Virus record (IMG/VR): IMGVR_UViG_2654587540_000008
Length of the DNA: 14,799 bases
Strand: one strand, 5' to 3'
Source of the DNA: a virus
Lineage: Duplodnaviria; Heunggongvirae; Uroviricota; Caudoviricetes
Shown: positions 1-14,799 of the stretch, piece after piece
How the letters are laid out: each line of letters starts with the position of its first letter
Position numbering within the stretch: position 1 is the first letter of the stretch
Made by a program: the position numbers and the translations under genes
Notes under the pieces: generated by a model
Database searches by the model: none
What the model was told of the DNA's origin: nothing
The model's input: the letters and a program-made list of their open reading frames with translations, nothing else

Positions 1-1023
1 ATGAGTGCTGGCAAGGGAGTGTTGCTCGTCATCTGTCTGTTATTTCTGCCGTTGAAGTCTGCGCTTGCCCTGAACTGCTACTTTGGTTCATCCGGTGGCT
101 CGGTAGAAAAATCAGAAGCGATTCAACCTTTTGCTGTACCAGGCAATGCCAAACTCGGCGATAAGATTTGGGAATCTGACGATATTAAAATTCCCGTCTA
201 TTGTGACAACAATACCAACGGCAATTTTGAAAGTGAGCATGTTTATGCCTGGGTAAACCCCTACCCGGGGGTGCAGGATCGCTATTATCAACTCGGCGTA
301 ACTTACAATGGCGTTGATTATGACGCCAACCAGGGAAAAAGCCGCATCGACACTAACCAGTGTATTGACAGTAAGAACATTGACATTTATACCCCTGAGC
401 AGATTATCGCGATGGGATGGCAGAACAAAATTTGCTCGGGTGATCCCGCTAATATTCACATGTCGCGTACCTTTCTCGCTCGCATGCGGTTATACGTCAA
501 AATACGAGAAATGCCGCCGCATGATTATCAAAGTACGCTTAGCGACTATATCGTCGTGCAATTTGACGGTGCCGGTAGCGTTAACGAAGACCCTACTGCC
601 CAAAACCTGAAATATCATATTACTGGTCTGGAAAACATTCGCGTGCTGGATTGCAGCGTCAATTTTTCCATTTCACCGGAAACACAGGTGATTGATTTTG
701 GTAAATTTAATTTGCTGGATATTCGTCGCCACACAATGTCGAAAACATTCAGTATTAAGACGACAAAATCACAAAATGACCAATGCACCGACGGATTTAA
801 AGTCAGTTCCTCCTTTTATACCGAAGAAACGTTGGTTGAAGAAGATAAAGCATTGTTGATTGGTAATGGTCTGAAGCTACGTTTGCTGGATGAAAACGCC
901 TCGCCTTATACCTTCAATAAATATGCTGAATACGCCGATTTCACCAGCGATATGCTGATCTACGAAAAAACCTATACGGCTGAACTTTCGTCCATTGCAG
1001 GCACCCCCATTGATCAGACATGA
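1..1023 (+). CDS. Secreted protein with N-terminal signal peptide, possibly a fimbrial/pilus adhesin-like protein (host-side gene, product uncertain)
   Basis: 340-aa ORF with stop at 1021-1023. N-terminus [23 protein letters not shown] has a hydrophobic core and an A-x-A cleavage-type motif. Cys pair in the mature N-terminal part and a beta-rich C-terminal region ([13 protein letters not shown]...YTAELSS) loosely resemble the pilin domain of two-domain fimbrial adhesins. Lower GC than the phage genes. No homology search was possible. Confidence 0.5.
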
Positions 1024-1206
1024 GATAAATGAAGGGGGATCCGTGAGATAAATAACGAATTGGAGTGGGTTAACATGGGTTCTGGTGAACAGAACTGAAA
1101 TTCTTTTTCGCTATACGATAGATAAGTCGGACATTGAAATCATCCTTTCTGGCAACTTAGAATCGAGTTTGCTGAAACATGACCCGTAACAAAAAGGATG
1201 ATTCCA

Positions 1207-1368
1207 ATGACTACTCAAAACAATAAGCATGACAGCCTTGATTACTCAGAAAAGCCCAAAAGCAAGCACATCGTGACGTTCGAGCGCGATTCCGGTAGAA
1301 AAGGAGAATCGTCTTCCTCTGCCAATAAAAACACTATGCCGGCAGCTCCTGCTCCGGGGAAAAAATAA
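1207..1368 (+). CDS. Small hydrophilic ORF (53 aa), hypothetical
   Basis: ATG at 1207 preceded by AAGGA about 8 nt upstream; encodes MTTQNNKHDSLDYSEKPKSKHIVTFERDSGRKGESSSSANKNTMPAAPAPGKK, stop TAA at 1366-1368. Below the 60-aa cutoff of the ORF track. Converges on the minus-strand gene ending at 1372. No recognisable domain. Confidence 0.2.
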   Translation: MTTQNNKHDSLDYSEKPKSKHIVTFERDSGRKGESSSSANKNTMPAAPAPGKK

Positions 1369-1371
1369 ACA

Positions 1372-2004
1372 TCATTCATCGCTCGTTGCACGAACGCGCC
1401 TGATCTCCACTCTGGCAATCTGATCTGCTGGAATATAGGTTGCCAGAGCTCCCCAGTACTTATCAACCACGCCTTTATACTCTTCCCATTCGTTACTGCC
1501 TGAAGGGCTGCTGTGTGTGACGTAAAGAACCATATCGCCTTTATTCCCCAGGGTAAACGGACCGTTAGGCCACTCTTCAAAGTTCCCTGGCAGTCGTGAC
1601 ATCATACCGGAACCATCGCGAAGAATCACTCTGACCTCGGTGACGCTGAAGTCTGTTTGATCAAACATTGCCTGCCATGCTGAGCTGGTATCGTCAGACC
1701 ATGAAATATCATTATTCCACAGTAATCTGTACATCCATTTGCGACCGTACCTGCGCCACCACGCACCGCATGTAACAGCACACAGAAGTGCTGGTGGTGT
1801 TGCCAGCCAGGCATTCAGACCTGCCCACATAACAACCTGGTAAGCCATCATTGCTGTCAGGCCAAAAATTAGCGAAGAAAAAGTCACCTCAATGGGTTTG
1901 TGCTGATCCTTCAGCCCCACATTCGCAATAAAATACCCAATATAGCCACTGGTCAGAGTCACCAGTGTTGCCCATGGCAAATTTAACAACGAAACGTCAA
2001 ACAT
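1372..2004 (-). CDS. Membrane protein with N-terminal hydrophobic helices and a soluble C-terminal domain, hypothetical; possible prophage moron
   Basis: The ORF track gives 1372..2082, but its first ~25 codons overlap the terminator hairpin. The likely start is the ATG at 2004 (MFDVSLLNL...), preceded on the minus strand by AGGGAG. Three hydrophobic segments are followed by a ~110-aa hydrophilic domain. It sits in its own unit downstream of the mor terminator. Confidence 0.55.
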   Translation of the reverse strand: MFDVSLLNLPWATLVTLTSGYIGYFIANVGLKDQHKPIEVTFSSLIFGLTAMMAYQVVMWAGLNAWLATPPALLCAVTCGAWWRRYGRKWMYRLLWNNDISWSDDTSSAWQAMFDQTDFSVTEVRVILRDGSGMMSRLPGNFEEWPNGPFTLGNKGDMVLYVTHSSPSGSNEWEEYKGVVDKYWGALATYIPADQIARVEIRRVRATSDE

Positions 2005-2040
2005 ATTTTCTCCCTGCATCCTGAATACTACAGAGAGAGC

Positions 2041-2077
2041 ATAAAAAAAGCACGGTAAGGGGTCTACCGTGCTTTTA
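2041..2077 (-). terminator. Rho-independent terminator (bidirectional hairpin) ending the minus-strand mor operon
   Basis: Perfect 11-bp inverted repeat AAAGCACGGTA (2047-2057) / TACCGTGCTTT (2065-2075) with a 7-nt loop AGGGGTC. It is flanked by an A7 run at 2043-2049 (a U-run on the minus-strand transcript) and TTTT on the plus strand. Lies 40 bp downstream of the Mor-like stop. Confidence 0.7.
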
Positions 2078-2118
2078 TACAATAAGGAGATTTTTGAAAG
2101 GACTTTAACAAGCAGGAA

Positions 2119-2517
2119 TTATCTGGATTTGTTAACGTCTCTCGTCTCCTCTGGCAGATCTTCATCAAACAACCTGCCCTGCATCCGATCCAGTTCTTCT
2201 TTTCTTACCCGCTTAACCACGCTGTAGACCCACTGAAGCGAAACACCAAATTTGCGGGCCAGTTCGTGGTGGTTGCGTCCGTTAAACTCCCTGAAGATTT
2301 CCCGGTCGCGCTGACTGACCTTCCATACCATGCCCATCGGGAAATAAACGTTTTGCCCGCCCCAGACCTGCATCATTCGGTTCGCGACAGCCTGACCAAT
2401 CTGGTCGGCAATTGCGGGCTCAATATCAATAATCTCGCGAACGGTCTCAGAGGTATGCTGTGCCAGTTCCACCAGGAGTTCCGGCCCTTTACTTCGAAAC
2501 TGATTCAGGTCGCTCAT
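2119..2517 (-). CDS. mor: Mor/C-family transcriptional activator (Mu middle-operon regulator-like)
   Basis: 132-aa ORF. The C-terminal half WGGQNVYFPMG...REIFREFNGRNHHELARKFGVSLQWVYSVVKRVRK matches the Mor/C-family GGQ.VY.P...FNGRN..EL...YGV....VY..I.R.R pattern as I recall it for Mu Mor. AGGAG lies 6 nt upstream of the ATG at 2517. Confidence 0.8.
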   Translation of the reverse strand: MSDLNQFRSKGPELLVELAQHTSETVREIIDIEPAIADQIGQAVANRMMQVWGGQNVYFPMGMVWKVSQRDREIFREFNGRNHHELARKFGVSLQWVYSVVKRVRKEELDRMQGRLFDEDLPEETRDVNKSR

Positions 2518-2938
2518 GTTTTACTCCTGCAGCTCTGCGCTGCCACTTCTTCAGTTTCTCAATAACACTGCTTGCCTGTTCAGTACTGAGCCAGCGCAGA
2601 GCGCTGATGCCCGTTTCCCGCTTGATCCACCGCGCTAATGCATTTTCTGAACGGTCACGAACAATGCCGGCAGCAGCCATTTCAAGCCATAGTGCACGGA
2701 TTTTCCTGGACTGCGGATGGTTATCCAGCGGTAAACCGGAGCTGGCTTTTCCGGCAGGCTTAACGCGAAAGCCTTTCCTTTTCATGGACTCAAGCACGCA
2801 GTTTAGTTGTGTGATATCCATTACTTTGGTTGAGGCCTTACCAGTCAGCCCCTGTAACACCTGGCGGTAGGTGTCTTCATCTAGGCCCAGTTCATTACGG
2901 GCAATATGGATAAGCTGAATCAGTCGTTTTTTCTGCAT
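2489..2938 (-). CDS. GemA-like protein (Mu gp16 / DUF1018-like), immediately upstream of mor
   Basis: 149-aa ORF starting MQKKRLIQLIHIARNELGLDEDTYRQVLQGLTGKAS, resembling the N-terminal motif of Mu GemA-family proteins. Its position directly 5' of the Mor-like gene, with a 29-bp overlap, matches Mu gene order (gemA-mor). Confidence 0.5.
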   Translation of the reverse strand: MQKKRLIQLIHIARNELGLDEDTYRQVLQGLTGKASTKVMDITQLNCVLESMKRKGFRVKPAGKASSGLPLDNHPQSRKIRALWLEMAAAGIVRDRSENALARWIKRETGISALRWLSTEQASSVIEKLKKWQRRAAGVKHERPESVSK

Positions 2939-2939
2939 A

Positions 2940-3143
2940 TCAGCCCCGCTTTTTCAGTCTGCCAGCAGCAATGTCAGTTGCAGCCGGCAGGGTCACAGGC
3001 CAGAACAGTATGACAGCTGTCATATACAGGATGTAATACGCGGTGTCATAGTGGTTACCGAAGCCCAGTGCATAATGAAGCCGGGCACTGCATAATCCTG
3101 CATATGTGTACCAGAAAAGAAAACAGGCAATAGTTTCAGCCAT
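2940..3143 (-). CDS. Small hydrophobic protein, hypothetical
   Basis: The track ORF is 2940..3164; the ATG at 3143 (MAETIACFLFWYTYAG...) gives an 8-bp overlap with the upstream gene. Two hydrophobic segments. Tightly packed within the minus-strand operon. Confidence 0.35.
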   Translation of the reverse strand: MAETIACFLFWYTYAGLCSARLHYALGFGNHYDTAYYILYMTAVILFWPVTLPAATDIAAGRLKKRG

Positions 3144-3543
3144 TATATTTTTTCTCCAGTTCAATATTTTTCAGGTCATTTTCCGCAAACAGGATTGCTG
3201 TTCTGGCACTCCGCAATCGTGCTTTCGCATTTTTTTCTTCACGTTCAAGGCCAGCGACAGATTCACGAAGAGCTTCTCGCTTTTTATGAAGACGATTAAT
3301 TTCATGCACGATATTTTCAGCATTACGGGCACGGTCAAGGATAAATTCAAATGGATCCAGTACAGCCCCACACAGTGAACAGGTCAGCGTCCGGTTGATT
3401 TCAGAGACTGTTGTCCGGGCATGCCGGCACAGGTTTTGTTCGTTATTCTTTCGTTCAGAAATAACCACGTTCAGCAGTTTTTTGGCTTCTGCATCAGGAG
3501 CTGGCTGAAGCAAATGAATAATGTTATCGCTGTCGTTATCCAT
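3136..3543 (-). CDS. Hypothetical protein with a Cys-containing segment and a coiled-coil-like C-terminus
   Basis: The track ORF is 3136..3642; the likely start is the ATG at 3543 (MDNDSDNIIHLL...), with GGAGG 6 nt upstream and an 8-bp overlap with the end of the upstream gene. Contains C..H....C.LCG spacing and a K/E/R-rich C-terminal helix. Confidence 0.5.
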   Translation of the reverse strand: MDNDSDNIIHLLQPAPDAEAKKLLNVVISERKNNEQNLCRHARTTVSEINRTLTCSLCGAVLDPFEFILDRARNAENIVHEINRLHKKREALRESVAGLEREEKNAKARLRSARTAILFAENDLKNIELEKKYNG

Positions 3544-4225
3544 TATATGCCTCCAGTTTCTGTTGTTCCTGCCCACTGACCGGTCGGTGCAGTCTGACGT
3601 TCTGCCCTTCTCGAAACCCCGCATAGCGCGAGGCGTCGCCATTGCGGCTTCTTCCCGGTTTACGCGCTCTGGTGGTTTGCGTTTGCGGGTATTTATGTTC
3701 CAGCCACTGCTGCATCAGTTCACGTTCGTCATCGGTCAGGGCGAAGGACTGTATTTCACTGATAACGGCCAGCACCCAGCCTTCAGCAAACTGGTCACCA
3801 CGGCTGGTACGGGTGGCAGTTTTTATTCTTTTGTTCTGTGTGCTGATATACTGCTGACGCGCCTTTTTCAGCTGGCGGGCCAGCACTTCCCAGGTGTATG
3901 CAGCCAGTGCAGCCCGTTCCCGGTTGCCGTAGAACCCCACACCCGGATATGTGCCGGGGTGAATGATGGAGTTAACACCAAATGCCTCGCGGATGATGTT
4001 CATCAGGCCCAGCATGTAGCGCGGTGGACGGAGACTGCCTGTCGGCCAGTAATGACTGATGGTTTCATCAATATCACTCATGGCAATGTCGGAATGTGTG
4101 ATGCCGTGAACATCCATCAGTTTACGGGCACGGCGCAGTGCCAGAGCGGCTTCGTGTGGGTTGCCGGATGCGGCCAGCGCCAGCAACTTTTTCAGTTTCT
4201 CAATGTGTTTATTCTGGTCTGTCAT
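3536..4225 (-). CDS. DUF2786-like protein (N-terminal KLKKLLALAASGNPHEAALALRRARKLM motif)
   Basis: 229-aa ORF. The N-terminal motif matches the DUF2786 family signature as I recall it. GGAG lies 8 nt upstream of the ATG at 4225, and the start overlaps the upstream stop in an ATGA arrangement. Confidence 0.6.
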   Translation of the reverse strand: MTDQNKHIEKLKKLLALAASGNPHEAALALRRARKLMDVHGITHSDIAMSDIDETISHYWPTGSLRPPRYMLGLMNIIREAFGVNSIIHPGTYPGVGFYGNRERAALAAYTWEVLARQLKKARQQYISTQNKRIKTATRTSRGDQFAEGWVLAVISEIQSFALTDDERELMQQWLEHKYPQTQTTRARKPGRSRNGDASRYAGFREGQNVRLHRPVSGQEQQKLEAYNG

Positions 4226-4437
4226 TGTTCAGTATCTCCGGTATTTTTCTGCCGTTTCCATGCCCGGACAGCGTCGGACAGCTCTTTCAGGCTGTATGCT
4301 GCTTTAAGCTTTTCCCATAACCACTGTGTTGTTATGTGCATCAGCAGGGCAGCCAGGGCTGCCCCCGCACTGAGGCATGTCGCCAGGCCAGTAAGAATCA
4401 GTGTCCATGCGGTGATTTCCCTGAGTATGTCAGCCAT
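4222..4437 (-). CDS. Small membrane protein, hypothetical
   Basis: 71 aa with one strongly hydrophobic segment (WTLILTGLATCLSAGAALAALLM). GGGAGG lies 6 nt upstream of the ATG at 4437. The stop overlaps the downstream start (ATGA), suggesting translational coupling. Confidence 0.5.
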   Translation of the reverse strand: MADILREITAWTLILTGLATCLSAGAALAALLMHITTQWLWEKLKAAYSLKELSDAVRAWKRQKNTGDTEQ

Positions 4438-4451
4438 TGAATGCCTCCCGG

Positions 4452-4748
4452 TTACTCGTTCGTGTAAATCACGCCCAGTCGTGCAGCCAGACGTTCCAGT
4501 TTTTTCTGTTTGTGGAAGTCAATCAGCCGGTCCATCCCCTGAAGGCGCAGCTGCTCTGTCATGATTTCCACGTCTGCCAGCTCTGCCGCGAGGTCACTTT
4601 CGCTGCCCTGTCCGTTCAGGTTGCGGGCGGCACTGGCCGCCAGTTCGGCGGCCTCTTCTGTCAGTTTCAGGGCCTGTGCATCCGGCCCGAAACGCTGCAG
4701 AGCCAGACGATAGAGGGCAGTGCGTGTGAGTATGGTGTTCCGTGTCAT
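4452..4748 (-). CDS. MazG-like nucleotide pyrophosphohydrolase domain protein (phage-type, ~100 aa)
   Basis: 98 aa. Pattern FGP...EEAAEL....ELADVEIM..QL...G.D.....K.KK..R resembles small phage MazG-like proteins. GAGGG lies 5 nt upstream of the ATG at 4748. First gene of the minus-strand operon. Confidence 0.5.
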   Translation of the reverse strand: MTRNTILTRTALYRLALQRFGPDAQALKLTEEAAELAASAARNLNGQGSESDLAAELADVEIMTEQLRLQGMDRLIDFHKQKKLERLAARLGVIYTNE

Positions 4749-4845
4749 GCCGCGCCCTCAGTGCTTCCGGTCGACGGTGATGTGCAGGCCGCCTTCTGCA
4801 GTGGTTTCCATCCGGTATCTGGCCAACATCTTCCGCGTCGGTGGC

Positions 4846-4910
4846 GTTGATCAACTGACTGACTATCGGATCAATATCGGGGGCTGACGGTGAGTGTTGA
4901 ACTGACTGAC
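4846..4910. promoter_or_regulatory. Direct repeats in the divergent intergenic region; candidate operator/promoter elements
   Basis: GTTGATCAACTGACTGAC (4846-4863) and GTTGAACTGACTGAC (4896-4910) share GTTGA..AACTGACTGAC. The first contains the 10-bp palindrome GTTGATCAAC. They lie between the start of the minus-strand operon (4748) and the plus-strand genes. Confidence 0.25.
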
Positions 4911-5171
4911 AAAGGAGGGCGATGTGCGTCACTGGGCATGTCAAATGGTACGTGGTTTACCCTCCTTGATATTCCGGGGGTGGAAACCCTTTTTAATACC
5001 CGTAAAACCAATGACCCGATTGACTGCACACGTTCAAAGGCCCGCAAACTGGCCGATTTGATTGAAGCATGGGAGCCGCCCGACCACTGGTTCTCCGGCA
5101 CCGGCAAATCTGAGGGAAAGGCGCTTCTCATCGCTTTCCTGCGTAACTGCAAGGGTTTTCGCACTTGCTGA
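4890..5171 (+). CDS. Hypothetical small protein; start uncertain (GTG at 4890 or ATG at 4938)
   Basis: Open frame ending TGA at 5169-5171, followed by a GC hairpin (5179-5192) and a T-rich tract. AAGGAGGG at 4912-4919 is poorly spaced for either start. No recognisable domain. Confidence 0.3.
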   Translation: MSVELTDKGGRCASLGMSNGTWFTLLDIPGVETLFNTRKTNDPIDCTRSKARKLADLIEAWEPPDHWFSGTGKSEGKALLIAFLRNCKGFRTC

Positions 5172-5177
5172 CATCAC

Positions 5178-5200
5178 AGGGGCTCCGGCCCCTTCTTCTT
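5178..5200 (+). terminator. Possible weak rho-independent terminator
   Basis: GGGGC (5179-5183), loop TCCG, GCCCC (5188-5192), followed by TTCTTCTT. The stem is short and the U-run is interrupted. Confidence 0.3.
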
Positions 5201-5268
5201 AATCCCCTTTAATATCCGTCACGTCCACTGCCAGACATACTGCTCTGAATTTACAAAGGAGTATGATC

Positions 5269-5604
5269 ATGTCACAGACCCAGTCCGATACTTTTACGCT
5301 GTCTTATCCTTTCACCACTGCTGCAGGTACCAGAATTGAACAGATTGAACTGAAACGCCTGACAGTAAAAGACCTGAAGCAGGTGCGCAAAATCAACAAA
5401 GACCCGGCAGACTGGGACGAACCACTGATTGCCCGTAGCACCGGTATCCTCCCGGAAGACCTCGATAACATGGATCTTGCCGACTATATGGAGCTGCAGA
5501 AACGATTTCAGAAAATCACTGGGCTGGGCAAGAGCGACAAAAACACTGATGCAGGCGCAGGGGCTGCTGGCGAGATGGTTCAGGTTTCAGCCGGGGGAGA
5601 TTGA
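5269..5604 (+). CDS. Tail assembly chaperone (P2 gpE / lambda gpG-like), upstream ORF of a frameshift pair
   Basis: The track ORF starts at 5263; the ATG at 5269 has AAGGAG 7 nt upstream. The protein (..RIEQIELKRLTVKDLKQV...DLADYMELQKRFQKITG..) resembles the gpE family of tail chaperones. It lies immediately upstream of the tape measure gene, as is conserved in long-tailed phages. Confidence 0.75.
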   Translation: MSQTQSDTFTLSYPFTTAAGTRIEQIELKRLTVKDLKQVRKINKDPADWDEPLIARSTGILPEDLDNMDLADYMELQKRFQKITGLGKSDKNTDAGAGAAGEMVQVSAGGD

Positions 5605-5686
5605 TGCCCTCGATACTGACGATCTGGAGATGTGGCTGGAGCAGGCTGAAGAGCAAATCAAAAGCGAGTTCGGCGACAATCAGTAA
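5429..5686 (+). CDS. Overlapping ORF in the +1 frame; putative frameshift extension of the tail chaperone (E'/GT-like)
   Basis: Open in the frame one nucleotide forward of the chaperone frame, overlapping its 3' end and extending 82 nt past its stop to TAA at 5684-5686. A G5 run (5593-5597) lies 5 nt before the chaperone stop. The geometry implies a +1 or -2 shift rather than the canonical -1. Confidence 0.5.
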   Translation: MPVAPVSSRKTSITWILPTIWSCRNDFRKSLGWARATKTLMQAQGLLARWFRFQPGEIDALDTDDLEMWLEQAEEQIKSEFGDNQ

Positions 5687-5778
5687 CAACGTATCACTTA
5701 ACAGCCGCCAGTCGCGGCTGTTCTGCATGGGGTTCAGACACTTCCCTTCCGTTTTTTTGCTTTCAGAGGATAGCCACC

Positions 5779-8244
5779 GTGGCCAGTGAATTTTCAGTCG
5801 GCGTCATTATTGGCGGCATTGTCGGGAGCAGCTTCCGCTCAGCCGTCAGTGGCACCCGACGCGCCCTTGATTCCCTTGGTGATACCTCCCGCCGTCTGCA
5901 GGAACGCCAGAATGCCTTAACCCGGGCAACAGAACGTTATGGTCAGTTGGGTTCTTCCCGGATGCAGCATCTCAACAGCGAGTTGCTGCGGGTAAGCCGC
6001 ACCATGGAGCAAATTGAACGTCAGCAGCGCCGTCTGTCAGCAGTATCAGCCATCGGTGATGCGTTGAAGGCTAACCGCCTGGCGCTCTATGGTCAGGGTG
6101 CAGAAACCTATGCTATTGGCAGAACGCTGGGCGCACCGGTCATGGCCTCGGTTAAACAATATGCCTCGTTTGAATCACAGTTACGGGATATCAGTGTCAC
6201 AGGAGACCTGGATGCAAAACAGGAACGTGCAATTGGCCTGGCTATCAGACAGGCCTCGCTGAAGGTTAACCAACTGCAGGAGTCTCTGTTAGGGGGAGTC
6301 GGACAATTAGTCGCTGATGGTATGGCCCCCGAACGGGCAGCAACGTTTGCAGAGATGCTTGGAAAGACCGCTACAGCAACCAAAGCCGATATGACCGACC
6401 TTGCCAAAATGACTTATGCCTTCAGCGATGCACTCAGAATCACTGATGCGAAAGAACTTGAACAGGCATTTGGTATTGCGGCAACAGGAGCCAAACTTGG
6501 GTCATTTGAGCTGAAGGATATGGCAAAAGCATTACCCGGTATGGCTAAAGCCTTCGCTGCTCGTGGTATTTATGGAAAAGATGCGATTACCCAGATTGTT
6601 GCCAGTCTGGAGGTCGGTAAAGGTAGTGGCTCTGCAGAGGAAGCGGTCACCAATATGTCCAACTGGCTGGCAGCAATGGGCCGCGGAGATACCATCCAGA
6701 AATATGCTAAAGCCGGGGTGGATTACCAGGGGTCAATGCAGAATTACGTCGCTCAGGGTTTTTCGCAGTACGAAGCTTCACTGATGATTGCCAACCGTTT
6801 TATCGACAGTAAAGGCAAAGCGTTCTTGCAGCAATGGAAAGCTGCAGGAGCAAGAGGCGATCAGGAAGGTCAGCAGAAACTCATGGAGTCATTTGGTCTG
6901 GCTGAGGTCTTTACCGATATTCAGACTGTCAACCATTTACTGTCAATGCGACAGGGCTGGGATAAATACCTTTCCAGTAAGCAGGAAATGAATGCTCCGG
7001 CTGCAATGTCTACCCTGGATAAGGATGCTGCAAAGCAGAATGATACGCTTGAAGGTCGCTGGCGCAGAATGCAGATCGGCTTTAATGATTCTGCTATCAG
7101 CATCGGGCAATCCTTGCGTCCGGCTTTGCTCCAGTTGGGTGAAACATTTATTCCTTTAATGGACAGTGTTGGCAAATGGATAGCGGCAAATCCGCAGCTC
7201 GTCAGCAGCACCATAAAGGTTGTGGGCGCATTACTCGCTTTCAGGATGGCCACTATCGGTCTCAAGCTTGGGCTGAACCTCCTTCTTTCCCCCTTTGTAA
7301 GCGTCTGGAAAAATGCTGTTTTACTTCGGGCCAACTGGCTTCGTCTGACGCTCGCACTGGGGGAAGGCGGTAAACTCCGCTGGCTGGTGACAGGCTTTGG
7401 TGCTGTCGCCAGAGGAGCCAGAACACTGGGTGGTGTGCTCTCAGGGGGGCTGGTTCGCGGAATTATGAGCGCCGGGCGTGCCGTTCTCTGGCTTGGCCGG
7501 GCGCTGATGATGAATCCCATCGGTCTCGCTATCACCGCCGTCGCGGCAGCAGCTTACCTTATCTACCGCAACTGGGGCGCGGTCAGTAGCTGGTTTAAAC
7601 AGCGCTGGGCTGACATTCAGGAAGCCTTTAACGGCGGCATCGCGGGAATTGGTAAACTGCTGGTTAACTGGTCTCCGGCAGGTCTGCTTTATAAAGCCTT
7701 TGCGGCTGCGCTGAAATATCTCGGCGTTGATTTGCCGGCGAAATTCACCGACTTCGGTGGTCATCTTATTGACGGGCTGATAAATGGCATCAGAAACAAA
7801 TGGGAGTCACTGAAAACCAGCATAACCGGAATGGGTGACAGCATCAGTGACTGGTTCAGCGAAAAGCTGGGCATCCATTCACCGAGTCGCGTGTTTATAG
7901 GCTTTGGTGACAATATCGCGCAGGGTGCCGCCATTGGCCTGCAACGGACCACTCCGCTTGCTGCACTGGCCGGGCAGCGTCTGGCCGCTGAAATGACACC
8001 GGATGTTCCCCGTATCCCGTCGCCGGAAATCATGGCTGCCGGATATTCAGGCCGTGGCGCAACTGCAACCGGCGGTGGAGCGTCTGGCGGTATCCAGGTC
8101 AGCTTTAATCCTCAGTTTTTCCTCAATGGTAAGGAAACCGCAGCGCCTGCCGGGCTGGCTGGTGCCCTGAATATGAGCCTGCATGAGCTGGAAAAAATGC
8201 TGGAGCGTCTGCTGGCTCAGAAACAACGTAAGGAGTACAGCTGA
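5779..8244 (+). CDS. Tail tape measure protein
   Basis: 821-aa ORF from a GTG start at 5779 (GAGGA 9 nt upstream). N-terminal helical, Q/R/E-rich region, a central glycine-rich hydrophobic stretch (...GFGAVARGARTLGGVLSGGLVRGIMSAG...) and position directly after the chaperone pair are typical of tape measure proteins. Confidence 0.85.
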   Translation: MASEFSVGVIIGGIVGSSFRSAVSGTRRALDSLGDTSRRLQERQNALTRATERYGQLGSSRMQHLNSELLRVSRTMEQIERQQRRLSAVSAIGDALKANRLALYGQGAETYAIGRTLGAPVMASVKQYASFESQLRDISVTGDLDAKQERAIGLAIRQASLKVNQLQESLLGGVGQLVADGMAPERAATFAEMLGKTATATKADMTDLAKMTYAFSDALRITDAKELEQAFGIAATGAKLGSFELKDMAKALPGMAKAFAARGIYGKDAITQIVASLEVGKGSGSAEEAVTNMSNWLAAMGRGDTIQKYAKAGVDYQGSMQNYVAQGFSQYEASLMIANRFIDSKGKAFLQQWKAAGARGDQEGQQKLMESFGLAEVFTDIQTVNHLLSMRQGWDKYLSSKQEMNAPAAMSTLDKDAAKQNDTLEGRWRRMQIGFNDSAISIGQSLRPALLQLGETFIPLMDSVGKWIAANPQLVSSTIKVVGALLAFRMATIGLKLGLNLLLSPFVSVWKNAVLLRANWLRLTLALGEGGKLRWLVTGFGAVARGARTLGGVLSGGLVRGIMSAGRAVLWLGRALMMNPIGLAITAVAAAAYLIYRNWGAVSSWFKQRWADIQEAFNGGIAGIGKLLVNWSPAGLLYKAFAAALKYLGVDLPAKFTDFGGHLIDGLINGIRNKWESLKTSITGMGDSISDWFSEKLGIHSPSRVFIGFGDNIAQGAAIGLQRTTPLAALAGQRLAAEMTPDVPRIPSPEIMAAGYSGRGATATGGGASGGIQVSFNPQFFLNGKETAAPAGLAGALNMSLHELEKMLERLLAQKQRKEYS

Positions 8245-9128
8245 TGTTTGCCGTACTGGGTGATATTGAGTTTGAGCTGATTACCTACTGGGACGGCTTC
8301 GAGGCCACGTTTGGCGTCGATTATGCGGAGCATGCCCGCATCGAGGGTAAACCCGGCCTGCAGTTCGTCGGCGACAGGCTGGACGAAATCCAGATAAGCC
8401 TGGTCTTCCATCAGCATTATTGTGTGCCCGACGTGGAGCTGGCGAGAGTGCGAACAGCCATGAAGGCCCATCAGGCACTGGCGCTGGTCTTCGGCAACGG
8501 TGACTATCGCGGCTGGTTCGTGATTACCGATGTGACCGCAACCAGCGAGCAGACAGACAGCACCGGTAACGTGCTGGCTGTCAGTGCCACCGTGTCTCTC
8601 CGGGAATACACCGGTGACCCGAAAAATCCTCTGCAACCGCCGGCAATACGCAGGCAGGTTCCCGGTGCCGGGGCCGTATCTGGTGCTGTTCCATCGCCTT
8701 CCGGGGTGGCGCAGTTCGTCCGTAACGGCGTCAACTATGCGAAACAGGCGCAGTCTGTACTCCAGACCACTATCAGTGCCGTTCGGGTGGCGCAGAAAAT
8801 GAAGGGTAACCCCGTTGTCGCGCTGACCCGTGTGCCGGGACTGATGAGCGGACTGGGTAATATATCCGGAGCTCTGGGGAAAAGTGTTCCGGCGTTTAAT
8901 GCACTCTCTGAATCCATGCCCGATGCCATCAGTCTGGCCAGAACAGCCAGTGAGGCAGCCACGTATGTACAGCAGGCGCAGTCGGCGCTGAGTGGTGTGG
9001 ACAAAAGAAATATTGCAGGTGCTCTGGATACCGTTTCCGGGCAGCTTAACGCCGCCGGCACAGCATTCAACCGCATGTCTCCGGGATTAAGTGCAATGGC
9101 CGCCAGAATACTGACGAGGAGTGTGTGA
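8244..9128 (+). CDS. Tail protein with gpU / DNA-circulation-N-like N-terminal domain and a low-complexity Ala/Ser/Gly-rich C-terminal extension
   Basis: The ATG overlaps the tape measure stop (TGATG) with AAGGAG 8 nt upstream. The first ~125 aa (MFAVLGDIEFEL...GKPGLQFVGDRLDEIQISLVFH...GNGDYRGWFVITDVTATSEQTDSTGNVLAVSATVSLREY) align by eye with the P2 gpU-type fold. The remaining ~170 aa are low-complexity and unassigned. Confidence 0.65.
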   Translation: MFAVLGDIEFELITYWDGFEATFGVDYAEHARIEGKPGLQFVGDRLDEIQISLVFHQHYCVPDVELARVRTAMKAHQALALVFGNGDYRGWFVITDVTATSEQTDSTGNVLAVSATVSLREYTGDPKNPLQPPAIRRQVPGAGAVSGAVPSPSGVAQFVRNGVNYAKQAQSVLQTTISAVRVAQKMKGNPVVALTRVPGLMSGLGNISGALGKSVPAFNALSESMPDAISLARTASEAATYVQQAQSALSGVDKRNIAGALDTVSGQLNAAGTAFNRMSPGLSAMAARILTRSV

Positions 9129-9205
9129 TGTTTCTTGAACATATTACCCGTGACGGAGAGCGCTGGGATTCTCTGTGGATGAGGCACTGGCCATTGATGT
9201 GCTGA
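9128..9205 (+). pseudogene. Short out-of-frame leader ORF (MFLEHITRDGERWDSLWMRHWPLMC), possible remnant N-terminus of a deleted or frameshifted tail gene
   Basis: ATG at 9128, 25 codons, in a different frame from the J-like ORF that opens at 9175. The J-like protein lacks the N-terminal part expected for baseplate J proteins. The GDxWDSL motif is reminiscent of LysM-like tail protein X N-termini (weak). Confidence 0.3.
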
Positions 9206-9987
9206 TCCCGGCAGGCACCCGCGTCAGCGCTTCCGACAGTATTATTTTTGCCACCGATACAGATGTGGTGCTGAAGGCCGGATTGCTGCTGGTCAATGTC
9301 ACGTCCACCTGTACCGAGCCGGGTACCGCTGGCAACGGCTGGCAACCGGCGCAGGTCAGTCAGTTACTCGATGAGATTGATAACATTGACCTGCTGGTGA
9401 CCAATCTGACGGCCAGCTCTGGCGGTTCAGAGCAGGAAGACGATGACCGGCTCCGGGAGCGTATCAGGCTGGCCCCGGAGTCATTCACCAATGCCGGAAG
9501 CCGTGGTGCATACCGTTTTCATGCTATGGGGGCGCATCCCGGCATTGTCGACGTTGCTGTTCTTTCTCCCGCTCCCGGCACTGTCGAGCTGTATCCGCTG
9601 CTCAGCACTGGTCTGCCGGACAGCAGTATCCTCACTCTGGTAGAGAGTTTCTGTTCTGACGAAAAAGTCAGACCACTCACTGATACCGTGCGGGCTAAAA
9701 CACCTGTTCAGGTGGATTACACCATTGAAGCCAGGATTACGATCTATCGTGATCAGGATGCAAGGTTGGTAAAGGACAACGCTAACAGCGCCATACAGAA
9801 CTGGGTGGCATCCCGTACCGCCACGCTGGGGCGCGATATTGTTCCCAGCCAGATTATCAGCGTGTTGTCCGTTTCCGGGGTGTACCAGGTCGAACTGGTG
9901 ACACCGGCACTGAGGGTGGTGGCAGAAAACGAATGGGCAAACTGTACGGCGATCACTCTTAACATGACCGGGGTGTCCGATGGCTGA
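9175..9987 (+). CDS. Baseplate assembly protein J-like (P2 gpJ / Mu gp47 family), apparently N-terminally truncated
   Basis: 270 aa from the first in-frame start (GTG at 9175). The C-terminal two thirds (..GSRGAYRFHAMGAHPGIVDVAVLSPAPGTVELY...TLGRDIVPSQIISVLSVSGVYQVELVTP...) match the gpJ family as I recall it. An 8-bp overlap (ATGGCTGA) with the I-like gene is typical of J-I pairs. Confidence 0.7.
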   Translation: MDEALAIDVLIPAGTRVSASDSIIFATDTDVVLKAGLLLVNVTSTCTEPGTAGNGWQPAQVSQLLDEIDNIDLLVTNLTASSGGSEQEDDDRLRERIRLAPESFTNAGSRGAYRFHAMGAHPGIVDVAVLSPAPGTVELYPLLSTGLPDSSILTLVESFCSDEKVRPLTDTVRAKTPVQVDYTIEARITIYRDQDARLVKDNANSAIQNWVASRTATLGRDIVPSQIISVLSVSGVYQVELVTPALRVVAENEWANCTAITLNMTGVSDG

Positions 9988-10558
9988 GGTGCTACAACTC
10001 CCGCCACCGCTTGAGGGTGATATCAGTCTCAGAACGCTGGGAAGACTGGCCGGACGGCTGGATAACATCGACCTGAGCGTACTGATGGTCGGTCTCGTCG
10101 ATATTGTCGACAGTTCCGCGCTGCCATGGCTTGGCGAGCAGTTCTCGCTGTTCGGCGATGGCTGGGAACTGGCGGAATCGGACGATGTACGCCGCATGCT
10201 TATCAAATCCGCTATCGAGCTACACCGCTATAAAGGAACACCGTGGTCAATCCGGGAAATTATCCGCCGTTTTGGCTTCGGCGAAGTGGATCTGATTGAA
10301 GGTACGGGGCAGATTGGCTATGACGGCAGACACACGTACAACGGGCTTTTCGTCCATGGCGATGCACAAGCCTGGGCAGTCTATCGGGTCATCCTTCAAC
10401 AGCCCATCACTAATGATCAGGCAGCGCTGTTACGTCAGACGCTTGCTGCCTTTGCTCCGGCTCGCTGTCATCTGGCAAGTCTGGAATATCAGTCTGTCGC
10501 CATTCGATACAACAGTACTACCCGTTATGACGGTAGTTACAACCACGGGAGCAGTTAA
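9980..10558 (+). CDS. Tail protein I-like (P2 gpI / Mu gp48 family)
   Basis: 192 aa containing IELHRYKGTPWSIREIIRRFGFGEVDLIEG, a hallmark-like motif of the gpI family. Positioned between the J-like gene and the tail fibre gene. Confidence 0.75.
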   Translation: MAEVLQLPPPLEGDISLRTLGRLAGRLDNIDLSVLMVGLVDIVDSSALPWLGEQFSLFGDGWELAESDDVRRMLIKSAIELHRYKGTPWSIREIIRRFGFGEVDLIEGTGQIGYDGRHTYNGLFVHGDAQAWAVYRVILQQPITNDQAALLRQTLAAFAPARCHLASLEYQSVAIRYNSTTRYDGSYNHGSS

Positions 10559-10560
10559 TT

Positions 10561-11643
10561 ATGGCAAATCTACCCGAAACCCCGCAGTGGGAAAGCGGCA
10601 TCTACCAGATTGAGGTCTCTGACCCCGTTCTGGGCGGACCTGACGGAATTTCTAACCGCCAGGCTAAACAACTGGCCAGCCGAACGTCATACCTCAAACA
10701 GAAGGTCGAAAAAAGCGAAACAGACCTGGCTGCACATATCGCGGCAGTTGACCCGCATACCCAGTACGCGACGAAAGCCAGTCCGACATTCACCGGCACA
10801 CCAACAGCACCTACACCTGCAAATGGTGATAACAGCAAAAAGCTGGCGACGACGGAGTTTGTGGCCAAAGCACTTGCGGCACTTGCAGGCAGCGCCCCTG
10901 AGACACTGGATACGCTTAAAGAGCTGGCTGACGCTCTCGGTAATGATCCAAACTTTGCGACTACGGTACTGAACAAGCTGGCGGAAAAGCTGGCTAAAGA
11001 CCAGAACGGCGCAGATATTCCTGAGCCTGCGCTGTTTGTCAAAAACCTTGGTTTGGGGGAAGGCTCTGCACTGCCCGTTGGTGTGCCTGTTCCGTGGCCA
11101 TCAGCAACACCGCCAGAGGGATGGCTGAAATGTAACGGCGCAGCATTTTCTTCTGAAATGTACCCCAAACTGGCAAAGGCTTATCCCACGAATAAATTAC
11201 CGGATTTACGGGGTGAATTTATCCGTGGCTGGGATGACGGACGTGGCGTGGATGCGGGGCGAACATTACTGGGTGCTCAGGATTTTGCGTTTGAAGATCA
11301 TGCTCTGGGGCTACCTACCAATCAGGGATATGCAGGTATTGAGAAAGGTAGCACTGAAAATGATATTTATGCCGCTTTCTCTGATGGCATGCACTATACA
11401 GGGAATGCAACCAGTAGCGGTCAATGGGATGATTATTCTCAGTCAAAAATCTATATCCGTAGTGATGGTAAACCTGTCGGAAATAACATTGAGTTAGCTA
11501 ATTCAAATGAGGCCTTGCGTTCTTCTTTACGTACTTATAGAGCCAGTACAGGATGGTATAACCCAGGATTAAACAAACCTAAAACAGCTACAGAAACACG
11601 TCCACGCAACGTTGCTTTTAATTACATCGTAAGAGCCGCATGA
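10561..11643 (+). CDS. Tail fibre protein: constant N-terminal part (10561 to about 11047) fused to currently expressed variable C-terminal cassette A
   Basis: 360 aa. The N-terminus has phage tail-fibre repeat-like sequence (VDPHTQYATKASPTFTGTPTAPTPANGDNSKKLATTEFV). The C-terminal part begins with a tail-collar-like module (WLKCNGAAFSSEMYPKLAKAYPTNKLPDLRGEFIRGWDDGRG) and ends ETRPRNVAFNYIVRAA. The crossover site lies inside the gene at 11036-11061. Confidence 0.85.
   Translation: MANLPETPQWESGIYQIEVSDPVLGGPDGISNRQAKQLASRTSYLKQKVEKSETDLAAHIAAVDPHTQYATKASPTFTGTPTAPTPANGDNSKKLATTEFVAKALAALAGSAPETLDTLKELADALGNDPNFATTVLNKLAEKLAKDQNGADIPEPALFVKNLGLGEGSALPVGVPVPWPSATPPEGWLKCNGAAFSSEMYPKLAKAYPTNKLPDLRGEFIRGWDDGRGVDAGRTLLGAQDFAFEDHALGLPTNQGYAGIEKGSTENDIYAAFSDGMHYTGNATSSGQWDDYSQSKIYIRSDGKPVGNNIELANSNEALRSSLRTYRASTGWYNPGLNKPKTATETRPRNVAFNYIVRAA
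11036..11061 (+). other. Serine-invertase crossover site (hix/gix/cix-like), expression-site copy
   Basis: TTGTCAAAAACC-TT-GGTTTGGGGGAA has the 12-2-12 architecture and AAACC nn GGTTT core of hixL (TTCTTGAAAACC AA GGTTTTTGATAA) and gix sites, as recalled. It sits exactly at the constant/variable junction of the tail fibre gene. Confidence 0.7.
11048..11253 (+). repeat. Conserved 5' cassette module, copy A (tail-collar-like domain coding, ~200 bp)
   Basis: Encodes GLGEGSALPVGVPVPWPSATPPEGWLKCNGAAFSSEMYPKLAKAYPTNKLPDLRGEFIRGWDDGRG. Near-identical DNA recurs at 11649, 12193 and, inverted, at about 13990-14194, with a partial inverted copy at about 13592-13700. Confidence 0.85.
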
Positions 11644-11662
11644 AAACGTTGGTTTGGGGGAA
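11637..11662 (+). other. Crossover-site-like sequence at the cassette A/B junction, with a degenerate left half-site
   Basis: CGCATGAAAACG-TT-GGTTTGGGGGAA. The right half and centre are identical to the expression-site copy; the left half retains only the AAAAC core (5 of 12 matches). Confidence 0.4.
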
Positions 11663-11854
11663 GGCTCTGCACTGCCCGTTGGTGTGCCTGTTCCGTGGCC
11701 ATCAGCCACACCGCCAGAGGGCTGGCTGAAATGCAACGGCGCAGCATTTTCTTCTGAAATGTACCCCAAACTGGCAAAGGCTTACCCCACCAATAAATTA
11801 CCGGATTTACGCGGTGAGTTTATTCGTGGCTGGGATGACGGGCGCGGAGTAGAT
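11649..11854 (+). repeat. Conserved 5' cassette module, copy B
   Basis: Near-identical to 11048-11253 with scattered, mostly synonymous substitutions; the encoded peptide is identical through GWDDGRG. Confidence 0.85.
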
Positions 11855-12187
11855 ACAGGACGTGTTTTATTAAGTAATCAAACAGATGCTTTTCAAACAC
11901 ACAGACATAAGACCTATTTTTATGCAGGTATCAACCGTAATGAAATGCCTTTAAAAAATTTACCTGAATCAGAAGAAATGCTGACATTAAGCTCTACAGT
12001 TAATGCCTTGTCTCCAGCCGATATTGATGCCACAAATTCATTAATTGGGAATGACGATTACAACTGTGTTATTGAAGGCAATAAAAACAGTAAACGTACA
12101 GCGACAGAGTTGAATACCAGCTCTACAGGCACAACAGAAACCCGCCCCCGCAATATTGCTTTTAACTTCATTGTAAGAGCAGCATAG
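11651..12187 (+). CDS. Silent alternative tail-fibre C-terminal cassette B (no independent start codon or RBS)
   Basis: Open frame beginning right after the stop of cassette A. It encodes the same 65-aa tail-collar module, then a divergent ~95-aa region, and ends with the conserved ETRPRNIAFNFIVRAA and TAG. The track start is an internal TTG with no Shine-Dalgarno sequence. Confidence 0.7.
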   Translation, partial: GLGEGSALPVGVPVPWPSATPPEGWLKCNGAAFSSEMYPKLAKAYPTNKLPDLRGEFIRGWDDGRGVDTGRVLLSNQTDAFQTHRHKTYFYAGINRNEMPLKNLPESEEMLTLSSTVNALSPADIDATNSLIGNDDYNCVIEGNKNSKRTATELNTSSTGTTETRPRNIAFNFIVRAA

Positions 12188-12206
12188 AAACGTTGGTTTG
12201 GGGGAA
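12181..12206 (+). other. Crossover-site-like sequence at the cassette B/C junction, with a degenerate left half-site
   Basis: AGCATAGAAACG-TT-GGTTTGGGGGAA; same right half and centre as the expression-site copy. Confidence 0.4.
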
Positions 12207-12398
12207 GGCTCGGCGCTGCCTGTTGGCGTGCCGGTTCCATGGCCGTCAGCCACACCGCCAGAGGGCTGGCTGAAATGTAACGGCGCAGCATTTTCTTCTG
12301 AAATGTACCCCAAACTGGCAAAGGCTTACCCCACCAATAAATTACCGGATTTACGGGGTGAGTTTATTCGTGGCTGGGATGACGGGCGCGGAATTGAC
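12193..12398 (+). repeat. Conserved 5' cassette module, copy C
   Basis: Near-identical to copies A and B; the encoded peptide is identical through GWDDGRG. Confidence 0.85.
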
Positions 12399-12665
12399 TC
12401 TGGTCGCAACCTGTTATCTGCACAGAATGATGCAATTCAGAATATTGTTGGTTCTTTTGGGCGTACCCAGCTTTTTAAAGACGTTCTTAGTTCAGGACCA
12501 TTTAGTAGAATTAATCAAGTTTTATCTATTGGTCTAAAGGAAACGGAATTTATTGAGGGTTATGGAGCTTATAACTGGACATTCGACGCTTCTCGAGCGG
12601 TTCGTACAGCATCTGAAACCCGCCCCCGAAATATTACATTTAACTATATCGTGAGGGCGGCTTAA
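12195..12665 (+). CDS. Silent alternative tail-fibre C-terminal cassette C
   Basis: Same conserved 5' module, a divergent middle (..NLLSAQNDAIQNIVGSFGRTQLFKDVLSSGPFSRINQVLSIGLKETEFIEGYGAYNWTFDASRAVRTAS..) and the conserved end ETRPRNITFNYIVRAA, stop TAA at 12663-12665. No start codon context. Confidence 0.7.
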   Translation, partial: GLGEGSALPVGVPVPWPSATPPEGWLKCNGAAFSSEMYPKLAKAYPTNKLPDLRGEFIRGWDDGRGIDSGRNLLSAQNDAIQNIVGSFGRTQLFKDVLSSGPFSRINQVLSIGLKETEFIEGYGAYNWTFDASRAVRTASETRPRNITFNYIVRAA

Positions 12666-12671
12666 TTATGA

Positions 12672-13289
12672 TCAACTGACAGTTGCCAGAGGCATTTCCG
12701 GCCAGTTGATATCCGGCGCAGTGCTGAGGTCAGTCGCATTAAGCGCATCTATAAAATCAAGCACGGCGTTCAGTTTTTCCGTCTCCTGTGGCGTCAACTG
12801 GCGTCCGGCTCGTAGTTTGAGATTTATAAGCTCAACGGATGCCATTGCCTGCTCCTCAAGTTGCTGACGATGCGCTCCGGCAGCTTCCAGTTCTGCAGTG
12901 TGCTGTCGTTCCGTATCTGTCACCCAGTTCTCACCATCCCAGATATCATAGATGGTAGCTGGCTGTTTTACCGTCGTATCAGAAGGGTAATCTCCCGGCT
13001 GTGTGATTTGCACAGCGTTACCATTCTCTGTGCTGTAAACCGTCTCGCCTCTGTGGTCTGGGACATATTTCCAGATGTTCTGGTCGGTATCACGACAGAC
13101 AGCGAAGCCAGGGCGCTCTTCCGGTGGCGCGTCAATGCATGAATGAGCCGGAATTCCAACACCATAAGCGAGATATTCAACAGTGGCAGAGAGATATTCA
13201 CGGTTTTCAGCATCGTAGTTATAAACTGTAATATCGCCTGCAGTTGTAGCGATACCATTCTGATCAAGTACTGCAACAGCGTTATTCAT
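12672..13289 (-). CDS. Tail fibre assembly protein (Tfa; Mu U / P2 gpG / lambda Tfa family)
   Basis: 205 aa. The C-terminus ..LNAVLDFIDALNATDLSTAPDINWPEMP has the typical Tfa ending. The start codon overlaps the stop of cassette D as TAATG (translational coupling). It converges on cassette C with 6 bp between stops. Confidence 0.8.
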   Translation of the reverse strand: MNNAVAVLDQNGIATTAGDITVYNYDAENREYLSATVEYLAYGVGIPAHSCIDAPPEERPGFAVCRDTDQNIWKYVPDHRGETVYSTENGNAVQITQPGDYPSDTTVKQPATIYDIWDGENWVTDTERQHTAELEAAGAHRQQLEEQAMASVELINLKLRAGRQLTPQETEKLNAVLDFIDALNATDLSTAPDINWPEMPLATVS

Positions 13290-13700
13290 TAAATAGCCCT
13301 TACAATATAGTTAAACGCAATATTACGGGGGCGGGTTTCTGTTCCTGTATTCCCTCCGTTGACACCTAACCTGTACACACCACGAGTGCCAATAGCACGT
13401 AGTGAAGATGGAACCTTTACGCCTGACTCATCTGTTTTAACTATCCCTCCATCCCCGTATGTAGCCAGTATACCAGGATTTGTACCTGCACGTGTGCTGT
13501 TTGCAGCAAGCCCTTCACCGGTCCATAACTCCATATAGTGAGTATGATCCATAACCGAATGTGGTTGTGCATTAAGCAAGAAACGCCCTGAATCAATTCC
13601 CCGTCCGTCATCCCAGCCACGAATAAACTCACCCCGTAAATCCGGTAATTTATTGGTGGGGTAAGCCTTTGCCAGTTTGGGGTACATTTCAGAAGAAAAT
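13289..13700 (-). CDS. Alternative tail-fibre C-terminal cassette D (inverted orientation, 5' end truncated by an N run), followed by tfa
   Basis: Minus-strand frame encoding ..SSEMYPKLAKAYPTNKLPDLRGEFIRGWDDGRGIDSGRFLLNAQPHSVMDHTHYMELWTGEGL...TGTETRPRNIAFNYIVRAI. The first ~100 bp of the conserved module are missing where the N run 13701-13710 sits. Confidence 0.7.
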
Positions 13701-13710
13701 NNNNNNNNNN
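13701..13710. other. Run of 10 N at the cassette E/D junction; assembly gap or masked sequence
   Basis: By comparison with the A/B and B/C junctions, about 97 bp of conserved sequence (crossover site plus start of the tail-collar module) is expected here, so the 10 N do not represent true length. Confidence 0.9.
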
Positions 13711-13715
13711 CGTTT

Positions 13716-14194
13716 CTATGCTGCTCTTACAATGAAGTTAAAAGCAATATTGCGTGGACGAGTTATATTAAAAAATGACCCACTTAAAGCAACTTTGGAA
13801 CGGCTATTGGCGTTACCCAGAGATGCGTACCATAAATAATCGCTCCGATAATCAGTTGAGAATGTTTTATCACCGCCATAATCAATGCTATTACCGTTAC
13901 TCATATATGAAATATCAACTGAAGCATCATTGTCATCTCTACCACCAACTAAAGTACCTTTCTGCCACCCAAGCAACTGGCGGCCAGGATCAATTCCCCG
14001 TCCATCATCCCAGCCACGAATAAACTCACCCCGTAAATCCGGTAATTTATTCGTGGGATAAGCCTTTGCCAGTTTGGGGTACATTTCAGAAGAAAATGCT
14101 GCGCCGTTACATTTCAGCCAGCCCGCTGGCGGTGTGGCTGACGGCCACGGAACAGGCACACCAACGGGCAGTGCAGAGCCTTCCCCCAAACCAA
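13716..14194 (-). CDS. Alternative tail-fibre C-terminal cassette E (inverted orientation)
   Basis: Minus-strand frame encoding the full conserved module (one substitution, PPAGW instead of PPEGW), a divergent middle (..QLLGWQKGTLVGGRDDNDASVDISYMSNGNSIDYGGDKTFSTDYRSDYLWYASLGNANSRSKVALSGSFFN) and ITRPRNIAFNFIVRAA. The track's upstream extension to 14228 runs through the N run and is not trusted. Confidence 0.7.
13990..14194 (-). repeat. Conserved 5' cassette module, copy E (inverted)
   Basis: Reverse complement is near-identical to 11048-11253. Confidence 0.85.
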
Positions 14195-14204
14195 NNNNNN
14201 NNNN
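14195..14204. other. Run of 10 N exactly where the crossover half-site of cassette E is expected
   Basis: On the minus strand the sequence reads ...CTTTGTTTTG-N10-TTGGTTTGGGGGAA. The N run replaces the left half-site and lies 22 bp upstream of the invertase start. Confidence 0.9.
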
Positions 14205-14226
14205 CAAAACAAAGAGGATATTTTTC

Positions 14227-14799
14227 ATGCAAATTGGCTACATTCGTGTGTCAACAAATGACCAGAATACAGATTTACAACGAAACGCACTGAACTGCGC
14301 AGGATGTGAACTGATTTTTGAAGATAAAATCAGCGGAACAAAGTCAGCCAGACCAGGATTGAAAAAGCTACTCAGAACTTTATCAGAAGGAGATACGCTC
14401 GTTGTCTGGAAGCTGGACAGGCTGGGCAGAAGCATGAAGCACCTTATCACTCTTATTGAGGAACTGCGGGGAAAAGGGGTTAACTTCCGTAGCCTTACAG
14501 ACAGCATTGATACGTCAACACCCATGGGACGTTTCTTTTTTCACATCATGGGGGCTTTGGCGGAAATGGAGCGTGAATTAATAGTTGAACGAACACTGGC
14601 CGGACTTGAAGCAGCACGTGCACAGGGGCGTATTGGCGGACGCCGTCCGAAACTGACAAAAGAGCAACATGAACAAATAGCAAGGCTGATCAAAAATGGC
14701 TATAGCAGGAAACAACTGGCAATTATTTACGATATCGGCATATCGACGATTTATCGTTATCACCCGGTAGAAAAGCTACAAACTCAAACTGAGTTGTAA
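14227..14799 (+). CDS. Gin/Pin/Cin/Hin-family serine DNA invertase
   Basis: 190 aa. MQIGYIRVSTNDQNTDLQRNAL...DTLVVWKLDRLGRSMKHL...FRSLTDSIDTSTPMGRFFFHIMGALAEMERELIVERT...GRIGGRRPKL is near-identical in motif content to Gin/Pin/Hin as recalled. The catalytic Ser is at position 9 and there is a C-terminal helix-turn-helix. The track ORF from 14074 is an upstream artefact; stop TAA at 14797-14799. Confidence 0.92.
   Translation: MQIGYIRVSTNDQNTDLQRNALNCAGCELIFEDKISGTKSARPGLKKLLRTLSEGDTLVVWKLDRLGRSMKHLITLIEELRGKGVNFRSLTDSIDTSTPMGRFFFHIMGALAEMERELIVERTLAGLEAARAQGRIGGRRPKLTKEQHEQIARLIKNGYSRKQLAIIYDIGISTIYRYHPVEKLQTQTEL

Follow-up and report, generated by a model that had tools for sequence, protein, structure and literature searches.

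The window, by which we mean the whole stretch of 14,799 nucleotides analysed here, contains a prophage inserted into a host fimbrial gene. The original prediction had the element starting at 1372, but comparison with intact prophages and clone-mates gives a prophage that spans from position 1011 to 78 nt past 14799. The following features mark its left boundary:

1..1010, plus strand: first 337 codons of the host fimbrial gene ybgO (positions 1-1013 are 100% identical to ybgO of E. coli ECOR29)
1005..1010: CCCCAT, the left-hand target-site duplicate (found again behind the right end of the phage in L022 and L026)
1011..1371: prophage left end (TGATCAGACATGAG…); identity with the intact prophages L003 and L032 starts exactly here, and their left host DNA differs
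1207-1368, plus strand: small conserved 53-aa ORF inside the prophage left end

The prophage termini are TG…CA, with a 6-bp target duplication on either side. These ends, together with CCCCAT on both flanks, record one transposition into ybgO; in the intact prophage L032, ATTCCT flanks both ends. The interrupted ybgO ORF now stops at 1023, within phage DNA, and its last 16 codons are displaced beyond the far end of the prophage. In the clone-mates (L010/L022, L026), 78 nt separate the stop codon of the invertase gene from the right end of the phage (…GCGCATCA), beyond which come the rest of ybgO, as read in L022, and then abrB, nei and pxpABC. On the left flank, the clone-mates carry ybgP, ybgQ, ybgD and gltA upstream of ybgO.

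Inside the left end, window positions 1011-4817 correspond to L003 20001-23807 and hold the early genes. Those between 2940 and 4748 were assigned from Pfam and PHROG hits, and each has the same length as in intact L003:

1372..2004, minus strand: conserved 210-aa protein with no assigned function, whose gene closes the leftward early operon (full-length match to phrog_12870, E 3e-131; L003 and L032 carry the gene too)
2119..2517, minus strand: Mor-family transcription activator (PF08765, E 1e-43)
2489..2938, minus strand: GemA / gp16 family protein (PF06252, E 8e-40)
2940-3146, minus strand: early gene, 68 aa, full length
3136-3543, minus strand: early gene, 135 aa, full length
3536-4225, minus strand: DUF2786/DUF7168 protein, 229 aa, full length
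4222-4437, minus strand: early gene, 71 aa, full length
4452-4748, minus strand: NTP-pyrophosphohydrolase-like protein, 98 aa, full length
4758..4817, minus strand: 3' 60 nt of a 273-nt early ORF (L003 23748-24020), cut by a deletion (Del1)

The Mor-like and GemA-like genes are thus on the minus strand, as had been predicted, and they do diverge from a plus-strand tail module; the anomaly that was seen in this divergence is not there, since the layout is the same in L003, L032 and PhiKM. In these intact relatives, the Mor, GemA and transposase genes all lie on the strand opposite the lysis, head and tail genes. By sequence comparison, the element is a BcepMu-like, that is Mu-type, transposable prophage in E. 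coli; its nucleotide identity to PhiKM, a phage classified as Bcepmuvirus, is 91%. As minus-strand Mor and GemA genes are the usual arrangement in this family, the description of the element as mosaic has to be dropped.

The tail and baseplate genes follow, interrupted by a second deletion (Del2). Assignments between 4890 and 5686 rest on Pfam, PHROG and gene tables:

4816..4817: Del1 junction with 2-bp 'TA' microhomology, joining L032 5848 to 27616 (base-level three-way comparison)
4818..4887, plus strand: tail tube gene remnant, last ~70 nt (window 4816 = L032 27615; the tube coding sequence ends at L032 27686)
4890-5171, plus strand: DUF7739 protein
5269-5604, plus strand: tail assembly chaperone
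5549-5686, plus strand: frameshift-type extension ORF downstream of the chaperone
5779..8244, plus strand: tape measure protein, 821 aa, intact (PF10145)
8244..9128, plus strand: gpU-like tail protein, 294 aa, intact (PF06995; phrog_788, E 7e-133)
9169..9175: Del2 junction with 'TTC' microhomology, joining L032 31975 to 34492
9175..9987, plus strand: baseplate protein J, truncated to its C-terminal 270 codons (Baseplate_J domains; intact J has 367 aa)
9980..10558, plus strand: gpI-like baseplate protein, 192 aa (PF09684)

Both junctions could be placed to the base against intact references. Del1 removed 21,768 bp, comprising gam, the B and A transposase genes, the repressor region, dam, lysis, terminase, portal, head and sheath genes, as well as tube codons 1 to ~151, which is nearly the whole tube gene. 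Del2 removed 2,517 bp, with the loss of gpX after ~codon 16, gpD, gpV, gpW and gpJ codons 1-97; the tail module itself is thereby broken, which had been overlooked. The prophage is defective, as proposed, with two internal deletions and host genes on both flanks, and the genes are missing because of two clean internal deletions. Transposase, lysis, head and sheath genes are indeed absent, while the tube gene, also listed as absent, persists in its last ~70 nt. We checked whether the missing structural genes lie just past the window in a colinear intact prophage. They do not: host genes come after the invertase, and the missing genes are therefore not merely outside the window. The decay took the form of two deletion events and not of gradual erosion. 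Identical Del1 and Del2 junctions turn up in independent assemblies (NCBI, Logan), in at least 24 contigs including a 3.2-Mb scaffold, and one sub-lineage (L020) has a third deletion, which spares the tail and fibre side up to the limits of the contigs.

With intact tape measure, gpU, gpI and fibre genes, the remnant could be taken for a domesticated tailocin or contractile injection system with a retained variable fibre. The gene content refutes this reading, which we consider practically without prospect: deletion has taken the sheath, almost all of the tube, gpX, gpD, gpW, the spike gpV and the N-terminal part of gpJ, and lysis genes are absent as well.

The remainder of the window is occupied by a fibre gene, a series of cassettes and an invertase gene:

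10561..11643, plus strand: tail fibre in expressed position, 360 aa, a constant N-terminal part (to ~11048) fused to cassette A (Collar domain, PF07484)
11036..11061, plus strand: crossover site s1, TTGTCAAAAACC TT GGTTTGGGGGAA (compared with Mu gix)
11637..11662, plus strand: crossover site s2, CGCATGAAAACG TT GGTTTGGGGGAA, its left half being the 3' end of cassette A
11654..12187, plus strand: silent cassette B, 177 aa, Collar domain (fused to the constant part in L015, giving a 341-aa fibre)
12181..12206, plus strand: crossover site s3, AGCATAGAAACG TT GGTTTGGGGGAA, one breakpoint of the inversion between the window and clone-mate L010
12198..12665, plus strand: silent cassette C, 155 aa, Collar domain (fused in L012/L025, 319-aa fibre)
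12672..13289, minus strand: tail fibre assembly protein (Tfa), 205 aa, serving cassette D (PF02413 and PF28596)
13289..13700, minus strand: silent cassette D, 167 aa if complete, with its first ~97 nt in an assembly gap (fused in L011/L023, 331-aa fibre followed by Tfa)
13701..13710: 10-N assembly gap in place of 97 nt that include site s4 (in L022, AGCATAGAAACG TT GGTTTGGGGGAA)
13716..14194, minus strand: silent cassette E, 157 aa, Collar domain (100% identical to L010 9009-9492)
14195..14204: 10-N assembly gap in place of ~39 nt, hiding the invertase-proximal half of s5 (AAGACGAAAACG TT … in L022)
14227..14799, plus strand: Gin/Hin-family serine DNA invertase, 190 aa (Resolvase and HTH_7 domains; Gin alignment)

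Residues 1-185 of the invertase align with Mu Gin (E 4e-90, 69% identity), and its identity to the invertase of EC958 Phi2 is 84%. The predicted catalytic serine and helix-turn-helix are both present in a full-length protein with Resolvase and HTH_7 domains; the serine is Ser9, a position occupied by alanine in one crystal construct. Likewise, the fibre is intact and the cassettes are free of stops, as had been stated: the fibre, B and C are open in the window, and D and E, whose heads are concealed along with s4 and s5 by the two 10-N runs, are open in a 100%-identical clone-mate. The five crossover sites have the core TT and the right half GGTTTGGGGGAA in common and are similar to Mu gix, which reads TTATCCAAAACC TC GGTTTACAGGAA in NC_000929. 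With five cassettes and five sites, the layout is that of a multiple-inversion system of the Gin/Min type, not of a simple two-state switch. Simple scans for a promoter of the invertase or the fibre identified none.

Clone-mate L010 matches the window from 3185 to 12211 with zero mismatches, the first differences falling 18 nt past the s3 core, and carries 12188-14204 exactly inverted at 100% identity. This exact inversion implies that the switch has flipped since the deletions occurred; it appears to have been active after the deletions, as judged from two assemblies that are one inversion apart, of which the window is gapped at s4 and s5. Relatives with identical cassettes show at least six different cassette orders, and their fibre length (360, 341, 331 or 319 aa) follows the fused cassette. 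In related EC958 prophages, long reads have caught flipping in culture (PMC4134206).

Given the two N gaps at repeats in the window and an s1 repeat at which many draft contigs end, one might suspect that the prophage is intact and that misassembly across repeats produced the deletions or the inversion. This is very improbable and is effectively refuted by recurrent unique junctions and gap-free cassette joins: the two deletions are joined within unique sequence, and identically so in the NCBI and Logan contigs, the B-to-C junction of the window and the B-to-E junction of L010 are each free of gaps, and the cassette-specific bases start 18 nt past the core, inside a single short read.

The original prediction took the retention of the switch amid decaying virion genes as a sign of selection on the fibre and invertase module. 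Our comparisons do not bear this out. Relative to intact prophages at other chromosomal sites (L011, L013, L015), there is 1 SNP in 4,360 nt (window 4816-9175), and the invertase and cassette DNA is 100% identical to that of intact prophages elsewhere, so that the remnant is extremely young. As it has barely diverged from live phages, intact genes are expected without selection, and the other uninterrupted genes (eight early genes, the 821-aa tape measure, gpU and gpI) are full length too. In a simple simulation, two random internal deletions of the sizes of Del1 and Del2 missed the 4.4-kb switch with P ~0.50, a crude null model in that it takes deletion placement as uniform.

Selection on the host could still have kept the module, for instance as a phase-variable protein that keeps phages from adsorbing or is useful to the cell in some other way, like the PinQ-flipped StfE2 of e14; an invertase-made fibre chimera of a cryptic prophage blocks T2 adsorption (PMC12529663). 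The switch here is intact and active, and Del1, Del2 and the L020 deletion all spared the tail and fibre side as far as visible, the last of these leaning weakly toward selection. Set against this are the near-identity to live phages, the equal intactness of the remaining genes and the even odds of chance sparing; moreover, the native late-promoter region is deleted, and a search for a plus-strand replacement promoter at the deletion scar found none. We therefore regard host selection as unlikely.

Retention of the invertase for action in trans on other invertible segments of the same genome seems less likely still. Such action is biologically plausible by analogy: EC958 Phi4 inverts although its invertase is truncated (PMC4134206), and each of PinQ, PinR and PinE inverts the P segment of e14, cross-action among Din-family invertases being documented (PMC12529663). 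Owing to the youth of the remnant, however, the retention of the invertase needs no explanation.

We thus favour, with a probability of roughly 0.78, a young BcepMu-like prophage gutted by Del1 and Del2, whose switch was spared by chance and is still flipping, with no need for selection. On this view, a BcepMu-like phage of ~38 kb transposed once into ybgO of E. coli, and very recently two illegitimate internal deletions at microhomologies cost it ~24 kb, leaving a 14.0-kb remnant that is unable to transpose, to lyse, or to make head, sheath, tube and baseplate. The host-range switch at the right end would have survived because the deletions simply did not hit it, and it would require nothing from the remaining phage. 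In the proposed mechanism, the 190-aa serine invertase recombines inverted pairs of 26-bp gix-like sites (core TT), one at the constant/variable junction within the fibre gene and one at the head of each promoterless cassette, the left half of every following site coming from the 3' end of the cassette before it. An inversion would reshuffle cassette order and orientation and could bring another Collar-domain C-terminus into frame with the constant N-terminal part of the fibre. The mechanism would be that of Mu Gin with more than two sites, as in p15B Min, and would go on operating in a dead prophage like Pin in e14. The invertase is presumably expressed and dependent on Fis and an enhancer, and the fibre probably has no present function. 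This situation is of an ordinary, already known kind, with precedents in e14/Pin, p15B Min and the EC958 prophages, and is not in itself evidence of selective maintenance of the switch.

Among known systems, the Mu G segment with Gin (also P1 Cin and Salmonella Hin) shares a small serine invertase with Ser9 and a C-terminal HTH, 26-bp imperfect-dyad sites close to gix, one of them in the fibre ORF at the constant/variable junction, and an invertase gene that directly borders the invertible DNA on its outer side, at the right end of the phage. The block of C, Tfa and D forms a G-segment-like tail-to-tail unit. The differences are five sites and five cassettes versus two, TT instead of TC as core dinucleotide, cassettes that are Collar-domain C-termini with an own assembly chaperone in one of five only, and the residence of the switch in a BcepMu-type phage whose early region is inverted relative to Mu. 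R64-type shufflons also reshuffle adhesin C-terminal cassettes by multiple inversions. They use the tyrosine recombinase Rci and 19-bp sfx sites, whereas the recombinase here is a serine invertase; our switch is therefore shufflon-like in its working and not a member of the shufflon family.

Min of plasmid p15B (Sandmeier and colleagues) reportedly combines a Din-family invertase with more than two crossover sites and several fibre 3' cassettes, yielding many isomers. The multi-site shuffling, seen here in the varied cassette orders among relatives, resembles this description of Min; the carrier is a transposable prophage instead of a P1-like plasmid, and the cassette sequences differ. Min of p15B is cited as a source of the crossover consensus in PMC4134206. 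EC958 (ST131) Phi2 has the same right-end order of gpJ, gpI, fibre, Tfa and cassettes, then invertase, and its site (GAGAGATAAACG TT GGTTTGGGGGAA) comes with a ~200-bp repeat; its inversion was observed directly in PacBio reads (PMC4134206). Unlike our element, it has fewer cassettes and is not reported as deleted, and nucleotide identity between the two is 70-87%. Like our element, the cryptic E. coli K-12 prophage e14, which has Pin and an invertible P segment, is virion-defective but retains a working Din-family invertase together with fibre cassettes that can be inverted (PMC12529663), the very combination singled out in the original prediction. Yet e14 is lambdoid and old, has two states and is reported to confer a host phenotype, whereas the remnant here has no known phenotype, carries five cassettes, is of BcepMu type and, going by its sequence, is days to decades old.

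The window holds the remnant of a transposable prophage that interrupts a fimbrial gene of E. coli. Positions 1-1010 are the 5' 337 codons of ybgO, with 100% identity to strain ECOR29. Identity to intact prophages starts at TGATCAGACATG…, window position 1011, and leftward of this point the host DNA differs from genome to genome. The ends are of the Mu type, TG…CA (TGATCAG… on the left, …GCGCATCA on the right), with a short target duplication and essentially random insertion sites. The right end lies beyond the window: in two clone-mate assemblies, L022 (GCA_017046735.1) and L026 (GCA_000488035.1), it is found 78 nt past the invertase stop and is followed by CCCCAT, the final 16 codons of ybgO and then abrB, nei and pxpABC. 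The missing virion genes therefore do not lie just beyond the window, and the original prediction of a defective prophage stands. CCCCAT also precedes the left end (1005-1010), and this 6-bp target duplication on both sides indicates one ordinary transposition; an intact E. coli prophage of the same family, L032, is flanked by ATTCCT on both sides. In other genomes the identical right end adjoins at least eight different host sequences, as is typical of transposable phages. The insertion interrupts ybgO at codon 337 of 353 and swaps its last 16 residues (EAGPFDTVVLFKINYN) for DQT (window 1-1023). Chaperone-usher subunits need their C-terminal strand to fold, and an effect on the ybgDQPO fimbria of this clone is therefore probable.

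The closest classified relative is PhiKM, an Escherichia phage of the genus Bcepmuvirus (91% identity over 2159-12269), and both nucleotide similarity and gene order, with early genes divergent from late ones, place the prophage in this genus. For comparison we used PhiKM and two intact prophages, L003 of strain STIN_95, inserted in gcl, and L032 of strain 2014C-3075 (36,254 bp), located between asc and hyc. In all three, the early genes run on one strand from the left end, in the order 210-aa protein, Mor, GemA, small ORFs, Gam, B-like ATPase, DDE transposase and repressor region, and the lysis, head, tail, fibre and invertase genes are on the opposite strand. The window has Mor and GemA on the minus strand (Pfam E-values 1e-43 and 8e-40), which is the usual layout of the family and thus no sign of mosaicism or rearrangement; except at two deletions, the window is colinear with L003 and L032. 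The original prediction had largely observed correctly that the regulators diverge from the plus-strand tail genes, that genes are missing and that the invertase is intact, but its reading of the prophage as a mosaic finds no support in these relatives. The 210-aa protein (1372-2004, minus strand) belongs to phrog_12870, has no Pfam match and is predicted to contain hydrophobic segments; as the last gene of the early operon it adjoins the left end in all family members, a moron-like position.

The decay consists of two deletions, which interrupt the following colinear segments:

window 1011-4817, colinear with L003 20001-23807
window 4816-9175, colinear with L032 27615-31975
window 9169-11257, colinear with L032 34486-36574

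The first deletion (Del1) removed 21,768 bp. At its junction, where TA forms a 2-bp overlap, 60 nt from the 3' end of a small early ORF now run directly into the final ~70 nt of the tube gene. The lost genes are gam, the two transposition genes, the repressor, dam and the lysis, terminase, portal, head and sheath genes, together with nearly all of the tube gene. The second (Del2), which the original prediction had passed over, removed 2,517 bp comprising gpX, gpD, gpV, gpW and the N-terminus of J, and connects gpX codon ~16 to gpJ codon 98 via TTC. DDE transposase A and ATPase B, present in the intact relatives, are absent from the window, both falling within the 21.8-kb deletion, so that the window is a remnant of a family member and not a functional one. 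Likewise, the sheath, tube, baseplate hub, spike and lysis genes that a functional prophage or tailocin has in complete form have all been deleted. What is left is ~14.0 kb, roughly 37% of an ancestor of ~38 kb, and it has lost transposition, lysis, packaging and the assembly of a tail or tailocin. The apparent divergence of regulators and tail genes near 4.8 kb reflects the scar of a deletion and not the presence of a regulatory region.

Two smaller features of the tail block deserve mention. After Del2, the first ~16 gpX codons are joined to gpJ codon 98 out of frame (window 9125-9987). Only an internal GTG at 9175 gives the 270-aa J fragment an open frame, yet many assemblies have it annotated by gene callers as a protein. 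In the remnant, the tail assembly chaperone gene is intact and so is the 45-aa ORF that overlaps it (5549-5686; together 5269-5686), and the two are arranged as is typical of the programmed -1 frameshift pair gpE/E+E'.

The right-hand breakpoint of Del1 recurs, to within a few bases, in a different deletion. In a sub-lineage represented by L020 and present in at least eight samples, Del2 is also found and identity to the window is 100% from position 4816 to the right, but left of this point the sequence runs into the usher gene ybgQ (…CTCGAC TA TCTGGCC, against …CATCCGG TA TCTGGCC in Del1). The sub-lineage has lost ybgP, ybgO', the left end of the phage and all early genes, including Mor and GemA. 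The shared breakpoint has these coordinates:

window, 4816-4817
L020, 5582-5682
L004, 8843

On the ybgQ side, 7 of 8 positions agree with the intact tube sequence (CTCGACTA vs CTGGACTA). This suggests that the L020 deletion arose independently, in an ancestor whose tube gene was still intact; no ancestor of this kind was found. Both junctions have a 2-bp overlap, like the core of a serine recombinase site. We rejected the invertase, acting at a quasi-site, as the author of Del1, because the flanks are unlike the 26-bp site of this enzyme and the core reads TA instead of TT. A hotspot formed by a hairpin or palindrome was also discarded, as the breakpoint has no significant inverted repeat and the DNA folds no better than shuffled sequence (z = +1.1), and so was an IS element at the junctions, none being present in the window or the clone-mates. 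No IS element, hairpin or recombination site that would account for the coincidence was found at the breakpoint common to L020 and Del1.

The right part of the window escaped both deletions and contains a complete inversion system:

10561-11643, fibre gene of 360 aa, formed by a constant part and cassette A
downstream of it, in this order: cassette B (plus strand), cassette C (plus strand), the fibre-assembly gene (minus strand), cassette D (minus strand) and cassette E (minus strand)
14227-14799, plus strand, invertase of 190 aa

Alignment with Mu Gin extends over the entire invertase (E-value 4e-90, 69% identity); residues 1-185 align with the Gin structures 4M6F and 3UJ3 (E-value 4e-90), with Ser9 conserved. 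It has Resolvase and HTH_7 domains and is a serine recombinase of the length typical of the Din family (~190 aa), with an N-terminal catalytic serine and a C-terminal helix-turn-helix. In NCBIfam, the invertase had only sub-threshold matches and the fibre and the tail fibre assembly protein (Tfa) had none. Switches of the Din family have a recombinational enhancer, bound by Fis, in the 5' part of the invertase gene. Here, nucleotides 24-125 of the invertase gene are highly conserved with gin, a conservation confounded by coding constraint, and one weak, degenerate Fis-like motif at nt 71-85 is common to both genes. A simple promoter scan upstream of the invertase found nothing.

All cassettes contain the Collar domain (PF07484) and open with a ~214-nt repeat whose copies are at least 93% alike. 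Each repeat is headed by a 26-bp site with the core TT and the right half GGTTTGGGGGAA, the left half being contributed by the 3' end of the preceding cassette. The five sites (s1-s5) have the form …AAAC(C/G) TT GGTTTGGGGGAA, three on the plus and two on the minus strand of the window, and are, like those of the Din family, imperfect dyads with a 2-bp core in inverted orientation; s1 reads TTGTCAAAAACC TT GGTTTGGGGGAA, compared to TTATCCAAAACC TC GGTTTACAGGAA in Mu gix (taken from NC_000929), which it resembles. Site s1 is located within the fibre ORF, at codon ~160, and C-termini are exchanged in frame: in relatives with identical cassettes, the fused fibre has 360 aa (A), 341 (B), 331 (D, followed by Tfa) or 319 (C). 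At least six cassette orders exist among prophages with 100%-identical cassettes, so that five sites and five cassettes in many permutations give the system the character of Min. Cassettes C and D, the latter with Tfa, form a tail-to-tail unit (window 12198-13700) that always moves as a whole, whereas A, B and E are single cassettes, each headed by its site. D is the only one of the five with a fibre-assembly gene of its own. The mechanism is inversion of the Gin type, extended to multiple sites.

The evidence that inversion occurs is comparative and comes from two assemblies. Clone-mate L010, which has the same insertion and both deletions, shows zero mismatches to window 3185-12211, after which 12188-14204 is exactly inverted at 100% identity, with the first differences 18 nt past the s3 core and both new junctions within gap-free sequence. 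Judged from this alignment, one conservative s3 × s5 inversion separates the window and L010, and it postdates the deletions. On this comparative evidence, the locus documents a fully autonomous Gin/Min-type switch that goes on flipping after the death of its phage. Two 10-N runs in the window (13701-13710 and 14195-14204) fall on s4 and s5, where they replace 97 nt and ~39 nt. In GCA_000488035.1 a 5.6-kb N gap spans the whole switch, and in at least 20 draft assemblies from this clone contigs break off within the s1 repeat. We attribute the gaps at s4 and s5 and the contig ends at s1 to the repeats in short-read assembly, possibly together with mixed orientations within cultures. In practice, the switch systematically breaks short-read assemblies at its crossover sites.

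The original prediction took the retention of the switch in a decaying prophage as a sign of selection on the fibre and invertase module, or on the invertase acting in trans. The age of the remnant bears directly on this. The truncated YbgO specific to the insertion and the truncated gpJ specific to Del2 were each recovered from no fewer than 24 contigs, drawn from independent assemblies of NCBI and Logan and uniform in gene layout, and the clone-mates L018 and L019 are 100% identical to the window over ~11.1 kb. Over the 4,360 nt of the tail block (4816-9175), a single SNP separates the window from three intact prophages at other chromosomal sites (L011, L013 and L015), the invertase DNA and most of the cassette DNA are 100% identical to theirs, and all surviving genes that were not cut by a deletion have the same length as in intact relatives. 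By these identities, the remnant is clonal, young and essentially undiverged from live phages. Among the complete E. coli genomes of the collection none has it, no locus covering ≥80% of the query, and all assemblies from which the clone is known are drafts or scaffolds. We also observed the identical 190-aa invertase, with 99.98-100% identical tail and cassette DNA, at many chromosomal sites (L011, L013, L015 and the right ends L023-L031), near ymgF, ymjE, hya, gst/dacC, chaC, aroA-type and other loci, which points to a nearly identical phage of BcepMu-like type, equipped with a host-range shuffler of five to six cassettes, that is now transposing actively through E. coli.

The data thus do not require selection for the retention of the switch. 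The decay amounts to two deletions, apart from which the phage is identical to live copies, and the intact module is no evidence of selection: in a simple simulation, two random internal deletions of these sizes miss the 4.4-kb terminal module with P ~0.50, and the other survivors are as intact as the switch, including a 2.4-kb tape-measure ORF that is useless without the tube. It is not absurd to propose that selection might keep the module in the manner of PinQ/StfE2, as StfE2, which arises in e14 through inversion by PinQ, blocks the adsorption of T2 (PMC12529663). At this locus, however, the working switch is all that speaks for selection; the native late-promoter region has been deleted, and simple scans found no plus-strand sigma-70-like site at the deletion scar, only two weak minus-strand matches (5511-5483 and 5275-5248). 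We regard it as very improbable that the block is under domestication as a five-state protein that occupies surface receptors and excludes phages, or that its invertase drives other invertible loci. Were it so, a fortuitous or read-through promoter would yield a phase-variable Collar-domain protein in this E. coli clone, a multi-state version of the PinQ/StfE2 defence, and a clone expressing the fibre would be a natural start for testing the origin of such cryptic-prophage defence modules. More generally, an intact module in a decayed prophage should not be equated with selection before the age of the remnant and the state of its other survivors have been checked.

Among known systems, the tail-to-tail unit of C and D/Tfa resembles the G segment of Mu, and in its multiple inversion the switch is functionally similar to Min of p15B. 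R64-type shufflons combine the tyrosine recombinase Rci with sfx sites; the system described here works in a shufflon-like way, but its recombinase is a serine invertase, so it does not belong to them. Prophage Phi2 of strain EC958 has the same right-end layout, an 84% identical invertase and a site whose right half is the same. Long reads of EC958 showed inversion of the fibre segments of three prophages, one of which, Phi4, has a truncated invertase and must depend on another acting in trans (PMC4134206). Systematic surveys of programmed inversions count tail-fibre genes among the enriched families (PMC9881135), and the defective prophage e14 has retained an active Pin together with an invertible fibre segment (PMC12529663). 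The locus in ybgO is thus a fresh example of an already known situation, in which a cryptic prophage carries an autonomous fibre switch of the Din family that works by multiple inversion.

What the first reader, a model, noticed from the sequence alone, without database searches (positions are those of the whole stretch)
1372..2004. Stand-alone membrane protein gene downstream of the mor terminator; candidate moron
A ~210-aa protein with three N-terminal hydrophobic helices and a soluble C-terminal domain is encoded in its own unit between a strong terminator and the prophage/host boundary. Genes in this position in prophages are often lysogenic-conversion or superinfection-exclusion/abortive-infection functions.
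Basis: inference. Interest (0 to 1): 0.4.

Follow-up and report, generated by a model that had tools for sequence, protein, structure and literature searches.

The report
Two-gene prophage cargo cassette
The flagged gene is real and encodes an uncharacterised inner-membrane protein that, with an overlooked tiny partner gene facing it, forms an optional cargo cassette at the end of a Mu-like prophage; it is a plausible but untested candidate for excluding other phages.

Summary
Window 1372-2004 (minus strand) encodes a 210-aa protein under purifying selection. It has three N-terminal helices and a C-terminal Sm/SH3-like small beta-barrel. It lies between a strong bidirectional terminator after mor and the left end (1011) of a BcepMu-type transposable prophage inserted in ybgO.

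The moron reading is supported. About 640 of 5426 complete E. coli genomes carry the gemA-mor backbone, but only 132 carry this segment. Near-identical prophages end about 170 nt after mor. Homologues sit in unrelated phage late operons and in chromosomal islands.

The gene is not stand-alone. A convergent 46-60-aa gene (window 1198-1368) encodes a hydrophilic, unstructured protein with a Pro-rich, Lys-ended tail. It abuts or overlaps the 3' end in 33 of 36 distinct variants, from Enterobacterales to Bradyrhizobium. In Enterobacterales it has a conserved strong promoter, so its transcript must be antisense to the target.

No match was found to holins, spanins, PADLOC defence models, NCBIfam or solved structures. 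The only family links are phrog_12870 (unknown function) and sub-threshold DUF6338.

My best guess, at low confidence, is a membrane-acting exclusion or abortive-infection module held down by its partner. Function is untested.

The parts
1011..1060 (.). Left end of the transposable prophage (5'-TGATCAGACATGAGATAAATGAAGGGGGATCCGTGAGATAAATAACGAA), with repeated GAGATAAAT motifs that are presumed transposase-binding sites. Host ybgO ends at 1010.
   Evidence: Matches in 114 E. coli genomes begin at window 1009-1011 and lie at different chromosomal sites. The same end motif closes related prophages. Bases 1-1010 are ybgO.
1078..1096 (+). Weak hairpin just inside the phage end. It may insulate the cassette from read-in transcription.
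   Evidence: Terminator-like site; fold -9.6 kcal/mol, z = -2.8. Its role is inferred.
1134..1163 (+). Sigma-70-type promoter TTGAAA-18-TAGAAT (10 of 12) for the small partner gene.
   Evidence: The same hexamers at the same distance (32-40 nt before the start codon) were picked in 8 of 14 Enterobacterales loci, although the partner proteins are only 20-48% identical. Scores of 10/12 or better: 57% observed against 2.5% of shuffles.
1198..1368 (+). Convergent partner gene: 56 aa (53 aa if started at the ATG at 1207, as RefSeq annotates). The product is hydrophilic, has no predicted secondary structure, carries the motif D-Y-S-E-x-P-K and ends in the tail PAAPAPGKK.
   Evidence: phrog_15726, E = 1.3e-40. 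Homologous ORFs occur in the same position in 33 of 36 distinct variants (28 pass the Pro-tail test), against 4.5% in shuffles and 1 of 35 in the upstream control. dN/dS is 0.05-0.25 in close pairs. AF2 gives no DSSP elements and pTM 0.17. Database homologues are all 'hypothetical protein' and have locus tags adjacent to target homologues.
1372..2004 (-). The flagged gene: a 210-aa membrane protein with three helices (11-28, 37-60, 65-97), a basic juxtamembrane stretch (RRYGRKWMYR) and a C-terminal Sm/SH3-like small beta-barrel (about 109-205).
2038..2066 (-). Candidate weak promoter of the flagged gene. The -35 TAGACC (2066-2061) lies in the terminator loop. After a 17-nt spacer, the -10 TATGCT (2043-2038) overlaps the end of the T-run.
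   Evidence: Only 8 of 12 matches, so the standard scan missed it. A -35-like hexamer in the hairpin loop and TATNCT/TACNAT at the end of the T-run recur at the same spacing in loci whose hairpin sequences differ. This is inference, not shown.
2046..2076 (-). Intrinsic terminator after mor, usable in both directions. It bounds the cassette on the phage side.
   Evidence: Hairpin plus T-run is kept with different stem sequences in diverged loci. Rfam gives only chance-level matches here.
2119..2517 (-). mor (Mor/C-family late activator). This is context: it is the last backbone gene before the variable slot.
   Evidence: PF08765, E = 1.1e-43. gemA-mor-target synteny holds in all Enterobacterales loci.

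Best explanation
The flagged ORF and the convergent 56-aa gene next to it form one self-contained accessory cassette, a moron. It occupies a variable slot between mor and the left end of a BcepMu-type transposable prophage.

Shown:
- The large gene encodes a conserved protein with three N-terminal helices and a C-terminal Sm/SH3-like small beta-barrel.
- The cassette is dispensable for the phage and moves between unrelated phage backbones and chromosomal islands.
- The partner gene is nearly always present and has a conserved strong promoter in Enterobacterales.
- The two reading frames abut or overlap at their 3' ends, so their transcripts must overlap.
- A bidirectional terminator closes the cassette on the phage side.

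Inferred:
- The topology is N-out/C-in with the barrel in the cytoplasm (positive-inside rule).
- In the lysogen the strong partner promoter holds expression of the membrane protein down by antisense or convergent transcription.
- The partner's proline-rich, lysine-ended tail may also bind the SH3-like barrel.
- When that control is lost or overridden, for example by infection or by lytic read-through, the membrane protein oligomerises through its conserved Gly/Tyr-rich helix 1 and small-residue helix 3. It then perturbs the inner membrane, which excludes or aborts an incoming phage.

Confidence by part: about 0.9 that it is a two-gene accessory cassette, and about 0.35 that its job is phage exclusion or abortive infection by membrane action. 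The single figure given (0.4) is for the statement as a whole.

For: Accessory status: prophages with 92-97% identical mor end 166-182 nt after mor, or carry a different 109-aa ORF. Similarity to the window type is limited to mor and the last 40-70 nt. The backbone is in 640 complete E. coli genomes and the cassette in 132.

Mobility: homologues lie between the head-tail connector and head-completion genes of an HK97-like contig, between tail genes of other viral contigs, next to a serine resolvase, and next to an M78-peptidase/DUF4411 pair.

Partner. Its conserved promoter. Its lack of predicted structure.

3' abutment or overlap: the partner stop lies from 33 nt inside the target reading frame to 43 nt beyond its stop codon; in the window it is 3 nt beyond.

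No strictly conserved catalytic-type residues across the wide family: only Gly, Tyr, Trp, Pro, Thr, Val, Phe and one Arg reach 90% or more. This fits a binder or pore better than an enzyme.

Precedent: defence systems have been found in Mu-like prophages of E. coli (PMC9519451).
Against: There is no expression or phenotype evidence of any kind. No PADLOC model matches the protein or any of 38 family members.

Three lineages (L018, L019, L053: Pantoea persica, Arsenophonus) keep an intact target without the partner, with dN/dS of 0.20-0.24 among them. The partner is therefore not an indispensable antidote, and the membrane protein is not necessarily toxic.

The target promoter is only an 8/12 match. 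Helices 1 and 3 are only moderately hydrophobic. The gene's neighbours are mostly not known defence genes.
Confidence: 0.4

Rival explanations
1. It is a toxin-antitoxin-like addiction module. The membrane protein is a toxin and the labile small protein and/or its antisense transcript is the antidote. The main effect is to stabilise the element that carries it, not to defend against phages.
For: The two genes are tightly linked across very different contexts. The partner promoter is strong and the target promoter weak. The transcription units converge and overlap at their 3' ends, as in type I systems of prophage-like elements such as txpA/RatA and bsrG/SR4 (own knowledge). The partner is small and unstructured. 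Islands carrying the family lie next to a recombinase.
Against: Target genes without a partner persist under purifying selection in three loci. At 210 aa the 'toxin' is far larger than type I toxins. Toxicity was not tested.
Confidence: 0.2
2. It is a classical superinfection-exclusion protein. It sits in the inner membrane and blocks DNA entry of incoming phages, as P22 SieA, HK97 gp15 and T4 Imm do. The partner plays only a minor regulatory role.
For: It is a prophage-borne inner-membrane protein in a moron position, insulated by a terminator. The family occurs in late-operon moron positions like that of HK97 gp15 (the gp15 comparison is own knowledge).
Against: No sequence relationship to any such protein was detected, although only PHROGs, Pfam, PADLOC and NCBIfam were scanned. 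The conserved cytoplasmic barrel and the conserved partner are not explained by a simple entry block.
Confidence: 0.15
3. It has a lytic-cycle accessory function for the phage itself, such as holin-like or lysis-timing activity, or exclusion during lytic growth. It would be switched on when early or late transcription reads through into the gene and overrides the partner promoter.
For: It has three helices with an inferred N-out/C-in topology and a basic juxtamembrane stretch, like class I holins. The best viral fold matches of the helical part are holins. The gene is co-oriented with the flanking phage operon in the Mu-like prophages and with the flanking structural genes in the HK97-like contig L061, while the partner is antisense to it.
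Against: About four fifths of E. coli prophages with the same backbone lack it. Full-length relatives have their own holin, SLT endolysin and lipoprotein cassette. Homologues occur in islands with no phage genes. The holin similarities are faint (E >= 5e-3, TM-score <= 0.37).
Confidence: 0.12
4. It is a lysogenic-conversion function unrelated to phages: a small oligomeric channel or sensor. The layout of three helices followed by an Sm-like barrel recalls the core of MscS. It would alter envelope physiology or stress tolerance.
For: Architecture and inferred topology. Sm-like domains commonly form rings (own knowledge).
Confidence: 0.08

Closest known systems
PHROG family phrog_12870 (unknown function)
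   Same: Full-length match, 1-210 of 210 profile positions, E = 2.8e-131. All 38 diverse family members tested match only this family.
   Different: The family carries no annotation, so membership says nothing about function.
Pfam DUF6338 (PF19865)
   Same: 21 of 39 homologues give weak matches over helix 2, helix 3 and the linker (profile positions 54-144 of 205). NCBI names one homologue 'DUF6338 family protein'.
   Different: The window protein itself gives no match. The best homologues score 25.9 bits against a cut-off of 26.5, and the beta-barrel is not covered. DUF6338 is itself uncharacterised; one paper mentions it, in passing.
Prophage morons that encode inner-membrane exclusion proteins (HK97 gp15, P22 SieA, T4 Imm)
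   Same: An optional, insulated gene for an inner-membrane protein carried by a temperate phage. Family members sit in late-operon moron positions.
   Different: No detected homology. Here there is a conserved cytoplasmic small beta-barrel and a conserved convergent microprotein gene. The comparison with the named proteins rests on my own knowledge and is not a test.
Membrane effectors of abortive-infection systems that join transmembrane helices to a small cytoplasmic beta-barrel (for example CBASS Cap15)
   Same: Short helical membrane anchor plus a small cytoplasmic barrel that could act as the sensing or binding part.
   Different: No PADLOC match. No cyclase or other signalling gene nearby. 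Three helices and a five-stranded Sm-like barrel rather than the Cap15 layout (own knowledge).
Type I toxin-antitoxin loci with convergent 3'-overlapping transcripts in prophage-like elements (txpA/RatA, bsrG/SR4)
   Same: Convergent units with no room for a terminator between them, and a strong promoter on the antisense side.
   Different: The membrane protein is 210 aa, not a peptide of under 60 aa. The antisense unit encodes a conserved protein. Partner-less loci exist.
MscS mechanosensitive channel core
   Same: Three helices, inferred N-out/C-in topology, followed by an Sm-like beta domain.

Membership tests
phrog_12870 | Significant full-length match to the family HMM | tested here: met
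   E = 2.8e-131, residues 1-210 on profile 1-210 of 210. All 38 of 38 family members also match.
Pfam DUF6338 (PF19865) | Score at or above the gathering cut-off (26.5 bits) | tested here: not met
   No match for the window protein, even at E <= 1. The best homologues reach 25.9, 25.4 and 23.9 bits, covering only the helix 2-helix 3-linker part.
Moron (optional phage cargo gene) | Present in some and absent from other closely related phages, at a fixed slot | tested here: met
   With mor 92-97% identical, the phage end lies 166-182 nt after mor, or a different ORF fills the slot. 132 genomes carry the cassette against 640 with the backbone.
Moron (optional phage cargo gene) | Own promoter | tested here: inconclusive
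   Target: only an 8/12 match, though it recurs at the same position in diverged loci. Partner gene: a 10/12 promoter conserved across genera.
Moron (optional phage cargo gene) | Terminator that insulates it from the phage operon | tested here: met
   Terminator at 2076-2046, -19.1 kcal/mol, z = -6.6, also folds on the other strand. It recurs with different stems in diverged loci. There is no terminator between the two cassette genes.
Moron (optional phage cargo gene) | Expressed from the repressed prophage | not testable with these tools
   Needs RNA-seq or a reporter assay in a lysogen.
Holin | Sequence or fold relationship to a holin family | tested here: not met
   No Pfam or PHROG holin match. 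BFVD Foldseek gives only faint matches of the helical part (best holin E = 4.9e-3, TM-score 0.37).
Holin | Placed beside the endolysin and spanin genes | tested here: not met
   In the full-length relative the holin, SLT endolysin and lipoprotein genes lie about 11.5 kb away, at L001 32524-34565. The target is at 20363-20995.
Known anti-phage defence systems (PADLOC-DB 2.0) | Match to any model of a system component | tested here: not met
   0 families at E <= 0.1 for the protein and for its partner. 0 families at E <= 0.01 for 38 family members.
Sm/LSm-like small beta-barrel fold | Structural superposition of the C-terminal domain on Sm/LSm proteins | tested here: met
MscS-type channel | Profile-level sequence relationship to MscS | tested here: not met
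Toxin-antitoxin pair | Obligatory co-occurrence of the two genes | tested here: inconclusive
   33 of 36 variants have the partner, but three intact partner-less loci exist.
Toxin-antitoxin pair | Toxicity of one product, neutralised by the other | not testable with these tools
   Needs expression experiments.

The most novel reading that the evidence does not exclude
The cassette is a previously undescribed, widely spread two-gene system. It has about 500 representative clusters, from Enterobacterales to Rhizobiales, in at least three kinds of prophage and in islands. A three-helix membrane protein with an SH3/Sm-like cytoplasmic barrel would be controlled by a convergently encoded, disordered, proline-tailed microprotein. 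That control would act both by antisense transcription and by tail-barrel binding. The system would act as a new type of membrane-acting phage-exclusion or abortive-infection module.
Probability: 0.25. Interest if true: 0.65.

Novelty: new variant of a known kind. Interest (0 to 1): 0.42.

Why it matters
Prophage cargo genes are a main source of new anti-phage and lysogenic-conversion functions. This analysis turns a lone 'hypothetical protein' into a defined, compact unit of about 1 kb. The unit has clear boundaries, a conserved partner gene, natural knock-out controls (near-identical prophages without it) and natural partner-less variants.

That makes it cheap to test. If it proves to be an exclusion or abortive-infection module, it would add a microprotein-controlled membrane effector to the known repertoire. 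It would also mark the slot between mor and the phage end of BcepMu-type prophages as a cargo hotspot. If it does nothing in such tests, it is one more conserved unknown.

Tried and rejected
- **Pfam, NCBIfam and PADLOC** on the protein, its partner and distant family members gave nothing beyond sub-threshold DUF6338.
- **Profile search of PDB sequences** gave only chance-level matches (E >= 0.5). Foldseek against PDB gave nothing below E = 0.3. The afdb50 library was unavailable.
- **Holin reading**: rejected as a membership claim, though kept among the rival explanations, for the reasons in the membership table.
- **MscS reading**: hhalign probability 0.6%.
- **Enzyme reading** (a Ser/His/Asp cluster suggested by the close homologues: H35, S101, D104, D157): dropped, because these positions are not conserved in the wider family.
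- **Composition**: GC content of the cassette does not differ clearly from its neighbours.
- **Rfam**: no RNA family in 900-2600.
- **Metagenome scans**: broad-alignment scans failed for lack of a conserved stretch; a narrower alignment worked.
- **Literature**: searches for DUF6338, phrog_12870 and the RefSeq accession found no functional study. A Tn-seq paper on Pectobacteriaceae prophages gave no data on this cassette. The KS10 paper did not settle the BcepMu gene order, so the 'BcepMu-type' label rests and my own knowledge.

Full report
**The observation.** Window 1372-2004 holds, on the minus strand, a 633-nt ORF with its ATG at 2004 and GGGAGA 5 nt upstream. It encodes 210 aa. The longer 236-aa reading from TTG 2082 would run through the terminator, and no homologue supports it, since all of them start at MFD/MID. 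RefSeq annotates the same CDS in a 99% identical prophage.

It is a real gene. There are 72 close homologues and 524 representatives of 50%-identity clusters at E <= 1e-3, nearly all 200-230 aa and matched end to end. Pairwise dN/dS is 0.12-0.25.

**Architecture.** AlphaFold2 on a 39-sequence alignment gives mean pLDDT 86. The model has helices 11-28, 37-60 and 65-97, a short helix 109-115, and a beta domain up to residue 205. Only helix 2 passes the classical hydropathy threshold. Helices 1 and 3 are moderately hydrophobic and rich in Gly, Tyr, Thr and Ala.

The stretch after helix 3 carries five basic residues, the first loop two, and the second loop none. By the positive-inside rule the topology is therefore N-out/C-in, with the C-terminal domain in the cytoplasm. 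This is inference.

**The surroundings.** Directly upstream are mor (PF08765, 1.1e-43) and gemA (PF06252) on the same strand. Between mor and the target lies a hairpin of 13 pairs followed by seven T (2076-2046). It folds at -19.1 kcal/mol with z = -6.6, and at -16.7 kcal/mol on the other strand. Diverged loci keep a hairpin and T-run at the same place with different stem sequences.

The prophage ends at window 1011. Matches in 114 complete E. coli genomes start at 1009-1011 and lie next to different host genes (rhaS, mdfA, an ABC gene and others), as expected for a transposable phage. Bases 1-1010 are the host fimbrial gene ybgO.

A full-length relative (L001) shows the layout of the prophage. 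An early operon (Ner-like gene, transposase, ExeA-like B protein, Gam, DUF2786, gemA, mor) is transcribed toward this end. The lysis, head and tail genes lie on the other strand, beyond a divergent regulatory region. I recognise this as the BcepMu type of organisation (own knowledge).

**It is optional cargo.** I fetched 80 viral contigs through Mor. Those with mor 92-97% identical to the window end 166-182 nt after mor with no gene in between. Others carry an unrelated 109-aa ORF in that place. Similarity to the window type is confined to mor and the last 40-70 nt of the phage end.

Among 5426 complete E. coli genomes, 640 carry the gemA-mor backbone and 132 carry the cassette. In Klebsiella, Serratia, Salmonella, Citrobacter, Symbiopectobacterium and Arsenophonus the homologue (53-69% identity) is always the gene after mor, at the prophage end.

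Further away (31-46% identity) the family sits in quite different places:
- between the head-tail connector and head-completion genes of an HK97-like contig;
- between capsid and tail-morphogenesis genes of a second contig;
- between minor-tail and tail-tip genes of a third contig;
- in Bradyrhizobium, Afipia and Allosphingosinicella chromosomes, next to a serine resolvase or next to an M78-peptidase/DUF4411 pair.

This is how a moron behaves.

**It is not stand-alone.** Between the target and the phage end lies a convergent ORF, 1198-1368 on the plus strand (phrog_15726). Its stop codon is 3 nt from the target's stop codon.

I tested 36 distinct target variants that have enough flanking DNA. 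Of these, 28 have a convergent ORF of 33-92 aa as called (the conserved core is about 45-60 aa) ending within a few tens of nt of the target stop and carrying at least three prolines in its last 14 residues. Five more have an evident homologue that just misses that criterion. The rate is 4.5% in shuffled flanks and 1 of 35 in the upstream control.

The products share three features: an N-terminal M-T/S-x-K/N, one to three short motifs ([DN]-[YF]-[ST]-E/P...), and a tail of the type PPxPxKK. Examples are PAAPAPGKK in the window and PPPSPKKK in Bradyrhizobium.

Close pairs give dN/dS of 0.05-0.25. The window product is hydrophilic and gets no secondary structure and pTM 0.17 from AlphaFold2. Database homologues are all 'hypothetical protein', with locus tags adjacent to target homologues.

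In Enterobacterales the partner is preceded by a promoter, TTGAAA-18-TAGAAT, kept at the same distance in loci whose partner proteins are only 20-48% identical. By contrast the best candidate promoter for the target is an 8/12 match built into the terminator. Its -35 lies in the hairpin loop and its -10 at the end of the T-run. It recurs at that position in diverged loci but remains weak.

Because the two reading frames abut or overlap, no terminator can lie between them. Plus-strand transcripts from 1134-1163 must therefore run antisense through the target, probably up to the bidirectional terminator. This follows from the sequence, but actual transcription was not measured.

Other searches found little:
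- There is no sequence match to any solved structure, and Foldseek against PDB finds nothing significant.
- Against predicted viral structures, one uncharacterised protein matches at E = 1.2e-4. The rest are faint matches of the helical part to holins.
- Pfam gives nothing for the window protein. 21 of 39 homologues touch DUF6338 just below its cut-off, and only over helices 2-3 and the linker.
- PADLOC, NCBIfam and the INPHARED phage collection add nothing, apart from one 30%-identical gene at the end of a small Synechococcus phage record.
- A profile comparison with MscS, which has a similar layout of three helices followed by an Sm-like barrel, gives probability 0.6%.

Across the wide family only Gly, Tyr, Trp, Pro, Thr, Val, Phe and one Arg positions are conserved at 90% or more. 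The polar residues that are invariant among close homologues (H35, S101, D104, D157) vary further out. An enzyme is therefore unlikely, and a binding or pore-forming protein is more likely.

**How it most likely works.** What is shown is a compact, mobile two-gene cassette that the phage does not need. What I infer is this. The membrane protein is the effector, acting at the inner membrane through oligomerisation of its conserved helices. The partner restrains it, at the RNA level through the strong convergent promoter and perhaps at the protein level. A disordered PxxPxK tail is the kind of ligand that SH3-like barrels bind, but that resemblance is a lead, not a test. The benefit to the lysogen would be exclusion or abortion of other phages.

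I put about 0.35 on that function. A pure addiction (toxin-antitoxin) role is the main rival. It is weakened by three loci that keep an intact, constrained target without any partner. A lytic-cycle role is weakened by the absence of the cassette from four fifths of the related E. coli prophages, and by a separate lysis cassette in the full-length relative.

**Novelty.** I found no functional study of this family, of DUF6338 or of the partner. As an optional membrane-protein cargo gene of a prophage it belongs to a known kind. The conserved convergent microprotein partner, found from Enterobacterales to Rhizobiales, is a feature I have not seen described. Without expression or phenotype data the finding stays a well-delimited candidate, of moderate interest.

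Noticed in passing
window 10561-14228 and 14224-14799: A multi-cassette tail-fibre switching region. It holds three direct and two inverted copies of a 215-300-nt segment encoding GLGEGSALPVGVPVPWPSATPPEGWLKCNGAAF...GEFIRGWDDGRG. Each copy is followed by a different C-terminus ending ...TRPRNIAFNYIVRAA. The region also holds a tail-fibre-assembly-like gene (12672-13289, minus strand) and a serine invertase gene that runs off the window. At least five alternative fibre tips are possible, more than in Mu Gin and closer to the p15B Min type. A run of N lies near 14200.
   Followed up: partly
window about 4816 (between 4452-4748 and 5263): The early region ends in a truncated MazG-like fragment and is joined directly to the 3' end of the tail-tube gene and the tail-assembly genes. 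None of 5426 complete E. coli genomes contains this junction. The prophage in the window therefore lacks its transposase, repressor, lysis and head genes. This is either a large deletion or a scaffold join.
   Followed up: partly
window 1-1023: The host fimbrial gene ybgO is interrupted near its 3' end by the prophage end at 1011. The reading frame runs four codons into phage DNA before a stop.
   Followed up: yes
L093, L091, L092, L097, L099 (38-367 nt after mor): A third version of the slot between mor and the phage end carries a different 109-118-aa ORF (MARPSNIDKLPEDVRAELHSEL...) instead of the cassette. The slot therefore takes alternative cargo. That ORF was not characterised.
   Followed up: no
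L043, L046, L047, L057: Mosaic pattern: DUF2786 is 97-100% and gemA 94-95% identical to the window, but mor is 79-85% and the target only 67-72%. The end-proximal part, including the cassette allele, has been exchanged by recombination among E. coli prophages.
   Followed up: no
L018, L019, L053: Prophages of Pantoea persica and Arsenophonus type keep an intact target homologue but have no partner gene. In L018 and L053 the phage end is only about 200 nt after the target.
   Followed up: partly
window 3136-3642 (minus strand): A 168-aa early-region protein (phrog_1621) gives weak coiled-coil-type matches to PADLOC LmuB models (E = 2.8e-4 and weaker). This is probably compositional.
   Followed up: no
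L005 9756-11371 and L006 7706-9321: In Allosphingosinicella the target homologue lies about 1 kb from an M78-peptidase/DUF4411 gene pair, with one unassigned gene between them. That layout resembles Rosmer-type toxin-antitoxin defence pairs (RosmerTA is described in PMC13566846).
   Followed up: no

Follow-up and report, generated by a model that had tools for sequence, protein, structure and literature searches.

Tailed phages are known to change reading frame by -1, -2 or +1 at the tail assembly chaperone gene, with Mu using -2 (KS10 paper, PMC2628397; Atkins review, PMC5009743). Almost all characterised shifts at these genes are -1 and occur on a heptamer, and the -2 shift of Mu is treated as an oddity. 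In phage lambda, the G/GT gene lies just upstream of the tape-measure gene and yields two chaperone forms in a fixed ratio from one start (PMC5009743). In P2, the E/E+E' gene is located between the tube and tape-measure genes, and its annotated -1 site, GGT_TTT_TTG, is a tandem-slippage heptamer (T_TTT_TTG) with E' in the -1 frame. The GenBank record of Mu carries a two-piece chaperone CDS with the remark 'verified -2 translational frameshift in PMID 15469818', and 14% frameshifting was measured at the Mu site in a cell-free E. coli system (bioRxiv 10.1101/2025.10.02.679949).

Two other systems are relevant to shifts in the +1 direction. The +1 site of influenza PA-X is UCC_UUU_CGU, where tRNA-Phe re-pairs to UUC, the codon for which its affinity is higher; no RNA structure is required, and E-site effects have been discussed (PMC3498833). 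The same study predicted that UUU_C sites form a broader class, restricted in their A-site and E-site codons (PMC3498833). In bacteria, P-site slippage in the +1 direction occurs at CUU_UGA of prfB, the RF2 gene, onto better or equal pairing, with a documented effect of the E-site codon (PMC3498833). In cell-free E. coli, UUU ranks with the P-site codons that frameshift most readily (bioRxiv 10.1101/2025.10.02.679949).

Here, we analyze a chaperone locus in a 14,799-nucleotide stretch of prophage DNA (IMG/VR record IMGVR_UViG_2654587540_000008; the window, in what follows, is this whole stretch). We propose, with a probability of roughly two in three, that the locus encodes an E/E+E'-type chaperone pair whose long form would arise by low-level +1 slippage of P-site tRNA-Phe from UUU to UUC at 5506-5509. 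This reading rests on comparison of homologous sequences.

Results

The chaperone locus and its two reading frames

The upstream open reading frame (ORF) has two candidate ATG codons, at 5263 and 5269, and PGAP uses the equivalent of the latter. It is read in window frame 1 and ends with ...GCC GGG GGA GAT TGA, the stop being at 5602-5604. A second ORF, one nucleotide forward, is open from 5429 to a TAA at 5684-5686 and continues for 82 nt past the first stop. These ORFs, the stop, the extension and a GGGGG run at 5593-5597 had been reported in a first-pass annotation of the sequence, and all were found to be correct on re-reading. Its deduction that only a +1 or a -2 shift fits the geometry is likewise borne out by the frames (5263 mod 3 = 1; 5429 mod 3 = 2). 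Coordinates of the features are collected in Table 1.

Table 1 Features of the chaperone locus in the window.
Feature	Position	Strand	Basis or remark
Tail assembly chaperone, gpE-like short product, 111 aa, 0 frame	5269..5604	+	PF10109 Phage_TAC_7, E = 1.5e-22; phrog_166 'tail protein'
Proposed +1 shift site CGA_UUU_C (UUU 5506-5508, UUC 5507-5509)	5503..5509	+	Invariant TTT_C and stop-codon bounds
+1-frame coding segment, 58 aa plus TAA (5684-5686)	5510..5686	+	Linker with conserved Trp (5525-5527), then E'-like domain
GGGGG run, encoding Pro-Gly-Glu (CCG GGG GAG) in the +1 frame	5593..5597	+	Not the conserved shift site
45-aa CDS 'GpE family phage tail protein', ATG at 5549, separate in RefSeq/PGAP	5549..5686	+	Annotation in the E. 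coli 12089 record
Tape-measure protein gene	5779..8244	+	PF10145 PhageMin_Tail, E = 2.2e-15; annotated likewise in PhiKM and E. coli 12089

The upstream ORF scores 79.9 bits with PF10109, for which the cutoff is 25. Phe80 (5506-5508) is the last residue of the chaperone domain, and the 0-frame tail that follows (5509-5601) is poorly conserved. The E'-like domain of the +1-frame segment has the motif xLW..LLARWFRFQPxEID..W..A..QIK. A search of NCBIfam gave no match for either the chaperone part or the extension.

In intact relatives, the gene order is sheath, tube, a 93-aa ORF, chaperone and tape measure. The prophage in the window is a remnant from which the head, sheath and tube genes are missing (of the tube gene, the final ~72 nt survive), as are several baseplate genes; genes resembling P2 gpU, J and I are located 3' of the tape-measure gene. 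The nearest phage records are Klebsiella phage KP12, Escherichia phage Phi06_2974 B and Escherichia phage PhiKM, all Mu-like transposable phages with P2-like tails, of which PhiKM is classed in Bcepmuvirus. BcepMu-like and with a P2-like tail, the source prophage is heavily deleted, and since it is a deletion remnant, a fusion product may lack function in the present host.

RefSeq records annotate the gene as 'phage tail assembly protein', and in some genomes a 45-aa 'GpE family phage tail protein' is listed separately; E. coli IAI39 has no annotation at all for the extension. PGAP either gives two separate genes or omits E', and a UUU_C shift is annotated in none of the examined records. A search for a UUU_C/TTTC shift in tail chaperones found none among the papers covered, and Christie et al. 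2002, Xu et al. 2004 and Summer et al. 2004 (BcepMu) may describe one. The 45-aa PGAP CDS is read here as part of the frameshift product and not as an independent gene.

Two-frame geometry among homologues

Loci were collected from IMG/VR (80) and from GTDB representative genomes (80), and the frames of the N-terminal and C-terminal parts were assigned by tblastn. Both parts were matched in 168 loci, the window included, from Gamma- and Betaproteobacteria and from phage records. We observed the +1 geometry in 162/168 loci, representing 130 distinct sequences that share kinship, so that the counts are not independent events. Four loci have a -1 geometry; all are from Pasteurellaceae (one from Haemophilus influenzae) and carry the lambda heptamer G_GGA_AAG just before the stop. 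The remaining two are in-frame fusions produced by 1-nt deletions, located about five codons upstream of the proposed site in one (L090) and beside the G run in the other (L010). Judged from 162/168 loci, the two-frame layout is far beyond chance. This layout, the PF10109 match and the neighboring tape-measure gene uphold the earlier identification of the locus as a tail chaperone pair of the G/GT, E/E+E' kind.

The first-pass annotation had made the case for a fusion depend on conservation of the downstream frame, and the +1-frame extension is indeed conserved among the homologues, where the second ORF overlaps the 3' end of the first without a conserved start of its own. The +1 geometry is also found in distant homologues detected by tblastn (Salmonella S.Kent 1-2-1, a Salmonella Infantis prophage, Ralstonia phage YO107_2 and Pseudomonas phage Bise). 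These homologues also keep the +1-frame motif xLW..LLA[RK]WF[RH]F.P.EI, and the G run is absent at that position. Of 5426 complete E. coli genomes, 637 carry the region.

Twelve database proteins that appear 'fused' (P0001-P0012, of which seven are 138-aa single-ORF proteins) were considered as evidence for the junction and rejected. They carry 1-nt indels at differing positions, mostly in A5 and G5 homopolymers, and the single-ORF proteins that read ...VSAGEIDALD at the junction trace to 1-nt deletions within the G5 run. These entries are probably sequencing errors or mutants and are uninformative about the natural site.

Comparison with P2, BcepMu, Mu and lambda

The body of the chaperone is homologous to P2 E via PF10109, a family that it matches up to the last model positions. 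When the +1 extension was compared with P2 E' by hhalign, a probability of 90.9% was obtained (E = 1.2e-6). The P2 GpE' model PF06528 hits the extension below its gathering threshold, at 16.5-17.5 bits against a cutoff of 23 (E = 0.003-0.006, model positions 4-36/37), and the extension also matches phrog_8286. At the level of these profile comparisons, the extension is a distant homologue of P2 E'. The position of the gene between the tube and tape-measure genes is likewise that of P2, and the annotated P2 site also falls on a Phe that ends PF10109, no more than about 3 residues from the Phe considered here in the alignment. However, the E'-like extension lies in the +1 frame here and follows the tetranucleotide UUU_C, whereas P2 shifts -1 on a heptamer. 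In BcepMu, TCC_TTT_CGC is found where gp41 ends, and the E'-like motif is carried by gp42 in the +1 frame; the GenBank record instead annotates slippage between gp42 and gp43.

The Mu -2 shift, which the first-pass annotation had invoked, is a genuine precedent, documented in the GenBank record, in the KS10 paper and in the Atkins review. Mu gp41/Mu_56 belongs to the same Pfam family (PF10109, 'E, or 41 or 14'), its extension is also one nucleotide forward, and Mu is a transposable phage of the same general type. The -2 shift at CGG_GGG_CGA re-pairs Gly on GGG, but the conserved UUU_C site offers no such re-pairing: two bases back the codon is GAU, and a -2 shift at this point was rejected. 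Comparison with Mu confirmed the shared offset and yielded no counterpart of CGG_GGG_CGA at the conserved shift position. No recognisable similarity was found between the Mu extension and the LLARWF...EID domain.

With lambda G/GT, the locus shares its logic of two chaperone forms made from one start next to the tape-measure gene. There is no sequence similarity to lambda G or T, and shift direction and site type differ in the lineage of the window, although the four Pasteurellaceae members of the present family use the lambda heptamer and its -1 geometry.

A conserved UUU_C at the end of the chaperone domain

Positional entropy among the homologues peaks at 0-frame wobble positions upstream of the proposed site, and +1-frame wobble periodicity is seen from about F+48 onwards. 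In the linker (+6 to +47 nt), variation is equal in all three phases, so periodicity alone cannot place the frame switch. The switch point was therefore set by stop-codon bounds and by a conserved +1-frame Trp, with periodicity serving the flanks only. This Trp occurs 3-6 codons after the site in 124/130 sequences. The 0-frame dipeptide that overlaps it takes ten forms, which shows that the +1 frame is already under selection there.

Stop codons in both frames confine a shared site to the 14 nt from F-8 to F+5. Eight distinct sequences have a +1-frame stop whose end lies 8 nt upstream of the TTT, and in one locus (L158), the 0 frame stops two codons after the site (TTT TTT CGC TGA); among the homologues, the Phe is followed by a 0-frame tail of 1 to 31 codons. 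With a shared site bounded in this way, TTT_C is the sole invariant element available. All 162 loci with +1 geometry contain exactly one in-frame TTT followed by C inside their own permitted shift window, and it is always positioned at the end of the chaperone domain. The Phe codon is TTT in 130/130 distinct sequences and TTC in none, against a background in which TTT makes up ~50% of Phe codons in enterobacterial loci and 23% (72/315) in the 15 loci with a GC content of at least 0.60. The following base is C in 130/130, despite variation in the next 0-frame residue (Gln, Arg, Leu or His), and the entropy of all four TTTC positions is zero.

The Arg codon before UUU is CGA in 109 sequences and CGG in 2, and never CGU or CGC. 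This preference agrees with reports that weak pairing in the E site affects +1 shifting, but it could also have been inherited by descent. A-site codons after UUU are CAG (92), CGC (13), CAA (11), CTG (8), CGG (3) and others, most of which are not rare in enterobacteria, and several betaproteobacterial loci read TCC/GCC_TTT_CGC. In the window, the +1 A-site codon is the rare AGA, and among the homologues the 0-frame A-site codon is most often the common CAG; neither favors an efficient shift.

Other possible sites and routes

The first-pass annotation had placed the shift at the GGGGG run before the TGA, with tRNA-Gly moving +1 on GGG_G or, as in Mu, by -2. This was a reasonable idea given the Mu sequence GAA CGG GGG CGA, which is found in the 0 frame where the +1-frame ORF becomes the sole open one, and the verified Mu site is likewise a G5 run. 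GGG_G also permits perfect +1 re-pairing, the stop two codons on could slow decoding, and the run is conserved inside the window's own clade. Nor is the run a sequencing error, as had been considered, since it is identical in three independent phage records and, of 128 distinct homologues counted there, at least 41 have CCG GGG GAG (Pro-Gly-Glu) at this position. However, a four-way DNA alignment shows that KP12 and Phi06_2974 B, which share ~90% identity with the window, carry GTT TAG opposite the window's GTT CAG, placing a 0-frame stop (equivalent to 5581-5583) 10 nt upstream of the run, so that their 0-frame ribosomes would terminate before reaching it. At least 20 distinct homologues stop far upstream, 2 to 15 codons after the TTT, and most homologues encode QPSE without a G run (Pro-Ser-Glu with AGT, AGC or TCG). 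A product shifted at the run would also lack the +1 peptide upstream of it (xLW..LLARWFRFQP), which aligns with P2 E' and is kept via synonymous changes. In 4/4 aligned sequences, the +1 frame upstream of the run reads ARWFRFQPGEID; one Arg in LLARWFRFQP is AGG, AGA or CGG depending on the relative, where the 0 frame has Gln, a stop or Pro, indicating that selection there acts on the +1 frame. We consider a shift at the G run very unlikely. The earlier interpretation holds for the pair, its +1/-2 geometry and the Mu precedent, but it set the slip site ~90 nt too far downstream, and the shift is likely +1 and not -2.

Slippage might instead occur at lineage-specific linker sites downstream of UUU_C, which in the window would be AAA_A (5539-5542) or GGG_G (5560-5563). 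Both allow perfect +1 re-pairing, an in-frame GGG_G or AAA_A lies within the shift window of 65/130 and 30/130 sequences, respectively, and the linker has no clear frame preference. Yet these quadruplets are unconserved even in close relatives (the A-run position is GAC GAA AAC in KP12 and AAC CAG GGC in PhiKM), many loci have neither, the conserved +1-frame Trp is upstream of both, and there is no room for such sites where the 0 frame stops 2-10 codons from the TTT; as the general route, linker slippage is improbable. Translation of the +1 ORF alone from an internal start, without any frameshift, would agree with the separate CDS in RefSeq records and with the ATG at 5549 in the window. In other clades, however, the codon at 5549 specifies Trp, Thr, Ile or another residue, and no start position is conserved. 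A start codon with a Shine-Dalgarno-like motif between the slip site and the WF motif is present in only 21 of the 128 distinct sequences with the WF landmark, and 10/128 have no ATG, GTG or TTG anywhere in this interval. Conservation of the +1 frame, the Trp included, begins upstream of 5549, and P2 E' itself is reported (PMC3931495, citing Christie 2002) to have no ribosome binding site and to be made as a frameshift extension of E. Independent initiation is distinctly unlikely in view of these observations. Transcriptional slippage, in which RNA polymerase would change the frame at the RNA level, is in use in some bacterial genes (PMC5009743), and three distinct homologues have TTTTTTC at the site. 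The conserved element, however, consists of only three T residues, and the invariant C after them fits codon-anticodon re-pairing while having no role for a polymerase. Polymerase slippage needs runs far longer than three T residues, and this route is hardly credible here.

Proposed mechanism and products

For the preferred reading, +1 slippage of tRNA-Phe on UUU_C, the following course is proposed. Most ribosomes would read the upstream gene in the 0 frame to its stop and release the short chaperone. A minority would pause with tRNA-Phe (anticodon GAA) on a P-site UUU, and the tRNA would re-pair one base forward on UUC, with G:C replacing the G:U wobble. Decoding would resume in the +1 frame at AGA (5510), and the shift may be aided by the E-site codon CGA, which is rare. 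The predicted product is a 138-aa fusion of the chaperone domain, the linker and the E'-like C-terminal domain (5269-5508 joined to 5510-5683), in which ...ELQKRF would be followed directly by RKSLGWARATKTLMQAQGLLARWFRFQPGEID... at the junction. We infer that the shift is ribosomal and probably inefficient, since in most homologues the 0-frame A site holds CAG, a common codon. By analogy with lambda, a low level would suit a minor product like GT; the short form would coat the tape-measure protein, and the long form would use its extension to recruit the tube protein.

Downstream RNA structure would play no part in this process. RNAalifold on 29 diverse sequences gave only 3 invariant pairs at -0.91 kcal/mol without covariation, and the fold of the window's own sequence downstream of the site has a z-score of -0.10, consistent with no structure. 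Close to the site, no Shine-Dalgarno-like element is evident in the window, where the nearest upstream GGAG (read by eye) is ~12 nt from UUU. Besides UUU_C, the in-frame quadruplets in the window that allow +1 re-pairing are AAA_A at 5539-5542 and GGG_G at 5560-5563 and 5593-5596, and minor, lineage-specific shifting may occur at any of these.

Discussion

The proposed site shares with PA-X the tetranucleotide UUU_C, the re-pairing of tRNA-Phe to UUC and the independence from RNA structure, and the BcepMu sequence TCC_TTT_CGC is nearly identical to the influenza site. The PA-X site is eukaryotic and has the rare A-site codon CGU, whereas the A-site codon here is mostly the common CAG. For E. 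coli itself, Fu and Parker are said to have described, in 1994, a UUU-pyrimidine +1 site in argI. Unlike the element analyzed here, the UUU-Y cases of E. coli are described as translational errors and not as conserved programmed sites. With prfB, the proposed mechanism has in common a bacterial P-site slippage in the +1 direction; in contrast to prfB, no stop codon occupies the A site in the window, and the nearest Shine-Dalgarno-like sequence there is not close.

It is tempting to extend this reading from the window to its relatives. We suggest tentatively, at somewhat less than even odds, that a structure-free, programmed +1 shift on UUU_C is the conserved route to the long chaperone across a large set of prophages (P2-tailed, BcepMu-like and related) from Gamma- and Betaproteobacteria. 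If so, the PF10109 family would comprise four recoding solutions: -1 on T6G in P2, -1 on G_GGA_AAG in Pasteurellaceae, -2 on G5 in Mu and +1 on UUU_C here. Homologous genes would then have swapped their recoding mechanism while keeping the shift at the same point of the protein.

Such a site would also allow +1 slippage on UUU_C to be studied in a natural bacterial setting, with neither a stop codon nor an RNA structure involved, and would serve as a test bed for how P-site re-pairing and an E-site CGA set a low, fixed frameshift ratio. Predictors built on heptamers or homopolymer runs would choose the wrong site here. In practice, hundreds of prophages and tailocin-like clusters of E. coli, Salmonella, Klebsiella, Pectobacterium and Burkholderiales would be annotated with the long chaperone absent or in two pieces.

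Structural context of the chaperone gene

This prophage is what deletions have left of a larger one. Set against the intact prophage of E. coli 12089, it lacks about 2.5 kb between the gpU-like gene and the J gene, the J gene is 5'-truncated, and gpX, gpD, V and W are lost in the gap. The deletion junction carries a 7-bp overlap at window positions 9169-9175. The same comparison places the region left of 4816 without head, sheath and tube genes; at 4816, the remaining piece of the tube gene, its final ~72 nt, adjoins the Mu-like early genes. The Mu-like regulatory and early genes (2119-4225) lie on the opposite strand.

At the other end, positions 10989-14799 have the look of an invertible tail-fibre region with several cassettes. 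A Collar-domain cassette is present here in three direct repeats, and inverted copies are found at 13540-14194, with arms of 214 nt that are 93% complementary. Inversion systems with a similar layout are Gin, Cin and Min.

Two hairpins flank the chaperone gene and its extension (E'). The stem core of the downstream hairpin is the same in the closest phage records, KP12, PhiKM and Phi06_2974 B, while its loop varies, and since a T tail is absent, it is not a standard terminator. The upstream, terminator-like hairpin is located within what is expected to be a single late tail operon.

Features of the window outside the chaperone pair
Feature	Position	Strand	Remarks
Mor	2119-2517	minus	Mu-like regulatory/early gene
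GemA	2489-2938	minus	Mu-like regulatory/early gene
DUF2786/DUF7168 protein	3536-4225	minus	among the Mu-like regulatory/early genes
93-aa ORF	4890-5171		phrog_1239; weak DUF7739 match
Terminator-like GC hairpin	5178-5203		AGGGGCTCCGGCCCCT, then TCTTCTT; between 93-aa ORF and chaperone gene
9-bp hairpin	5700-5708 and 5714-5722 (arms); 5709-5713 (loop)		between E' stop and tape-measure start
Tail-fibre assembly gene	within 10989-14799	minus	
Serine invertase	14074-14799, continues past window end		Resolvase and HTH_7 domains

Probable recoding in homologous chaperone loci

Chaperones fused into a single ORF occur in public assemblies, mostly Logan (twelve retrieved proteins, P0001-P0012). Their junctions mostly match 1-nt deletions in the A5 run (5539-5543) or the G5 run (5593-5597), and half of the twelve share the G5 deletion, reading ...VSAGEIDALD or ...VSAREIDALD; several of these six represent separate database clusters. 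These homopolymer deletions may be sequencing errors or real mutants.

In BcepMu (AY539836; L172, locus 6603-7364), the record places ribosomal slippage between gp42 and gp43. The chaperone domain of gp41 closes on TCC_TTT_CGC, while the E'-like motif is found in gp42, whose frame is +1; for these reasons, gp41 and gp42 probably form the real frameshift pair of this phage.

Four Pasteurellaceae loci (L007, L164, L165 and L169) encode a chaperone and extension homologous to those of the window, but their geometry is -1, and G_GGA_AAG, the heptamer of lambda, stands shortly before the 0-frame stop. This arrangement indicates that the recoding mechanism has been swapped inside one chaperone gene family.

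Follow-up and report, generated by a model that had tools for sequence, protein, structure and literature searches.

The DNA analysed here (14,799 nt, hereafter called the window) opens in the fimbrial gene ybgO of Escherichia coli and continues into a prophage related to BcepMu-like phages. Its layout was derived from a listing of open reading frames (ORFs) and from domain searches with Pfam and PHROG.

1-1023, plus strand: host fimbrial gene ybgO; about 4,400 complete E. coli genomes match up to position 1013
1011-4815, minus strand: left arm of a BcepMu-like prophage; early genes, labelled from Pfam, are Mor (2119-2517), GemA/gp16 (2489-2938), DUF2786 (3536-4225) and a gene at 4452-4748
4816-4817: junction 1, a 2-bp TA overlap at which the early region meets the 3' end of the tail tube gene (three-way alignment and BLAST map)
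4816-4887, plus strand: what is left of the tail tube gene, its final 72 nt (about 23 codons and the stop)
4890-5171, plus strand: small tail-region protein (DUF7739, PHROG 1239), intact
5269-5604, plus strand: tail assembly chaperone (gpE-like, Phage_TAC_7), intact
5779-8244, plus strand: intact gene for a tape measure protein of 821 aa; its length of 2,466 nt is also that of the M-17 and KP12 genes
8244-9128, plus strand: gpU-like tube initiator, 294 aa, full length
9128-9171, plus strand: part of the gene for tail protein X (LysM-type glue protein), classed as a remnant; X-derived DNA ends at 9171
9128-9205, plus strand: chimeric 25-codon ORF, MFLEHITRDGERWDSLWMRHWPLMC, made of X codons 1-16, nine out-of-frame codons of J DNA and TGA
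9169-9171: junction 2, the scar; TTC common to both breakpoints
9169-9987, plus strand: codons 96-367 of the 367 of a baseplate J gene, classed as a pseudogene fragment
9980-10558, plus strand: gpI-like baseplate wedge protein (Tail_P2_I), 192 aa, intact
10561-11643, plus strand: tail fibre gene (gpH-like, Collar domain)

On the 3' side of the tail fibre gene lie several alternative cassettes for the fibre C-terminus, a fibre-assembly gene and a serine invertase gene (about 14226-14799).

Boundaries and gene content of the prophage remnant

The last codons of ybgO are swapped for the left end of the prophage, which starts with TGATCAGAC at position 1011, and the ybgO ORF terminates in phage DNA. 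The sequence across this boundary reads ...CACCCCCATTGATCAGACATGAG..., and the right end of the prophage, ...GCGCATCA, lies just past the window, where it is seen in locus L005. The motif CCCCAT flanks both prophage ends and is found as a single copy at the empty ybgO-abrB site of strain ECOR29. Since both ends are present together with this duplication of the empty site, the remnant arose by decay in place from a complete transposable prophage.

Four intact relatives were used for comparison: the prophage of E. coli M-17 (NZ_CP068394.1, 1.98-2.00 Mb), that of E. coli STIN_95, Escherichia phage PhiKM (PQ738613.1) and a clone of Klebsiella phage KP12 (OM835952.1). These BcepMu-like elements share with the window their gene order, their end sequences, the 294-aa U, the 821-aa tape measure and the 192-aa I proteins, and 88-99.8% DNA identity over the retained segments. 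The window differs from them by the lack of 2,517 bp in the tail module and of about 22 kb between the early region and the tube gene, and by its site in ybgO: an insertion there is absent from all 5,426 complete E. coli genomes, none of which carries an intact copy of the prophage at this site that could be the direct parent. Prophages of this family are carried by about 12% of complete E. coli genomes (638/5,426).

The intact order of the tail genes is U(294)-X(70)-D(384)-V(170-198)-W(115)-J(367)-I(192), with lengths in amino acids and with the tape measure gene T(821) upstream. In KP12 and in PhiKM (classified as Bcepmuvirus), the tape measure gene is followed by an 885-nt U gene, a 213-nt X gene, the genes for gpD, gpV and gpW, a 1,104-nt J gene, I and H. 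The M-17 prophage follows the same order, with X(70)-D(384)-V(175)-W(115)-J(367)-I(192) after U(294). Ten long contigs whose DUF7739 protein is the same as that of the window show sheath-tube-DUF7739-chaperone-T(821)-U(294)-X(70)-D(384)-V(170-175), and in nine of them W(115) is reached before the locus stops. The window instead reads U, X' (16 codons), J' (codons 96-367) and I.

Positions 1011-4817 are 97.9% identical to the left arm of the intact prophage of about 38 kb in STIN_95 (L004 20001-23807), in which the early genes run on into gam, a B-like ATPase gene, the DDE transposase gene, the repressor region, and the lysis and head genes. At junction 1 the window passes directly from the early region into the tube gene, and gam, the B-like ATPase, the DDE transposase, the repressor region, lysis, head, sheath and most of the tube are missing. 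The size of this deletion, about 22 kb, was obtained by stitching together the coordinates of L004 (STIN_95) and L003 (M-17). By tblastn, tube residues 145-174 map to 4795-4884, and true identity begins at 4816. The damage to this prophage goes far beyond what had been noticed when the letters alone were read, since it includes this upstream deletion.

Compared with its intact relatives, the element as a whole lacks transposase, lysis, head, sheath, tube, X, D, V, W and the N-terminus of J. Recognizable insertion boundaries and the loss of essential genes relative to intact close relatives, the two marks of a cryptic prophage decayed by deletion, are thus both present. The tail genes that remain are all open and nearly identical to functional copies, without frameshifts or premature stops relative to M-17. 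The tape measure gene differs from that of M-17 by 34 synonymous and 21 non-synonymous codons and by no frameshift, and the gpI-like protein is 100% identical to its M-17 counterpart. This absence of inactivating changes in the retained genes suggests that the deletions are recent.

The gpU-like protein and the remnants of X and J

An earlier, sequence-only reading of this DNA had proposed a deletion scar across positions 8620-9205, in part because the gpU fold appeared limited to the first ~125 aa of the 294-aa protein and the rest seemed atypical. The limited extent of the fold is borne out by Pfam, in which GpU (PF06995) matches residues 6-123 with 129 bits (cut-off 27.5). The remainder of the protein proved to be ordinary for its family. 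Proteins of the same 294-aa length are encoded by M-17, PhiKM and KP12, at 99.7, 96 and 90% identity, respectively, and residues 1-293 match PHROG 788 ("tail protein", 297 positions) with E=7e-133. The profile check that had been proposed for residues 130-294 speaks against a foreign origin: taken alone, this segment matches positions 130-296 of the same PHROG with E=2e-47. We collected 302 homologues, mostly of 294-310 aa. Those aligned over their full length have 294-310 aa and identities down to 45%, with representatives in Pectobacterium, Xenorhabdus, Ralstonia, Burkholderia and Chromobacterium.

An AlphaFold2 model built with 24 diverse homologues (mean pLDDT 67.9) comprises the GpU beta domain, a linker and helices. 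The Pro/Gly-rich linker, at about residues 134-152, is predicted to be disordered, and long helices with pLDDT of about 70-92 are predicted at about 155-290. Foldseek searches with the model retrieved baseplate chains of the Agrobacterium phages 7-7-1 and Milano and of pyocin R2 (6u5b_g), with E-values of 3e-4 to 2e-3 and low TM-scores of 0.2-0.3; the helical part resembles four-helix bundles, also with low TM-scores. A sequence search of the PDB with the gpU-like protein gave insignificant matches only (E>=0.08). The possibility that the C-terminal half of U is foreign or low-complexity filler was ruled out by the conservation of the full-length protein and by the predicted helical domain. 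Judged from these comparisons, the Ala/Ser/Gly/Val-rich C-terminal half of the protein is native and not a fusion remnant, and positions 8620-9127 are ordinary coding sequence that bears no scar. The 294-aa protein should not be flagged as aberrant.

The ORF of 25 codons that had been noticed at the stop of the gpU-like gene, in another frame, is indeed present: its ATG and the TGA that closes the 294-aa gene overlap as TGATG. Its first 16 residues are identical to those of the 70-aa X proteins of M-17, PhiKM and KP12. Intact X matches the Pfam family Phage_tail_X (PF05489), a LysM-like domain of about 60 residues. The 25-codon ORF holds 16 of the 70 X residues only and matches PHROG 46 weakly (E=0.0026). 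By this alignment it is a remnant of X and not a member of PF05489.

The J-like ORF lacks its N-terminal region, as had been suspected. It aligns with residues 96-367 of intact 367-aa J proteins and differs from the M-17 protein by one substitution. The start chosen by gene callers is an internal GTG at 9175, which gives an ORF of 270 aa (9175-9987). Pfam Baseplate_J (PF04865) matches this ORF with 197.5 bits (cut-off 21.1) over profile positions 35-254 only, whereas the intact 367-aa J covers positions 1-254. Residues 1-95 and the native ATG are gone, and an internal Val codon comes first; compared with the complete gene, the 270-aa ORF is a pseudogene fragment.

X starts at a position congruent to 2 modulo 3 and the J codons are congruent to 1 modulo 3, so that X and J are joined out of frame. 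This join accounts for both the chimeric 25-codon ORF and the J fragment that lacks its native start codon. The earlier proposal that an internal deletion with a frameshift had fused remnants of genes is correct at its core; the fused remnants, however, are those of X and J, not of U and J. Read-through from X' into J' by a -1 frameshift was considered and rejected on inspection: there is no X XXY YYZ heptamer in 9154-9175, and the J frame is shut upstream of 9154 by stop codons that include the TGA at 9151-9153. A weak GGGA motif lies 6 nt upstream of the GTG at 9175, and some translation of J' may occur. Both the 270-aa "baseplate J" ORF and the 25-codon ORF are to be annotated as pseudogene fragments.

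Position, carriers and origin of the X-J junction

The deletion suspected between the gpU-like and J genes is real when the window is set against intact relatives; it lies at 9169-9171 and does not extend across 8620-9205. Alignment with intact tail modules, as had been recommended for finding the breakpoints, gave a 3-bp overlap at these positions. A megablast search of positions 7800-10600 against phage records yielded two blocks that meet at query positions 1370-1375, that is, at window positions 9169-9174. Positions 4816-9175 correspond to L003 5131-9490 of M-17 at 98.2% identity and positions 9169-11240 to L003 12001-14072 at 99.1%. For the J half, identity rises to 99.8% with M-17, the closest complete relative found; for 4816-9171, the best of the contigs with an identical DUF7739 protein (L014) is 99.5% identical. 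Relative to M-17, 2,517 bp (L003 9487-12003) are missing. This length is read from close relatives (M-17 and PhiKM) and not from the parent; the equivalent segment of PhiKM measures about 2.58 kb because of its longer V gene. The deleted segment holds X codons 15-70, the whole genes for gpD (hub), gpV (spike) and gpW (sheath initiator), and J codons 1-95. The spike, hub and W-like genes had already been reported as missing, and we confirmed this by tblastn: with an intact relative's tail proteins as queries, no sheath, gpD, gpV or gpW homologue came up anywhere in the window, and of the tube, X and J genes the search located only the last ~23 codons, the start, and the part from about residue 96, respectively.

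The sequences at the junction are GGGATTCGCTGG for X, CAGTTCTCTGTGG for J and GGGATTCTCTGTGG for the window; over a longer span the three are GGGATTCGCTGGCATGG, CTTCAGTTCTCTGTGGATGAGG and GGGATTCTCTGTGGATGAGG, respectively. The parental breakpoints share TTCnCTG (six of seven bases), with the crossover inside TTC. As the junction is defined by comparison with intact relatives and not by a statistical signal, an explanation by chance does not arise.

The source is a draft assembly, with two runs of 10 N in the window (13701-13710 and 14195-14204) and a gap of 5.6 kb in the tail-fibre region of L005, and the join of X to J might be put down to mis-assembly of short reads. The distribution of the junction makes this very improbable. 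The 35-nt junction, 100% identical over all shared sequence, occurs in four distinct places that represent at least four independently assembled samples and 24 contigs; its carriers, which come from different projects and assemblers, are the NCBI assemblies GCA_000488035.1 and GCA_965251465.1 and the Logan assemblies ERR12864261 and SRR958478. The exact 270-aa product of J' is recorded in 25 blocks of the assembly collection. Moreover, an overlap of 3 bp at the breakpoints is far too short to mislead an assembler, and the N runs are 4.5 kb away, in the repeated tail-fibre cassettes. Given the identical sequence in these separate assemblies, the X-J junction is not an assembly artefact. It is found in none of the 5,426 complete E. 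coli genomes; 635 of these match the region and carry both halves at separate places, which indicates that the scar marks a rare lineage. An exact scan for the 35-nt junction in a species-representative collection also returned none, a result that is uninformative as this collection holds one genome per species.

The explanation that we favour is that a BcepMu-like myovirus prophage, transposable and of the Mu type, transposed into the 3' end of E. coli ybgO and was pared to the present element by internal deletions, and that a single illegitimate deletion between X and J removed 2,517 bp from the already decaying prophage, so that no tail is assembled. To this explanation as a whole we give a probability of about 95%. 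The X-J deletion would be the second of the internal deletions of the element. It would have arisen by a single illegitimate recombination between TTC in X codon 15 and TTC at J codon 96, through replication slippage or another RecA-independent, microhomology-mediated joining. The 25-codon X' ORF would then be translationally coupled to the intact gpU-like gene, and the J fragment would be left without a start codon. Both junctions have the few shared bases typical of microhomology deletions (TTC at junction 2, TA at junction 1), with one copy kept, and no direct or inverted repeat flanks junction 2. The 3-bp microhomology, with repeats and recombinase sites absent, points to a microhomology-mediated deletion; it fits several joining mechanisms and singles out none of them.

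The prophage does encode a serine invertase (about 14226-14799), and crossover-like AAACNTTGGTTT sites are present in the fibre region, so that the segment might have been lost by site-specific or programmed excision, through this invertase or another recombinase acting at cryptic sites. These sites are at 11043, 11644 and 12188 only, and with none near 9170 we dropped excision by the invertase. There is no direct or inverted repeat at the junction, the intact breakpoints share TTCnCTG only, and a programmed event would be expected to recur, against which the junction is in none of the 635 matching complete genomes. We regard excision of this kind as highly unlikely. The short homology, the lack of repeats and crossover sites, and the absence of the junction from hundreds of related prophages fit a one-off illegitimate deletion.

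Still less credible is a genuinely compact architecture, that is, a lineage in which the 294-aa U is followed by a short J and the tail is built without separate X, D, V and W proteins. The native state of the 294-aa U and the open frames of all retained genes are compatible with it, and the sequence-only reading had itself named intact phages with such an arrangement as the test. The outcome of this test is divided: the 294-aa protein does recur in intact phages, but in none of them is a 270-aa J found beside it. X-D-V-W and a 367-aa J lie between U and I in every intact relative examined, and the flanks are 98-99.8% identical to these relatives and do not belong to a diverged lineage. Furthermore, the 25-codon ORF consists of X codons 1-16 and out-of-frame J sequence, and sheath and tube are missing too. 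A compact architecture is refuted by these alignments.

A last alternative concerns the aftermath and leaves the deletion itself undisputed. Tape measure, U, J', I, fibre, cassettes and invertase might be kept by selection, as a reservoir of fibre cassettes for co-resident Mu-like phages or for a new role of J' or X'. The retained genes are all intact and open, and the remnant is common to at least two structural variants of the locus. Intactness is, however, what a recent deletion would leave, and the carrier copies are 100% identical, which has given no time for decay and gives no power to detect selection; a tailocin is impossible without sheath, tube, hub and spike. Domestication is in our opinion improbable, if less so than the other alternatives.

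The second structural variant, L007, was found in several samples. In it the usher gene ybgQ is joined directly to the sequence from window position 4816 onward, as ...CTCGACTA/TCTGG (the slash marks the breakpoint). The early-region junction of the window reads ...CCGGTA/TCTGG, and the right-hand breakpoint of L007 is the same to within 0-3 bp. L007 and the window type both keep the block T-U-X'/J'-I-H-cassette-invertase, including the X-J scar. One possible origin of L007 is a nested, second deletion in which the old junction was used again; another is an independent deletion with a 5-bp GACTA homology to the intact tube gene. From the shared breakpoint, either a deletion hot spot or retention of the block for its usefulness could follow. 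No general hot spot at 4816 is evident, as 638 of 638 complete genomes with the tube/DUF7739 region have it uninterrupted. We consider it improbable that the remnant is more than debris, either through a lineage-specific hot spot at 4816 or through retention of the block as a useful donor of fibre cassettes to co-resident Mu-like phages.

Consequences for the tail module and comparison with known prophages

In phage P2, the tube is initiated by gpU and the sheath by gpW, the LysM protein gpX acts as glue, gpD serves as hub and gpV as spike, and a wedge of the baseplate consists of two gpJ and one gpI (bioRxiv 10.64898/2026.09.14.750843). By analogy, what has been lost here, namely the glue, hub, spike and sheath-initiator proteins together with the N-terminal portion of the wedge, would be the centre of a P2/Mu-type baseplate. 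With the baseplate centre, the sheath and the tube gone, no tail, phage or tailocin would be expected from this locus, in agreement with the earlier suggestion that the tail module is probably non-functional. This prediction draws on the known roles of the missing proteins. Neither is the locus a tailocin cluster, for homologues of sheath, D, V and W are lacking and the tube is reduced to 23 codons. The retained tail genes, all open and nearly identical to functional copies, need not be silent.

The tail module belongs to the same Pfam families as that of P2: GpU, Tail_X, GPD, base_V, GPW_gp25, Baseplate_J and Tail_P2_I. The module of P2 comprises gpT-gpU-gpX-gpD and gpV-gpW-gpJ-gpI-gpH. The intact relatives have all these genes contiguous, whereas in the window the central five are deleted or truncated. 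A further difference from P2 is that U carries a C-terminal helical domain of about 170 aa that is absent from P2 gpU.

Decay of prophages by internal deletion is textbook knowledge, and the prophage e14 of E. coli K-12 offers an example, with its pseudogenes jayE (baseplate J-like) and beeE, its Pin invertase and its fibre cassettes. Like the element described here, e14 has a truncated J-like gene beside I-like and fibre genes, an invertible fibre segment and a serine invertase, and has lost its head genes and most of its tail genes. In contrast to e14, the element is of the transposable Mu type and not a lambdoid prophage with an integrase, and its chromosomal site and breakpoints are others. 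This particular scar and the ybgO insertion appear to be undescribed, yet they represent nothing new in kind. All the genes are members of well-known families, and the case is one of ordinary prophage decay.

The significance of the locus is small outside annotation, where it should be entered as a defective Mu-like prophage and not as a functional tail or tailocin cluster. It shows cleanly, at base-pair resolution, how a prophage decays step by step through short-homology deletions, and the junction GGGATTCTCTGTGGATG can be used as a lineage marker for the E. coli clone that carries it.

A second internal deletion and two variants of the locus

An internal deletion of about 22 kb, larger than the one that joined tail protein X to baseplate J (the X-J scar), has its junction at window 4816–4817, with a TA overlap. 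The junction brings together the minus-strand early region (1011–4815) and the 3'-terminal 72 nt of the tail tube gene (4816–4887). The transposase, the B-like ATPase, gam, the repressor region, the lysis, head and sheath genes, and most of the tube gene were lost. In L007, an assembly of the same locus from another sample set, the usher gene ybgQ is joined straight to the sequence from window 4816 onward (L007 5560–5720 compared with window 4734–4894), and is 100% native as far as the breakpoint. With ybgQ at this position in L007 and the early region in the window, one right-hand breakpoint (within 0–3 bp) therefore has two left partners. The X-J scar is identical in both variants. The shared breakpoint at 4816 reflects either a nested event that used the existing junction again or a separate deletion with GACTA microhomology. 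Among complete genomes, the 4816 region is continuous in all 638 that carry it, none showing an interruption.

The prophage lies within the final codons of ybgO, where its insertion alters the C-terminus of the YbgO protein. A CCCCAT target duplication is present on both sides. The positions concerned are window 1000–1023, about 18290–18320 in L005, another assembly of the locus, and 540–560 in locus L019. This insertion site of the prophage in ybgO was found in 0 of 5,426 complete E. coli genomes.

The tail-fibre cassettes

Window 10561–14799 constitutes a multi-cassette tail-fibre region.

Features of the tail-fibre region (window coordinates, strand, description)
11654–12187, +, C-terminal fibre cassette downstream of the fibre gene
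12198–12665, +, C-terminal fibre cassette downstream of the fibre gene
12672–13289, −, fibre-assembly gene
13289–13687, −, fibre cassette
13716–14228, −, fibre cassette
from about 14226, serine invertase

All fibre cassettes share a repeated Collar-domain segment, conserved and about 200 bp long. Crossover-like sites AAACNTTGGTTT are located at window 11043, 11644, and 12188. The region is similar to Min of p15B and other multiple-inversion systems. At the edges of the minus-strand cassettes, the expected places for crossover sites, there are two N runs (13701–13710 and 14195–14204), each exactly 10 N long. At the first fibre repeat (about 11077–11174), the L006–L008 assemblies of the locus stop and L005 has a 5.6-kb gap. 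These N runs, assembly ends, and gap could result from repeat-induced assembly breaks or from heterogeneity due to ongoing inversion.

The gpU-like protein and the chaperone region

Within residues 130–294 (window 8631–9125), the gpU-like tube-initiator homologue of this phage family has a conserved domain of about 140 aa at its C-terminus, predicted to form long helices after a disordered Pro/Gly linker. P2 gpU lacks this domain. Some records label the protein "methyl-accepting chemotaxis protein". Some 364-aa database entries (P0001, P0003, and P0005) contain both GpU and Tail_X domains, corresponding to 294 + 70 aa, and such U-X fusions occur in other strains, for example in Salmonella Agona. 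The presumed cause is either annotation or an alteration of the TGATG in which stop and start overlap.

A short ORF (5601–5789) overlaps the gpE-like chaperone gene (5269–5604) at its 3' end and reaches the start of the tape measure gene. Frameshifted E' chaperone products are usually encoded at this position, which makes the ORF a putative E' candidate.

Follow-up and report, generated by a model that had tools for sequence, protein, structure and literature searches.

The window analysed here, a stretch of 14,799 nucleotides from a virus (IMGVR_UViG_2654587540_000008), holds a tail-fibre gene followed by alternative fibre C-termini and a DNA invertase gene (Table 1). The constant part of the fibre has 98.5% identity to its counterpart in closed E. 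coli prophages; its residues 137-167 correspond to the last stretch of the constant region in Mu tail-fibre protein S (PDB 8JU3/5YVQ). Matches to Baseplate_J, Tail_P2_I and Caudo_TAP, located upstream of or within the array, identify a P2-type tail-fibre module (gpH/gpG), and the fibre region is collinear with intact prophages. The sequence-only reading had described a five-cassette, invertase-driven switch of the fibre C-terminus, with A, B and C forward, D and E reversed and A expressed; every main element of that description was recovered where it had been placed, and all five cassettes are likewise found in a gap-free assembly of the same prophage (GCA_017046735.1, locus L018). As cassette A is the one fused to the constant part, it is the expressed tip, and the same cassette type is found silent, in other positions or orientations, in M114 (L010) and strain 12089 (L011).

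Table 1. Features of the fibre switch locus, in coordinates of the whole window
Feature	Coordinates	Strand	Description
Tail-fibre constant 5' part, aa 1-162	10561..11047	+	Directly after the gpI homologue; ORF 10561-11643
Site s1	11036..11061	+	TTGTCAAAAACC/TT/GGTTTGGGGGAA; core TT within codon L163
Cassette A	11050..11643	+	Type T07, 197 aa; joined to the constant part at present
Site s2	11637..11662	+	CGCATGAAAACG/TT/GGTTTGGGGGAA
Cassette B	11651..12187	+	Type T20, 178 aa, HxH motif THRH; silent, direct orientation
Site s3	12181..12206	+	AGCATAGAAACG/TT/GGTTTGGGGGAA; partner of s5 in the inversion that separates window and L018
Cassette C	12195..12665	+	Type T11, 156 aa; silent
Tail-fibre assembly (chaperone) gene, tfa	12672..13289	-	205 aa; Pfam Caudo_TAP, E=5e-26
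Cassette D	13289..13700	-	Type T02, HxH motif DHTH; 168 aa when complete
Scaffold gap 1 and left half of s4	13701..13722	-	Gap 13701-13710; left half AGCATAGAAACG at 13711-13722
Cassette E	13716..14192	-	Type T21, 158 aa; ends ITRPRNIAFNFIVRAA; 484-bp piece placed by scaffolding
Site s5	14181..14204	-	Right half and core TT at 14181-14194; left half AAGACGAAAACG inside gap 2
Serine DNA invertase (Gin/Pin/Cin/Min family)	14227..14799	+	190 aa; Pfam Resolvase and HTH_7; Ser9 present

The cassettes share a module of ~214 nt, present in three direct and two inverted copies, with the forward copies 93% complementary to that of E and 81-90% to the visible part of D. Pfam Collar matches in cassettes A, B, C and E (E about 1e-15) bear out its earlier description as tail-collar-like. 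The variable middles differ from one another in all five cassettes and measure 74-115 aa rather than the 90-130 aa first estimated, and the ETRPRN ending ascribed to every cassette does not apply to cassette E (Table 1). Each cassette starts in the same frame at a crossover site (GLGEG...), and a left half-site comes after its stop codon; the right half-site GGTTTGGGGGAA, which encodes GLGE, opens each of the five promoterless cassettes and is followed by the conserved tail-collar module. Cassette B, which lacks its own start codon, shows a weak match to the T4 gp12 receptor-binding domain PF14928. Annotation of B and C as separate genes was rejected, their TTG starts being artefacts of the ORF caller. 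Cassette C forms one end of a double-headed central segment (C> <tfa <D) that includes the only chaperone gene of the array, the ATG of which overlaps cassette D's stop codon (TAATG). The first 97 nt of cassette D (32 codons) fall in a scaffold gap and were obtained from the complete copy in L018. The same assembly bears out the position of cassette E, and E-type cassettes also adjoin the invertase gene in MS20655.

All five junctions carry one type of 26-bp site, xxxxxxAAAC[C/G] TT GGTTTGGGGGAA, with three sites in forward and two in reverse orientation and with the TT core and right half identical in all five, two of them recovered from L018. The hix/gix-like site that had been proposed to end the constant region is s1, which also occurs in L001, L003, L006 and L018 and is nearly the same as the e14 and Mu-prophage repeats in Table S1 of Goldberg et al. 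(2014, PMC4272514). The five sites fit the published consensus for the crossover sites of Mu, P1, e14 and p15B, and they also match those seen to recombine in EC958 Phi2. The two runs of N are scaffold gaps that remove most of s4 and the left half of s5 from the window itself: gap 1 is 97 nt in reality and includes the core and right half of s4, and gap 2 (14195-14204) is 44 nt. With these gaps filled from L018, the D and E junctions carry recognisable sites as well.

The gene adjoining the cassettes encodes a small serine recombinase with an N-terminal catalytic domain and a C-terminal helix-turn-helix (Resolvase, 2.7e-51; HTH_7, 1.4e-13), and its catalytic serine is intact, as had been noted earlier, with Ser9 (of the family's Ser9/10) lying in the conserved RVSTNDQ motif. 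Residues 1-185 align end to end with Gin (PDB 4M6F, E=3.7e-90), and the protein shares 70% identity with Mu Gin, 94.2% with the invertase of E2348/69 and 95.8% with that of one P1-like plasmid. NCBIfam searches assigned none of invertase, fibre and chaperone to a specific family. The switch may use Fis and an enhancer, which in this invertase family is expected in the 5' part of the invertase gene; a loose scan for the Fis consensus over the first 260 nt of invertase genes returned weak, non-conserved matches and no conserved pair of sites. A diversity-generating retroelement, another possible source of variation in a fibre tip, was considered and rejected, with no reverse transcriptase in Pfam scans of the fibre and cassette region and the flanking ORFs.

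The switch locus is also present in L018, which carries the same degraded prophage with 0 mismatches over window positions 4600-11040, as well as all five cassettes and all five sites. After a single in-silico inversion between s3 and s5, all three pieces of the window are exact substrings of L018 in the correct order, which also bears out the scaffold order. The window and L018 thus differ by exactly one s3-s5 inversion, and the locus therefore exists in at least two arrangement states. Since identity is 100% over 6.4 kb of flank and over every cassette, the inversion is younger than any point mutation. A third arrangement, in the order A, D-tfa, C', E', is found in an intact prophage with an identical fibre protein (L019). 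Similarly, a four-cassette sibling prophage at yehR occurs in strains 8178, 3-72, FEA3 and DEF2 as four different members of a set of 12 in-silico isomers, each matched with 0 mismatches in 4,400 bp, and the copy in DEF2 expresses a different tip. In these comparisons of assemblies the inversions between inverted sites are precise and conservative: each left half-site remains attached to the segment before it and each module remains with its own cassette, and the crossover is placed within 30 bp of identical sequence surrounding the site and no finer. Breadth-first enumeration gives 48 isomers for five sites, 4 for three and 240 for six, the last equal to the number for the six-site p15B. The 4 isomers for three sites agree with Goldberg et al. 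(2014, PMC4272514).

Taken together, the demonstrated anatomy of the array, the family of its invertase, the identity of the sites and the inversion isomers found at this same locus and at its siblings make it very probable that the locus is a multiple DNA-inversion switch of the Min type, which exchanges the receptor-binding tip on the tail fibre of a P2-type prophage in E. coli. The Gin-family invertase would pair any forward with any reverse site, cut at the shared TT core and invert the DNA in between; exchange between direct repeats, leading to deletion, is disfavoured in this invertase family. Successive overlapping inversions would run the cassettes through 48 arrangements in which any of the five could come in frame behind the constant part to give five fibre tips, with D and E one inversion and B and C two inversions away from expression. 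The central segment C> <tfa <D is a Mu-G-like unit, and its lone chaperone gene is translationally coupled to cassette D only. Inversion is probably still ongoing in the source strain, and the different tips are predicted to bind different receptors.

The array could in principle be a fossil, with cassettes that are relics of past duplications, no inversion at present and assembly differences that represent old, fixed polymorphisms. The degraded state of the prophage and the single arrangement shared by three isolates of strain 8178 point in this direction, the latter indicating that flipping is not necessarily fast everywhere. However, the invertase retains its full length and catalytic serine, none of the five sites is damaged and their core is the same, L018 is identical in flank and cassettes yet one clean inversion apart, the four yehR-prophage strains are likewise isomers with 0 mismatches, and homologous loci flip inside single-colony cultures, so that a fossil array is improbable. 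Also to be weighed is RecA-mediated homologous recombination between the inverted collar modules, with an incidental invertase. These modules are long and 88-95% identical, and with crossovers mapped at 30-bp resolution a RecA exchange within the block is formally possible. In every natural isomer, however, the exchange lies in the block that holds the 26-bp site and nowhere else in the 214 bp, and the homologous e14 and Mu switches flip with repeats of only ~20 bp. Minority arrangements of 10-50% in single-colony cultures of homologues further suggest that flipping is commoner than expected from RecA, which we would expect to exchange such short, diverged repeats at a far lower rate. These points leave a RecA origin of the isomers very improbable.

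An assembly artefact, in which pieces of other prophages were mis-scaffolded or repeats were collapsed or duplicated, is the least credible explanation. There are two scaffold gaps in the window, cassette E is a scaffolded piece of 484 bp, and some E. coli genomes carry several such loci with up to 13 module copies per genome. Against this, the five variable middles are all distinct, finished genomes contain arrays of 4, 5, 6 and 9 cassettes, and the presence of all five cassettes in the gap-free contig of the same prophage already refutes an artefact. The assembly duplications that the sequence-only reading had named as a risk are thereby set aside, and the cassette repeats are genuine.

As the earlier reading held, the prophage is degraded: gpX-D-V-W and the N-terminus of gpJ are missing, and sheath and head genes are absent from the window. 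The prophage is tail-defective and unable to make a tail by itself, and the present-day biological role of the switch is therefore doubtful. Given the loss of the baseplate hub genes and the absence of sheath and head genes from the window, the switch in the window is most likely a still-functional relic that is not in use. The suggestion that it might be a domesticated, phase-variable surface-binding module is unsupported and was rejected, since the tail-killing deletion is recent, as indicated by flanks 99-100% identical to intact prophages and by the same fibre protein in L019, and the intact cassettes therefore tell nothing about selection.

A more speculative proposal, which we regard as possible but rather unlikely, has two parts: that the tips fall into two folding classes, with tips other than the D type able to fold without Tfa, and that the intact invertase of this tail-dead prophage acts in trans to switch sibling arrays. 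Only D-type tips (T02/T06/T17, with an HxH metal-binding motif) are coupled to the single Tfa chaperone, and for the remaining tips the chaperone gene is in every case antisense or distant when they are expressed, which suggests that they may fold without it. The proposed targets in trans would be arrays on other prophages or on P1-like plasmids within the same cell. If two folding classes do exist, the array would provide a natural test set for the chaperone independence of tail-collar tips.

The locus is an additional case of a well-known and widespread switch type, and as such a textbook example and not a discovery. Such cassettes occur in arrays of 2 to 9 on finished E. coli chromosomes and on P1-like plasmids, and loci built in this way with 3-9 cassettes are common. 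For phage biology the consequence is small, the locus being one more well-described device for bet-hedging on host range. Its practical implications concern annotation, where silent cassettes are routinely mislabelled as separate "phage tail protein" genes or as pseudogenes; short-read assemblies, which at such loci break exactly at the crossover sites, as in the window; and strain typing, where differences in arrangement among near-identical strains represent site-specific flips and not evolutionary distance. For phage and tailocin engineering, these arrays offer a ready-made set of over 20 collar-type tips that can replace one another at a common in-frame junction.

A search of the phage collection returned no close relative of the whole locus, the best match being a P1-like phage with frameshifted cassettes. 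The Min multiple-inversion system of plasmid p15B, reportedly the work of Sandmeier, Iida and Arber in 1990-1992, has six crossover sites and 240 isomers. In common with p15B Min and the arrays of P1-like phage-plasmids, the window encodes a Gin/Cin/Pin-family serine invertase and has more than two clustered sites with overlapping invertible segments, and one constant 5' fibre part joined in frame to many alternative 3' ends. P1-like plasmids also carry the same Collar cassettes and sites, with up to 9 cassettes, and one such plasmid, pJIE250-3 (not the plasmid compared with the window), encodes an invertase 98.5% identical to Min according to one paper. Unlike p15B and P1, the window locus is chromosomal, has a P2-type constant part of 162 aa instead of the P1 S type, and has five sites instead of six. 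The Mu G/Gin, P1 C/Cin and e14 P/Pin switches resemble it in invertase family, in 26-bp sites with a 2-bp core, in the position of a site at the end of the fibre constant part and in the directly adjacent invertase gene. These are two-state systems with a chaperone gene for each alternative (S-U and S'-U' in Mu), whereas the window has five alternatives of tail-collar (T4 gp12/gp37-like) type and one chaperone gene coupled to one cassette. The R64 shufflon, which acts on the pilV conjugative pilus adhesin by means of a tyrosine recombinase, Rci, and sfx sites of 19 bp, similarly combines one constant 5' part with several invertible 3' cassettes and overlapping inversions. As the window encodes a serine recombinase, and the targeted gene is that of a phage tail fibre lying behind gpJ and gpI homologues, the earlier placement in a Min/p15B-type or shufflon class stands for Min-type multiple inversion and not for a strict shufflon of the R64 kind.

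Experimental parallels come from two other prophages. EC958 Phi2 likewise has invertible 3' ends with Collar domains and a site ...AAACG TT GGTTTGGGGGAA, which lies inside a ~200-bp imperfect inverted repeat, and both orientations are present in PacBio reads (Forde et al. 2014, PMC4134206), although it has only two cassettes. The P2-like prophage of EPEC E2348/69 (L007) is homologous and shares the gene order of the window, namely gpI, fibre, cassette, reversed tfa, reversed cassette and invertase, with sites at 1891695, 1892127 and 1893703 of NC_011601.1. All four predicted variants of this locus, described as a "shufflon", co-exist in single-colony cultures, as validated by PCR (Goldberg et al. 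2014, PMC4272514). Its right half-site and TT core are those of the window, whereas its left half-site is TTCTTGATTACC, its constant part differs and is the longer of the two, and its three sites, 4 isomers and 3 tips compare with five sites, 48 isomers and 5 tips in the window.

What was noticed from sequence alone is confirmed, and the reading of this region as an invertible, multi-cassette switch of the tail-fibre C-terminus is supported by isomers found both at the same locus and at sibling loci. The window is E. coli DNA, with 4816-9175 showing 99.5% identity to prophage tail modules in many complete E. coli genomes, and the constant part of the fibre comprises residues 1-162. The 26-bp crossover site was found exactly as reported from sequence. 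A conserved collar module of ~214 nt recurs in three direct and two inverted copies (81-93% identity), and the variable middles of the five cassettes, at 74-115 aa rather than the 90-130 aa estimated earlier, bear no relation to one another. This repeat structure is far beyond chance.

Features of the window, with position and orientation
Feature	Position	Orientation	Match or role
Mor, Mu-type	2119-2517	minus	
GemA, Mu-type	2489-2938	minus	
DUF2786/DUF7168	3536-4225	minus	
Truncated gpJ	from 9175 onward		Baseplate_J
gpI	between gpJ and tail fibre		Tail_P2_I
Tail fibre, 360 aa	10561-11643		Phage Tail Collar domain
Crossover site TTGTCAAAAACC TT GGTTTGGGGGAA	11036-11061		
Cassette A	directly downstream of the 11036-11061 site	forward	expressed 3' end of fibre
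Cassette B	11651-12187	as A	
Cassette C	12195-12665	as A	
Chaperone gene	12672-13289	minus	Caudo_TAP
Cassette D	13289-13700	minus	
Cassette E	13716-14192	minus	
Recombinase, 190 aa	14227-14799		Resolvase/HTH_7

The recombinase is 70% identical to Mu Gin, with an end-to-end alignment (PDB 4M6F, E=3.7e-90), and carries the catalytic Ser in RVSTNDQ, which bears out its assignment as a Gin-family invertase with an intact active-site serine. Leaving out E2348/69, the closed sibling loci in E. coli have invertases 97-98% identical to it, and it shares 95.8% identity with that of the P1-like plasmid p779-3, 94.2% with that of E2348/69, 79% with that of the P2-like phage pro483 and about 72% with P1-type Cin. 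The 5' coding region of the invertase, where a Fis enhancer would be expected, gave weak, non-conserved matches in a loose consensus scan. Where the array had been placed in either the Min/p15B-type or the shufflon class, the serine invertase makes it Min-type, and the R64-type shufflon falls away.

Both N runs in the window are scaffold joins and the window consists of three contigs: the ten Ns at 14195-14204 correspond to 44 nt in closed relatives, and the sequence flanking the run at 13701-13710 is incompatible with a 10-nt gap. The contigs break exactly where unique left half-sites give way to the core and module that are shared; cassette E forms a 484-bp contig, and what is absent is the 5' end of cassette D, the left half of s5, and s4 except for its left half, visible at 13711-22. 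In short-read assemblies of such loci, breaks fall at recombination sites. An exact-protein look-up of the tail fibre led to two NCBI assemblies, the first of which, L018 (GCA_017046735.1), has this degraded prophage free of Ns, shows 0 mismatches to window 4600-11040 and gives hidden lengths of 97 nt (13701-13710) and 44 nt (14195-14204). Its order is A, B, E and D-tfa (the chaperone gene), all forward, then C in reverse and the invertase. An in-silico inversion of L018, with the third of its forward sites and its only reverse site as end points, yields a sequence in which each of the three window contigs is found letter for letter and in the correct order, and thus the scaffold order is right and the five cassettes, A-C forward and D-E inverted, are genuine. 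The alternative that the cassette repeats are assembly duplications is contradicted by this gap-free, five-cassette locus. The comparison also establishes the presence of all five sites, which share the core TT and the right half GGTTTGGGGGAA; with AGCATAGAAACG before the TT of s4 and AAGACGAAAACG before that of s5, crossover sites are recognisable at both D/E junctions. The window locus is therefore known in two inversion states, one s3 x s5 event apart. The second assembly, L019 (GCA_023828135.1), holds an intact prophage with an identical fibre protein; its array, in the order A, D-tfa, C', E', represents a third arrangement.

Further evidence for the mechanism comes from siblings of the locus. 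Strains 8178, 3-72, FEA3 and DEF2, whose protein accessions are identical, share a version of the prophage that has four cassettes and adjoins yehR. The full set of 12 isomers was derived from the 8178 array by exchanging segments exactly at the TT cores, and the four strains correspond to four different members of the set, each with 0 mismatches across 4,400 bp. In DEF2 another cassette is joined to the constant part, and between 8178 and 3-72 the crossover is restricted to a 30-bp identity block that contains the site. In the three-cassette homologue of EPEC strain E2348/69, sites at NC_011601.1 1891695, 1892134 and 1893696 agree with Table S1 of Goldberg et al. 2014 (PMC4272514), whose paired-end mapping and PCR showed the full set of four predicted variants, with three alternative C-termini between them, side by side in single-colony cultures. 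In the two-cassette homologue, EC958 Phi2, PacBio reads show both orientations, the sites are ...ATTACC TT GGTTTAGGAGAA and ...TAAACG TT GGTTTGGGGGAA, and the invertible part includes the Collar domain (Forde et al. 2014, PMC4134206).

In the proposed mechanism, each site consists of a 'tail', the left half-site belonging to the preceding segment, and a 'head', the right half-site opening a cassette. The array is a chain of constant part, forward single cassettes, a double-headed segment (C> <tfa <D), backward single cassettes and a terminal tail beside the invertase. A breadth-first search permitting inversions only between oppositely oriented sites arrives at 48 arrangements for five sites, with a choice of five fibre tips, D and E being one inversion from expression and B and C two. 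For six sites the same model gives 240 isomers; p15B has 240. For three sites it gives 4, in agreement with the observation of Goldberg et al. 2014 (PMC4272514).

Similarity of the cassettes to the collar-plus-tip regions of T4 gp37 and gp12 (PDB 2XGF, 1OCY), and to those of another short tail fibre (PDB 9CUY), supports a putative receptor-binding role. In the window and the compared loci L001-L019, some cassette types have an HxH motif resembling the metal-binding site of the T4 gp12/gp37 tips; in the window it is THRH in B and DHTH in D, degenerate (DHAL) in A and lacking in C and E, which suggests that two structural classes of tip may be present within one array. The stop of cassette D overlaps the start of the sole chaperone gene (TAATG, 13287-13291), from which the chaperone is predicted to be translationally coupled to one cassette type only and co-expressed only with D as active tip. 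On expression of the other four tips, the chaperone gene would be antisense or further downstream. In related loci it always follows a T02, T06 or T17-type cassette with the HxH motif. One chaperone serves an array of five or more tips.

The prophage was correctly described as degraded. Relative to intact siblings, a 2,510-bp deletion at 9169-9175, its joint showing a 7-bp overlap, has taken gpD, gpV and gpW entirely, together with the greater part of gpX and some 95 residues from the N-terminus of gpJ, so that no baseplate can be built; a further cut in the tail module lies at about 4816, where it begins inside what is the tail tube gene in relatives. The prophage is incapable of making tails. 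Mu-type early and middle genes (1372-4748, minus) stand head to head with the P2-type tail module, no head or sheath genes are present in the window, and the whole has the look of a prophage remnant that is composite or rearranged. A 340-aa ORF at 1-1023 has a signal-peptide-like N-terminus and no Pfam match. Past the invertase, L018 has AbrB-family, Fapy-DNA-glycosylase (nei-like) and LamB_YcsF genes, and the remnant seemingly lies in what would be, on the K-12 map, the ybgO-abrB-nei chromosomal region. The suggestion of a domesticated surface-binding module is unsupported: intact prophages still match the flanks at 99-100% identity, which marks the decay as recent, and an intact switch is thus no evidence for domestication.

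At megablast sensitivity, at least 378 of 5,426 complete E. coli genomes carry the module, as do 232 plasmids, mostly about 95-kb and non-mobilizable, the size class of the inspected P1-like plasmid, with hosts that also include Salmonella, Klebsiella, Shigella and others. Identical cassette types recur across genomes in differing positions and orientations, and the type of cassette A (T07) is silent in M114 and strain 12089. The same array is seen in the P1-like phage vB_EcoM-673R5 (ON470615.2, 5000-8616), with the invertase split into 'Hin1' and 'Hin2' and many frameshifts; faulty sequencing or assembly of an invertible region that is heterogeneous is the probable cause. Cassettes number two in 2014C-3075, four in the 8178 lineage, five in JNEC-KY180 and M114 and six in strain 12089. 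The array is a further example of a known, common kind of switch rather than a new type, its five cassettes comparing with two in EC958 Phi2, where the Collar domain likewise lies in the invertible part, three in E2348/69 and nine in p779-3.

Follow-up and report, generated by a model that had tools for sequence, protein, structure and literature searches.

A probable Min-type multiple DNA-inversion system for the tail-fibre end of a defective Escherichia coli prophage, with silent cassettes in direct orientation

According to the literature, the DNA invertases Gin and Hin strongly prefer inversion over deletion between direct sites. The tail-fibre locus in the 14,799-nucleotide stretch of viral DNA analysed here (the window) therefore raises the question of how silent cassettes that lie head-to-tail with the expressed cassette could reach the expression site. 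Analysis of the window and of its relatives in public E. coli assemblies led us to conclude, with high confidence, that a Min-type multiple DNA-inversion system, or serine-invertase "shufflon", here serves the C-terminal, receptor-binding end of the tail fibre. The system is made up of five crossover sites (s1 to s5) and five cassettes, of which A, B and E are single and C and D belong to a central unit (C> <tfa <D), with a Pin/Min-type serine invertase adjoining. It is housed in an E. coli prophage that is transposable (Mor/GemA-encoding) and defective and has a P2-like tail module. The map was completed with L093, a gap-free assembly from the same lineage that has the insertion site and an internal deletion in common with the window.

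The constant 5′ part of the tail-fibre gene (Hc; 10561..11047, plus strand, within an ORF of 10561-11643) comes after the Baseplate_J and Tail_P2_I genes (Pfam), is 99% identical to the Hc of the E. coli loci L001 and L002, and ends in a fixed tail half-site, TTGTCAAAAACC. Cassette A (11050..11643, plus strand; 197 codons and a stop), a single module with its head at 11050 and its tail at 11637-11648, is currently fused to it. Behind A lie two silent cassettes in direct orientation, the intact single module B (11651..12187, plus strand; 178 codons and a stop) and cassette C (12195..12665, plus strand; 156 codons and a stop), which provides the central unit with its left head and whose stop is not followed by a tail half-site. 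The head-to-tail order of B and C behind the expressed A, noticed in an earlier, sequence-only reading, was borne out; s2 and s3 have the same plus orientation as s1. Both cassettes are established as intact and in frame: they are open from the site to one terminal stop, with neither frameshifts nor internal stops, and their in-silico fusions to Hc gave uninterrupted proteins of 341 aa (B) and 319 aa (C), the A fusion being open too. Convergent with C is the only tfa present, a tail-fibre assembly (chaperone) gene (12672..13289, minus strand; Pfam Caudo_TAP, E=5e-26), which is coupled to cassette D through a TAATG overlap and which in relatives always lies between a D-type cassette and a convergent cassette. 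D itself (13289..13700, minus strand), the right head of the central unit, has lost its first 97 nt together with site s4 in a scaffold gap, so that its visible part is a partial 136-aa frame; a complete D of 168 codons, 100% identical over the visible part, is present in L093. Cassette E (13716..14192, minus strand; 158 codons and a stop) is an inverted single module. The cassettes carry a Collar domain and take a position after the J and I baseplate genes (Pfam).

The crossover sites are established in the orientations + + + - -, and the 19-nt core pattern occurs three times in the window against 0.00 expected (200 shuffles). The expression site s1 (11036..11061, plus strand; TTGTCAAAAACC TT GGTTTGGGGGAA) marks the junction with Hc in every isoform, the cassette that follows it varying from one to another. 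The two junction sites were found exactly as they had been quoted before, right half GGTTTGGGGGAA included, on the plus strand: s2 (11637..11662) consists of the A-tail CGCATGAAAACG, the core TT and the B-head GGTTTGGGGGAA, and s3 (12181..12206) of the B-tail AGCATAGAAACG, the core TT and the C-head GGTTTGGGGGAA. On the minus strand, two runs of N interrupt the remaining sites. The run at 13701-13710 is a scaffold gap standing for 97 nt, the length predicted for the s4 side from L093, and hides the s4 core, the D-head and the 5′ module, leaving visible the E-tail half-site of s4 (13711-13722; reverse complement AGCATAGAAACG). The run at 14195-14204, a scaffold gap standing for 44 nt, hides the fixed invertase-side tail half-site of s5 (14181..14206), the E-head and core of which are visible; the masked half reads AAGACGAAAACG in L093 and other relatives. 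Thus s4 and half of s5 were filled in from the 100% identical L093, and both minus-strand sites, placed in the window by scaffolding, were confirmed in gap-free relatives.

The left halves of s2 and s3 had been called degenerate and reduced to an AAAAC core. The latter description fails for s3, which shares only AAAC with the left half of s1, and the word degenerate proved misleading. Both are of the AAACG class, which is also that of functional mix sites of the E. coli plasmid p15B and of pixR of e14 (PMC3241671 Table 3). Compared with the junction tails of the p15B mix sites, the tails of s2 and s3 show 2-3 differences in 12 positions, and the invertase-side tail AAGACGAAAACG shows one in 12 from mixMl''L'. 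The left halves of s2 and s3 are also no more than one base away (A-tail in s2, 11/12 identical) from the active junction half-site of enteropathogenic E. coli (EPEC) E2348/69, AGCATGAAAACG, at which inversion was measured and PCR-validated for a site direct to the expression site (PMC4272514). In the Phi2 prophage of EC958, inversion at a ...TAAACG TT GGTTTGGGGGAA site was confirmed by PacBio.

In this system each single cassette (A, B, E) is a mobile module composed of the head half-site GGTTTGGGGGAA, an ORF with its stop, and its own tail half-site ending in AAACG, and the central unit bears two convergent heads. Two fixed tail half-sites, one provided by the constant gene part and the other by the invertase side, complete the set, each 26-bp site being composed of a tail, the core TT and a head. 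Strand exchange would take place at the core between any two inverted sites, probably catalysed by the adjoining invertase and presumably dependent on Fis and an enhancer, and would change the host range through the cassettes. Under this grammar, single cassettes between the constant part and the central unit must be head-to-tail with the expressed one, and the direct orientation of B and C is therefore a necessity in the present isoform and no anomaly. A state-space search with the window grammar found 48 isoforms reachable by inversion alone, and the same grammar with six sites gave 240, equal to the published isoform number of p15B as quoted by later papers. Starting from the window isoform, D and E come to the expression site by one inversion, and B and C by two each, in agreement with the former proposal that B and C can be reached only after a prior inversion.

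Natural copies of the element contain the predicted rearrangements. Through an exact-protein look-up, the only way in which identical cassettes were found, public E. coli assemblies yielded cassettes 99.8-100% identical to those of the window in six or more further arrangements, which makes at least seven arrangements in all. Hc::B is present in L101 (B 100% identical), Hc::C in L098 (C 99.8% identical) and Hc::D in L096, and Hc::A, Hc::B, Hc::C and Hc::D are called as natural genes of 360, 341, 319 and 331 aa in public contigs. Cassettes identical at 100% to A are silent and inverted in L096, L098 and L103, and those identical at 100% to E are direct in L093 and L100. All observed arrangements fit the grammar, at distances of 1-5 inversions from one another, and every five-cassette isoform keeps all its cassettes. 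Tails travel with their cassettes, as shown by the A-tail, which precedes E or D heads in other isoforms. Core-exact rearrangement between natural copies is likewise established: L093 inverted in silico at the s3/s5 cores matched the window at all 4,219 non-N bases (0 mismatches), its inversion at s1/s5 yielded L098 with 4 mismatches in 4,360 nt, and the isoform junctions in natural copies all map to a 24-bp interval around the core. For C, public assemblies thus contain both stages of the two-step route, the intermediate in L093 and the final Hc::C in L098, and Hc::B is found in L101.

The isoforms represent different isolates, mostly short-read drafts, and switching is read from natural copies rather than within the culture of one strain. 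The head runs of 50-95 nt that are shared might in principle lead a de Bruijn assembler onto a wrong path; such an error is countered by the consistency of the grammar, by the host flanks and by the complete genomes. Breaks of contigs at the cores were not accepted as proof of a mixed culture, since the repeat structure alone breaks the de Bruijn graph at the same points. In complete long-read genomes, orthologous cassettes are shuffled alike; for example, WP_046960619.1 is direct in L002 and inverted in L088, a B-type cassette occupies the expression site in the complete genome of MS20655, and a C-type cassette does so in that of strain 12089. When Hc+B and Hc+C chimeras were searched against complete E. 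coli genomes, the search retrieved only orthologues of ~84-89% identity at the expression site. Comparison of three complete E. coli assemblies of strain 8178 for differing isoforms gave one arrangement in all three, and comparison of the whole region with a phage collection gave no close relative, the best match covering 27%. A scan of the constant part with one genome per species detected relatives of 88-96% identity in Erwinia, Pantoea, Mixta and others. In these relatives the systems are simple and have just two sites, the invertase is a different one (70% identity) and the distal sites resemble palindromes, so that they are uninformative on junction sites.

RecA-dependent recombination across "~200-bp identical modules" had been considered as another route for B and C, one in which the invertase would take no part. 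The ~200-bp 5′ modules turned out to be 91.5-95% identical among the cassettes rather than identical, with exact runs of 50-95 nt. Such similarity is sufficient for RecA, and the modules are partly homogenised within the genome, the B module of the window being 94.5-95% identical to those of A, C and E in the window and only 89.5-91% identical to orthologous B, which points to gene conversion over evolutionary time. As an explanation of how the cassettes change place, however, this route is very unlikely. Given differences at 5-9% of positions between the modules, random crossover within them would give chimeric heads, whereas every rearranged natural copy has head modules that match their own cassettes at 99.8-100% identity and tails still attached to the cassettes before them, indicating that the crossovers took place at the 26-bp site. 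Moreover, recombination between direct modules would delete cassettes instead of relocating them, and core-exact inversion in silico suffices to reproduce two other isoforms with the 0 and 4 mismatches given above. RecA-dependent access is accordingly both unneeded and disfavoured.

That B and C might be decaying archival copies, made unusable by degenerated left half-sites, could be argued from these half-sites, in which only 5/12 positions fit the palindromic expectation, and from truncated cassettes in relatives, for example the one expressed in JB2 and a remnant of 96 codons in MS20655. We assign this idea a negligible probability, because the reading frames of B and C are intact, as are all five orthologues examined, and because their half-sites match validated functional sites. 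The substitution patterns give no sign of decay either: the variable-part dN/dS is 0.08-0.13 (B 0.13, C 0.08-0.09, at dS above 1), the same as in A and E. Identical copies stand at the expression site in L101 (B) and L098 (C), and in our view these Hc::B and Hc::C isoforms of the identical element refute archival decay. An assembly or scaffolding artefact, arising when short reads from a mixed-isoform culture are assembled across repeats, is a further way to account for the head-to-tail order; the window is indeed a scaffold with two 10-N gaps exactly at crossover cores, and the E contig could belong elsewhere. This is extremely improbable, given that the A-B-C stretch (11036-12665) is contiguous and free of Ns, that the window order complies with the grammar and is converted by exactly one core-level inversion into that of the gap-free, same-lineage L093, and that the complete genomes L002 and L004 contain arrays of 2-3 direct silent cassettes. 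Site-specific inversion in two steps remains the preferred explanation for the movement of B and C.

The enzyme encoded next to s5 (14227..14799, plus strand; 190 aa) is a Din-family serine DNA invertase of the Pin/Min type, with Pfam Resolvase (E=3e-51) and HTH_7 domains and matches to Mu Gin structures at E~1e-90. It is 81% identical to PinE, 73% to Cin and 93% to the prophage invertase of E2348/69, and 182 of its 190 residues (95.8%) are the same in the corresponding enzyme of a p15B-like plasmid with exact mix sites. A candidate Fis-dependent recombinational enhancer was located inside the invertase gene (14245..14316, plus strand), where 58/72 aligned positions agree with the enhancer annotated in P1 cin, which has the same codon offset; this stretch is coding, so its conservation is expected anyway and does not count as independent evidence. 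For Cin (P1), Gin and Hin, the enhancer is situated within the 5′ end of the gene for the invertase.

The Min multiple-inversion system of p15B is said to have been described by Sandmeier et al. in 1990. Like the window, p15B (mix sites from PMC3241671) has a Din-family serine invertase beside overlapping invertible segments, alternative 3′ ends that join one constant tail-fibre 5′ part, and 26-bp sites with an invariant head half (reverse complement TTCCCC[C/T]AAACC AA) and variable AAACG-ending tails after the stop of the preceding cassette. On the other side, p15B is a P1-type plasmid with six sites, whereas the window has five, hence 48 isoforms, and is part of a defective, transposable prophage in the chromosome, the tail of which is P2-like. 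The constant fibre part of the window also differs from that of p15B, which is why its Hc-side tail half-site is TTGTCAAAAACC and not TTCTTGATTACC, and the window carries only one tfa gene. The P2-like prophage of EPEC E2348/69 harbours a three-site "shufflon", for which two overlapping inversions and four coexisting variants were found by WGS and PCR (Goldberg et al., 2014; PMC4272514), and the coordinates in Table S1 of that paper fall on the sites that we found in L003. It shares with the window the cassette family, the head half-site, the post-stop junction AGCATGAAAACG TT GGTTTGGGGGAA, one tfa within a convergent central unit and the 93% identical invertase. In contrast to the window, it has one extra single cassette only, and so three sites and four isoforms, as well as another constant part and Hc-side half-site, the latter equal to mixQ''R' of p15B. 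Pin/e14, Cin/P1 and Gin/Mu share the enzyme family and the 26-bp site design, and pixR too has an AAACG tail half (TTTTCATAAACG), but these are binary switches between two ends, each with its own tfa, and contain no direct silent cassettes. The R64 shufflon is an analogue, not a homologue: overlapping inversions, strongly favoured over deletion, pick one of several C-terminal ends of PilV, but the recombinase (Rci) is a tyrosine recombinase, the sfx sites are asymmetric, and the product is a conjugative pilus adhesin.

The head and tail half-sites of a single cassette stand in direct repeat with those of its neighbours, which opens the possibility that the invertase could occasionally excise single cassettes precisely as circles and perhaps re-insert them, providing an integron-like platform for gain, loss and exchange between prophages and P1-type plasmids. 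We put this forward as a speculative and rather unlikely idea. L094, 99.6-100% identical to the window, lacks exactly B and has a clean A-tail/D-head site, as would fit a rare deletion; arrays of relatives span 2 to 9 sites; and a p15B-like plasmid carries a C-type cassette of 90% identity. If cassettes were exchanged in this way, the junction sites would do more than permit inversion.

The array is ordinary biology, of a kind already described for p15B (1990) and for the EPEC prophage (2014), and as a textbook-type multi-inversion host-range switch it adds little new biology. In place of one chaperone per alternative, as in host-range switches of the Mu G or P1 C type, it has one tfa for five cassettes, which is invariably coupled to D and lies antisense in half the isoforms, and most cassettes may therefore fold without the chaperone. 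With the X-D-V-W genes and the 5′ part of J missing from the prophage, switching may have no effect on the phenotype here. For annotation, direct silent cassettes with AAACG tail half-sites are to be regarded as 3′ gene segments that can be exchanged, and labels such as pseudogene or stand-alone "phage tail protein" gene are to be avoided. In draft genomes, scaffold gaps and contig breaks are to be expected at the crossover sites, and the arrangement given is one isoform of many. Moreover, the natural isoforms of one identical element, mapped to the core dinucleotide, constitute a data set on site choice by Min/Pin-type invertases.

Annotation of the window placed a tail module on the + strand, in which genes for a tail assembly chaperone, a tape measure and GpU are followed by a 5′-truncated Baseplate_J gene (9175-9987), a Tail_P2_I gene (9980-10558) and a fibre gene of 360 codons with a Collar domain (10561-11643). 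Behind the fibre gene, whose constant 5′ part (Hc) is fused to cassette A, two more Collar-domain reading frames, cassettes B and C, lie on the + strand. The Caudo_TAP tail-fibre assembly gene (tfa) and cassettes D and E occupy the - strand, and a 190-aa Resolvase/HTH_7 recombinase (14227-14799) ends the region. The two crossover sites quoted in the sequence-only reading, s2 between A and B (11637-11662) and s3 between B and C (12181-12206), were found as written, and both are indeed in direct orientation relative to the in-gene expression site s1 (TTGTCAAAAACC TT GGTTTGGGGGAA, 11036-11061). The 19-nt pattern common to the sites occurred 3 times, against 0.00 occurrences expected by chance. 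In B and C the reading frame is open from the site to one stop, and in-silico joining to the constant part gave open products of 341 aa and 319 aa, respectively. Gene callers and PGAP treated each silent cassette as a 'phage tail protein' gene in its own right, both in the window (11654-12187 and 12198-12665) and in loci L002, L004 and L087, with the start at a TTG within the crossover site (GGTTTGGGGGAA). These TTG starts are artefacts; the cassettes themselves have neither a start nor a ribosome-binding site.

The left half-sites of s2 and s3 had been regarded as degenerate, but they belong to the same class as those of the working p15B mix and e14 pixR sites. Read on the other strand, s2 is TTCCCCCAAACC AA CGTTTTCATGCG and s3 ends in CGTTTCTATGCT; the p15B mix sites given in Table 3 of PMC3241671 are TTCCCC[C/T]AAACC AA CGTTTTTATGCC and others ending in CGTTTTTATGTG and CGTTTTAGTCTT, and the e14 pixR site in that table ends in AA CGTTTATGAAAA. 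The half-site on the invertase side in close relatives, CGTTTTCGTCTT, is 1 base off mixMl''L'. In EPEC E2348/69, two overlapping inversions were measured and validated by PCR, one at NC_011601.1 1891695-1893703 (90 +/- 3% forward) and the other at 1892127-1893703 of the same record (49 +/- 37% forward) (Goldberg et al., PMC4272514). These published coordinates coincide with three sites that we located in that locus. The second of them, AGCATGAAAACG TT GGTTTGGGGGAA, is a post-stop junction oriented like the expression site, and its left half is identical to that of s2 at 11 of 12 positions. PacBio evidence also exists for inversion at a ...TAAACG TT GGTTTGGGGGAA site in prophage Phi2 of EC958, and the AAACG half recurs in the active distal site of e14.

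The rules of the array were derived by comparing eight E. coli loci. In all eight, the left half-site is carried along at the 3′ end of the cassette before it, and the half-sites adjoining the constant part and the invertase are invariant; a single cassette therefore runs from a head half-site through an ORF and its stop codon to a tail half-site. There is one central unit, in which two convergent heads flank the sole tfa ([C> <tfa <D] in the window, > and < giving orientation). Since every site joins a tail to a head, single cassettes are direct to the left of this unit and inverted to the right of it, so that a head-to-tail position with A is the only possible state of B and C on the left side. 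A breadth-first search of arrangements, permitting inversion solely between inverted sites, reached 48 isoforms (3! x 4 x 2). Starting from the window, the search needed two steps for B and C and one for D and E, which bears out the proposal of multi-step shuffling. A six-site version of the model gave 240 isoforms, the figure quoted for p15B Min. The single assembly gene for the five cassettes (tfa, 12672-13289) is convergent with C and overlaps the stop of D (TAATG, 13287-13291). In 24 of the 48 isoforms, the window's included, it runs antisense to the fibre operon; fibres that end with A, B, C or E lack a co-transcribed chaperone. Elsewhere, the expression-site cassette of E. coli JB2 (L088 5452-6237) ends after 98 codons, and in E. 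coli MS20655 (L089 4459-4665) the tfa-convergent cassette is reduced to a remnant of 96 codons and overlaps a shortened tfa.

Exact-protein look-ups with the window's fibre and Tfa proteins retrieved public E. coli contigs bearing the same element, with cassettes 99.8-100% identical to A-E at the nucleotide level. One contig (L097, GCA_000806195.1) has the window's arrangement, Ns included. The others read Hc::A, B>, E>, [D> tfa> <C] (L093, GCA_017046735.1); Hc::A, [D> tfa> <C], <E, without B (L094, GCA_023828135.1); Hc::D tfa> <C, <E, <A, <B (L096, GCA_012455115.1, and L103, GCA_012411345.1); Hc::C, <tfa <D, <E, <B, <A (L098, GCA_012227165.1); (A), E>, B>, [C> <tfa <D] (L100, GCA_012412425.1); and Hc::B, [D> tfa> <C], <E, (<A) (L101, GCA_012417825.1). 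All of these arrangements keep the rules of the array, and the observed isoforms are 1-5 inversions apart. L093 and the window have in common an insertion site between abrB and nei (100% identical to E. coli chromosomes) and an internal deletion. In-silico inversion of L093 from the core of s3 to that of s5, the inverted site on the invertase side, yielded the window with 4,219 of 4,219 non-N bases matched and predicted gap sizes of 97 nt and 44 nt; inversion between s1 and s5 yielded L098, the isoform with Hc::C, differing at 4 of 4,360 nt. A path to C in two steps (s3 x s5, then s1 x s5) is therefore documented by both intermediate and product, and its first step employs s3, one of the doubted junction sites. 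The sole arrangement beyond inversion alone is that of L094, whose prophage matches the window at 99.6-100% identity: cassette B is absent and a clean A-tail/D-head site stands instead (7077-7102). B may have been lost there through a rare, precise deletion between direct sites, or it may be a later gain.

The window contains two 10-N runs of fixed nominal size (13701-13710 and 14195-14204), which begin exactly at the core dinucleotides of the inverted sites s4 (D/E junction) and s5 and, by alignment with relatives, hide about 97 nt and 44 nt. They are therefore scaffold gaps in a short-read scaffold, and repeat collapse or a mixed-isoform culture could be their origin. Where D and E lie in the window depends on scaffolding; the A-B-C stretch contains no N, and an assembly artefact is unlikely there. 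The 5′ modules (11050-11250, 11651-11850, 12195-12395 and 13993-14192), described earlier as identical over ~200 bp, are instead 91.5-95% identical over 200 nt, and the exact runs of 50-95 nt among them would in principle allow rearrangement by RecA-type exchange. However, chimeric heads were not seen among the rearranged natural copies, and every joint in them fits an exchange at the core, so RecA-dependent access is not supported. In the window, the B module shows 94.5-95% identity to the A, C and E modules and 89.5-91% to orthologous B modules elsewhere, and the module has a lower dS than the variable part, which points to gene conversion among the modules; RecA-type exchange seems to homogenise them over time without accounting for the rearrangements. 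Decay of B and C into archival copies is excluded: their ORFs are intact, and identical copies stand at the expression site elsewhere. Orthologues checked for damage in related genomes were intact in 5 of 5 cases, and dN/dS of the variable parts (at dS above 1) was 0.13 for B, 0.08-0.09 for C and 0.14 for A and E. The sequence-only reading was correct in its observation and in its first proposal, multi-step shuffling; its proposals of degenerate sites, RecA access and decay were not supported.

Mor and GemA genes (2119-2938), on the - strand opposite to the tail module, identify the prophage as Mu/BcepMu-like and transposable; its tail is P2-like. Copies whose cassettes are identical (L093-L104) occupy varied chromosomal positions among isolates (abrB-nei, puuA, yehR and others), often with a truncated host gene adjoining the invertase gene. 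At the internal deletion (~9128-9175, joint near 9169), a tail-protein-X-like start (MFLEHITRDGERWDSLW...) passes directly into Baseplate_J at about codon 95, and identity to E. coli J-I-H is 99.3% from 9169 on. In the L094 prophage, which is nearly identical elsewhere, X, D, V and W are present and J is complete; the window element is therefore defective for baseplate genes.

The region operates like p15B Min and, by the features testable here, belongs to that type: the invertase is of the Din family, the sites are of the mix class, number more than two and occur in both orientations, the fusions are in frame and the isomers are exact at the core. A putative enhancer, lying in coding sequence, matches the annotated P1 enhancer at 58 of 72 positions. 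Unlike p15B Min, which has six sites, the window has five, a different constant fibre part and only one tfa gene, and belongs to a chromosomal transposable prophage. The nearest described chromosomal relative is the three-site system of EPEC E2348/69, whose invertase is 93% identical; relatives in other genera are two-site systems only, with more distant invertases. The P1-type phage-plasmid p779-3 (L092 2057-7031, NZ_CP086223.1) carries nine sites identical to published p15B mix sites, an invertase identical to the window's at 182 of 190 positions and one cassette with 90% protein identity to C. Its array follows the same rules, with seven single cassettes and a central unit, and could in principle form 80,640 isoforms. 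The system of the window represents a further example of an already known inversion type.

Follow-up and report, generated by a model that had tools for sequence, protein, structure and literature searches.

Host-range switches of the Gin/Pin/Min kind are known to act on phage fibers, and the Min multiple-inversion system of plasmid p15B, reportedly described by Sandmeier et al. in 1992 and 1994, serves as a comparison for the locus analyzed here. In prophages of E. coli EC958, the invertible 3′ regions of the fiber genes encode a tail collar domain, and the crossover site of prophage Phi2 reads GAGAGATAAACGTTGGTTTGGGGGAA (PMC4134206). In phage T4, domain D10 of gp37 has the fold of the gp12 collar and is built from two separate stretches of the chain, residues 811-881 and 1010-1026, with the elongated domain D11 (residues 882-1009) as an insertion into D10 (Islam et al., PMC6957217). 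The same picture, in which the chain doubles back to the collar, is given in PMC12724248 and PMC12609058. The term is used in another sense in the Ur-lambda paper, where the "collar domain" is a different, N-terminal part of Stf.

Here, we analyzed a 14,799-nt stretch of phage DNA, referred to as the window, in which five divergent fiber tips share a C-terminal peptide. This peptide is very probably the final stretch of the phage tail collar domain, kept as protein and not as DNA. The peptide and its role in the collar are an ordinary feature that has already been described, and nothing about them is new in kind.

Layout of the invertible fiber locus

The fiber locus belongs to a P2-like E. 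coli prophage and is a multiple-inversion system of the Gin/Pin/Min type. Within the window lies the tail end of this prophage, with a truncated Baseplate_J gene (9175-9987), a Tail_P2_I gene (9980-10558), and then the fiber gene, after which fiber 3′ fragments lie on both strands; the system consists of a constant fiber 5′ part and five 3′ cassettes, together with a single tfa gene and a single serine invertase. As assembled, the tail fiber gene is an ORF of 360 aa (10561..11643, + strand) that joins the constant 5′ part (Sc) to cassette c1 and has its Pfam Collar match at residues 174-221; the shaft is that of a short P2-type fiber, with 163 aa up to the crossover site. Cassette c1 (11050..11643, +) is composed of a collar N-segment, a variable insert of 115 aa, and a C-terminal closing segment. 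Cassettes c2 (11654..12187, +) and c3 (12198..12665, +) are silent in the window arrangement, and c3 has no crossover site on its 3′ side. The minus strand carries c4 (13716..14194), c5 (13289..13700), which has lost its 5′ 97 nt to an assembly gap, and the tail fiber assembly gene tfa (12672..13289, 205 aa; Pfam Caudo_TAP, 5e-26), whose start overlaps the c5 stop by 1 nt (TAATG). Full-length c5 (167 aa) is available at positions 8122-8625 of L003, a locus that, like L004, belongs to the same phage as the window.

The invertase gene (14227..14799, +, 190 aa) encodes a serine DNA invertase of the Gin/Hin/Pin family with the Pfam domains Resolvase (PF00239, 3e-51) and HTH_7 (PF02796, 1e-13), and the closest solved structure is Mu Gin (3uj3/4m6f), matched over the full length (residues 1-185) at E about 1e-90. 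A scan of the fiber, c3, and Tfa against NCBIfam matched no family. The identical fiber protein is also present in two NCBI E. coli assemblies, and the host is E. coli because the DNA flanking an identical copy of the element matches E. coli abrB-nei-pxpA at 100%.

The crossover sites are 26 bp long with a 2-bp core and are present in inverted orientation, a layout that fits the 26-bp invertase sites and the consensus in PMC4134206. Three of them lie on the plus strand of the window and one on the minus strand, partly within an N-run, while the fifth falls into the other gap and is intact in L003/L004. The right half, GGTTTGGGGGAA, is invariant across sites and opens each cassette with the codons for G-L-G-E; the left halves vary. 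Site 1 (TTGTCAAAAACC TT GGTTTGGGGGAA, 11036..11061, +) carries the left half of the constant fiber part and is located within the fiber gene, directly 5′ of the collar domain. Site 2 (CGCATGAAAACG TT GGTTTGGGGGAA, 11637..11662, +) comes after c1, and its variable left half is made up of the last 7 nt of c1, including the stop, and AAACG. Site 3 (AGCATAGAAACG TT GGTTTGGGGGAA, 12181..12206, +) comes after c2, and its left half is also the one found after c4. At site 5 (14181..14194, -), the conserved half (GGTTTGGGGGAA) and the core dinucleotide are readable and the rest is in the N-run at 14195-14204; in L003/L004 the hidden half is AAGACGAAAACG, which is non-coding and adjoins the invertase. 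Comparison with L003/L004 identified the two N-runs as assembly gaps for 97 nt and about 44 nt, the first (13701..13710) hiding crossover site 4 together with codons 1-31 of c5, and the second starting exactly at a crossover core.

Read on the opposite strand, positions 12188-14194 of the window are identical (100%) to L003 7633-9726, and the breakpoints fall at site cores, one of them that of site 3; L004 has a third cassette arrangement. Since the window, L003, and L004 are isomers that differ by inversion, the switch is active now or was so recently. In all three isomers, tfa stays linked to c5.

The C-terminal peptide and the collar domain

A six-frame search of the window with the pattern TRPRN[IVL][ATS]FN[YF]IVRA gave exactly five matches, each 1-2 residues before a stop, and so confirmed the five copies listed in the first-pass annotation, including their ends: the stops end at 11643, 12187, and 12665 on the plus strand and at 13716 and 13289 on the minus strand. 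In a repeat search, the same copies came up as direct family D3 and as inverted pairs I7-I10. The C-terminal blocks are located at 11593..11643 (+) in c1 (ETRPRNVAFNYIVRAA plus stop), 12137-12187 in c2 (ETRPRNIAFNFIVRAA), 12615-12665 in c3 (ETRPRNITFNYIVRAA), 13716-13766 in c4 (ITRPRNIAFNFIVRAA), and 13289-13339 in c5 (ETRPRNIAFNYIVRAI). Although these 16 residues had been called strictly conserved, the five peptides differ, with variation at four positions (1, 7/8, 11, and 16), and the string that had been quoted for all of them, ETRPRNIAFNYIVRAA, matches none of the five copies. It is instead the family consensus, and it forms the end of 85 of 120 database homologs. The cassette middles, on the other hand, are as unrelated as had been claimed: the inserts between the two collar segments are 74-115 aa long and mutually dissimilar by BLASTP past the first 10-30 residues.

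The start of c1-c4 matches the Pfam Collar family (PF07484) with E about 1e-15 (55-57 bits against a gathering cut-off of 24). In c5, whose 5′ end is in the assembly gap, the match is partial (17.7 bits), and the complete c5 of L003 has the full segment. When solved structures were searched by sequence and by profile, the T4 gp37 tip 2XGF (profile E 6e-25) and gp12 (1OCY, 5IV5) aligned over the whole length of the cassettes. The HMMER alignment pairs the cassette tail TETRPRNIAFNFIVRAA one-to-one with the gp37 tail TENTVKNIAFNYIVRLA (2XGF chain 226-242; the chain starts at gp37 residue 785, so chain position equals gp37 residue minus 784). The last 17 residues of the cassette thereby correspond to gp37 residues 1010-1026, and the C-terminal block of c1 is the homolog of residues 1011-1026; in gp12, ETRPWNISLNYIIK is found three residues from the end of the protein (about residues 511-524). 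At the other end of the domain, D10 starts at gp37 residue 811, whose counterpart in the cassettes is the S of SALPVG, five codons past the crossover core, and the cassette is therefore exactly one collar domain plus its insert. The specific roles that had been proposed for the peptide, a trimerization strand or a chaperone tag, are not where this evidence points; it points instead to a homolog of gp37 1010-1026 that completes the collar domain D10.

We propose that each invertible cassette would be one complete collar-plus-insert module, as at the tip of T4 gp37/gp12. The chain would enter the collar domain via SALPVGVPVPWP...LPDLRGEFIRGWDDGRG, then leave the collar and build the cassette-specific receptor-binding insert of 74-115 residues, and finally return, its last 16-17 residues, (T)ETRPRNIAFNYIVRAA, giving the final segment of the same collar domain. 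With the crossover site five codons 5′ of the collar, the cassette could act as a self-contained folding unit to be placed on a constant shaft. That the C-terminal strand packs physically into the collar in these proteins is suggested by the homology to gp37/gp12 together with the pLDDT/DSSP pattern. The AF2 monomer models of c1 and c3 have low mean pLDDT values (47 and 52) and are confident only in the collar N-segment (pLDDT 72-91) and in the last 8 residues (about 80), where FNYIV forms a beta strand; the variable inserts in between are below 50. In the c1 monomer model, with its low mean pLDDT, the confident strand is at cassette residues 190-194. Foldseek searches of solved structures returned 2xgf_A as the top match for both models, followed by gp12, and this pattern in the predicted models is consistent with the homology argument.

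The chaperone question has more than one form. The peptide could also, or instead, be a recognition tag for Tfa, with one Tfa serving five tips. There is one tfa gene for the five tips, and a Tfa homolog was found no more than 900 nt downstream in 66 of 111 collar cassettes of related loci, a rough proportion only, as what follows these cassettes was read with a crude single-sequence phmmer search over a 900-nt window. However, the motif is equally present in T4 gp12, a protein that needs gp57A and is not known to need Tfa or gp38. In the short tail fiber 9cuy_c (554 residues), the motif is at residues 286-304, inside the chain and not as a terminal tag, which argues against any role that needs a free C-terminus, and in the solved gp37 tip these residues are integral to the collar domain (PMC6957217). 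We consider a Tfa tag very unlikely, and Tfa recognition would be at most an additional function of the peptide. In the window isomer, tfa is antisense to the expressed fiber gene and linked only to c5, and a sigma-70 promoter scan of L004 for an independent tfa promoter gave one weak match against 5.8 expected by chance. It is conceivable, if unlikely, that the collar (N-segment and closing strand) presents a common Tfa surface for the five unrelated tips or, alternatively, that four of the five fold without co-expressed Tfa. If either Tfa reading were true, chaperone specificity would be separated from receptor specificity in multi-cassette fiber switches.

Protein- and DNA-level conservation of the cassette ends

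The first-pass annotation had suggested comparing synonymous with nonsynonymous change at the 3′ ends, and we ran this comparison with Nei-Gojobori counts over the 16 codons of the C-terminal block in the ten cassette pairs of the window. The result was a pS of 0.66 against a pN of 0.083, with identities of 0.90 at the first codon position, 0.91 at the second, and 0.51 at the third; a Jukes-Cantor correction applied to the mean values gave a dS of about 1.6 and a dN of about 0.09. The synonymous sites of the block approach saturation. With pS far above pN and a low third-position identity, constraint at the protein level is supported and DNA homogenization is not. The earlier interpretation is therefore upheld for a C-terminal element under protein-level constraint, and not for a recombination module or DNA homogenization. 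The 5′ block of the same cassettes (64 codons) gave very different values, with a pS of 0.21, a pN of 0.003, a third-position identity of 0.83, and exact runs of 52-136 nt.

We extended the analysis to 80 loci of other Enterobacterales, containing 108 collar cassettes; the set used for codon comparison across loci held 98 cassettes, from the 80 loci plus the window, L001, and L002, and left out L003/L004 as the same phage as the window. Between loci, the 3′ block had an identity of 0.89 at the first two codon positions and of 0.44 at the third, compared with 0.81 and 0.44 in the 5′ block. Within a locus, third-position identity reached 0.69 for the 5′ block and only 0.53 for the 3′ block. Taken together, the codon data for the two blocks indicate that the 3′ block is held by protein selection, even more closely than the collar N-segment is. 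It is the 5′ block, which also holds the crossover site, and not the 3′ block that undergoes concerted evolution within the locus. The position of the motif is constant: it ends exactly 2 residues before the stop in all 108 related cassettes, at an LPDLRG-to-motif distance of 72-132 aa. The peptide ends 111 of 117 ORFs with LPDxRG (the other six being two truncated genes and four tfa genes, of which the latter are chance matches to the pattern), and 119 of the 120 top homologs end with the motif. We conclude that the peptide is maintained by purifying selection acting on the fold of the collar, the domain that does not change from tip to tip, and the same selection probably also acts on trimer packing.

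An alternative is that the ~50-bp block serves as a DNA homology arm, with gene conversion and cassette exchange or capture at the 3′ ends. Cassettes c2 and c4 do share an exact run of 39 nt and 90% identity through the block, and the within-locus third-position identity of 0.53 is slightly above the 0.44 found between species. To speak of a conserved block of ~50 bp was nevertheless too strong, as pairwise nucleotide identity ranges from 69 to 90%, and the longest exact runs are only 5-14 nt in the nine pairs other than c2/c4. Efficient RecA-dependent recombination in E. coli has a minimum of roughly 23-27 bp, and most exact runs in the block fall below it. The mean pS of 0.66 and the third-position identity of 0.51 also argue against an arm, as do the equal conservation of the peptide, with saturated synonymous sites, in 98 cassettes of many genera and the existence of two working crossover sites that have no block upstream. 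Furthermore, an arm of this kind is unnecessary because the site-bearing cassettes are already bracketed by repeats of ~214 bp (the cassette's own 5′ block on one side and that of the cassette after it on the other), which are 90-95% identical with runs of 52-136 nt and are far better recombination substrates than the 3′ block. We rejected the homology arm on synonymous-site divergence and short exact runs and regard it as highly improbable; by contrast, the 5′ block, with a pS of 0.21, has the properties of such a substrate. The c2/c4 run and the within-locus value of 0.53 against 0.44 indicate some local DNA exchange or recent common ancestry besides the protein constraint.

The block could also be read as an extended site, bound by the invertase or an accessory factor 5′ of the 26-bp crossover sequence. 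In c1, c2, and c4, the last Ala codon, the stop, and AAACG are the left half of the next site (CGCATGAAAACG or AGCATAGAAACG), and the preceding GTAAGAGC is common to the three as well as to the cassettes of L002, which are arranged alike. Yet the overlap between the block and the 26-bp site is just 7 of 51 nt (the stop and the final Ala codon together with the third base of the Ala codon before it), and it is the same at site 2, at site 3, and at the site after c4. Cassettes c3 and c5 have no downstream site and keep the peptide with other codons, using GTGAGGGCGGCTTAA and GTAAGGGCTATTTAA in place of GTAAGAGC, which lies just 5′ of the overlap. This also limits the earlier claim that each copy is followed by AAACG and the next crossover site, which is correct for c1 and c2, correct for c4 as far as AAACG, where the N-run follows, and incorrect for c3 and c5; what lies 3′ of c3 is TTATGATCAACTGA, followed by the 3′ end of the converging tfa. 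In other genomes, roughly 90% of cassettes have no site after the motif, and the motif is kept. Conversely, the two outermost sites, those with TTGTCAAAAACC (constant part) and AAGACGAAAACG (non-coding, invertase side), have no block upstream, and the invertase-proximal one is an end of the inversion that separates the window from L003. We rejected the extended crossover site on the 7-nt overlap and the participation of block-less sites in inversion, and we give it almost no chance of being correct. At their extreme 3′ end, the site-bearing cassettes do have a small DNA-level component, but it does not account for the peptide.

Implications and comparison with known switches

The identification of the peptide as the closing segment of a collar domain has little importance beyond correct annotation. 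It explains why silent fiber 3′ fragments in E. coli prophages end alike, as these are complete folding units and not arbitrary pieces. Because the two ends of the domain meet and the invertase site is just 5′ of it, inserts of any kind can be exchanged and the shaft junction stays undisturbed. For the engineering of fiber tips, the corresponding rule is to retain the collar N-segment together with the last 16-17 residues and to replace what is between them. The locus is also a worked example of how protein-level conservation can be told from DNA-level conservation inside a repeat array, with a 5′ block that evolves in concert and a 3′ block that does not. The observation that started this work was real but overstated, its protein-level reading being right in general terms and its recombination-module reading unsupported.

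Compared with the T4 gp37 tip and the gp12 collar, the cassettes have the N-segment motif P-x-G-x-P-x-PW ... LPD-x-RG in common and, as in both T4 proteins, the C-terminal motif NIAFNYIVR stands 2-3 residues short of the chain end. The variable receptor-binding part likewise sits between the two collar segments. The differences are in what is carried between and before these segments: gp37 has a long iron-binding needle, whereas the cassette inserts are short (74-115 aa) and unrelated to it, and at most one HxH motif is left (THRHK in c2, DHTHY in c5). The gp37 shaft, likewise, is replaced here by a short P2-type fiber.

As a switch, the locus resembles the Gin/Cin/Pin/Hin systems in its serine invertase, which is closest to Mu Gin, and it shares with them and with the EC958 systems the 26-bp sites, which are built around a 2-bp core and have one half conserved. 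As in the EC958 prophages, the invertible 3′ parts of the fiber gene encode a tail collar domain, and as in the Min system, several cassettes are permuted by successive inversions. Mu and P1 have two alternatives, each with its own tfa (U/U′), whereas here there are five cassettes and one tfa that is tied to c5. Matches were found in more than 2,000 E. coli genomes, and the locus is a multi-cassette member of the known Gin/Pin/Min fiber host-range switches, with thousands of relatives in E. coli genomes.

Cassette order in three assemblies

The element in the window (compared over 12188-14194) recurs at 99.8-100% identity in L003 (7633-9726) and L004 (7186-9177), two E. coli assemblies encoding the same fibre protein, and the three differ in the order and orientation of the 3' tail-fibre cassettes c1-c5. 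With primes marking the opposite orientation and tfa denoting the tail fibre assembly gene, the order is c1 c2 c3 tfa' c5' c4' in the window, c1 c2 c4 c5 tfa c3' in L003, and c1 c5 tfa c3' c4', without c2, in L004. The three arrangements are inversion isomers of one element, and their breakpoints fall at crossover cores.

The N-runs at 13701-13710 and 14195-14204 are assembly gaps and not one-to-one masks: the former stands for 97 nt, in which crossover site 4 is followed by codons 1-31 of c5, and the latter for about 44 nt, covering the outer half of site 5 and a spacer. The start of the latter coincides exactly with the crossover core dinucleotide, as would be expected if the sequenced culture contained mixed isomers.

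The single tfa gene and the missing tail genes

The five tips are accompanied by only one tfa (12672-13289, minus strand), whose start overlaps the c5 stop (TAATG, 13289-13291), and the gene stays linked to c5 in 3/3 isomers. In the window isomer, the fibre gene that is expressed is Sc-c1, formed by the constant 5' part (Sc) and c1, and tfa lies antisense to it, so that no co-oriented tfa would accompany production of the Sc-c1 fibre. No tfa promoter was found in a sigma-70 consensus scan of L004, which was rated uninformative.

A stretch of 2510 bp in L004 (2099-4608) is absent from both the window (junction at about 9169-9175) and L003. Since the genes for tail protein X, gpD, baseplate V and gpW/gp25 lie in this stretch, along with the 5' end of the baseplate J gene, the prophage copy in the window is probably defective; even so, its fibre cassettes are intact and inversion continues.

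Likeness among cassette ends, and HxH motifs in two tips

The cassettes begin with blocks of about 214 bp (11048-11261, 11649-11862, 12193-12406 and, on the minus strand, 13981-14194) containing the crossover site and the collar N-segment. They share 90-95% identity, including exact runs of 52-136 nt, and their third-position identity is 0.83 in the window and 0.69 within loci in general, compared with 0.44 between species, a likeness that reflects concerted evolution or recent duplication of the 5' block. The 3' block does not share this pattern. An exact run of 39 nt (54 nt at 94%) is common to c2 (at 12137-12192) and c4 (at 13711-13766, minus strand), extending through the C-terminal block and its TAG stop into AAACG, while the middles of these two cassettes are unrelated, which suggests local exchange or common origin of these 3' ends and the adjoining crossover half-site.

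Single HxH motifs occur in c2 (THRHK, about 11899-11913) and c5 (DHTHY, about 13544-13558, minus strand), directly after the collar N-segment, where the family consensus is F-E-D-H-A-H. They resemble the HxH motifs that bind metal in the needle of T4 gp37, and by analogy the short c2 and c5 tips may have retained one metal site.

Follow-up and report, generated by a model that had tools for sequence, protein, structure and literature searches.

Host-range engineering of phages and tailocins usually assumes that each fibre tip travels with its own chaperone. The locus studied here raises the question of what a single tail-fibre assembly gene (tfa) does for five alternative fibre tips. To address it, we analysed the whole 14,799-nt stretch of Caudoviricetes DNA (IMG/VR record IMGVR_UViG_2654587540_000008; hereafter the window) and compared its fibre locus with related arrays in other prophages and plasmids.

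The fibre locus and its single tfa gene

The genes for baseplate J and gpI precede the tail-fibre gene, which is followed by a series of tip cassettes, one tfa and a DNA invertase gene (Table 1). The fibre protein carries a Collar domain (PF07484, Pfam) at residues 174-221, and this domain is common to cassettes A, B, C and E. The repeated modules of the locus (214 nt, 93% identity) occur in five copies in the window, which is far beyond chance. By sequence, we counted one HxH motif each in B and D and none in A (which has DHALG), C and E. The profile of the cassettes aligned to residues 27-241 of the T4 gp37 tip (2XGF, E 1e-21), and this match, made on sequence only, covers both ends, namely the collar and the C-terminal NIAFNYIVRL. 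Cassette C also resembles a segment of a short tail fibre (9cuy). The AlphaFold2 model of cassette B, built from a five-sequence alignment, had a mean pLDDT of 38, too low to be of use. The chain of gp37-like tips turns round and returns to the collar (PMC12609058).

Table 1. Features of the fibre locus, with positions in the window
Feature	Position	Strand	Evidence or content
Tail-fibre gene (constant part of ~164 aa plus tip A; 360 aa in total)	10561..11643	+	ORF
Crossover site 1, inside the fibre gene	11036..11061	+	TTGTCAAAAACC TT GGTTTGGGGGAA
Crossover site 2, start of cassette B	11637..11662	+	CGCATGAAAACG TT GGTTTGGGGGAA
Silent tip cassette B	11654..12187	+	ORF; HxH motif THRHK
Crossover site 3, start of cassette C	12181..12206	+	Sequence match
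Silent tip cassette C	12198..12665	+	ORF; one arm of the central segment
tfa (205 aa), part of the central segment	12672..13289	-	Caudo_TAP PF02413, E 5e-26
Tip cassette D	13289..13700	-	HxH motif DHTHY; cut by N run
N gap 1	13701..13710	.	Crossover site 4 and first part of D's shared module
Silent tip cassette E	13716..14194	-	ORF; 100% identical to the L167 / L170 cassette
Crossover site 5, visible half	14181-14194	-	Within cassette E
N gap 2	14195..14204	.	Other half of site 5 and intergenic DNA before the invertase
Din-family serine DNA invertase (190 aa)	14227..14799	+	Resolvase PF00239, E 3e-51

In Tfa, PF02413 spans residues 80-200, and the precomputed domains of an identical protein are PF28596 (Caudo_TAP_N) and PF02413, the Caudo_TAP architecture of a conserved C-terminal domain and a variable, fibre-binding N-terminal one. 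The stop codon of D and the start of tfa overlap as TAATG (13291-13287, minus strand), and a Shine-Dalgarno-like AAGGG lies 8 nt upstream of the ATG. A profile HMM of tfa matched the whole window only once, even at E<=10, and a PDB sequence search with Tfa gave no match. Scans for terminators and sigma-70-like consensus promoters, which are uninformative for Mor/C-type late promoters, found no promoter for the minus-strand tfa, and promoter-like sites were fewer than in shuffles. Cassette C and tfa are convergent, 3'-to-3', with a 6-nt spacer. The 3' neighbour of A, B, C and E is a crossover site, the 3' end of tfa or the invertase region, and never another tfa. The invertase also has an HTH_7 domain (PF02796, E 1e-13), as expected of a Din-family recombinase.

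The window is a scaffold of three pieces broken exactly in repeats, and its two 10-N runs are placeholders of unknown length. This would suit an assembly artefact, in which the gaps conceal additional tfa genes or cassettes or the pieces are in the wrong order, an explanation that we consider highly improbable. At these places, contigs of 99.7-100% identity to the window and free of gaps hold just 97 nt at gap 1 (L167; shared module and crossover site) and 44 nt of intergenic DNA at gap 2 (L170; flanks 100% identical). The order of the window is a legitimate isomer, one inversion from L167, and ten gap-free relatives encoding the identical Tfa have one tfa each. In relatives, the invertase is the last prophage gene with host DNA beyond it, and the next annotated host gene begins ~80 bp past the invertase in L001-L003 and ~290 bp past it in L167. 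A complete 36-kb relative prophage has only one tfa.

The initial annotation described one tfa after cassette D, on the minus strand and coupled by TAATG, and an expressed fibre (constant part plus A) that has no co-oriented tfa downstream in the present arrangement. ORFs, domains and sequence bear out this anatomy, and the asymmetry is correct. It had also allowed for additional tfa genes in the N gaps or just beyond the window; given the short gaps and the host genes that follow, there are none.

Crossover sites and isomers of the array

The crossover sites are 26 bp long, with imperfect dyad symmetry about a central dinucleotide, and take the form ..AAAAC(C/G) TT GGTTTGGGGGAA, in agreement with the EC958 sites and the Din-family consensus. 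As in other Din-family systems they are present in inverted orientation, here with three on the plus and two on the minus strand. Site 1 fits the Din-family consensus, and its right half-site is identical to the crossover half-site of an EC958 prophage. L167 and L170 show sites 4 and 5 in full. The five sites delimit four segments, three of which are the single tips A, B and E, while the fourth is the central segment C> <tfa <D. Any inversion includes the centre, so the central segment keeps its place and merely flips, giving 4! x 2 = 48 isomers.

Our simulation likewise gave 48 isomers from five sites, with tfa in sense orientation to the fibre gene in 24. Sorted by fused tip, tfa is in sense in 6/12 isomers for each of A, B and E, in 6/6 for D and in 0/6 for C. 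The same rule with six sites gave 240 isomers in simulation, which is reportedly the number published for p15B Min. For such arrays, the rule of an invariant centre segment and (n-1)! x 2 isomers may aid the reading of assemblies. Inversion arrays are routinely broken in assemblies.

The window and L167 (99.7-100% identical) are a single inversion apart, between site 3 and site 5; in L167 a single strand carries constant part-A, B, E, D and tfa in this order. Among gap-free contigs with an identical Tfa, the same cassettes occur in differing orders, in at least seven arrangements, and the D>tfa> <C core is constant. These isomers indicate that inversion occurs in the array. The constant part of relatives is fused to tip B (341 aa), C (319 aa; L169) or D (331 aa), and tips A, B, C and D have each been found fused to it in natural isolates. 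The view that only D is paired with tfa thus holds in that the sole tfa adjoins D, but tfa is not tied to D alone, as it is in sense in half of the isomers, L167 among them.

One tfa across the array family

We found exactly one tfa, in central position, in 25 of ~29 arrays with at least three cassettes. The arrays counted come from BcepMu-like, P2-like and P1-like contexts and have up to 9 cassettes. A tfa outside the invertible DNA was never seen among them. The exceptions look like a broken copy, deletions or misassembly. The assumption that arrays never lack tfa was rejected: the P1-like plasmid arrays L180 and L181 have none, and in L180 the first codons of the deleted tfa remain, with no tfa on the whole 113.7-kb plasmid. 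L124 has two tfa genes, in a perfect palindromic duplicate of the centre, and its second tfa is most likely a misassembly. Judged from this comparison, the single-tfa layout is a family-wide design and not a loss or defect of this copy. The expectation that each tip comes with its own tfa is valid for two-state segments (Mu, P1, e14) but fails for Min-type arrays, in which a single tfa is the norm.

Two-tip systems with one tfa (L001, Klebsiella KP12_2) retain both the tfa-less tip and the invertase. The tfa-less cassettes have dN/dS values of 0.09-0.18, indicating purifying selection, by a test that is not specific to cassette position. Together with the natural fusions of A, B, C and D, these values disfavour the option that only the D arrangement gives a functional fibre.

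Tip types and Tfa lineages

Own tfa genes coupled by TGATG/TAATG were found for B-type tips in 10/15 copies and for F-type tips in 17/33. An adjacent tfa was seen in the sample in 0/13 copies of C-type tips (tip type 2), 0/3 of A-type and 1/9 of E-type. D-type tips are tfa-less peripheral cassettes in L103, L133, L148 and L131, and in the first three of these the array tfa belongs to another lineage and lies behind another tip. Tips of the B, F, 5 and 10 types are tfa-less in arrays and have their own coupled tfa in two-state loci. HK97 Stf, whose identity to cassette C is 65% along the full cassette, also comes with a tfa of its own. Every array keeps its tfa-convergent tip intact, which is cassette C in the window and F or type 5 in other arrays.

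Tfa proteins beside ten unrelated tip types share 82-91% identity between types and 91-93% within a type. The D-linked Tfa forms a separate lineage, with 98% identity within it and 60% to the common lineage. In the N-domain, identity is 95% within a tip type versus 82% between types, and in the C-domain it is 90% in both. These comparisons show no pairing between tip and Tfa, as tip types occur with and without tfa. Nor did they give any sign of a Tfa specific to each tip, which the initial annotation had named as a refuting observation.

A rule by which HxH tips need Tfa and HxH-less tips do not was rejected. The F-type tip (KHRH) is tfa-convergent in most arrays, and a dedicated tfa accompanies the HxH-less types 8 and 13. 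The plaque-isolated Yersinia phage vB_YpM_MHG75, pro483 and HK97 are ordinary tip-plus-tfa cases and are uninformative on tfa-antisense states.

Proposed role of the single Tfa

With about even confidence, we propose that the tips share the single Tfa, a chaperone in the class of lambda Tfa and T4 gp38 that has essentially no tip specificity. Among the three options of the initial annotation, one Tfa serving all tips through the shared module is the best supported, given the near-identical Tfa across tips and the occurrence of tips with and without tfa; folding of the tips without a chaperone is possible but less well supported. The invertase recombines the five sites, so that the constant part can receive any one of the five gp37-like tips. 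In every tip, a variable receptor-binding insert lies between a conserved collar module and a C-terminal strand, likewise conserved, that returns to the collar. The most likely targets of Tfa would be the elements that all tips have in common, namely the collar and the C-terminal strand RPRNIAFNYIVRA, at which the ends of the three chains come together. Tfa would be made from the late fibre transcript when D-tfa faces in the direction of the fibre gene, which would be always with D, half of the time with A, B and E, and never with C. Tips from tfa-antisense isomers may nevertheless assemble, whether in lower yield without help or with Tfa from co-resident prophages. On gp37, lambda Tfa can take the place of gp38, and the variable tips of the gp37-like receptor-binding family come with a conserved assembly protein (PMC9659904). 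Xenorhabdicin fibres were swappable without their chaperone (PMC13280938).

Several observations fit less well with a shared chaperone. Half of the isomers have tfa in antisense, and the scan gave it no sigma-70-like promoter. For a shared chaperone that is truly required, a position outside the invertible DNA would be the better one. The tfa-convergent tip can never be co-transcribed with tfa, yet it is always intact, and the persistence of two-tip systems with one tfa points to a tfa-less state that works without Tfa from the operon. The separate lineage of the D-linked Tfa and the greater likeness of the N-domain within tip types also speak against it. Much of this would suit a Tfa that is cognate to tip D alone, where it helps folding or stays on the fibre as a cap, while A, B, C and E trimerise alone or with host chaperones. 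We regard this as unlikely, though a tentative case can be made: no crossover site ever separates D from the translationally coupled tfa, tip C is never co-oriented with tfa, own tfa genes are almost absent for C-, A- and E-type tips in the sample, and xenorhabdicin fibres work without a matching chaperone; the distinct D-linked lineage, the N-domain identities and the two-tip systems add to it. However, D-type tips are tfa-less in L103, L133 and L148 with a tfa of another lineage behind another tip, and B-, F-, type-5 and type-10 tips as well as the HK97 relative of cassette C have their own tfa. Tfa is also nearly identical across unrelated tips, which again argues against a partner of D only.

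Conversely, Tfa may be needed by every tip. Only the tfa-sense isomers would then work, and the other half, and tip C always, would give fibreless or inactive particles as a cost of the system. In phages with one or two tips, dedicated tfa genes exist for all tip classes, T4 and lambda require gp38 or Tfa for their gp37-like tips (PMC9603124; PMC9659904), and the scan showed no independent tfa promoter. We nevertheless find this improbable, as the tfa-convergent cassette is intact in every array, and two-tip prophages with one tfa would be mere on/off switches, yet their second tip is kept intact. A 50% loss of productive bursts should favour a tfa outside the invertible DNA, an arrangement never seen, and the dN/dS values of the tfa-less cassettes also count against it, although that test does not distinguish cassette positions. 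Alternatively, Tfa may be available in every isomer, through a leftward transcript from the region between the last site and the invertase, or in trans from other prophages with near-identical Tfa. From the last site to the invertase start there are 44 nt of conserved sequence, with identical spacing in BcepMu-, P1- and P2-like arrays and a conserved TGGTATAGG on the minus strand; tfa has its own Shine-Dalgarno-like motif. Fibre/tfa-homologous DNA was found in 2245 of 5426 E. coli genomes, at a median of 2 places per genome, and Tfa proteins are nearly tip-agnostic. We give this reading little credence, since the minus strand gave no consensus promoter in the scan, the conserved sequence may simply be the promoter of the invertase, and supply in trans would be unreliable in a new host.

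We also considered, as a quite improbable variant, that the flipping of tfa is a second switch on top of the tip switch, by which A, B and E would be Tfa-capped in the sense state or bare in the antisense state. The Tfa proteins of Mu and Ur-lambda are reported to stay on the mature fibre and contribute to host recognition (summarised in PMC9608196). If Tfa stays on the fibre here, the 48 isomers would give up to eight adsorption phenotypes and not five, and with such a second switch the central position of tfa would be selected and not accidental.

Relation to known inversion systems

The region is a Min-type (p15B-like) fibre array that a BcepMu-like transposable prophage carries at its right end, and the switch is of a known kind, the p15B-Min-type multiple-inversion array. 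The assignment to Bcepmuvirus-like phages applies to the relatives only, as the window itself holds just the tail half. Mu-type transposase, Mor and Gam genes were found in the L166 prophage, the host flanks differ in every relative genome, and PhiKM is classified as Bcepmuvirus. The p15B Min system, reportedly described by Sandmeier, Iida and Arber in 1990-92, likewise has a Din-family serine invertase, more than two crossover sites and a constant 5' fibre part with alternative 3' tips. In contrast to p15B Min, the present array lies in a BcepMu-like transposable prophage and not on a P1-type plasmid, has five sites and not six, and has a D-type tip beside tfa, with the diverged Tfa lineage (60% identical).

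The arrays and recombinase of ~95-kb P1-like plasmids have 85-90% DNA identity to those of the window. These plasmid arrays have one tfa and 3-7 cassettes. The P1-like copies carry a truncated second invertase gene; p15B is said to have a comparable pseudo-win.

The Mu G/Gin, P1 C/Cin and e14 P/Pin systems and the EC958 prophages share the recombinase family, the 26-bp site consensus and the swap of the fibre 3' end with the window. However, their segments have two sites, and each tip has its own mirror-image tfa (S-U / U'-S'), whereas the window has five sites, one tfa and a broken mirror symmetry, which sets it apart from two-state segments. T4 gp37 and lambda Stf likewise combine a collar and a C-terminal strand with a Caudo_TAP chaperone encoded directly downstream through a stop/start overlap. 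B and D carry an HxH motif, and A, C and E lack one; the inserts in the window are 60-120 aa long with one HxH or none, while gp37 has seven HxH and much longer inserts.

In the R64 shufflon (Rci, PilV), multiple inversions join one of several C-terminal adhesin tips to a constant N-terminal part. It differs in using a tyrosine recombinase and a pilus adhesin, in having no assembly chaperone and in its unrelated sequence. Carotovoricin Er and the xenorhabdicins also exchange collar-type fibre tips by inversion, but these are tailocins and not phages. The xenorhabdicin loci are without their own invertase and have many tfa genes, and their authors posed the same question of whether there is a common chaperone or none is needed (PMC13280938).

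Significance for fibre exchange

The combination of up to nine tips with one tfa suggests that one near-generic Tfa is enough, or is dispensable, for gp37-like collar tips. If a single generic Tfa suffices, fibre swapping would be simpler. The arrays also provide a ready-made genetic test of chaperone specificity, because they present the same tips with tfa in sense, antisense, adjacent and distant positions.

A single tfa gene in the tail-fibre array

The right end of the window holds five alternative tips, one tfa gene and an invertase (see table). Pfam also placed Collar PF07484 in tip A, and tip D gave no match because the N gap removes that portion. A 214-nt 5' module (93% identity) recurs in all five tips, as does a 3' end of about 50 nt, which encodes ETRPRNIAFNYIVRAA. 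The profile HMM returned one Tfa match in the whole window, even at E<=10, and the stop codon of D overlaps the tfa start as TAATG. Thus, the single tfa coupled to D was correctly read in the initial annotation. An AAGGG ribosome-binding motif precedes tfa itself. C and tfa are convergent (12663-12674); a mere 6 nt separates their stop codons, and the junction has no terminator-like hairpin.

Features of the tail-fibre array and second-invertase fragments of P1-like arrays (loci L180-L182)
Feature	Coordinates	Strand	Remarks
Baseplate J	9175-9987		
gpI	9980-10558		
Tail-fibre gene (constant part + tip A)	10561-11643	+	360 aa
Tip ORF B	11654-12187	+	Collar PF07484 (Pfam)
Tip ORF C	12198-12665	+	Collar PF07484 (Pfam)
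tfa	12672-13289	-	205-aa ORF; Caudo_TAP, E 5e-26 (Pfam)
Tip ORF D	13289-13700	-	Collar part missing, lost in N gap
Tip ORF E	13716-14194	-	Collar PF07484 (Pfam)
Serine recombinase (last gene)	14227-14799		190 aa; Resolvase + HTH_7 (Pfam)
Second-invertase fragment, L180	7447-7566		
Second-invertase fragment, L181	8088-8207		
Second-invertase fragment, L182	7857-7976		

Both 10-N runs (13701-13710, 14195-14204) sit exactly on crossover sites and shared modules, indicating that the window was scaffolded from three pieces, of which the middle one is just one cassette of 484 nt. Breaks of this kind are expected when an inverting, repetitive array is assembled from short reads. By exact-sequence look-up of Tfa, we found ten gap-free NCBI contigs (L167-L176). 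Among these, L167 matches every piece of the window at 99.7-100% identity. There, gap 1 is only 97 nt of shared module and crossover site, and gap 2 is 44 nt of intergenic DNA in L170, whose flanks are 100% identical. The invertase is the terminal phage gene in L167-L176, in the related loci L001-L003 and in other relatives, and the distance from it to the next annotated host gene is about 80 bp in L001-L003 and roughly 290 bp in L167. A complete 36-kb relative prophage with transposase, Mor and Gam genes likewise has one tfa. Hidden tfa genes in the N gaps or just past the window, which would have refuted the initial reading, thus did not come to light.

The host genes beyond the invertase vary by genome, which fits a transposable (Mu-like) phage, and PhiKM, the nearest named phage, is assigned to Bcepmuvirus. 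Near-identical prophages (L167-L176, L001-L003) were found at different host genes each time: adjacent to hyc, inside fepE, inside a methyltransferase gene, near abrB, ymgF, ymjE and others. Further upstream, overlapping ORFs (5263-5604, 5429-5686, 5601-5789) lie between the tail tube region and the tape-measure gene, the usual site of the tail-assembly-chaperone frameshift. No canonical slippery heptamer was seen by eye in these ORFs (window 5263-5789).

Inversion places tfa behind several tips

At the start of each cassette lies a 26-bp Gin/Cin/Pin/Hin/Min-type site (..AAAAC(C/G) TT GGTTTGGGGGAA), which agrees with the published consensus and with those described in E. coli EC958 prophages. 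Three sites are in plus and two in minus orientation. Simulated inversion between oppositely oriented sites gave 48 isomers, following the rule (n-1)! x 2; six sites would give 240, reportedly the isomer number published for the p15B plasmid's Min system. The segment of C, tfa and D is site-free and spanned by every inversion, so it stays between the plus and minus cassettes and only flips.

As a result of the simulation, tfa has the orientation of the fibre gene in 24 of 48 isomers: 6/6 with D, 0/6 with C, and 6/12 each with A, B and E. The initial statement that tfa is paired with D alone thus holds for direct coupling and fails for co-orientation. The gap-free contigs carry several of these states. 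L167, one inversion from the window, has the constant part with A, then B, E, D and tfa all on one strand, and C inverted. The constant part is joined to D and then tfa in L168, to C with tfa antisense in L169, and to B in L172, where D and tfa come next in sense orientation. We found no terminator-like structure between cassettes. Since tfa also has its own AAGGG motif, the late fibre transcript would be expected to express tfa even from a distal position, provided that it is co-oriented. In the window's isomer, late transcription would cross tfa, D and E antisense and then the invertase gene in sense.

One tfa in most related arrays

To place this arrangement, we gathered 159 shared-module loci from one-genome-per-species contigs and IMG/VR, and scored cassettes, tfa genes and invertases by profile HMMs. 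With three P1-like plasmids and the ten contigs from the exact Tfa look-up counted in, some 29 arrays contain three or more cassettes. Exactly one tfa was found in 25 of them, always central and overlapping the innermost cassette of one side, in BcepMu-like, P2-like and P1-like contexts and with up to nine cassettes (L103). The phage record L006 has one tfa in fragments. The only array with two tfa genes, the IMG/VR contig L124, has its array centre duplicated as a perfect palindrome (7493-9525; tfa- cassette- / cassette+ tfa+), probably a misassembly of two inversion states. A tfa is absent from two P1-like plasmid arrays, L180 (NZ_CP128256.1) and L181. In L180, a cassette stop is followed by TAATGGATAATGCGATATTTAGC, the first tfa codons (5480-5760), a remnant that indicates loss by deletion, and no tfa homologue was found in the entire 113.7-kb plasmid. 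This plasmid carries Tn3, integron and IS elements. Two tips with a single tfa occur in E. coli 2014C-3075 and Klebsiella KP12_2; in ordinary one-tip and two-state loci, each tip is followed by a tfa.

The region between the last site and the invertase ATG (L001 8114-8167), masked in the window (14195-14204), has identical spacing and a strongly conserved CGTCTTAACTCCCACCTATACCAGCTATGTATTTTTAAC... in BcepMu-, P1- and P2-like arrays. This suggests that the invertase and its neighbouring site move as one module.

Tip types and the neighbouring Tfa

Variable inserts were clustered into 40 types, and each copy was scored for a following tfa. One followed B-type (10/15), F-type (17/33), D-type (6/10), type 5 (3/10), type 10 (3/8) and E-type (1/9) copies, and none of the C-type (0/13) or A-type (0/3) copies. 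The same type therefore occurs in three contexts: before TAATG-tfa, before a crossover site, or convergent with tfa. The remaining four D-type copies are peripheral and tfa-less, in arrays whose tfa adjoins another tip. HK97 Stf, 65% identical to cassette C, has its own tfa.

Beside ten unrelated tip types, Tfa proteins are 82-91% identical to each other, against 91-93% within a type. Type-linked signal was confined to the N-terminal 78 residues (95% within, 82% between types), with none in the C-domain, and may be mere physical linkage.

Both ends of the cassette profile match the receptor-binding tip of T4 gp37 (2XGF, E 1e-21): the N-terminal module resembles the gp37 collar and the last residues its C-terminal NIAFNYIVRL, while the long HxH needle falls between the two. 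Further matches of the profile are the gp12 collar and a chain of a short tail fibre (9cuy, E 2e-22). The chain of gp37-type tips goes to the head and returns to the collar (PMC12609058). This doubling back explains why both cassette ends are conserved, and brings the three C-termini together in the conserved collar.

At 11285-11300, tip A reads FAFEDHALGLPT, compared with ..DHAHGLPS and ..DHAHALPT in the related types 5 and 25; it looks like an HxH tip minus its second histidine. C-type tips (IQNIVG...FDASR) align over their full length to residues 155-304 of the 554-aa 9cuy 'short tail fiber' chain. This chain goes on for 250 residues past the match, so the same module can be fibre-internal.

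Assembly of the alternative tips

The gp37 protein needs gp38 (PMC9603124), which lambda Tfa can replace, and variable tips of this family are accompanied by a conserved assembly protein (PMC9659904). Tfa proteins reportedly bind the fibre with the N-domain and oligomerise with the C-domain (PMC9608196). Among the options first raised, one Tfa for all tips is the most likely, and we give it an even chance: a shared chaperone, not tip-specific, would have the conserved collar and C-terminal strand as its targets, and would be produced in every isomer whose central segment is oriented with the fibre gene. The near-identity of Tfa beside unrelated tips favours it. Its weak points are the half of isomers with tfa antisense, given that a scan found no promoter for tfa, then tip C, which never has tfa in sense, and the two-tip prophages, which retain a tfa-less tip. 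So either these tips assemble without Tfa, though perhaps less efficiently, or they obtain it from another source. Experiments on xenorhabdicin led to the same fork, 'common chaperone or not essential' (PMC13280938).

The Tfa linked to D forms its own lineage, with 60% identity to the others; that Tfa serves D specifically while the remaining tips are autonomous is nonetheless unlikely. In tfa-less cassettes, dN/dS of the variable regions is 0.09-0.18 (0.43 in the more heterogeneous E cluster), which resembles that of tfa-linked ones; these regions are therefore kept as coding sequence. It is quite improbable that Tfa is required and tfa-antisense isomers are dead. Supply of Tfa independently of orientation or in trans, for which the conservation of the 44-nt stretch before the invertase in three phage lineages speaks, is very unlikely. 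With gap-free contigs carrying the same Tfa, an assembly artefact is hardly credible.

Multiple-inversion systems of the Min kind have been known since p15B. P1-like plasmid arrays with one tfa and 3-7 cassettes are 85-90% identical to the window's array. Based on this identity, the sites and the isomer rule, we class the region as a Min-type multiple-inversion array in a BcepMu-like prophage. Immediately past the invertase, P1-like arrays carry a short inverted second-invertase fragment (profile positions 40-79), resembling the truncated 'pseudo-win' gene that neighbours min in p15B; in contrast, the window, which ends where the invertase gene ends, lacks it.

The array described here, in a BcepMu-like prophage, adds a new member to the kind of system known from p15B. 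That arrays in three phage lineages have one tfa, always central, with a Tfa nearly independent of the tip, does not appear to be spelled out in the literature covered. As a long shot, variation might have a further layer, in which tfa orientation decides between capped and bare fibres. The single tfa is a real asymmetry but a family trait, not an oddity of the window's locus.

Follow-up and report, generated by a model that had tools for sequence, protein, structure and literature searches.

A run of ten Ns in the invertible tail-fibre locus of a Mu-like Escherichia coli prophage is very probably a scaffolding gap in place of 97 bp

The window examined here, which is the whole analysed stretch of 14,799 nt, contains a tail-fibre locus in which a constant fibre part, five alternative cassettes, one chaperone gene and an invertase gene are laid out as follows.

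10561–11643, plus strand: expressed fibre open reading frame (ORF), constant part Sc (10561–11047) fused to cassette A (11048–11643)
11036–11061: Sc/A crossover site, TTGTCAAAAACC-TT-GGTTTGGGGGAA
11649–12187, plus strand: cassette B, with the A/B crossover site at 11637–11662
12193–12665, plus strand: cassette C, with the B/C crossover site at 12181–12206
12672–13289, minus strand: tail fibre assembly (chaperone) gene tfa, the sole one in the locus, directly downstream of D
13289–13700, minus strand: retained part of cassette D (nt 98–509), whose stop codon (13289–13291) overlaps the start of tfa
13701–13710, no strand: first N run (gap 1), read below as a scaffold gap hiding 97 bp
13711–14194, minus strand: complete cassette E, 484 bp between the N runs, from its own TT core (14193–14194) to the next left half-site (13711–13722)
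14195–14204, no strand: second N run (gap 2), read below as a scaffold gap hiding about 44 bp
14227–14799, plus strand: Gin-family serine DNA invertase, 190 aa

The first 215 nt or so of each cassette form a conserved head coding for a phage tail Collar domain, and each head is preceded by a crossover site consisting of a left half-site, TT and GGTTTGGGGGAA. These sites are 26 bp long, with two 12-bp half-sites around a 2-bp core. Three of them are complete in the window and share a TT core; Ns conceal one half of the D site and one half of the E site here, and both sites are complete in relatives. Three heads are oriented along the plus strand and two along the minus strand. The invertase contains a resolvase domain (PF00239, 2.7e-51) and a helix-turn-helix domain (PF02796, HTH_7, 1.4e-13), matches the Gin structures 3UJ3 and 4M6F at E values of about 1e-90 over residues 1–185, and keeps the motif YIRVSTNDQ. 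Its gene shares 73% DNA identity with gin of phage Mu, and the 5' part is clearly homologous to gin. Five cassettes are thus accompanied by a single tfa gene, which follows D, converges on C and runs antisense to the expressed Sc-A fusion in the scaffolded isomer.

Outside the fibre locus, window 1–4815 has no match to the sheath/tube region of related prophages, and position 4816 lies inside the tube gene of the prophage in E. coli M114. This stretch contains Mu-like early and middle genes on the minus strand, including GemA (2489–2938) and a late transcriptional activator (2119–2517). At window 9169–9175, we found a deletion of 2,510 bp relative to M114 (L024 10361–12870) with a 7-bp overlap at the junction. 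This deletion takes tail protein X, a gpD-like protein, baseplate V, gpW/gp25 and the first ~285 nt of baseplate J; the prophage cannot make a baseplate. Judged by its gene content, the element is a rearranged, defective Mu-like prophage, here without head and sheath genes. Near-identical tail/invertase modules in other assemblies (L001, L003 and L004–L013) adjoin different chromosomal genes depending on the strain, namely fepE/entF, yccX/tusE, abrB/nei, a GST/dacC-like region and a mannose PTS operon. These varied neighbours indicate that the element inserted at many sites, as expected of a Mu-like transposable phage.

A count of all non-ACGT letters established that the window contains exactly two such runs, both of 10 N, at 13701–13710 and 14195–14204; an earlier note on this DNA, made from the letters alone, had likewise described the first as exactly 10 N. 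Read along the minus strand, gap 1 is flanked by ...GTAAGAGCAGCATAGAAACG, the tail of cassette E that forms the left half-site of the crossover site, and by ATTTTCTTCTGAAATG..., the head of cassette D from nt 98 onward. In the deposited record, it is bracketed by GAAGAAAAT and CGTTTCTATGC. At both intact junctions, A/B and B/C, the landmarks GTAAGAGCAGCATAGAAACG and ATTTTCTTCTGAAATG lie 97 bp apart (for example, 12193–12289). The homologous E/D junction in the complete genome of E. coli A31 (L003, 92–94% identical) also measures 97 bp (L003 3913–4009). Two draft assemblies, L004 and L007, keep the E-to-D adjacency with a fill of 97 bp (L004 3493–3589), and their flanks are 100% identical to window 12188–13700 and 13711–14194. 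The estimate of about 97 bp in the earlier note is therefore exact.

Based on these comparisons, gap 1 is predicted to hide, at the E/D crossover site, the TT core with the right half-site, followed by nt 1–97 of the D head. The corresponding fill, taken from relatives, is given here in the orientation of the window.

Predicted gap 1 fill, plus strand: GCTGCGCCGTTACATTTCAGCCATCCCTCTGGCGGTGTTGCTGATGGCCACGGAACAGGCACACCAACGGGCAGTGCAGAGCCTTCCCCCAAACCAA

The site expected in front of cassette D would read TTGGTTTGGGGGAAGG. Seven assemblies (L004, L005, L007, L008, L009, L010 and L013) share one and the same D head (TTGGTTTGGGGGAAGGCTCTGCACTGCCCGTTGGTGTGCCTGTTCCGTGGCCATCAGCAACACCGCCAGAGGGATGGCTGAAATGTAACGGCGCAGC...), irrespective of the sequence upstream of it. 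For this reason, the fill can be predicted with confidence, and for strain 912, the source of the window (see below), it is a prediction from the sequences of relatives. The note had regarded the D crossover site as missing. This holds for the TT core and the right half-site, which are hidden, but not for the left half-site (...AGAAACG, 13711–13722), which is retained. The note also put the loss at two thirds of the conserved module; this was too high, as 97 nt correspond to about 45% of the ~215-nt head. In relatives, the intact cassette D is a 167-aa ORF with a match to the Collar domain. Because of gap 1, the same cassette in the record (L006 3590–4001) looks like a 136-aa ORF without any Pfam match.

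The origin of the Ns could be traced to a public record. Through a look-up by identity of the tfa protein, we found that the window is 100% identical over 6.1 kb to contig JWJM01000115.1 (GCA_000806195.1; L006), both N runs included. A second look-up with the invertase returned the same JWJM01000115.1 record (L018) in the orientation of the window, again with both N runs. Hence, the Ns belong to the public record. One could suppose that they come from masking by a database or by the tools used here, since some stretches of a collection were described as N-masked. Masking, however, would keep the length of the sequence, and here 10 N stand in place of 97 bp and of 44 bp; moreover, the same Ns were present in the record that was fetched independently via a protein index. 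Because neither N run is length-preserving, both masking and a literal reading as ten uncalled bases are excluded, and we give masking practically no credence. Masking by our own tools was rejected on the same two grounds, the changed length and the presence of the Ns in the public record. The project JWJM00000000 is the genome of E. coli 912 (ST101, O11), which was sequenced on a MiSeq instrument (500 cycles, 2 × 250) from Nextera XT libraries (PMC4704421) and assembled with CGE Assembler 1.0, described as "based on the Velvet algorithms" (PMC4704421; also PMC4915688). The "phages" collection held no close relative of the cassette region, the best match covering 34%, and an exact-pattern scan of viral_contigs with E-specific and D-specific 35–38-mers returned no matches.

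Where Velvet estimates a distance of 10 or less, it writes 10 N, its minimum filler, and a node added after a gap contributes only the sequence past its first k − 1 bases. In the papers searched, we found neither of these two rules stated, nor the k of the CGE pipeline, and PMC4704421 gives no k. In all strains, the first 136 nt of the D head match the A head (window 11048–11183) exactly in inverted orientation, and nt 75–193 are likewise an exact inverted match to the C head (window 12267–12385, 119 nt). The stretch hidden in gap 1 is thus covered by exact repeats of 136 nt (A/D) and 119 nt (C/D). The D head can also be described as a mosaic that follows the A head over nt 1–136 (L004 3493–3628) and the C head over nt 75–193 (window 13605–13700 plus the gap), and in L011 the heads of C, D and E are mosaics of another composition. 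These patterns suggest gene conversion among heads.

To relate the repeats to the gap edges, de Bruijn unitigs were computed for k = 21–127 on the locus rebuilt with the 97-bp and 44-bp fills. At k = 97, a value fitted to one gap edge, a unitig ends exactly at 13700 and the next long unitig begins at 13702 of the reconstructed locus. The two are separated by three short nodes, which contain 23, 34 and 40 k-mers; their total of 97 equals the number of missing nucleotides, and two of these nodes are two-copy repeats. Given the k − 1 rule stated above, the text after the Ns is expected to resume at 13702 + 96, which is window 13711, as observed. A value of k = 45 was rejected as a single explanation, since it matches the start of the E piece and fails at the 13700 end.

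From these observations, we propose how the gap may have formed. At k = 97, the D-head stretch would split into three short nodes, two of them two-copy repeats, and Velvet could not thread this stretch because nt 1–136 of the D head copy the A head and nt 75–193 copy the C head. Velvet would then have bridged the short nodes by read pairs and written its minimum filler. An accurate distance estimate would give about 97 N, so the estimate of Velvet would have been off by about 90 nt; a misestimate of this size plausibly fits the insert sizes of Nextera libraries. The positions of the N runs are not a matter of chance, because both abut crossover cores exactly: position 13711 follows the E/D core, and position 14194 belongs to the core between the invertase-proximal half-site and cassette E (inv/E).

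Other drafts also break inside cassette heads, namely L009 and L010 at the equivalent of window 11185, L012 at 13660 and L013 at 12357. In L021 (GCA_000488035.1, KI530615.1), a run of at least 1382 N (L021 1–1382) starts about 52 nt into a cassette head, exactly where the heads begin to differ. An identical invertase adjoins this run, at the same chromosomal site (abrB/nei side).

We are therefore highly confident that the 10 N at 13701–13710 are a Velvet scaffolding gap in the draft of E. coli 912 and not a biological feature, and that the real DNA at this place is 97 bp long. The value k = 97 and the exact behaviour of Velvet are what we infer in this account; documented here are the length of the gap, its repeats, the identity of the assembler, the predicted fill and the existence of isomers across strains. 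The static k = 97 model leaves gap 2 unreproduced, which counts against this account. The suggestion in the earlier note that repeated or invertible sequence caused an assembly gap is borne out by the Ns in the deposited record, the Velvet-based pipeline, the exact repeats of 136 and 119 nt and the graph edges at k = 97.

According to a different reading, cassette D of strain 912 truly lacks its crossover site and 5' module, with the 10 N approximating the true length as ten uncalled bases. No observation speaks positively for such a deletion, even if the difference of 87 nt (97 − 10) is a multiple of three, which keeps the record in frame across the Ns, and even if other real deletions exist in this prophage. 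Against it, each of the two N runs has a length of exactly 10 and is located at a crossover core, the assembler is a scaffolding one, and the gap edges are those expected by the k = 97 graph for an intact head. Furthermore, the remainder of D is 100% identical to the D of L004 and L013, in which the head is intact. We consider a true deletion extremely improbable.

Conversely, the DNA behind gap 1 could be longer than 97 bp if, for instance, an extra cassette, an IS element or some other segment separated E from D. A scaffold gap does not in principle reveal its true size, E. coli A31 has a sixth (pseudogene) cassette beside its invertase, and L021 shows that a very long gap can occur in this region. 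However, sister strains with 100% identical segments carry exactly the five cassettes of the window, in L004 and L007 cassette D comes directly after E across a junction of 97 bp, and the edges of gap 1 match abutting nodes. Since all five cassettes of the sister strains are present in the window, no cassette is missing, and a hidden extra cassette was rejected on this ground. A longer insert at gap 1 is accordingly very unlikely, and we retain 97 bp as its length.

The locus is a multi-site inversion system driven by a Gin-family serine invertase. Inversion between any plus and any minus site reshuffles the five alternative C-terminal cassettes (A, B and C on one strand, D and E on the other) and switches the cassette that is fused to the constant part. 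By enumeration, 48 isomers are reachable from the five sites. Among nine assemblies with an identical tfa protein, we identified at least seven arrangements of the same cassettes (98–100% identical), and all arrangements in other strains can be derived by plus × minus inversions.

Window: Sc-A B C / tfa' D' E'
L004: Sc-A B E D tfa / C' (one inversion from the window, same chromosomal site)
L005: Sc-D tfa / C' E' A' B' (the "canonical" constant-D-tfa arrangement)
L007: Sc-C / tfa' D' E' B' A'
L008: Sc-A D tfa / C' E' (without B)
L010: Sc-B D tfa / C' E' A'
L009: ...A E B C / tfa' D'

The 12 nt before TTGG vary among four types across strains, and the head stays with its cassette. Since heads move with cassettes while the preceding 12 nt change, the point of exchange lies within the site itself, where the left half-site meets TTGG. 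All four kinds of left half-site were seen in front of the D head, including that of the constant part (L005: constant-D-tfa), from which it follows that the D site is functional in this lineage. In agreement with the earlier note, the D crossover site cannot be assessed from the window alone; the relatives show that it exists, that it is predictable and that it is used. L008 (GCA_023828135.1) contains only four cassettes (A, D, C and E). The absence of B in this assembly would fit a deletion between two directly oriented sites. The isomers themselves were observed across strains. For inversion within strain 912 itself the evidence is indirect; it is plausible, and we rate the chance that the sequenced culture was mixed at slightly below even.

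This question bears on gap 2. By comparison with relatives, this gap is predicted to cover about 44 bp, made up of the invertase-proximal left half-site (..GACGAAAACG) plus the spacer that precedes the ribosome-binding site of the invertase gene.

Predicted gap 2 fill, plus strand: CGTTTTCGTCTTAACTTCCATCTATACCAGCCATGTATTTTTAA

Because gap 2 covers the region just upstream of this ribosome-binding site, the promoter of the invertase is unreadable from the window. The static locus at k = 97, the value that fits gap 1 exactly, predicts no break at 14195–14204, and no k in the range 21–127 reproduces gap 2 from the repeats of the window itself. To yield the observed edges, the reads must also contain the E head joined to a left half-site with a different first base, and only the site of the constant part (...AAACC) has one. 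In addition, the invertase-proximal half-site must also occur before a head that agrees with E over 52 nt before diverging, as heads of the A/B/D type do. Both of these junctions arise from a single Sc/A × inv/E inversion, which gives 14194 and 14205 exactly; other single inversions fail.

These results raise the possibility that the scaffold order is one of several coexisting arrangements, and that the N runs, at least the second, mark heterogeneity made by the invertase and not merely static repeats. The failure of the static locus to break at gap 2, the junctions provided by the Sc/A × inv/E inversion and the at least seven arrangements of identical cassettes in nine assemblies all point in this direction. 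The exact 97-mer that the edges require had no match at 100% identity in 5426 complete E. coli genomes, which makes a paralogue an unlikely source, although paralogous sequence elsewhere in the genome of strain 912 may still have supplied it. On the other hand, the one-step isomer alone misplaces the right edge of gap 1 by 5 nt, and its rescue needs extra assumptions on the coverage cut-off of Velvet. As a single admixture, all four gap edges are fitted by only two isomers, and these are three to four inversions away. The Sc/A, A/B and B/C junctions were assembled gap-free, which is also at odds with a mixture. Taken together, we judge this possibility to be nearly, but not fully, as probable as its negation. 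No specific isomer mixture was adopted, since the one-step candidate fails at gap 1 by 5 nt and the full fits lie three to four steps away.

Somewhat more speculatively, both N runs may be the footprint of a culture in which the Gin-family invertase was still shuffling the five cassettes despite the loss of head, sheath and baseplate genes; we lean modestly against this idea. The edges of gap 2 would then encode coexisting junctions, one between the constant part and E and one between the invertase-proximal half-site and a head of the A/B/D type, a proposal that we regard as tentative and as rather less probable than an even chance. If true, the gap edges of draft assemblies could be searched at little cost for signs of active inversion systems.

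For gap 1 itself, the interpretation as a scaffolding gap means that the N run is an artefact of little biological weight, and the sequence behind it is predictable with high confidence. The record taken alone could nevertheless mislead, because in it the constant-D-tfa isomer seems unreachable, whereas relatives show that this isomer is both reachable and realised. More generally, loci with multi-site inversion systematically break short-read assemblies at their recombination modules.

Finally, both the gap and the locus can be compared with known systems. Like other Velvet scaffold gaps, gap 1 has a short N filler of fixed size, is located at repeats longer than k and has a length that bears no relation to the sequence it hides; the assembler is documented (PMC4704421). 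Nothing material differs, except that the repeats here are the recombination modules of an invertible locus. Classified by its sequence, this locus is a Gin-family, Min-like multiple inversion system with five sites and five cassettes, and as such of a known kind. The plasmid p15B, which carries the Min system, contains six crossover sites. This system and its invertase were reported in 1990 (Sandmeier et al. 1990 PNAS 87:1109, as cited in PMC5903667; Iida et al. 1990, as cited in PMC6906374). Going by the title of the report on p15B and by general knowledge, both systems have a Din-family serine invertase beside more than two crossover sites that shuffles the 3' ends of tail-fibre genes, and both have overlapping invertible segments that afford many isomers. 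In contrast to p15B, the present locus has five sites, five cassettes, one chaperone gene and 48 isomers, and it is chromosomal, within a deleted Mu-like prophage. The R64 shufflon is alike in that several inverted sites permute the C-terminal exons of one gene. However, its recombinase Rci is a tyrosine recombinase and its target is the pilV adhesin, which places our locus outside that family.

Programmed inversions of tail fibres in prophages are well documented (PMC9881135; PMC5903667). In the G segment/Gin system of Mu, as in the C segment/Cin system of P1 and the P segment/Pin system of e14, the crossover site occupies the same position within the fibre gene as it does in the window. The gix site of Mu (TTATCCAAAACC-TC-GGTTTACAGGAA) and the Sc/A site match at 20 of 26 positions, and the gene order baseplate–fibre–chaperone–invertase is common to Mu and this locus. 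Unlike Mu, which has two sites with a TC core and two pairs of cassette and chaperone, this locus combines five sites with a TT core, Collar-domain cassettes of 155–196 aa and a single chaperone.
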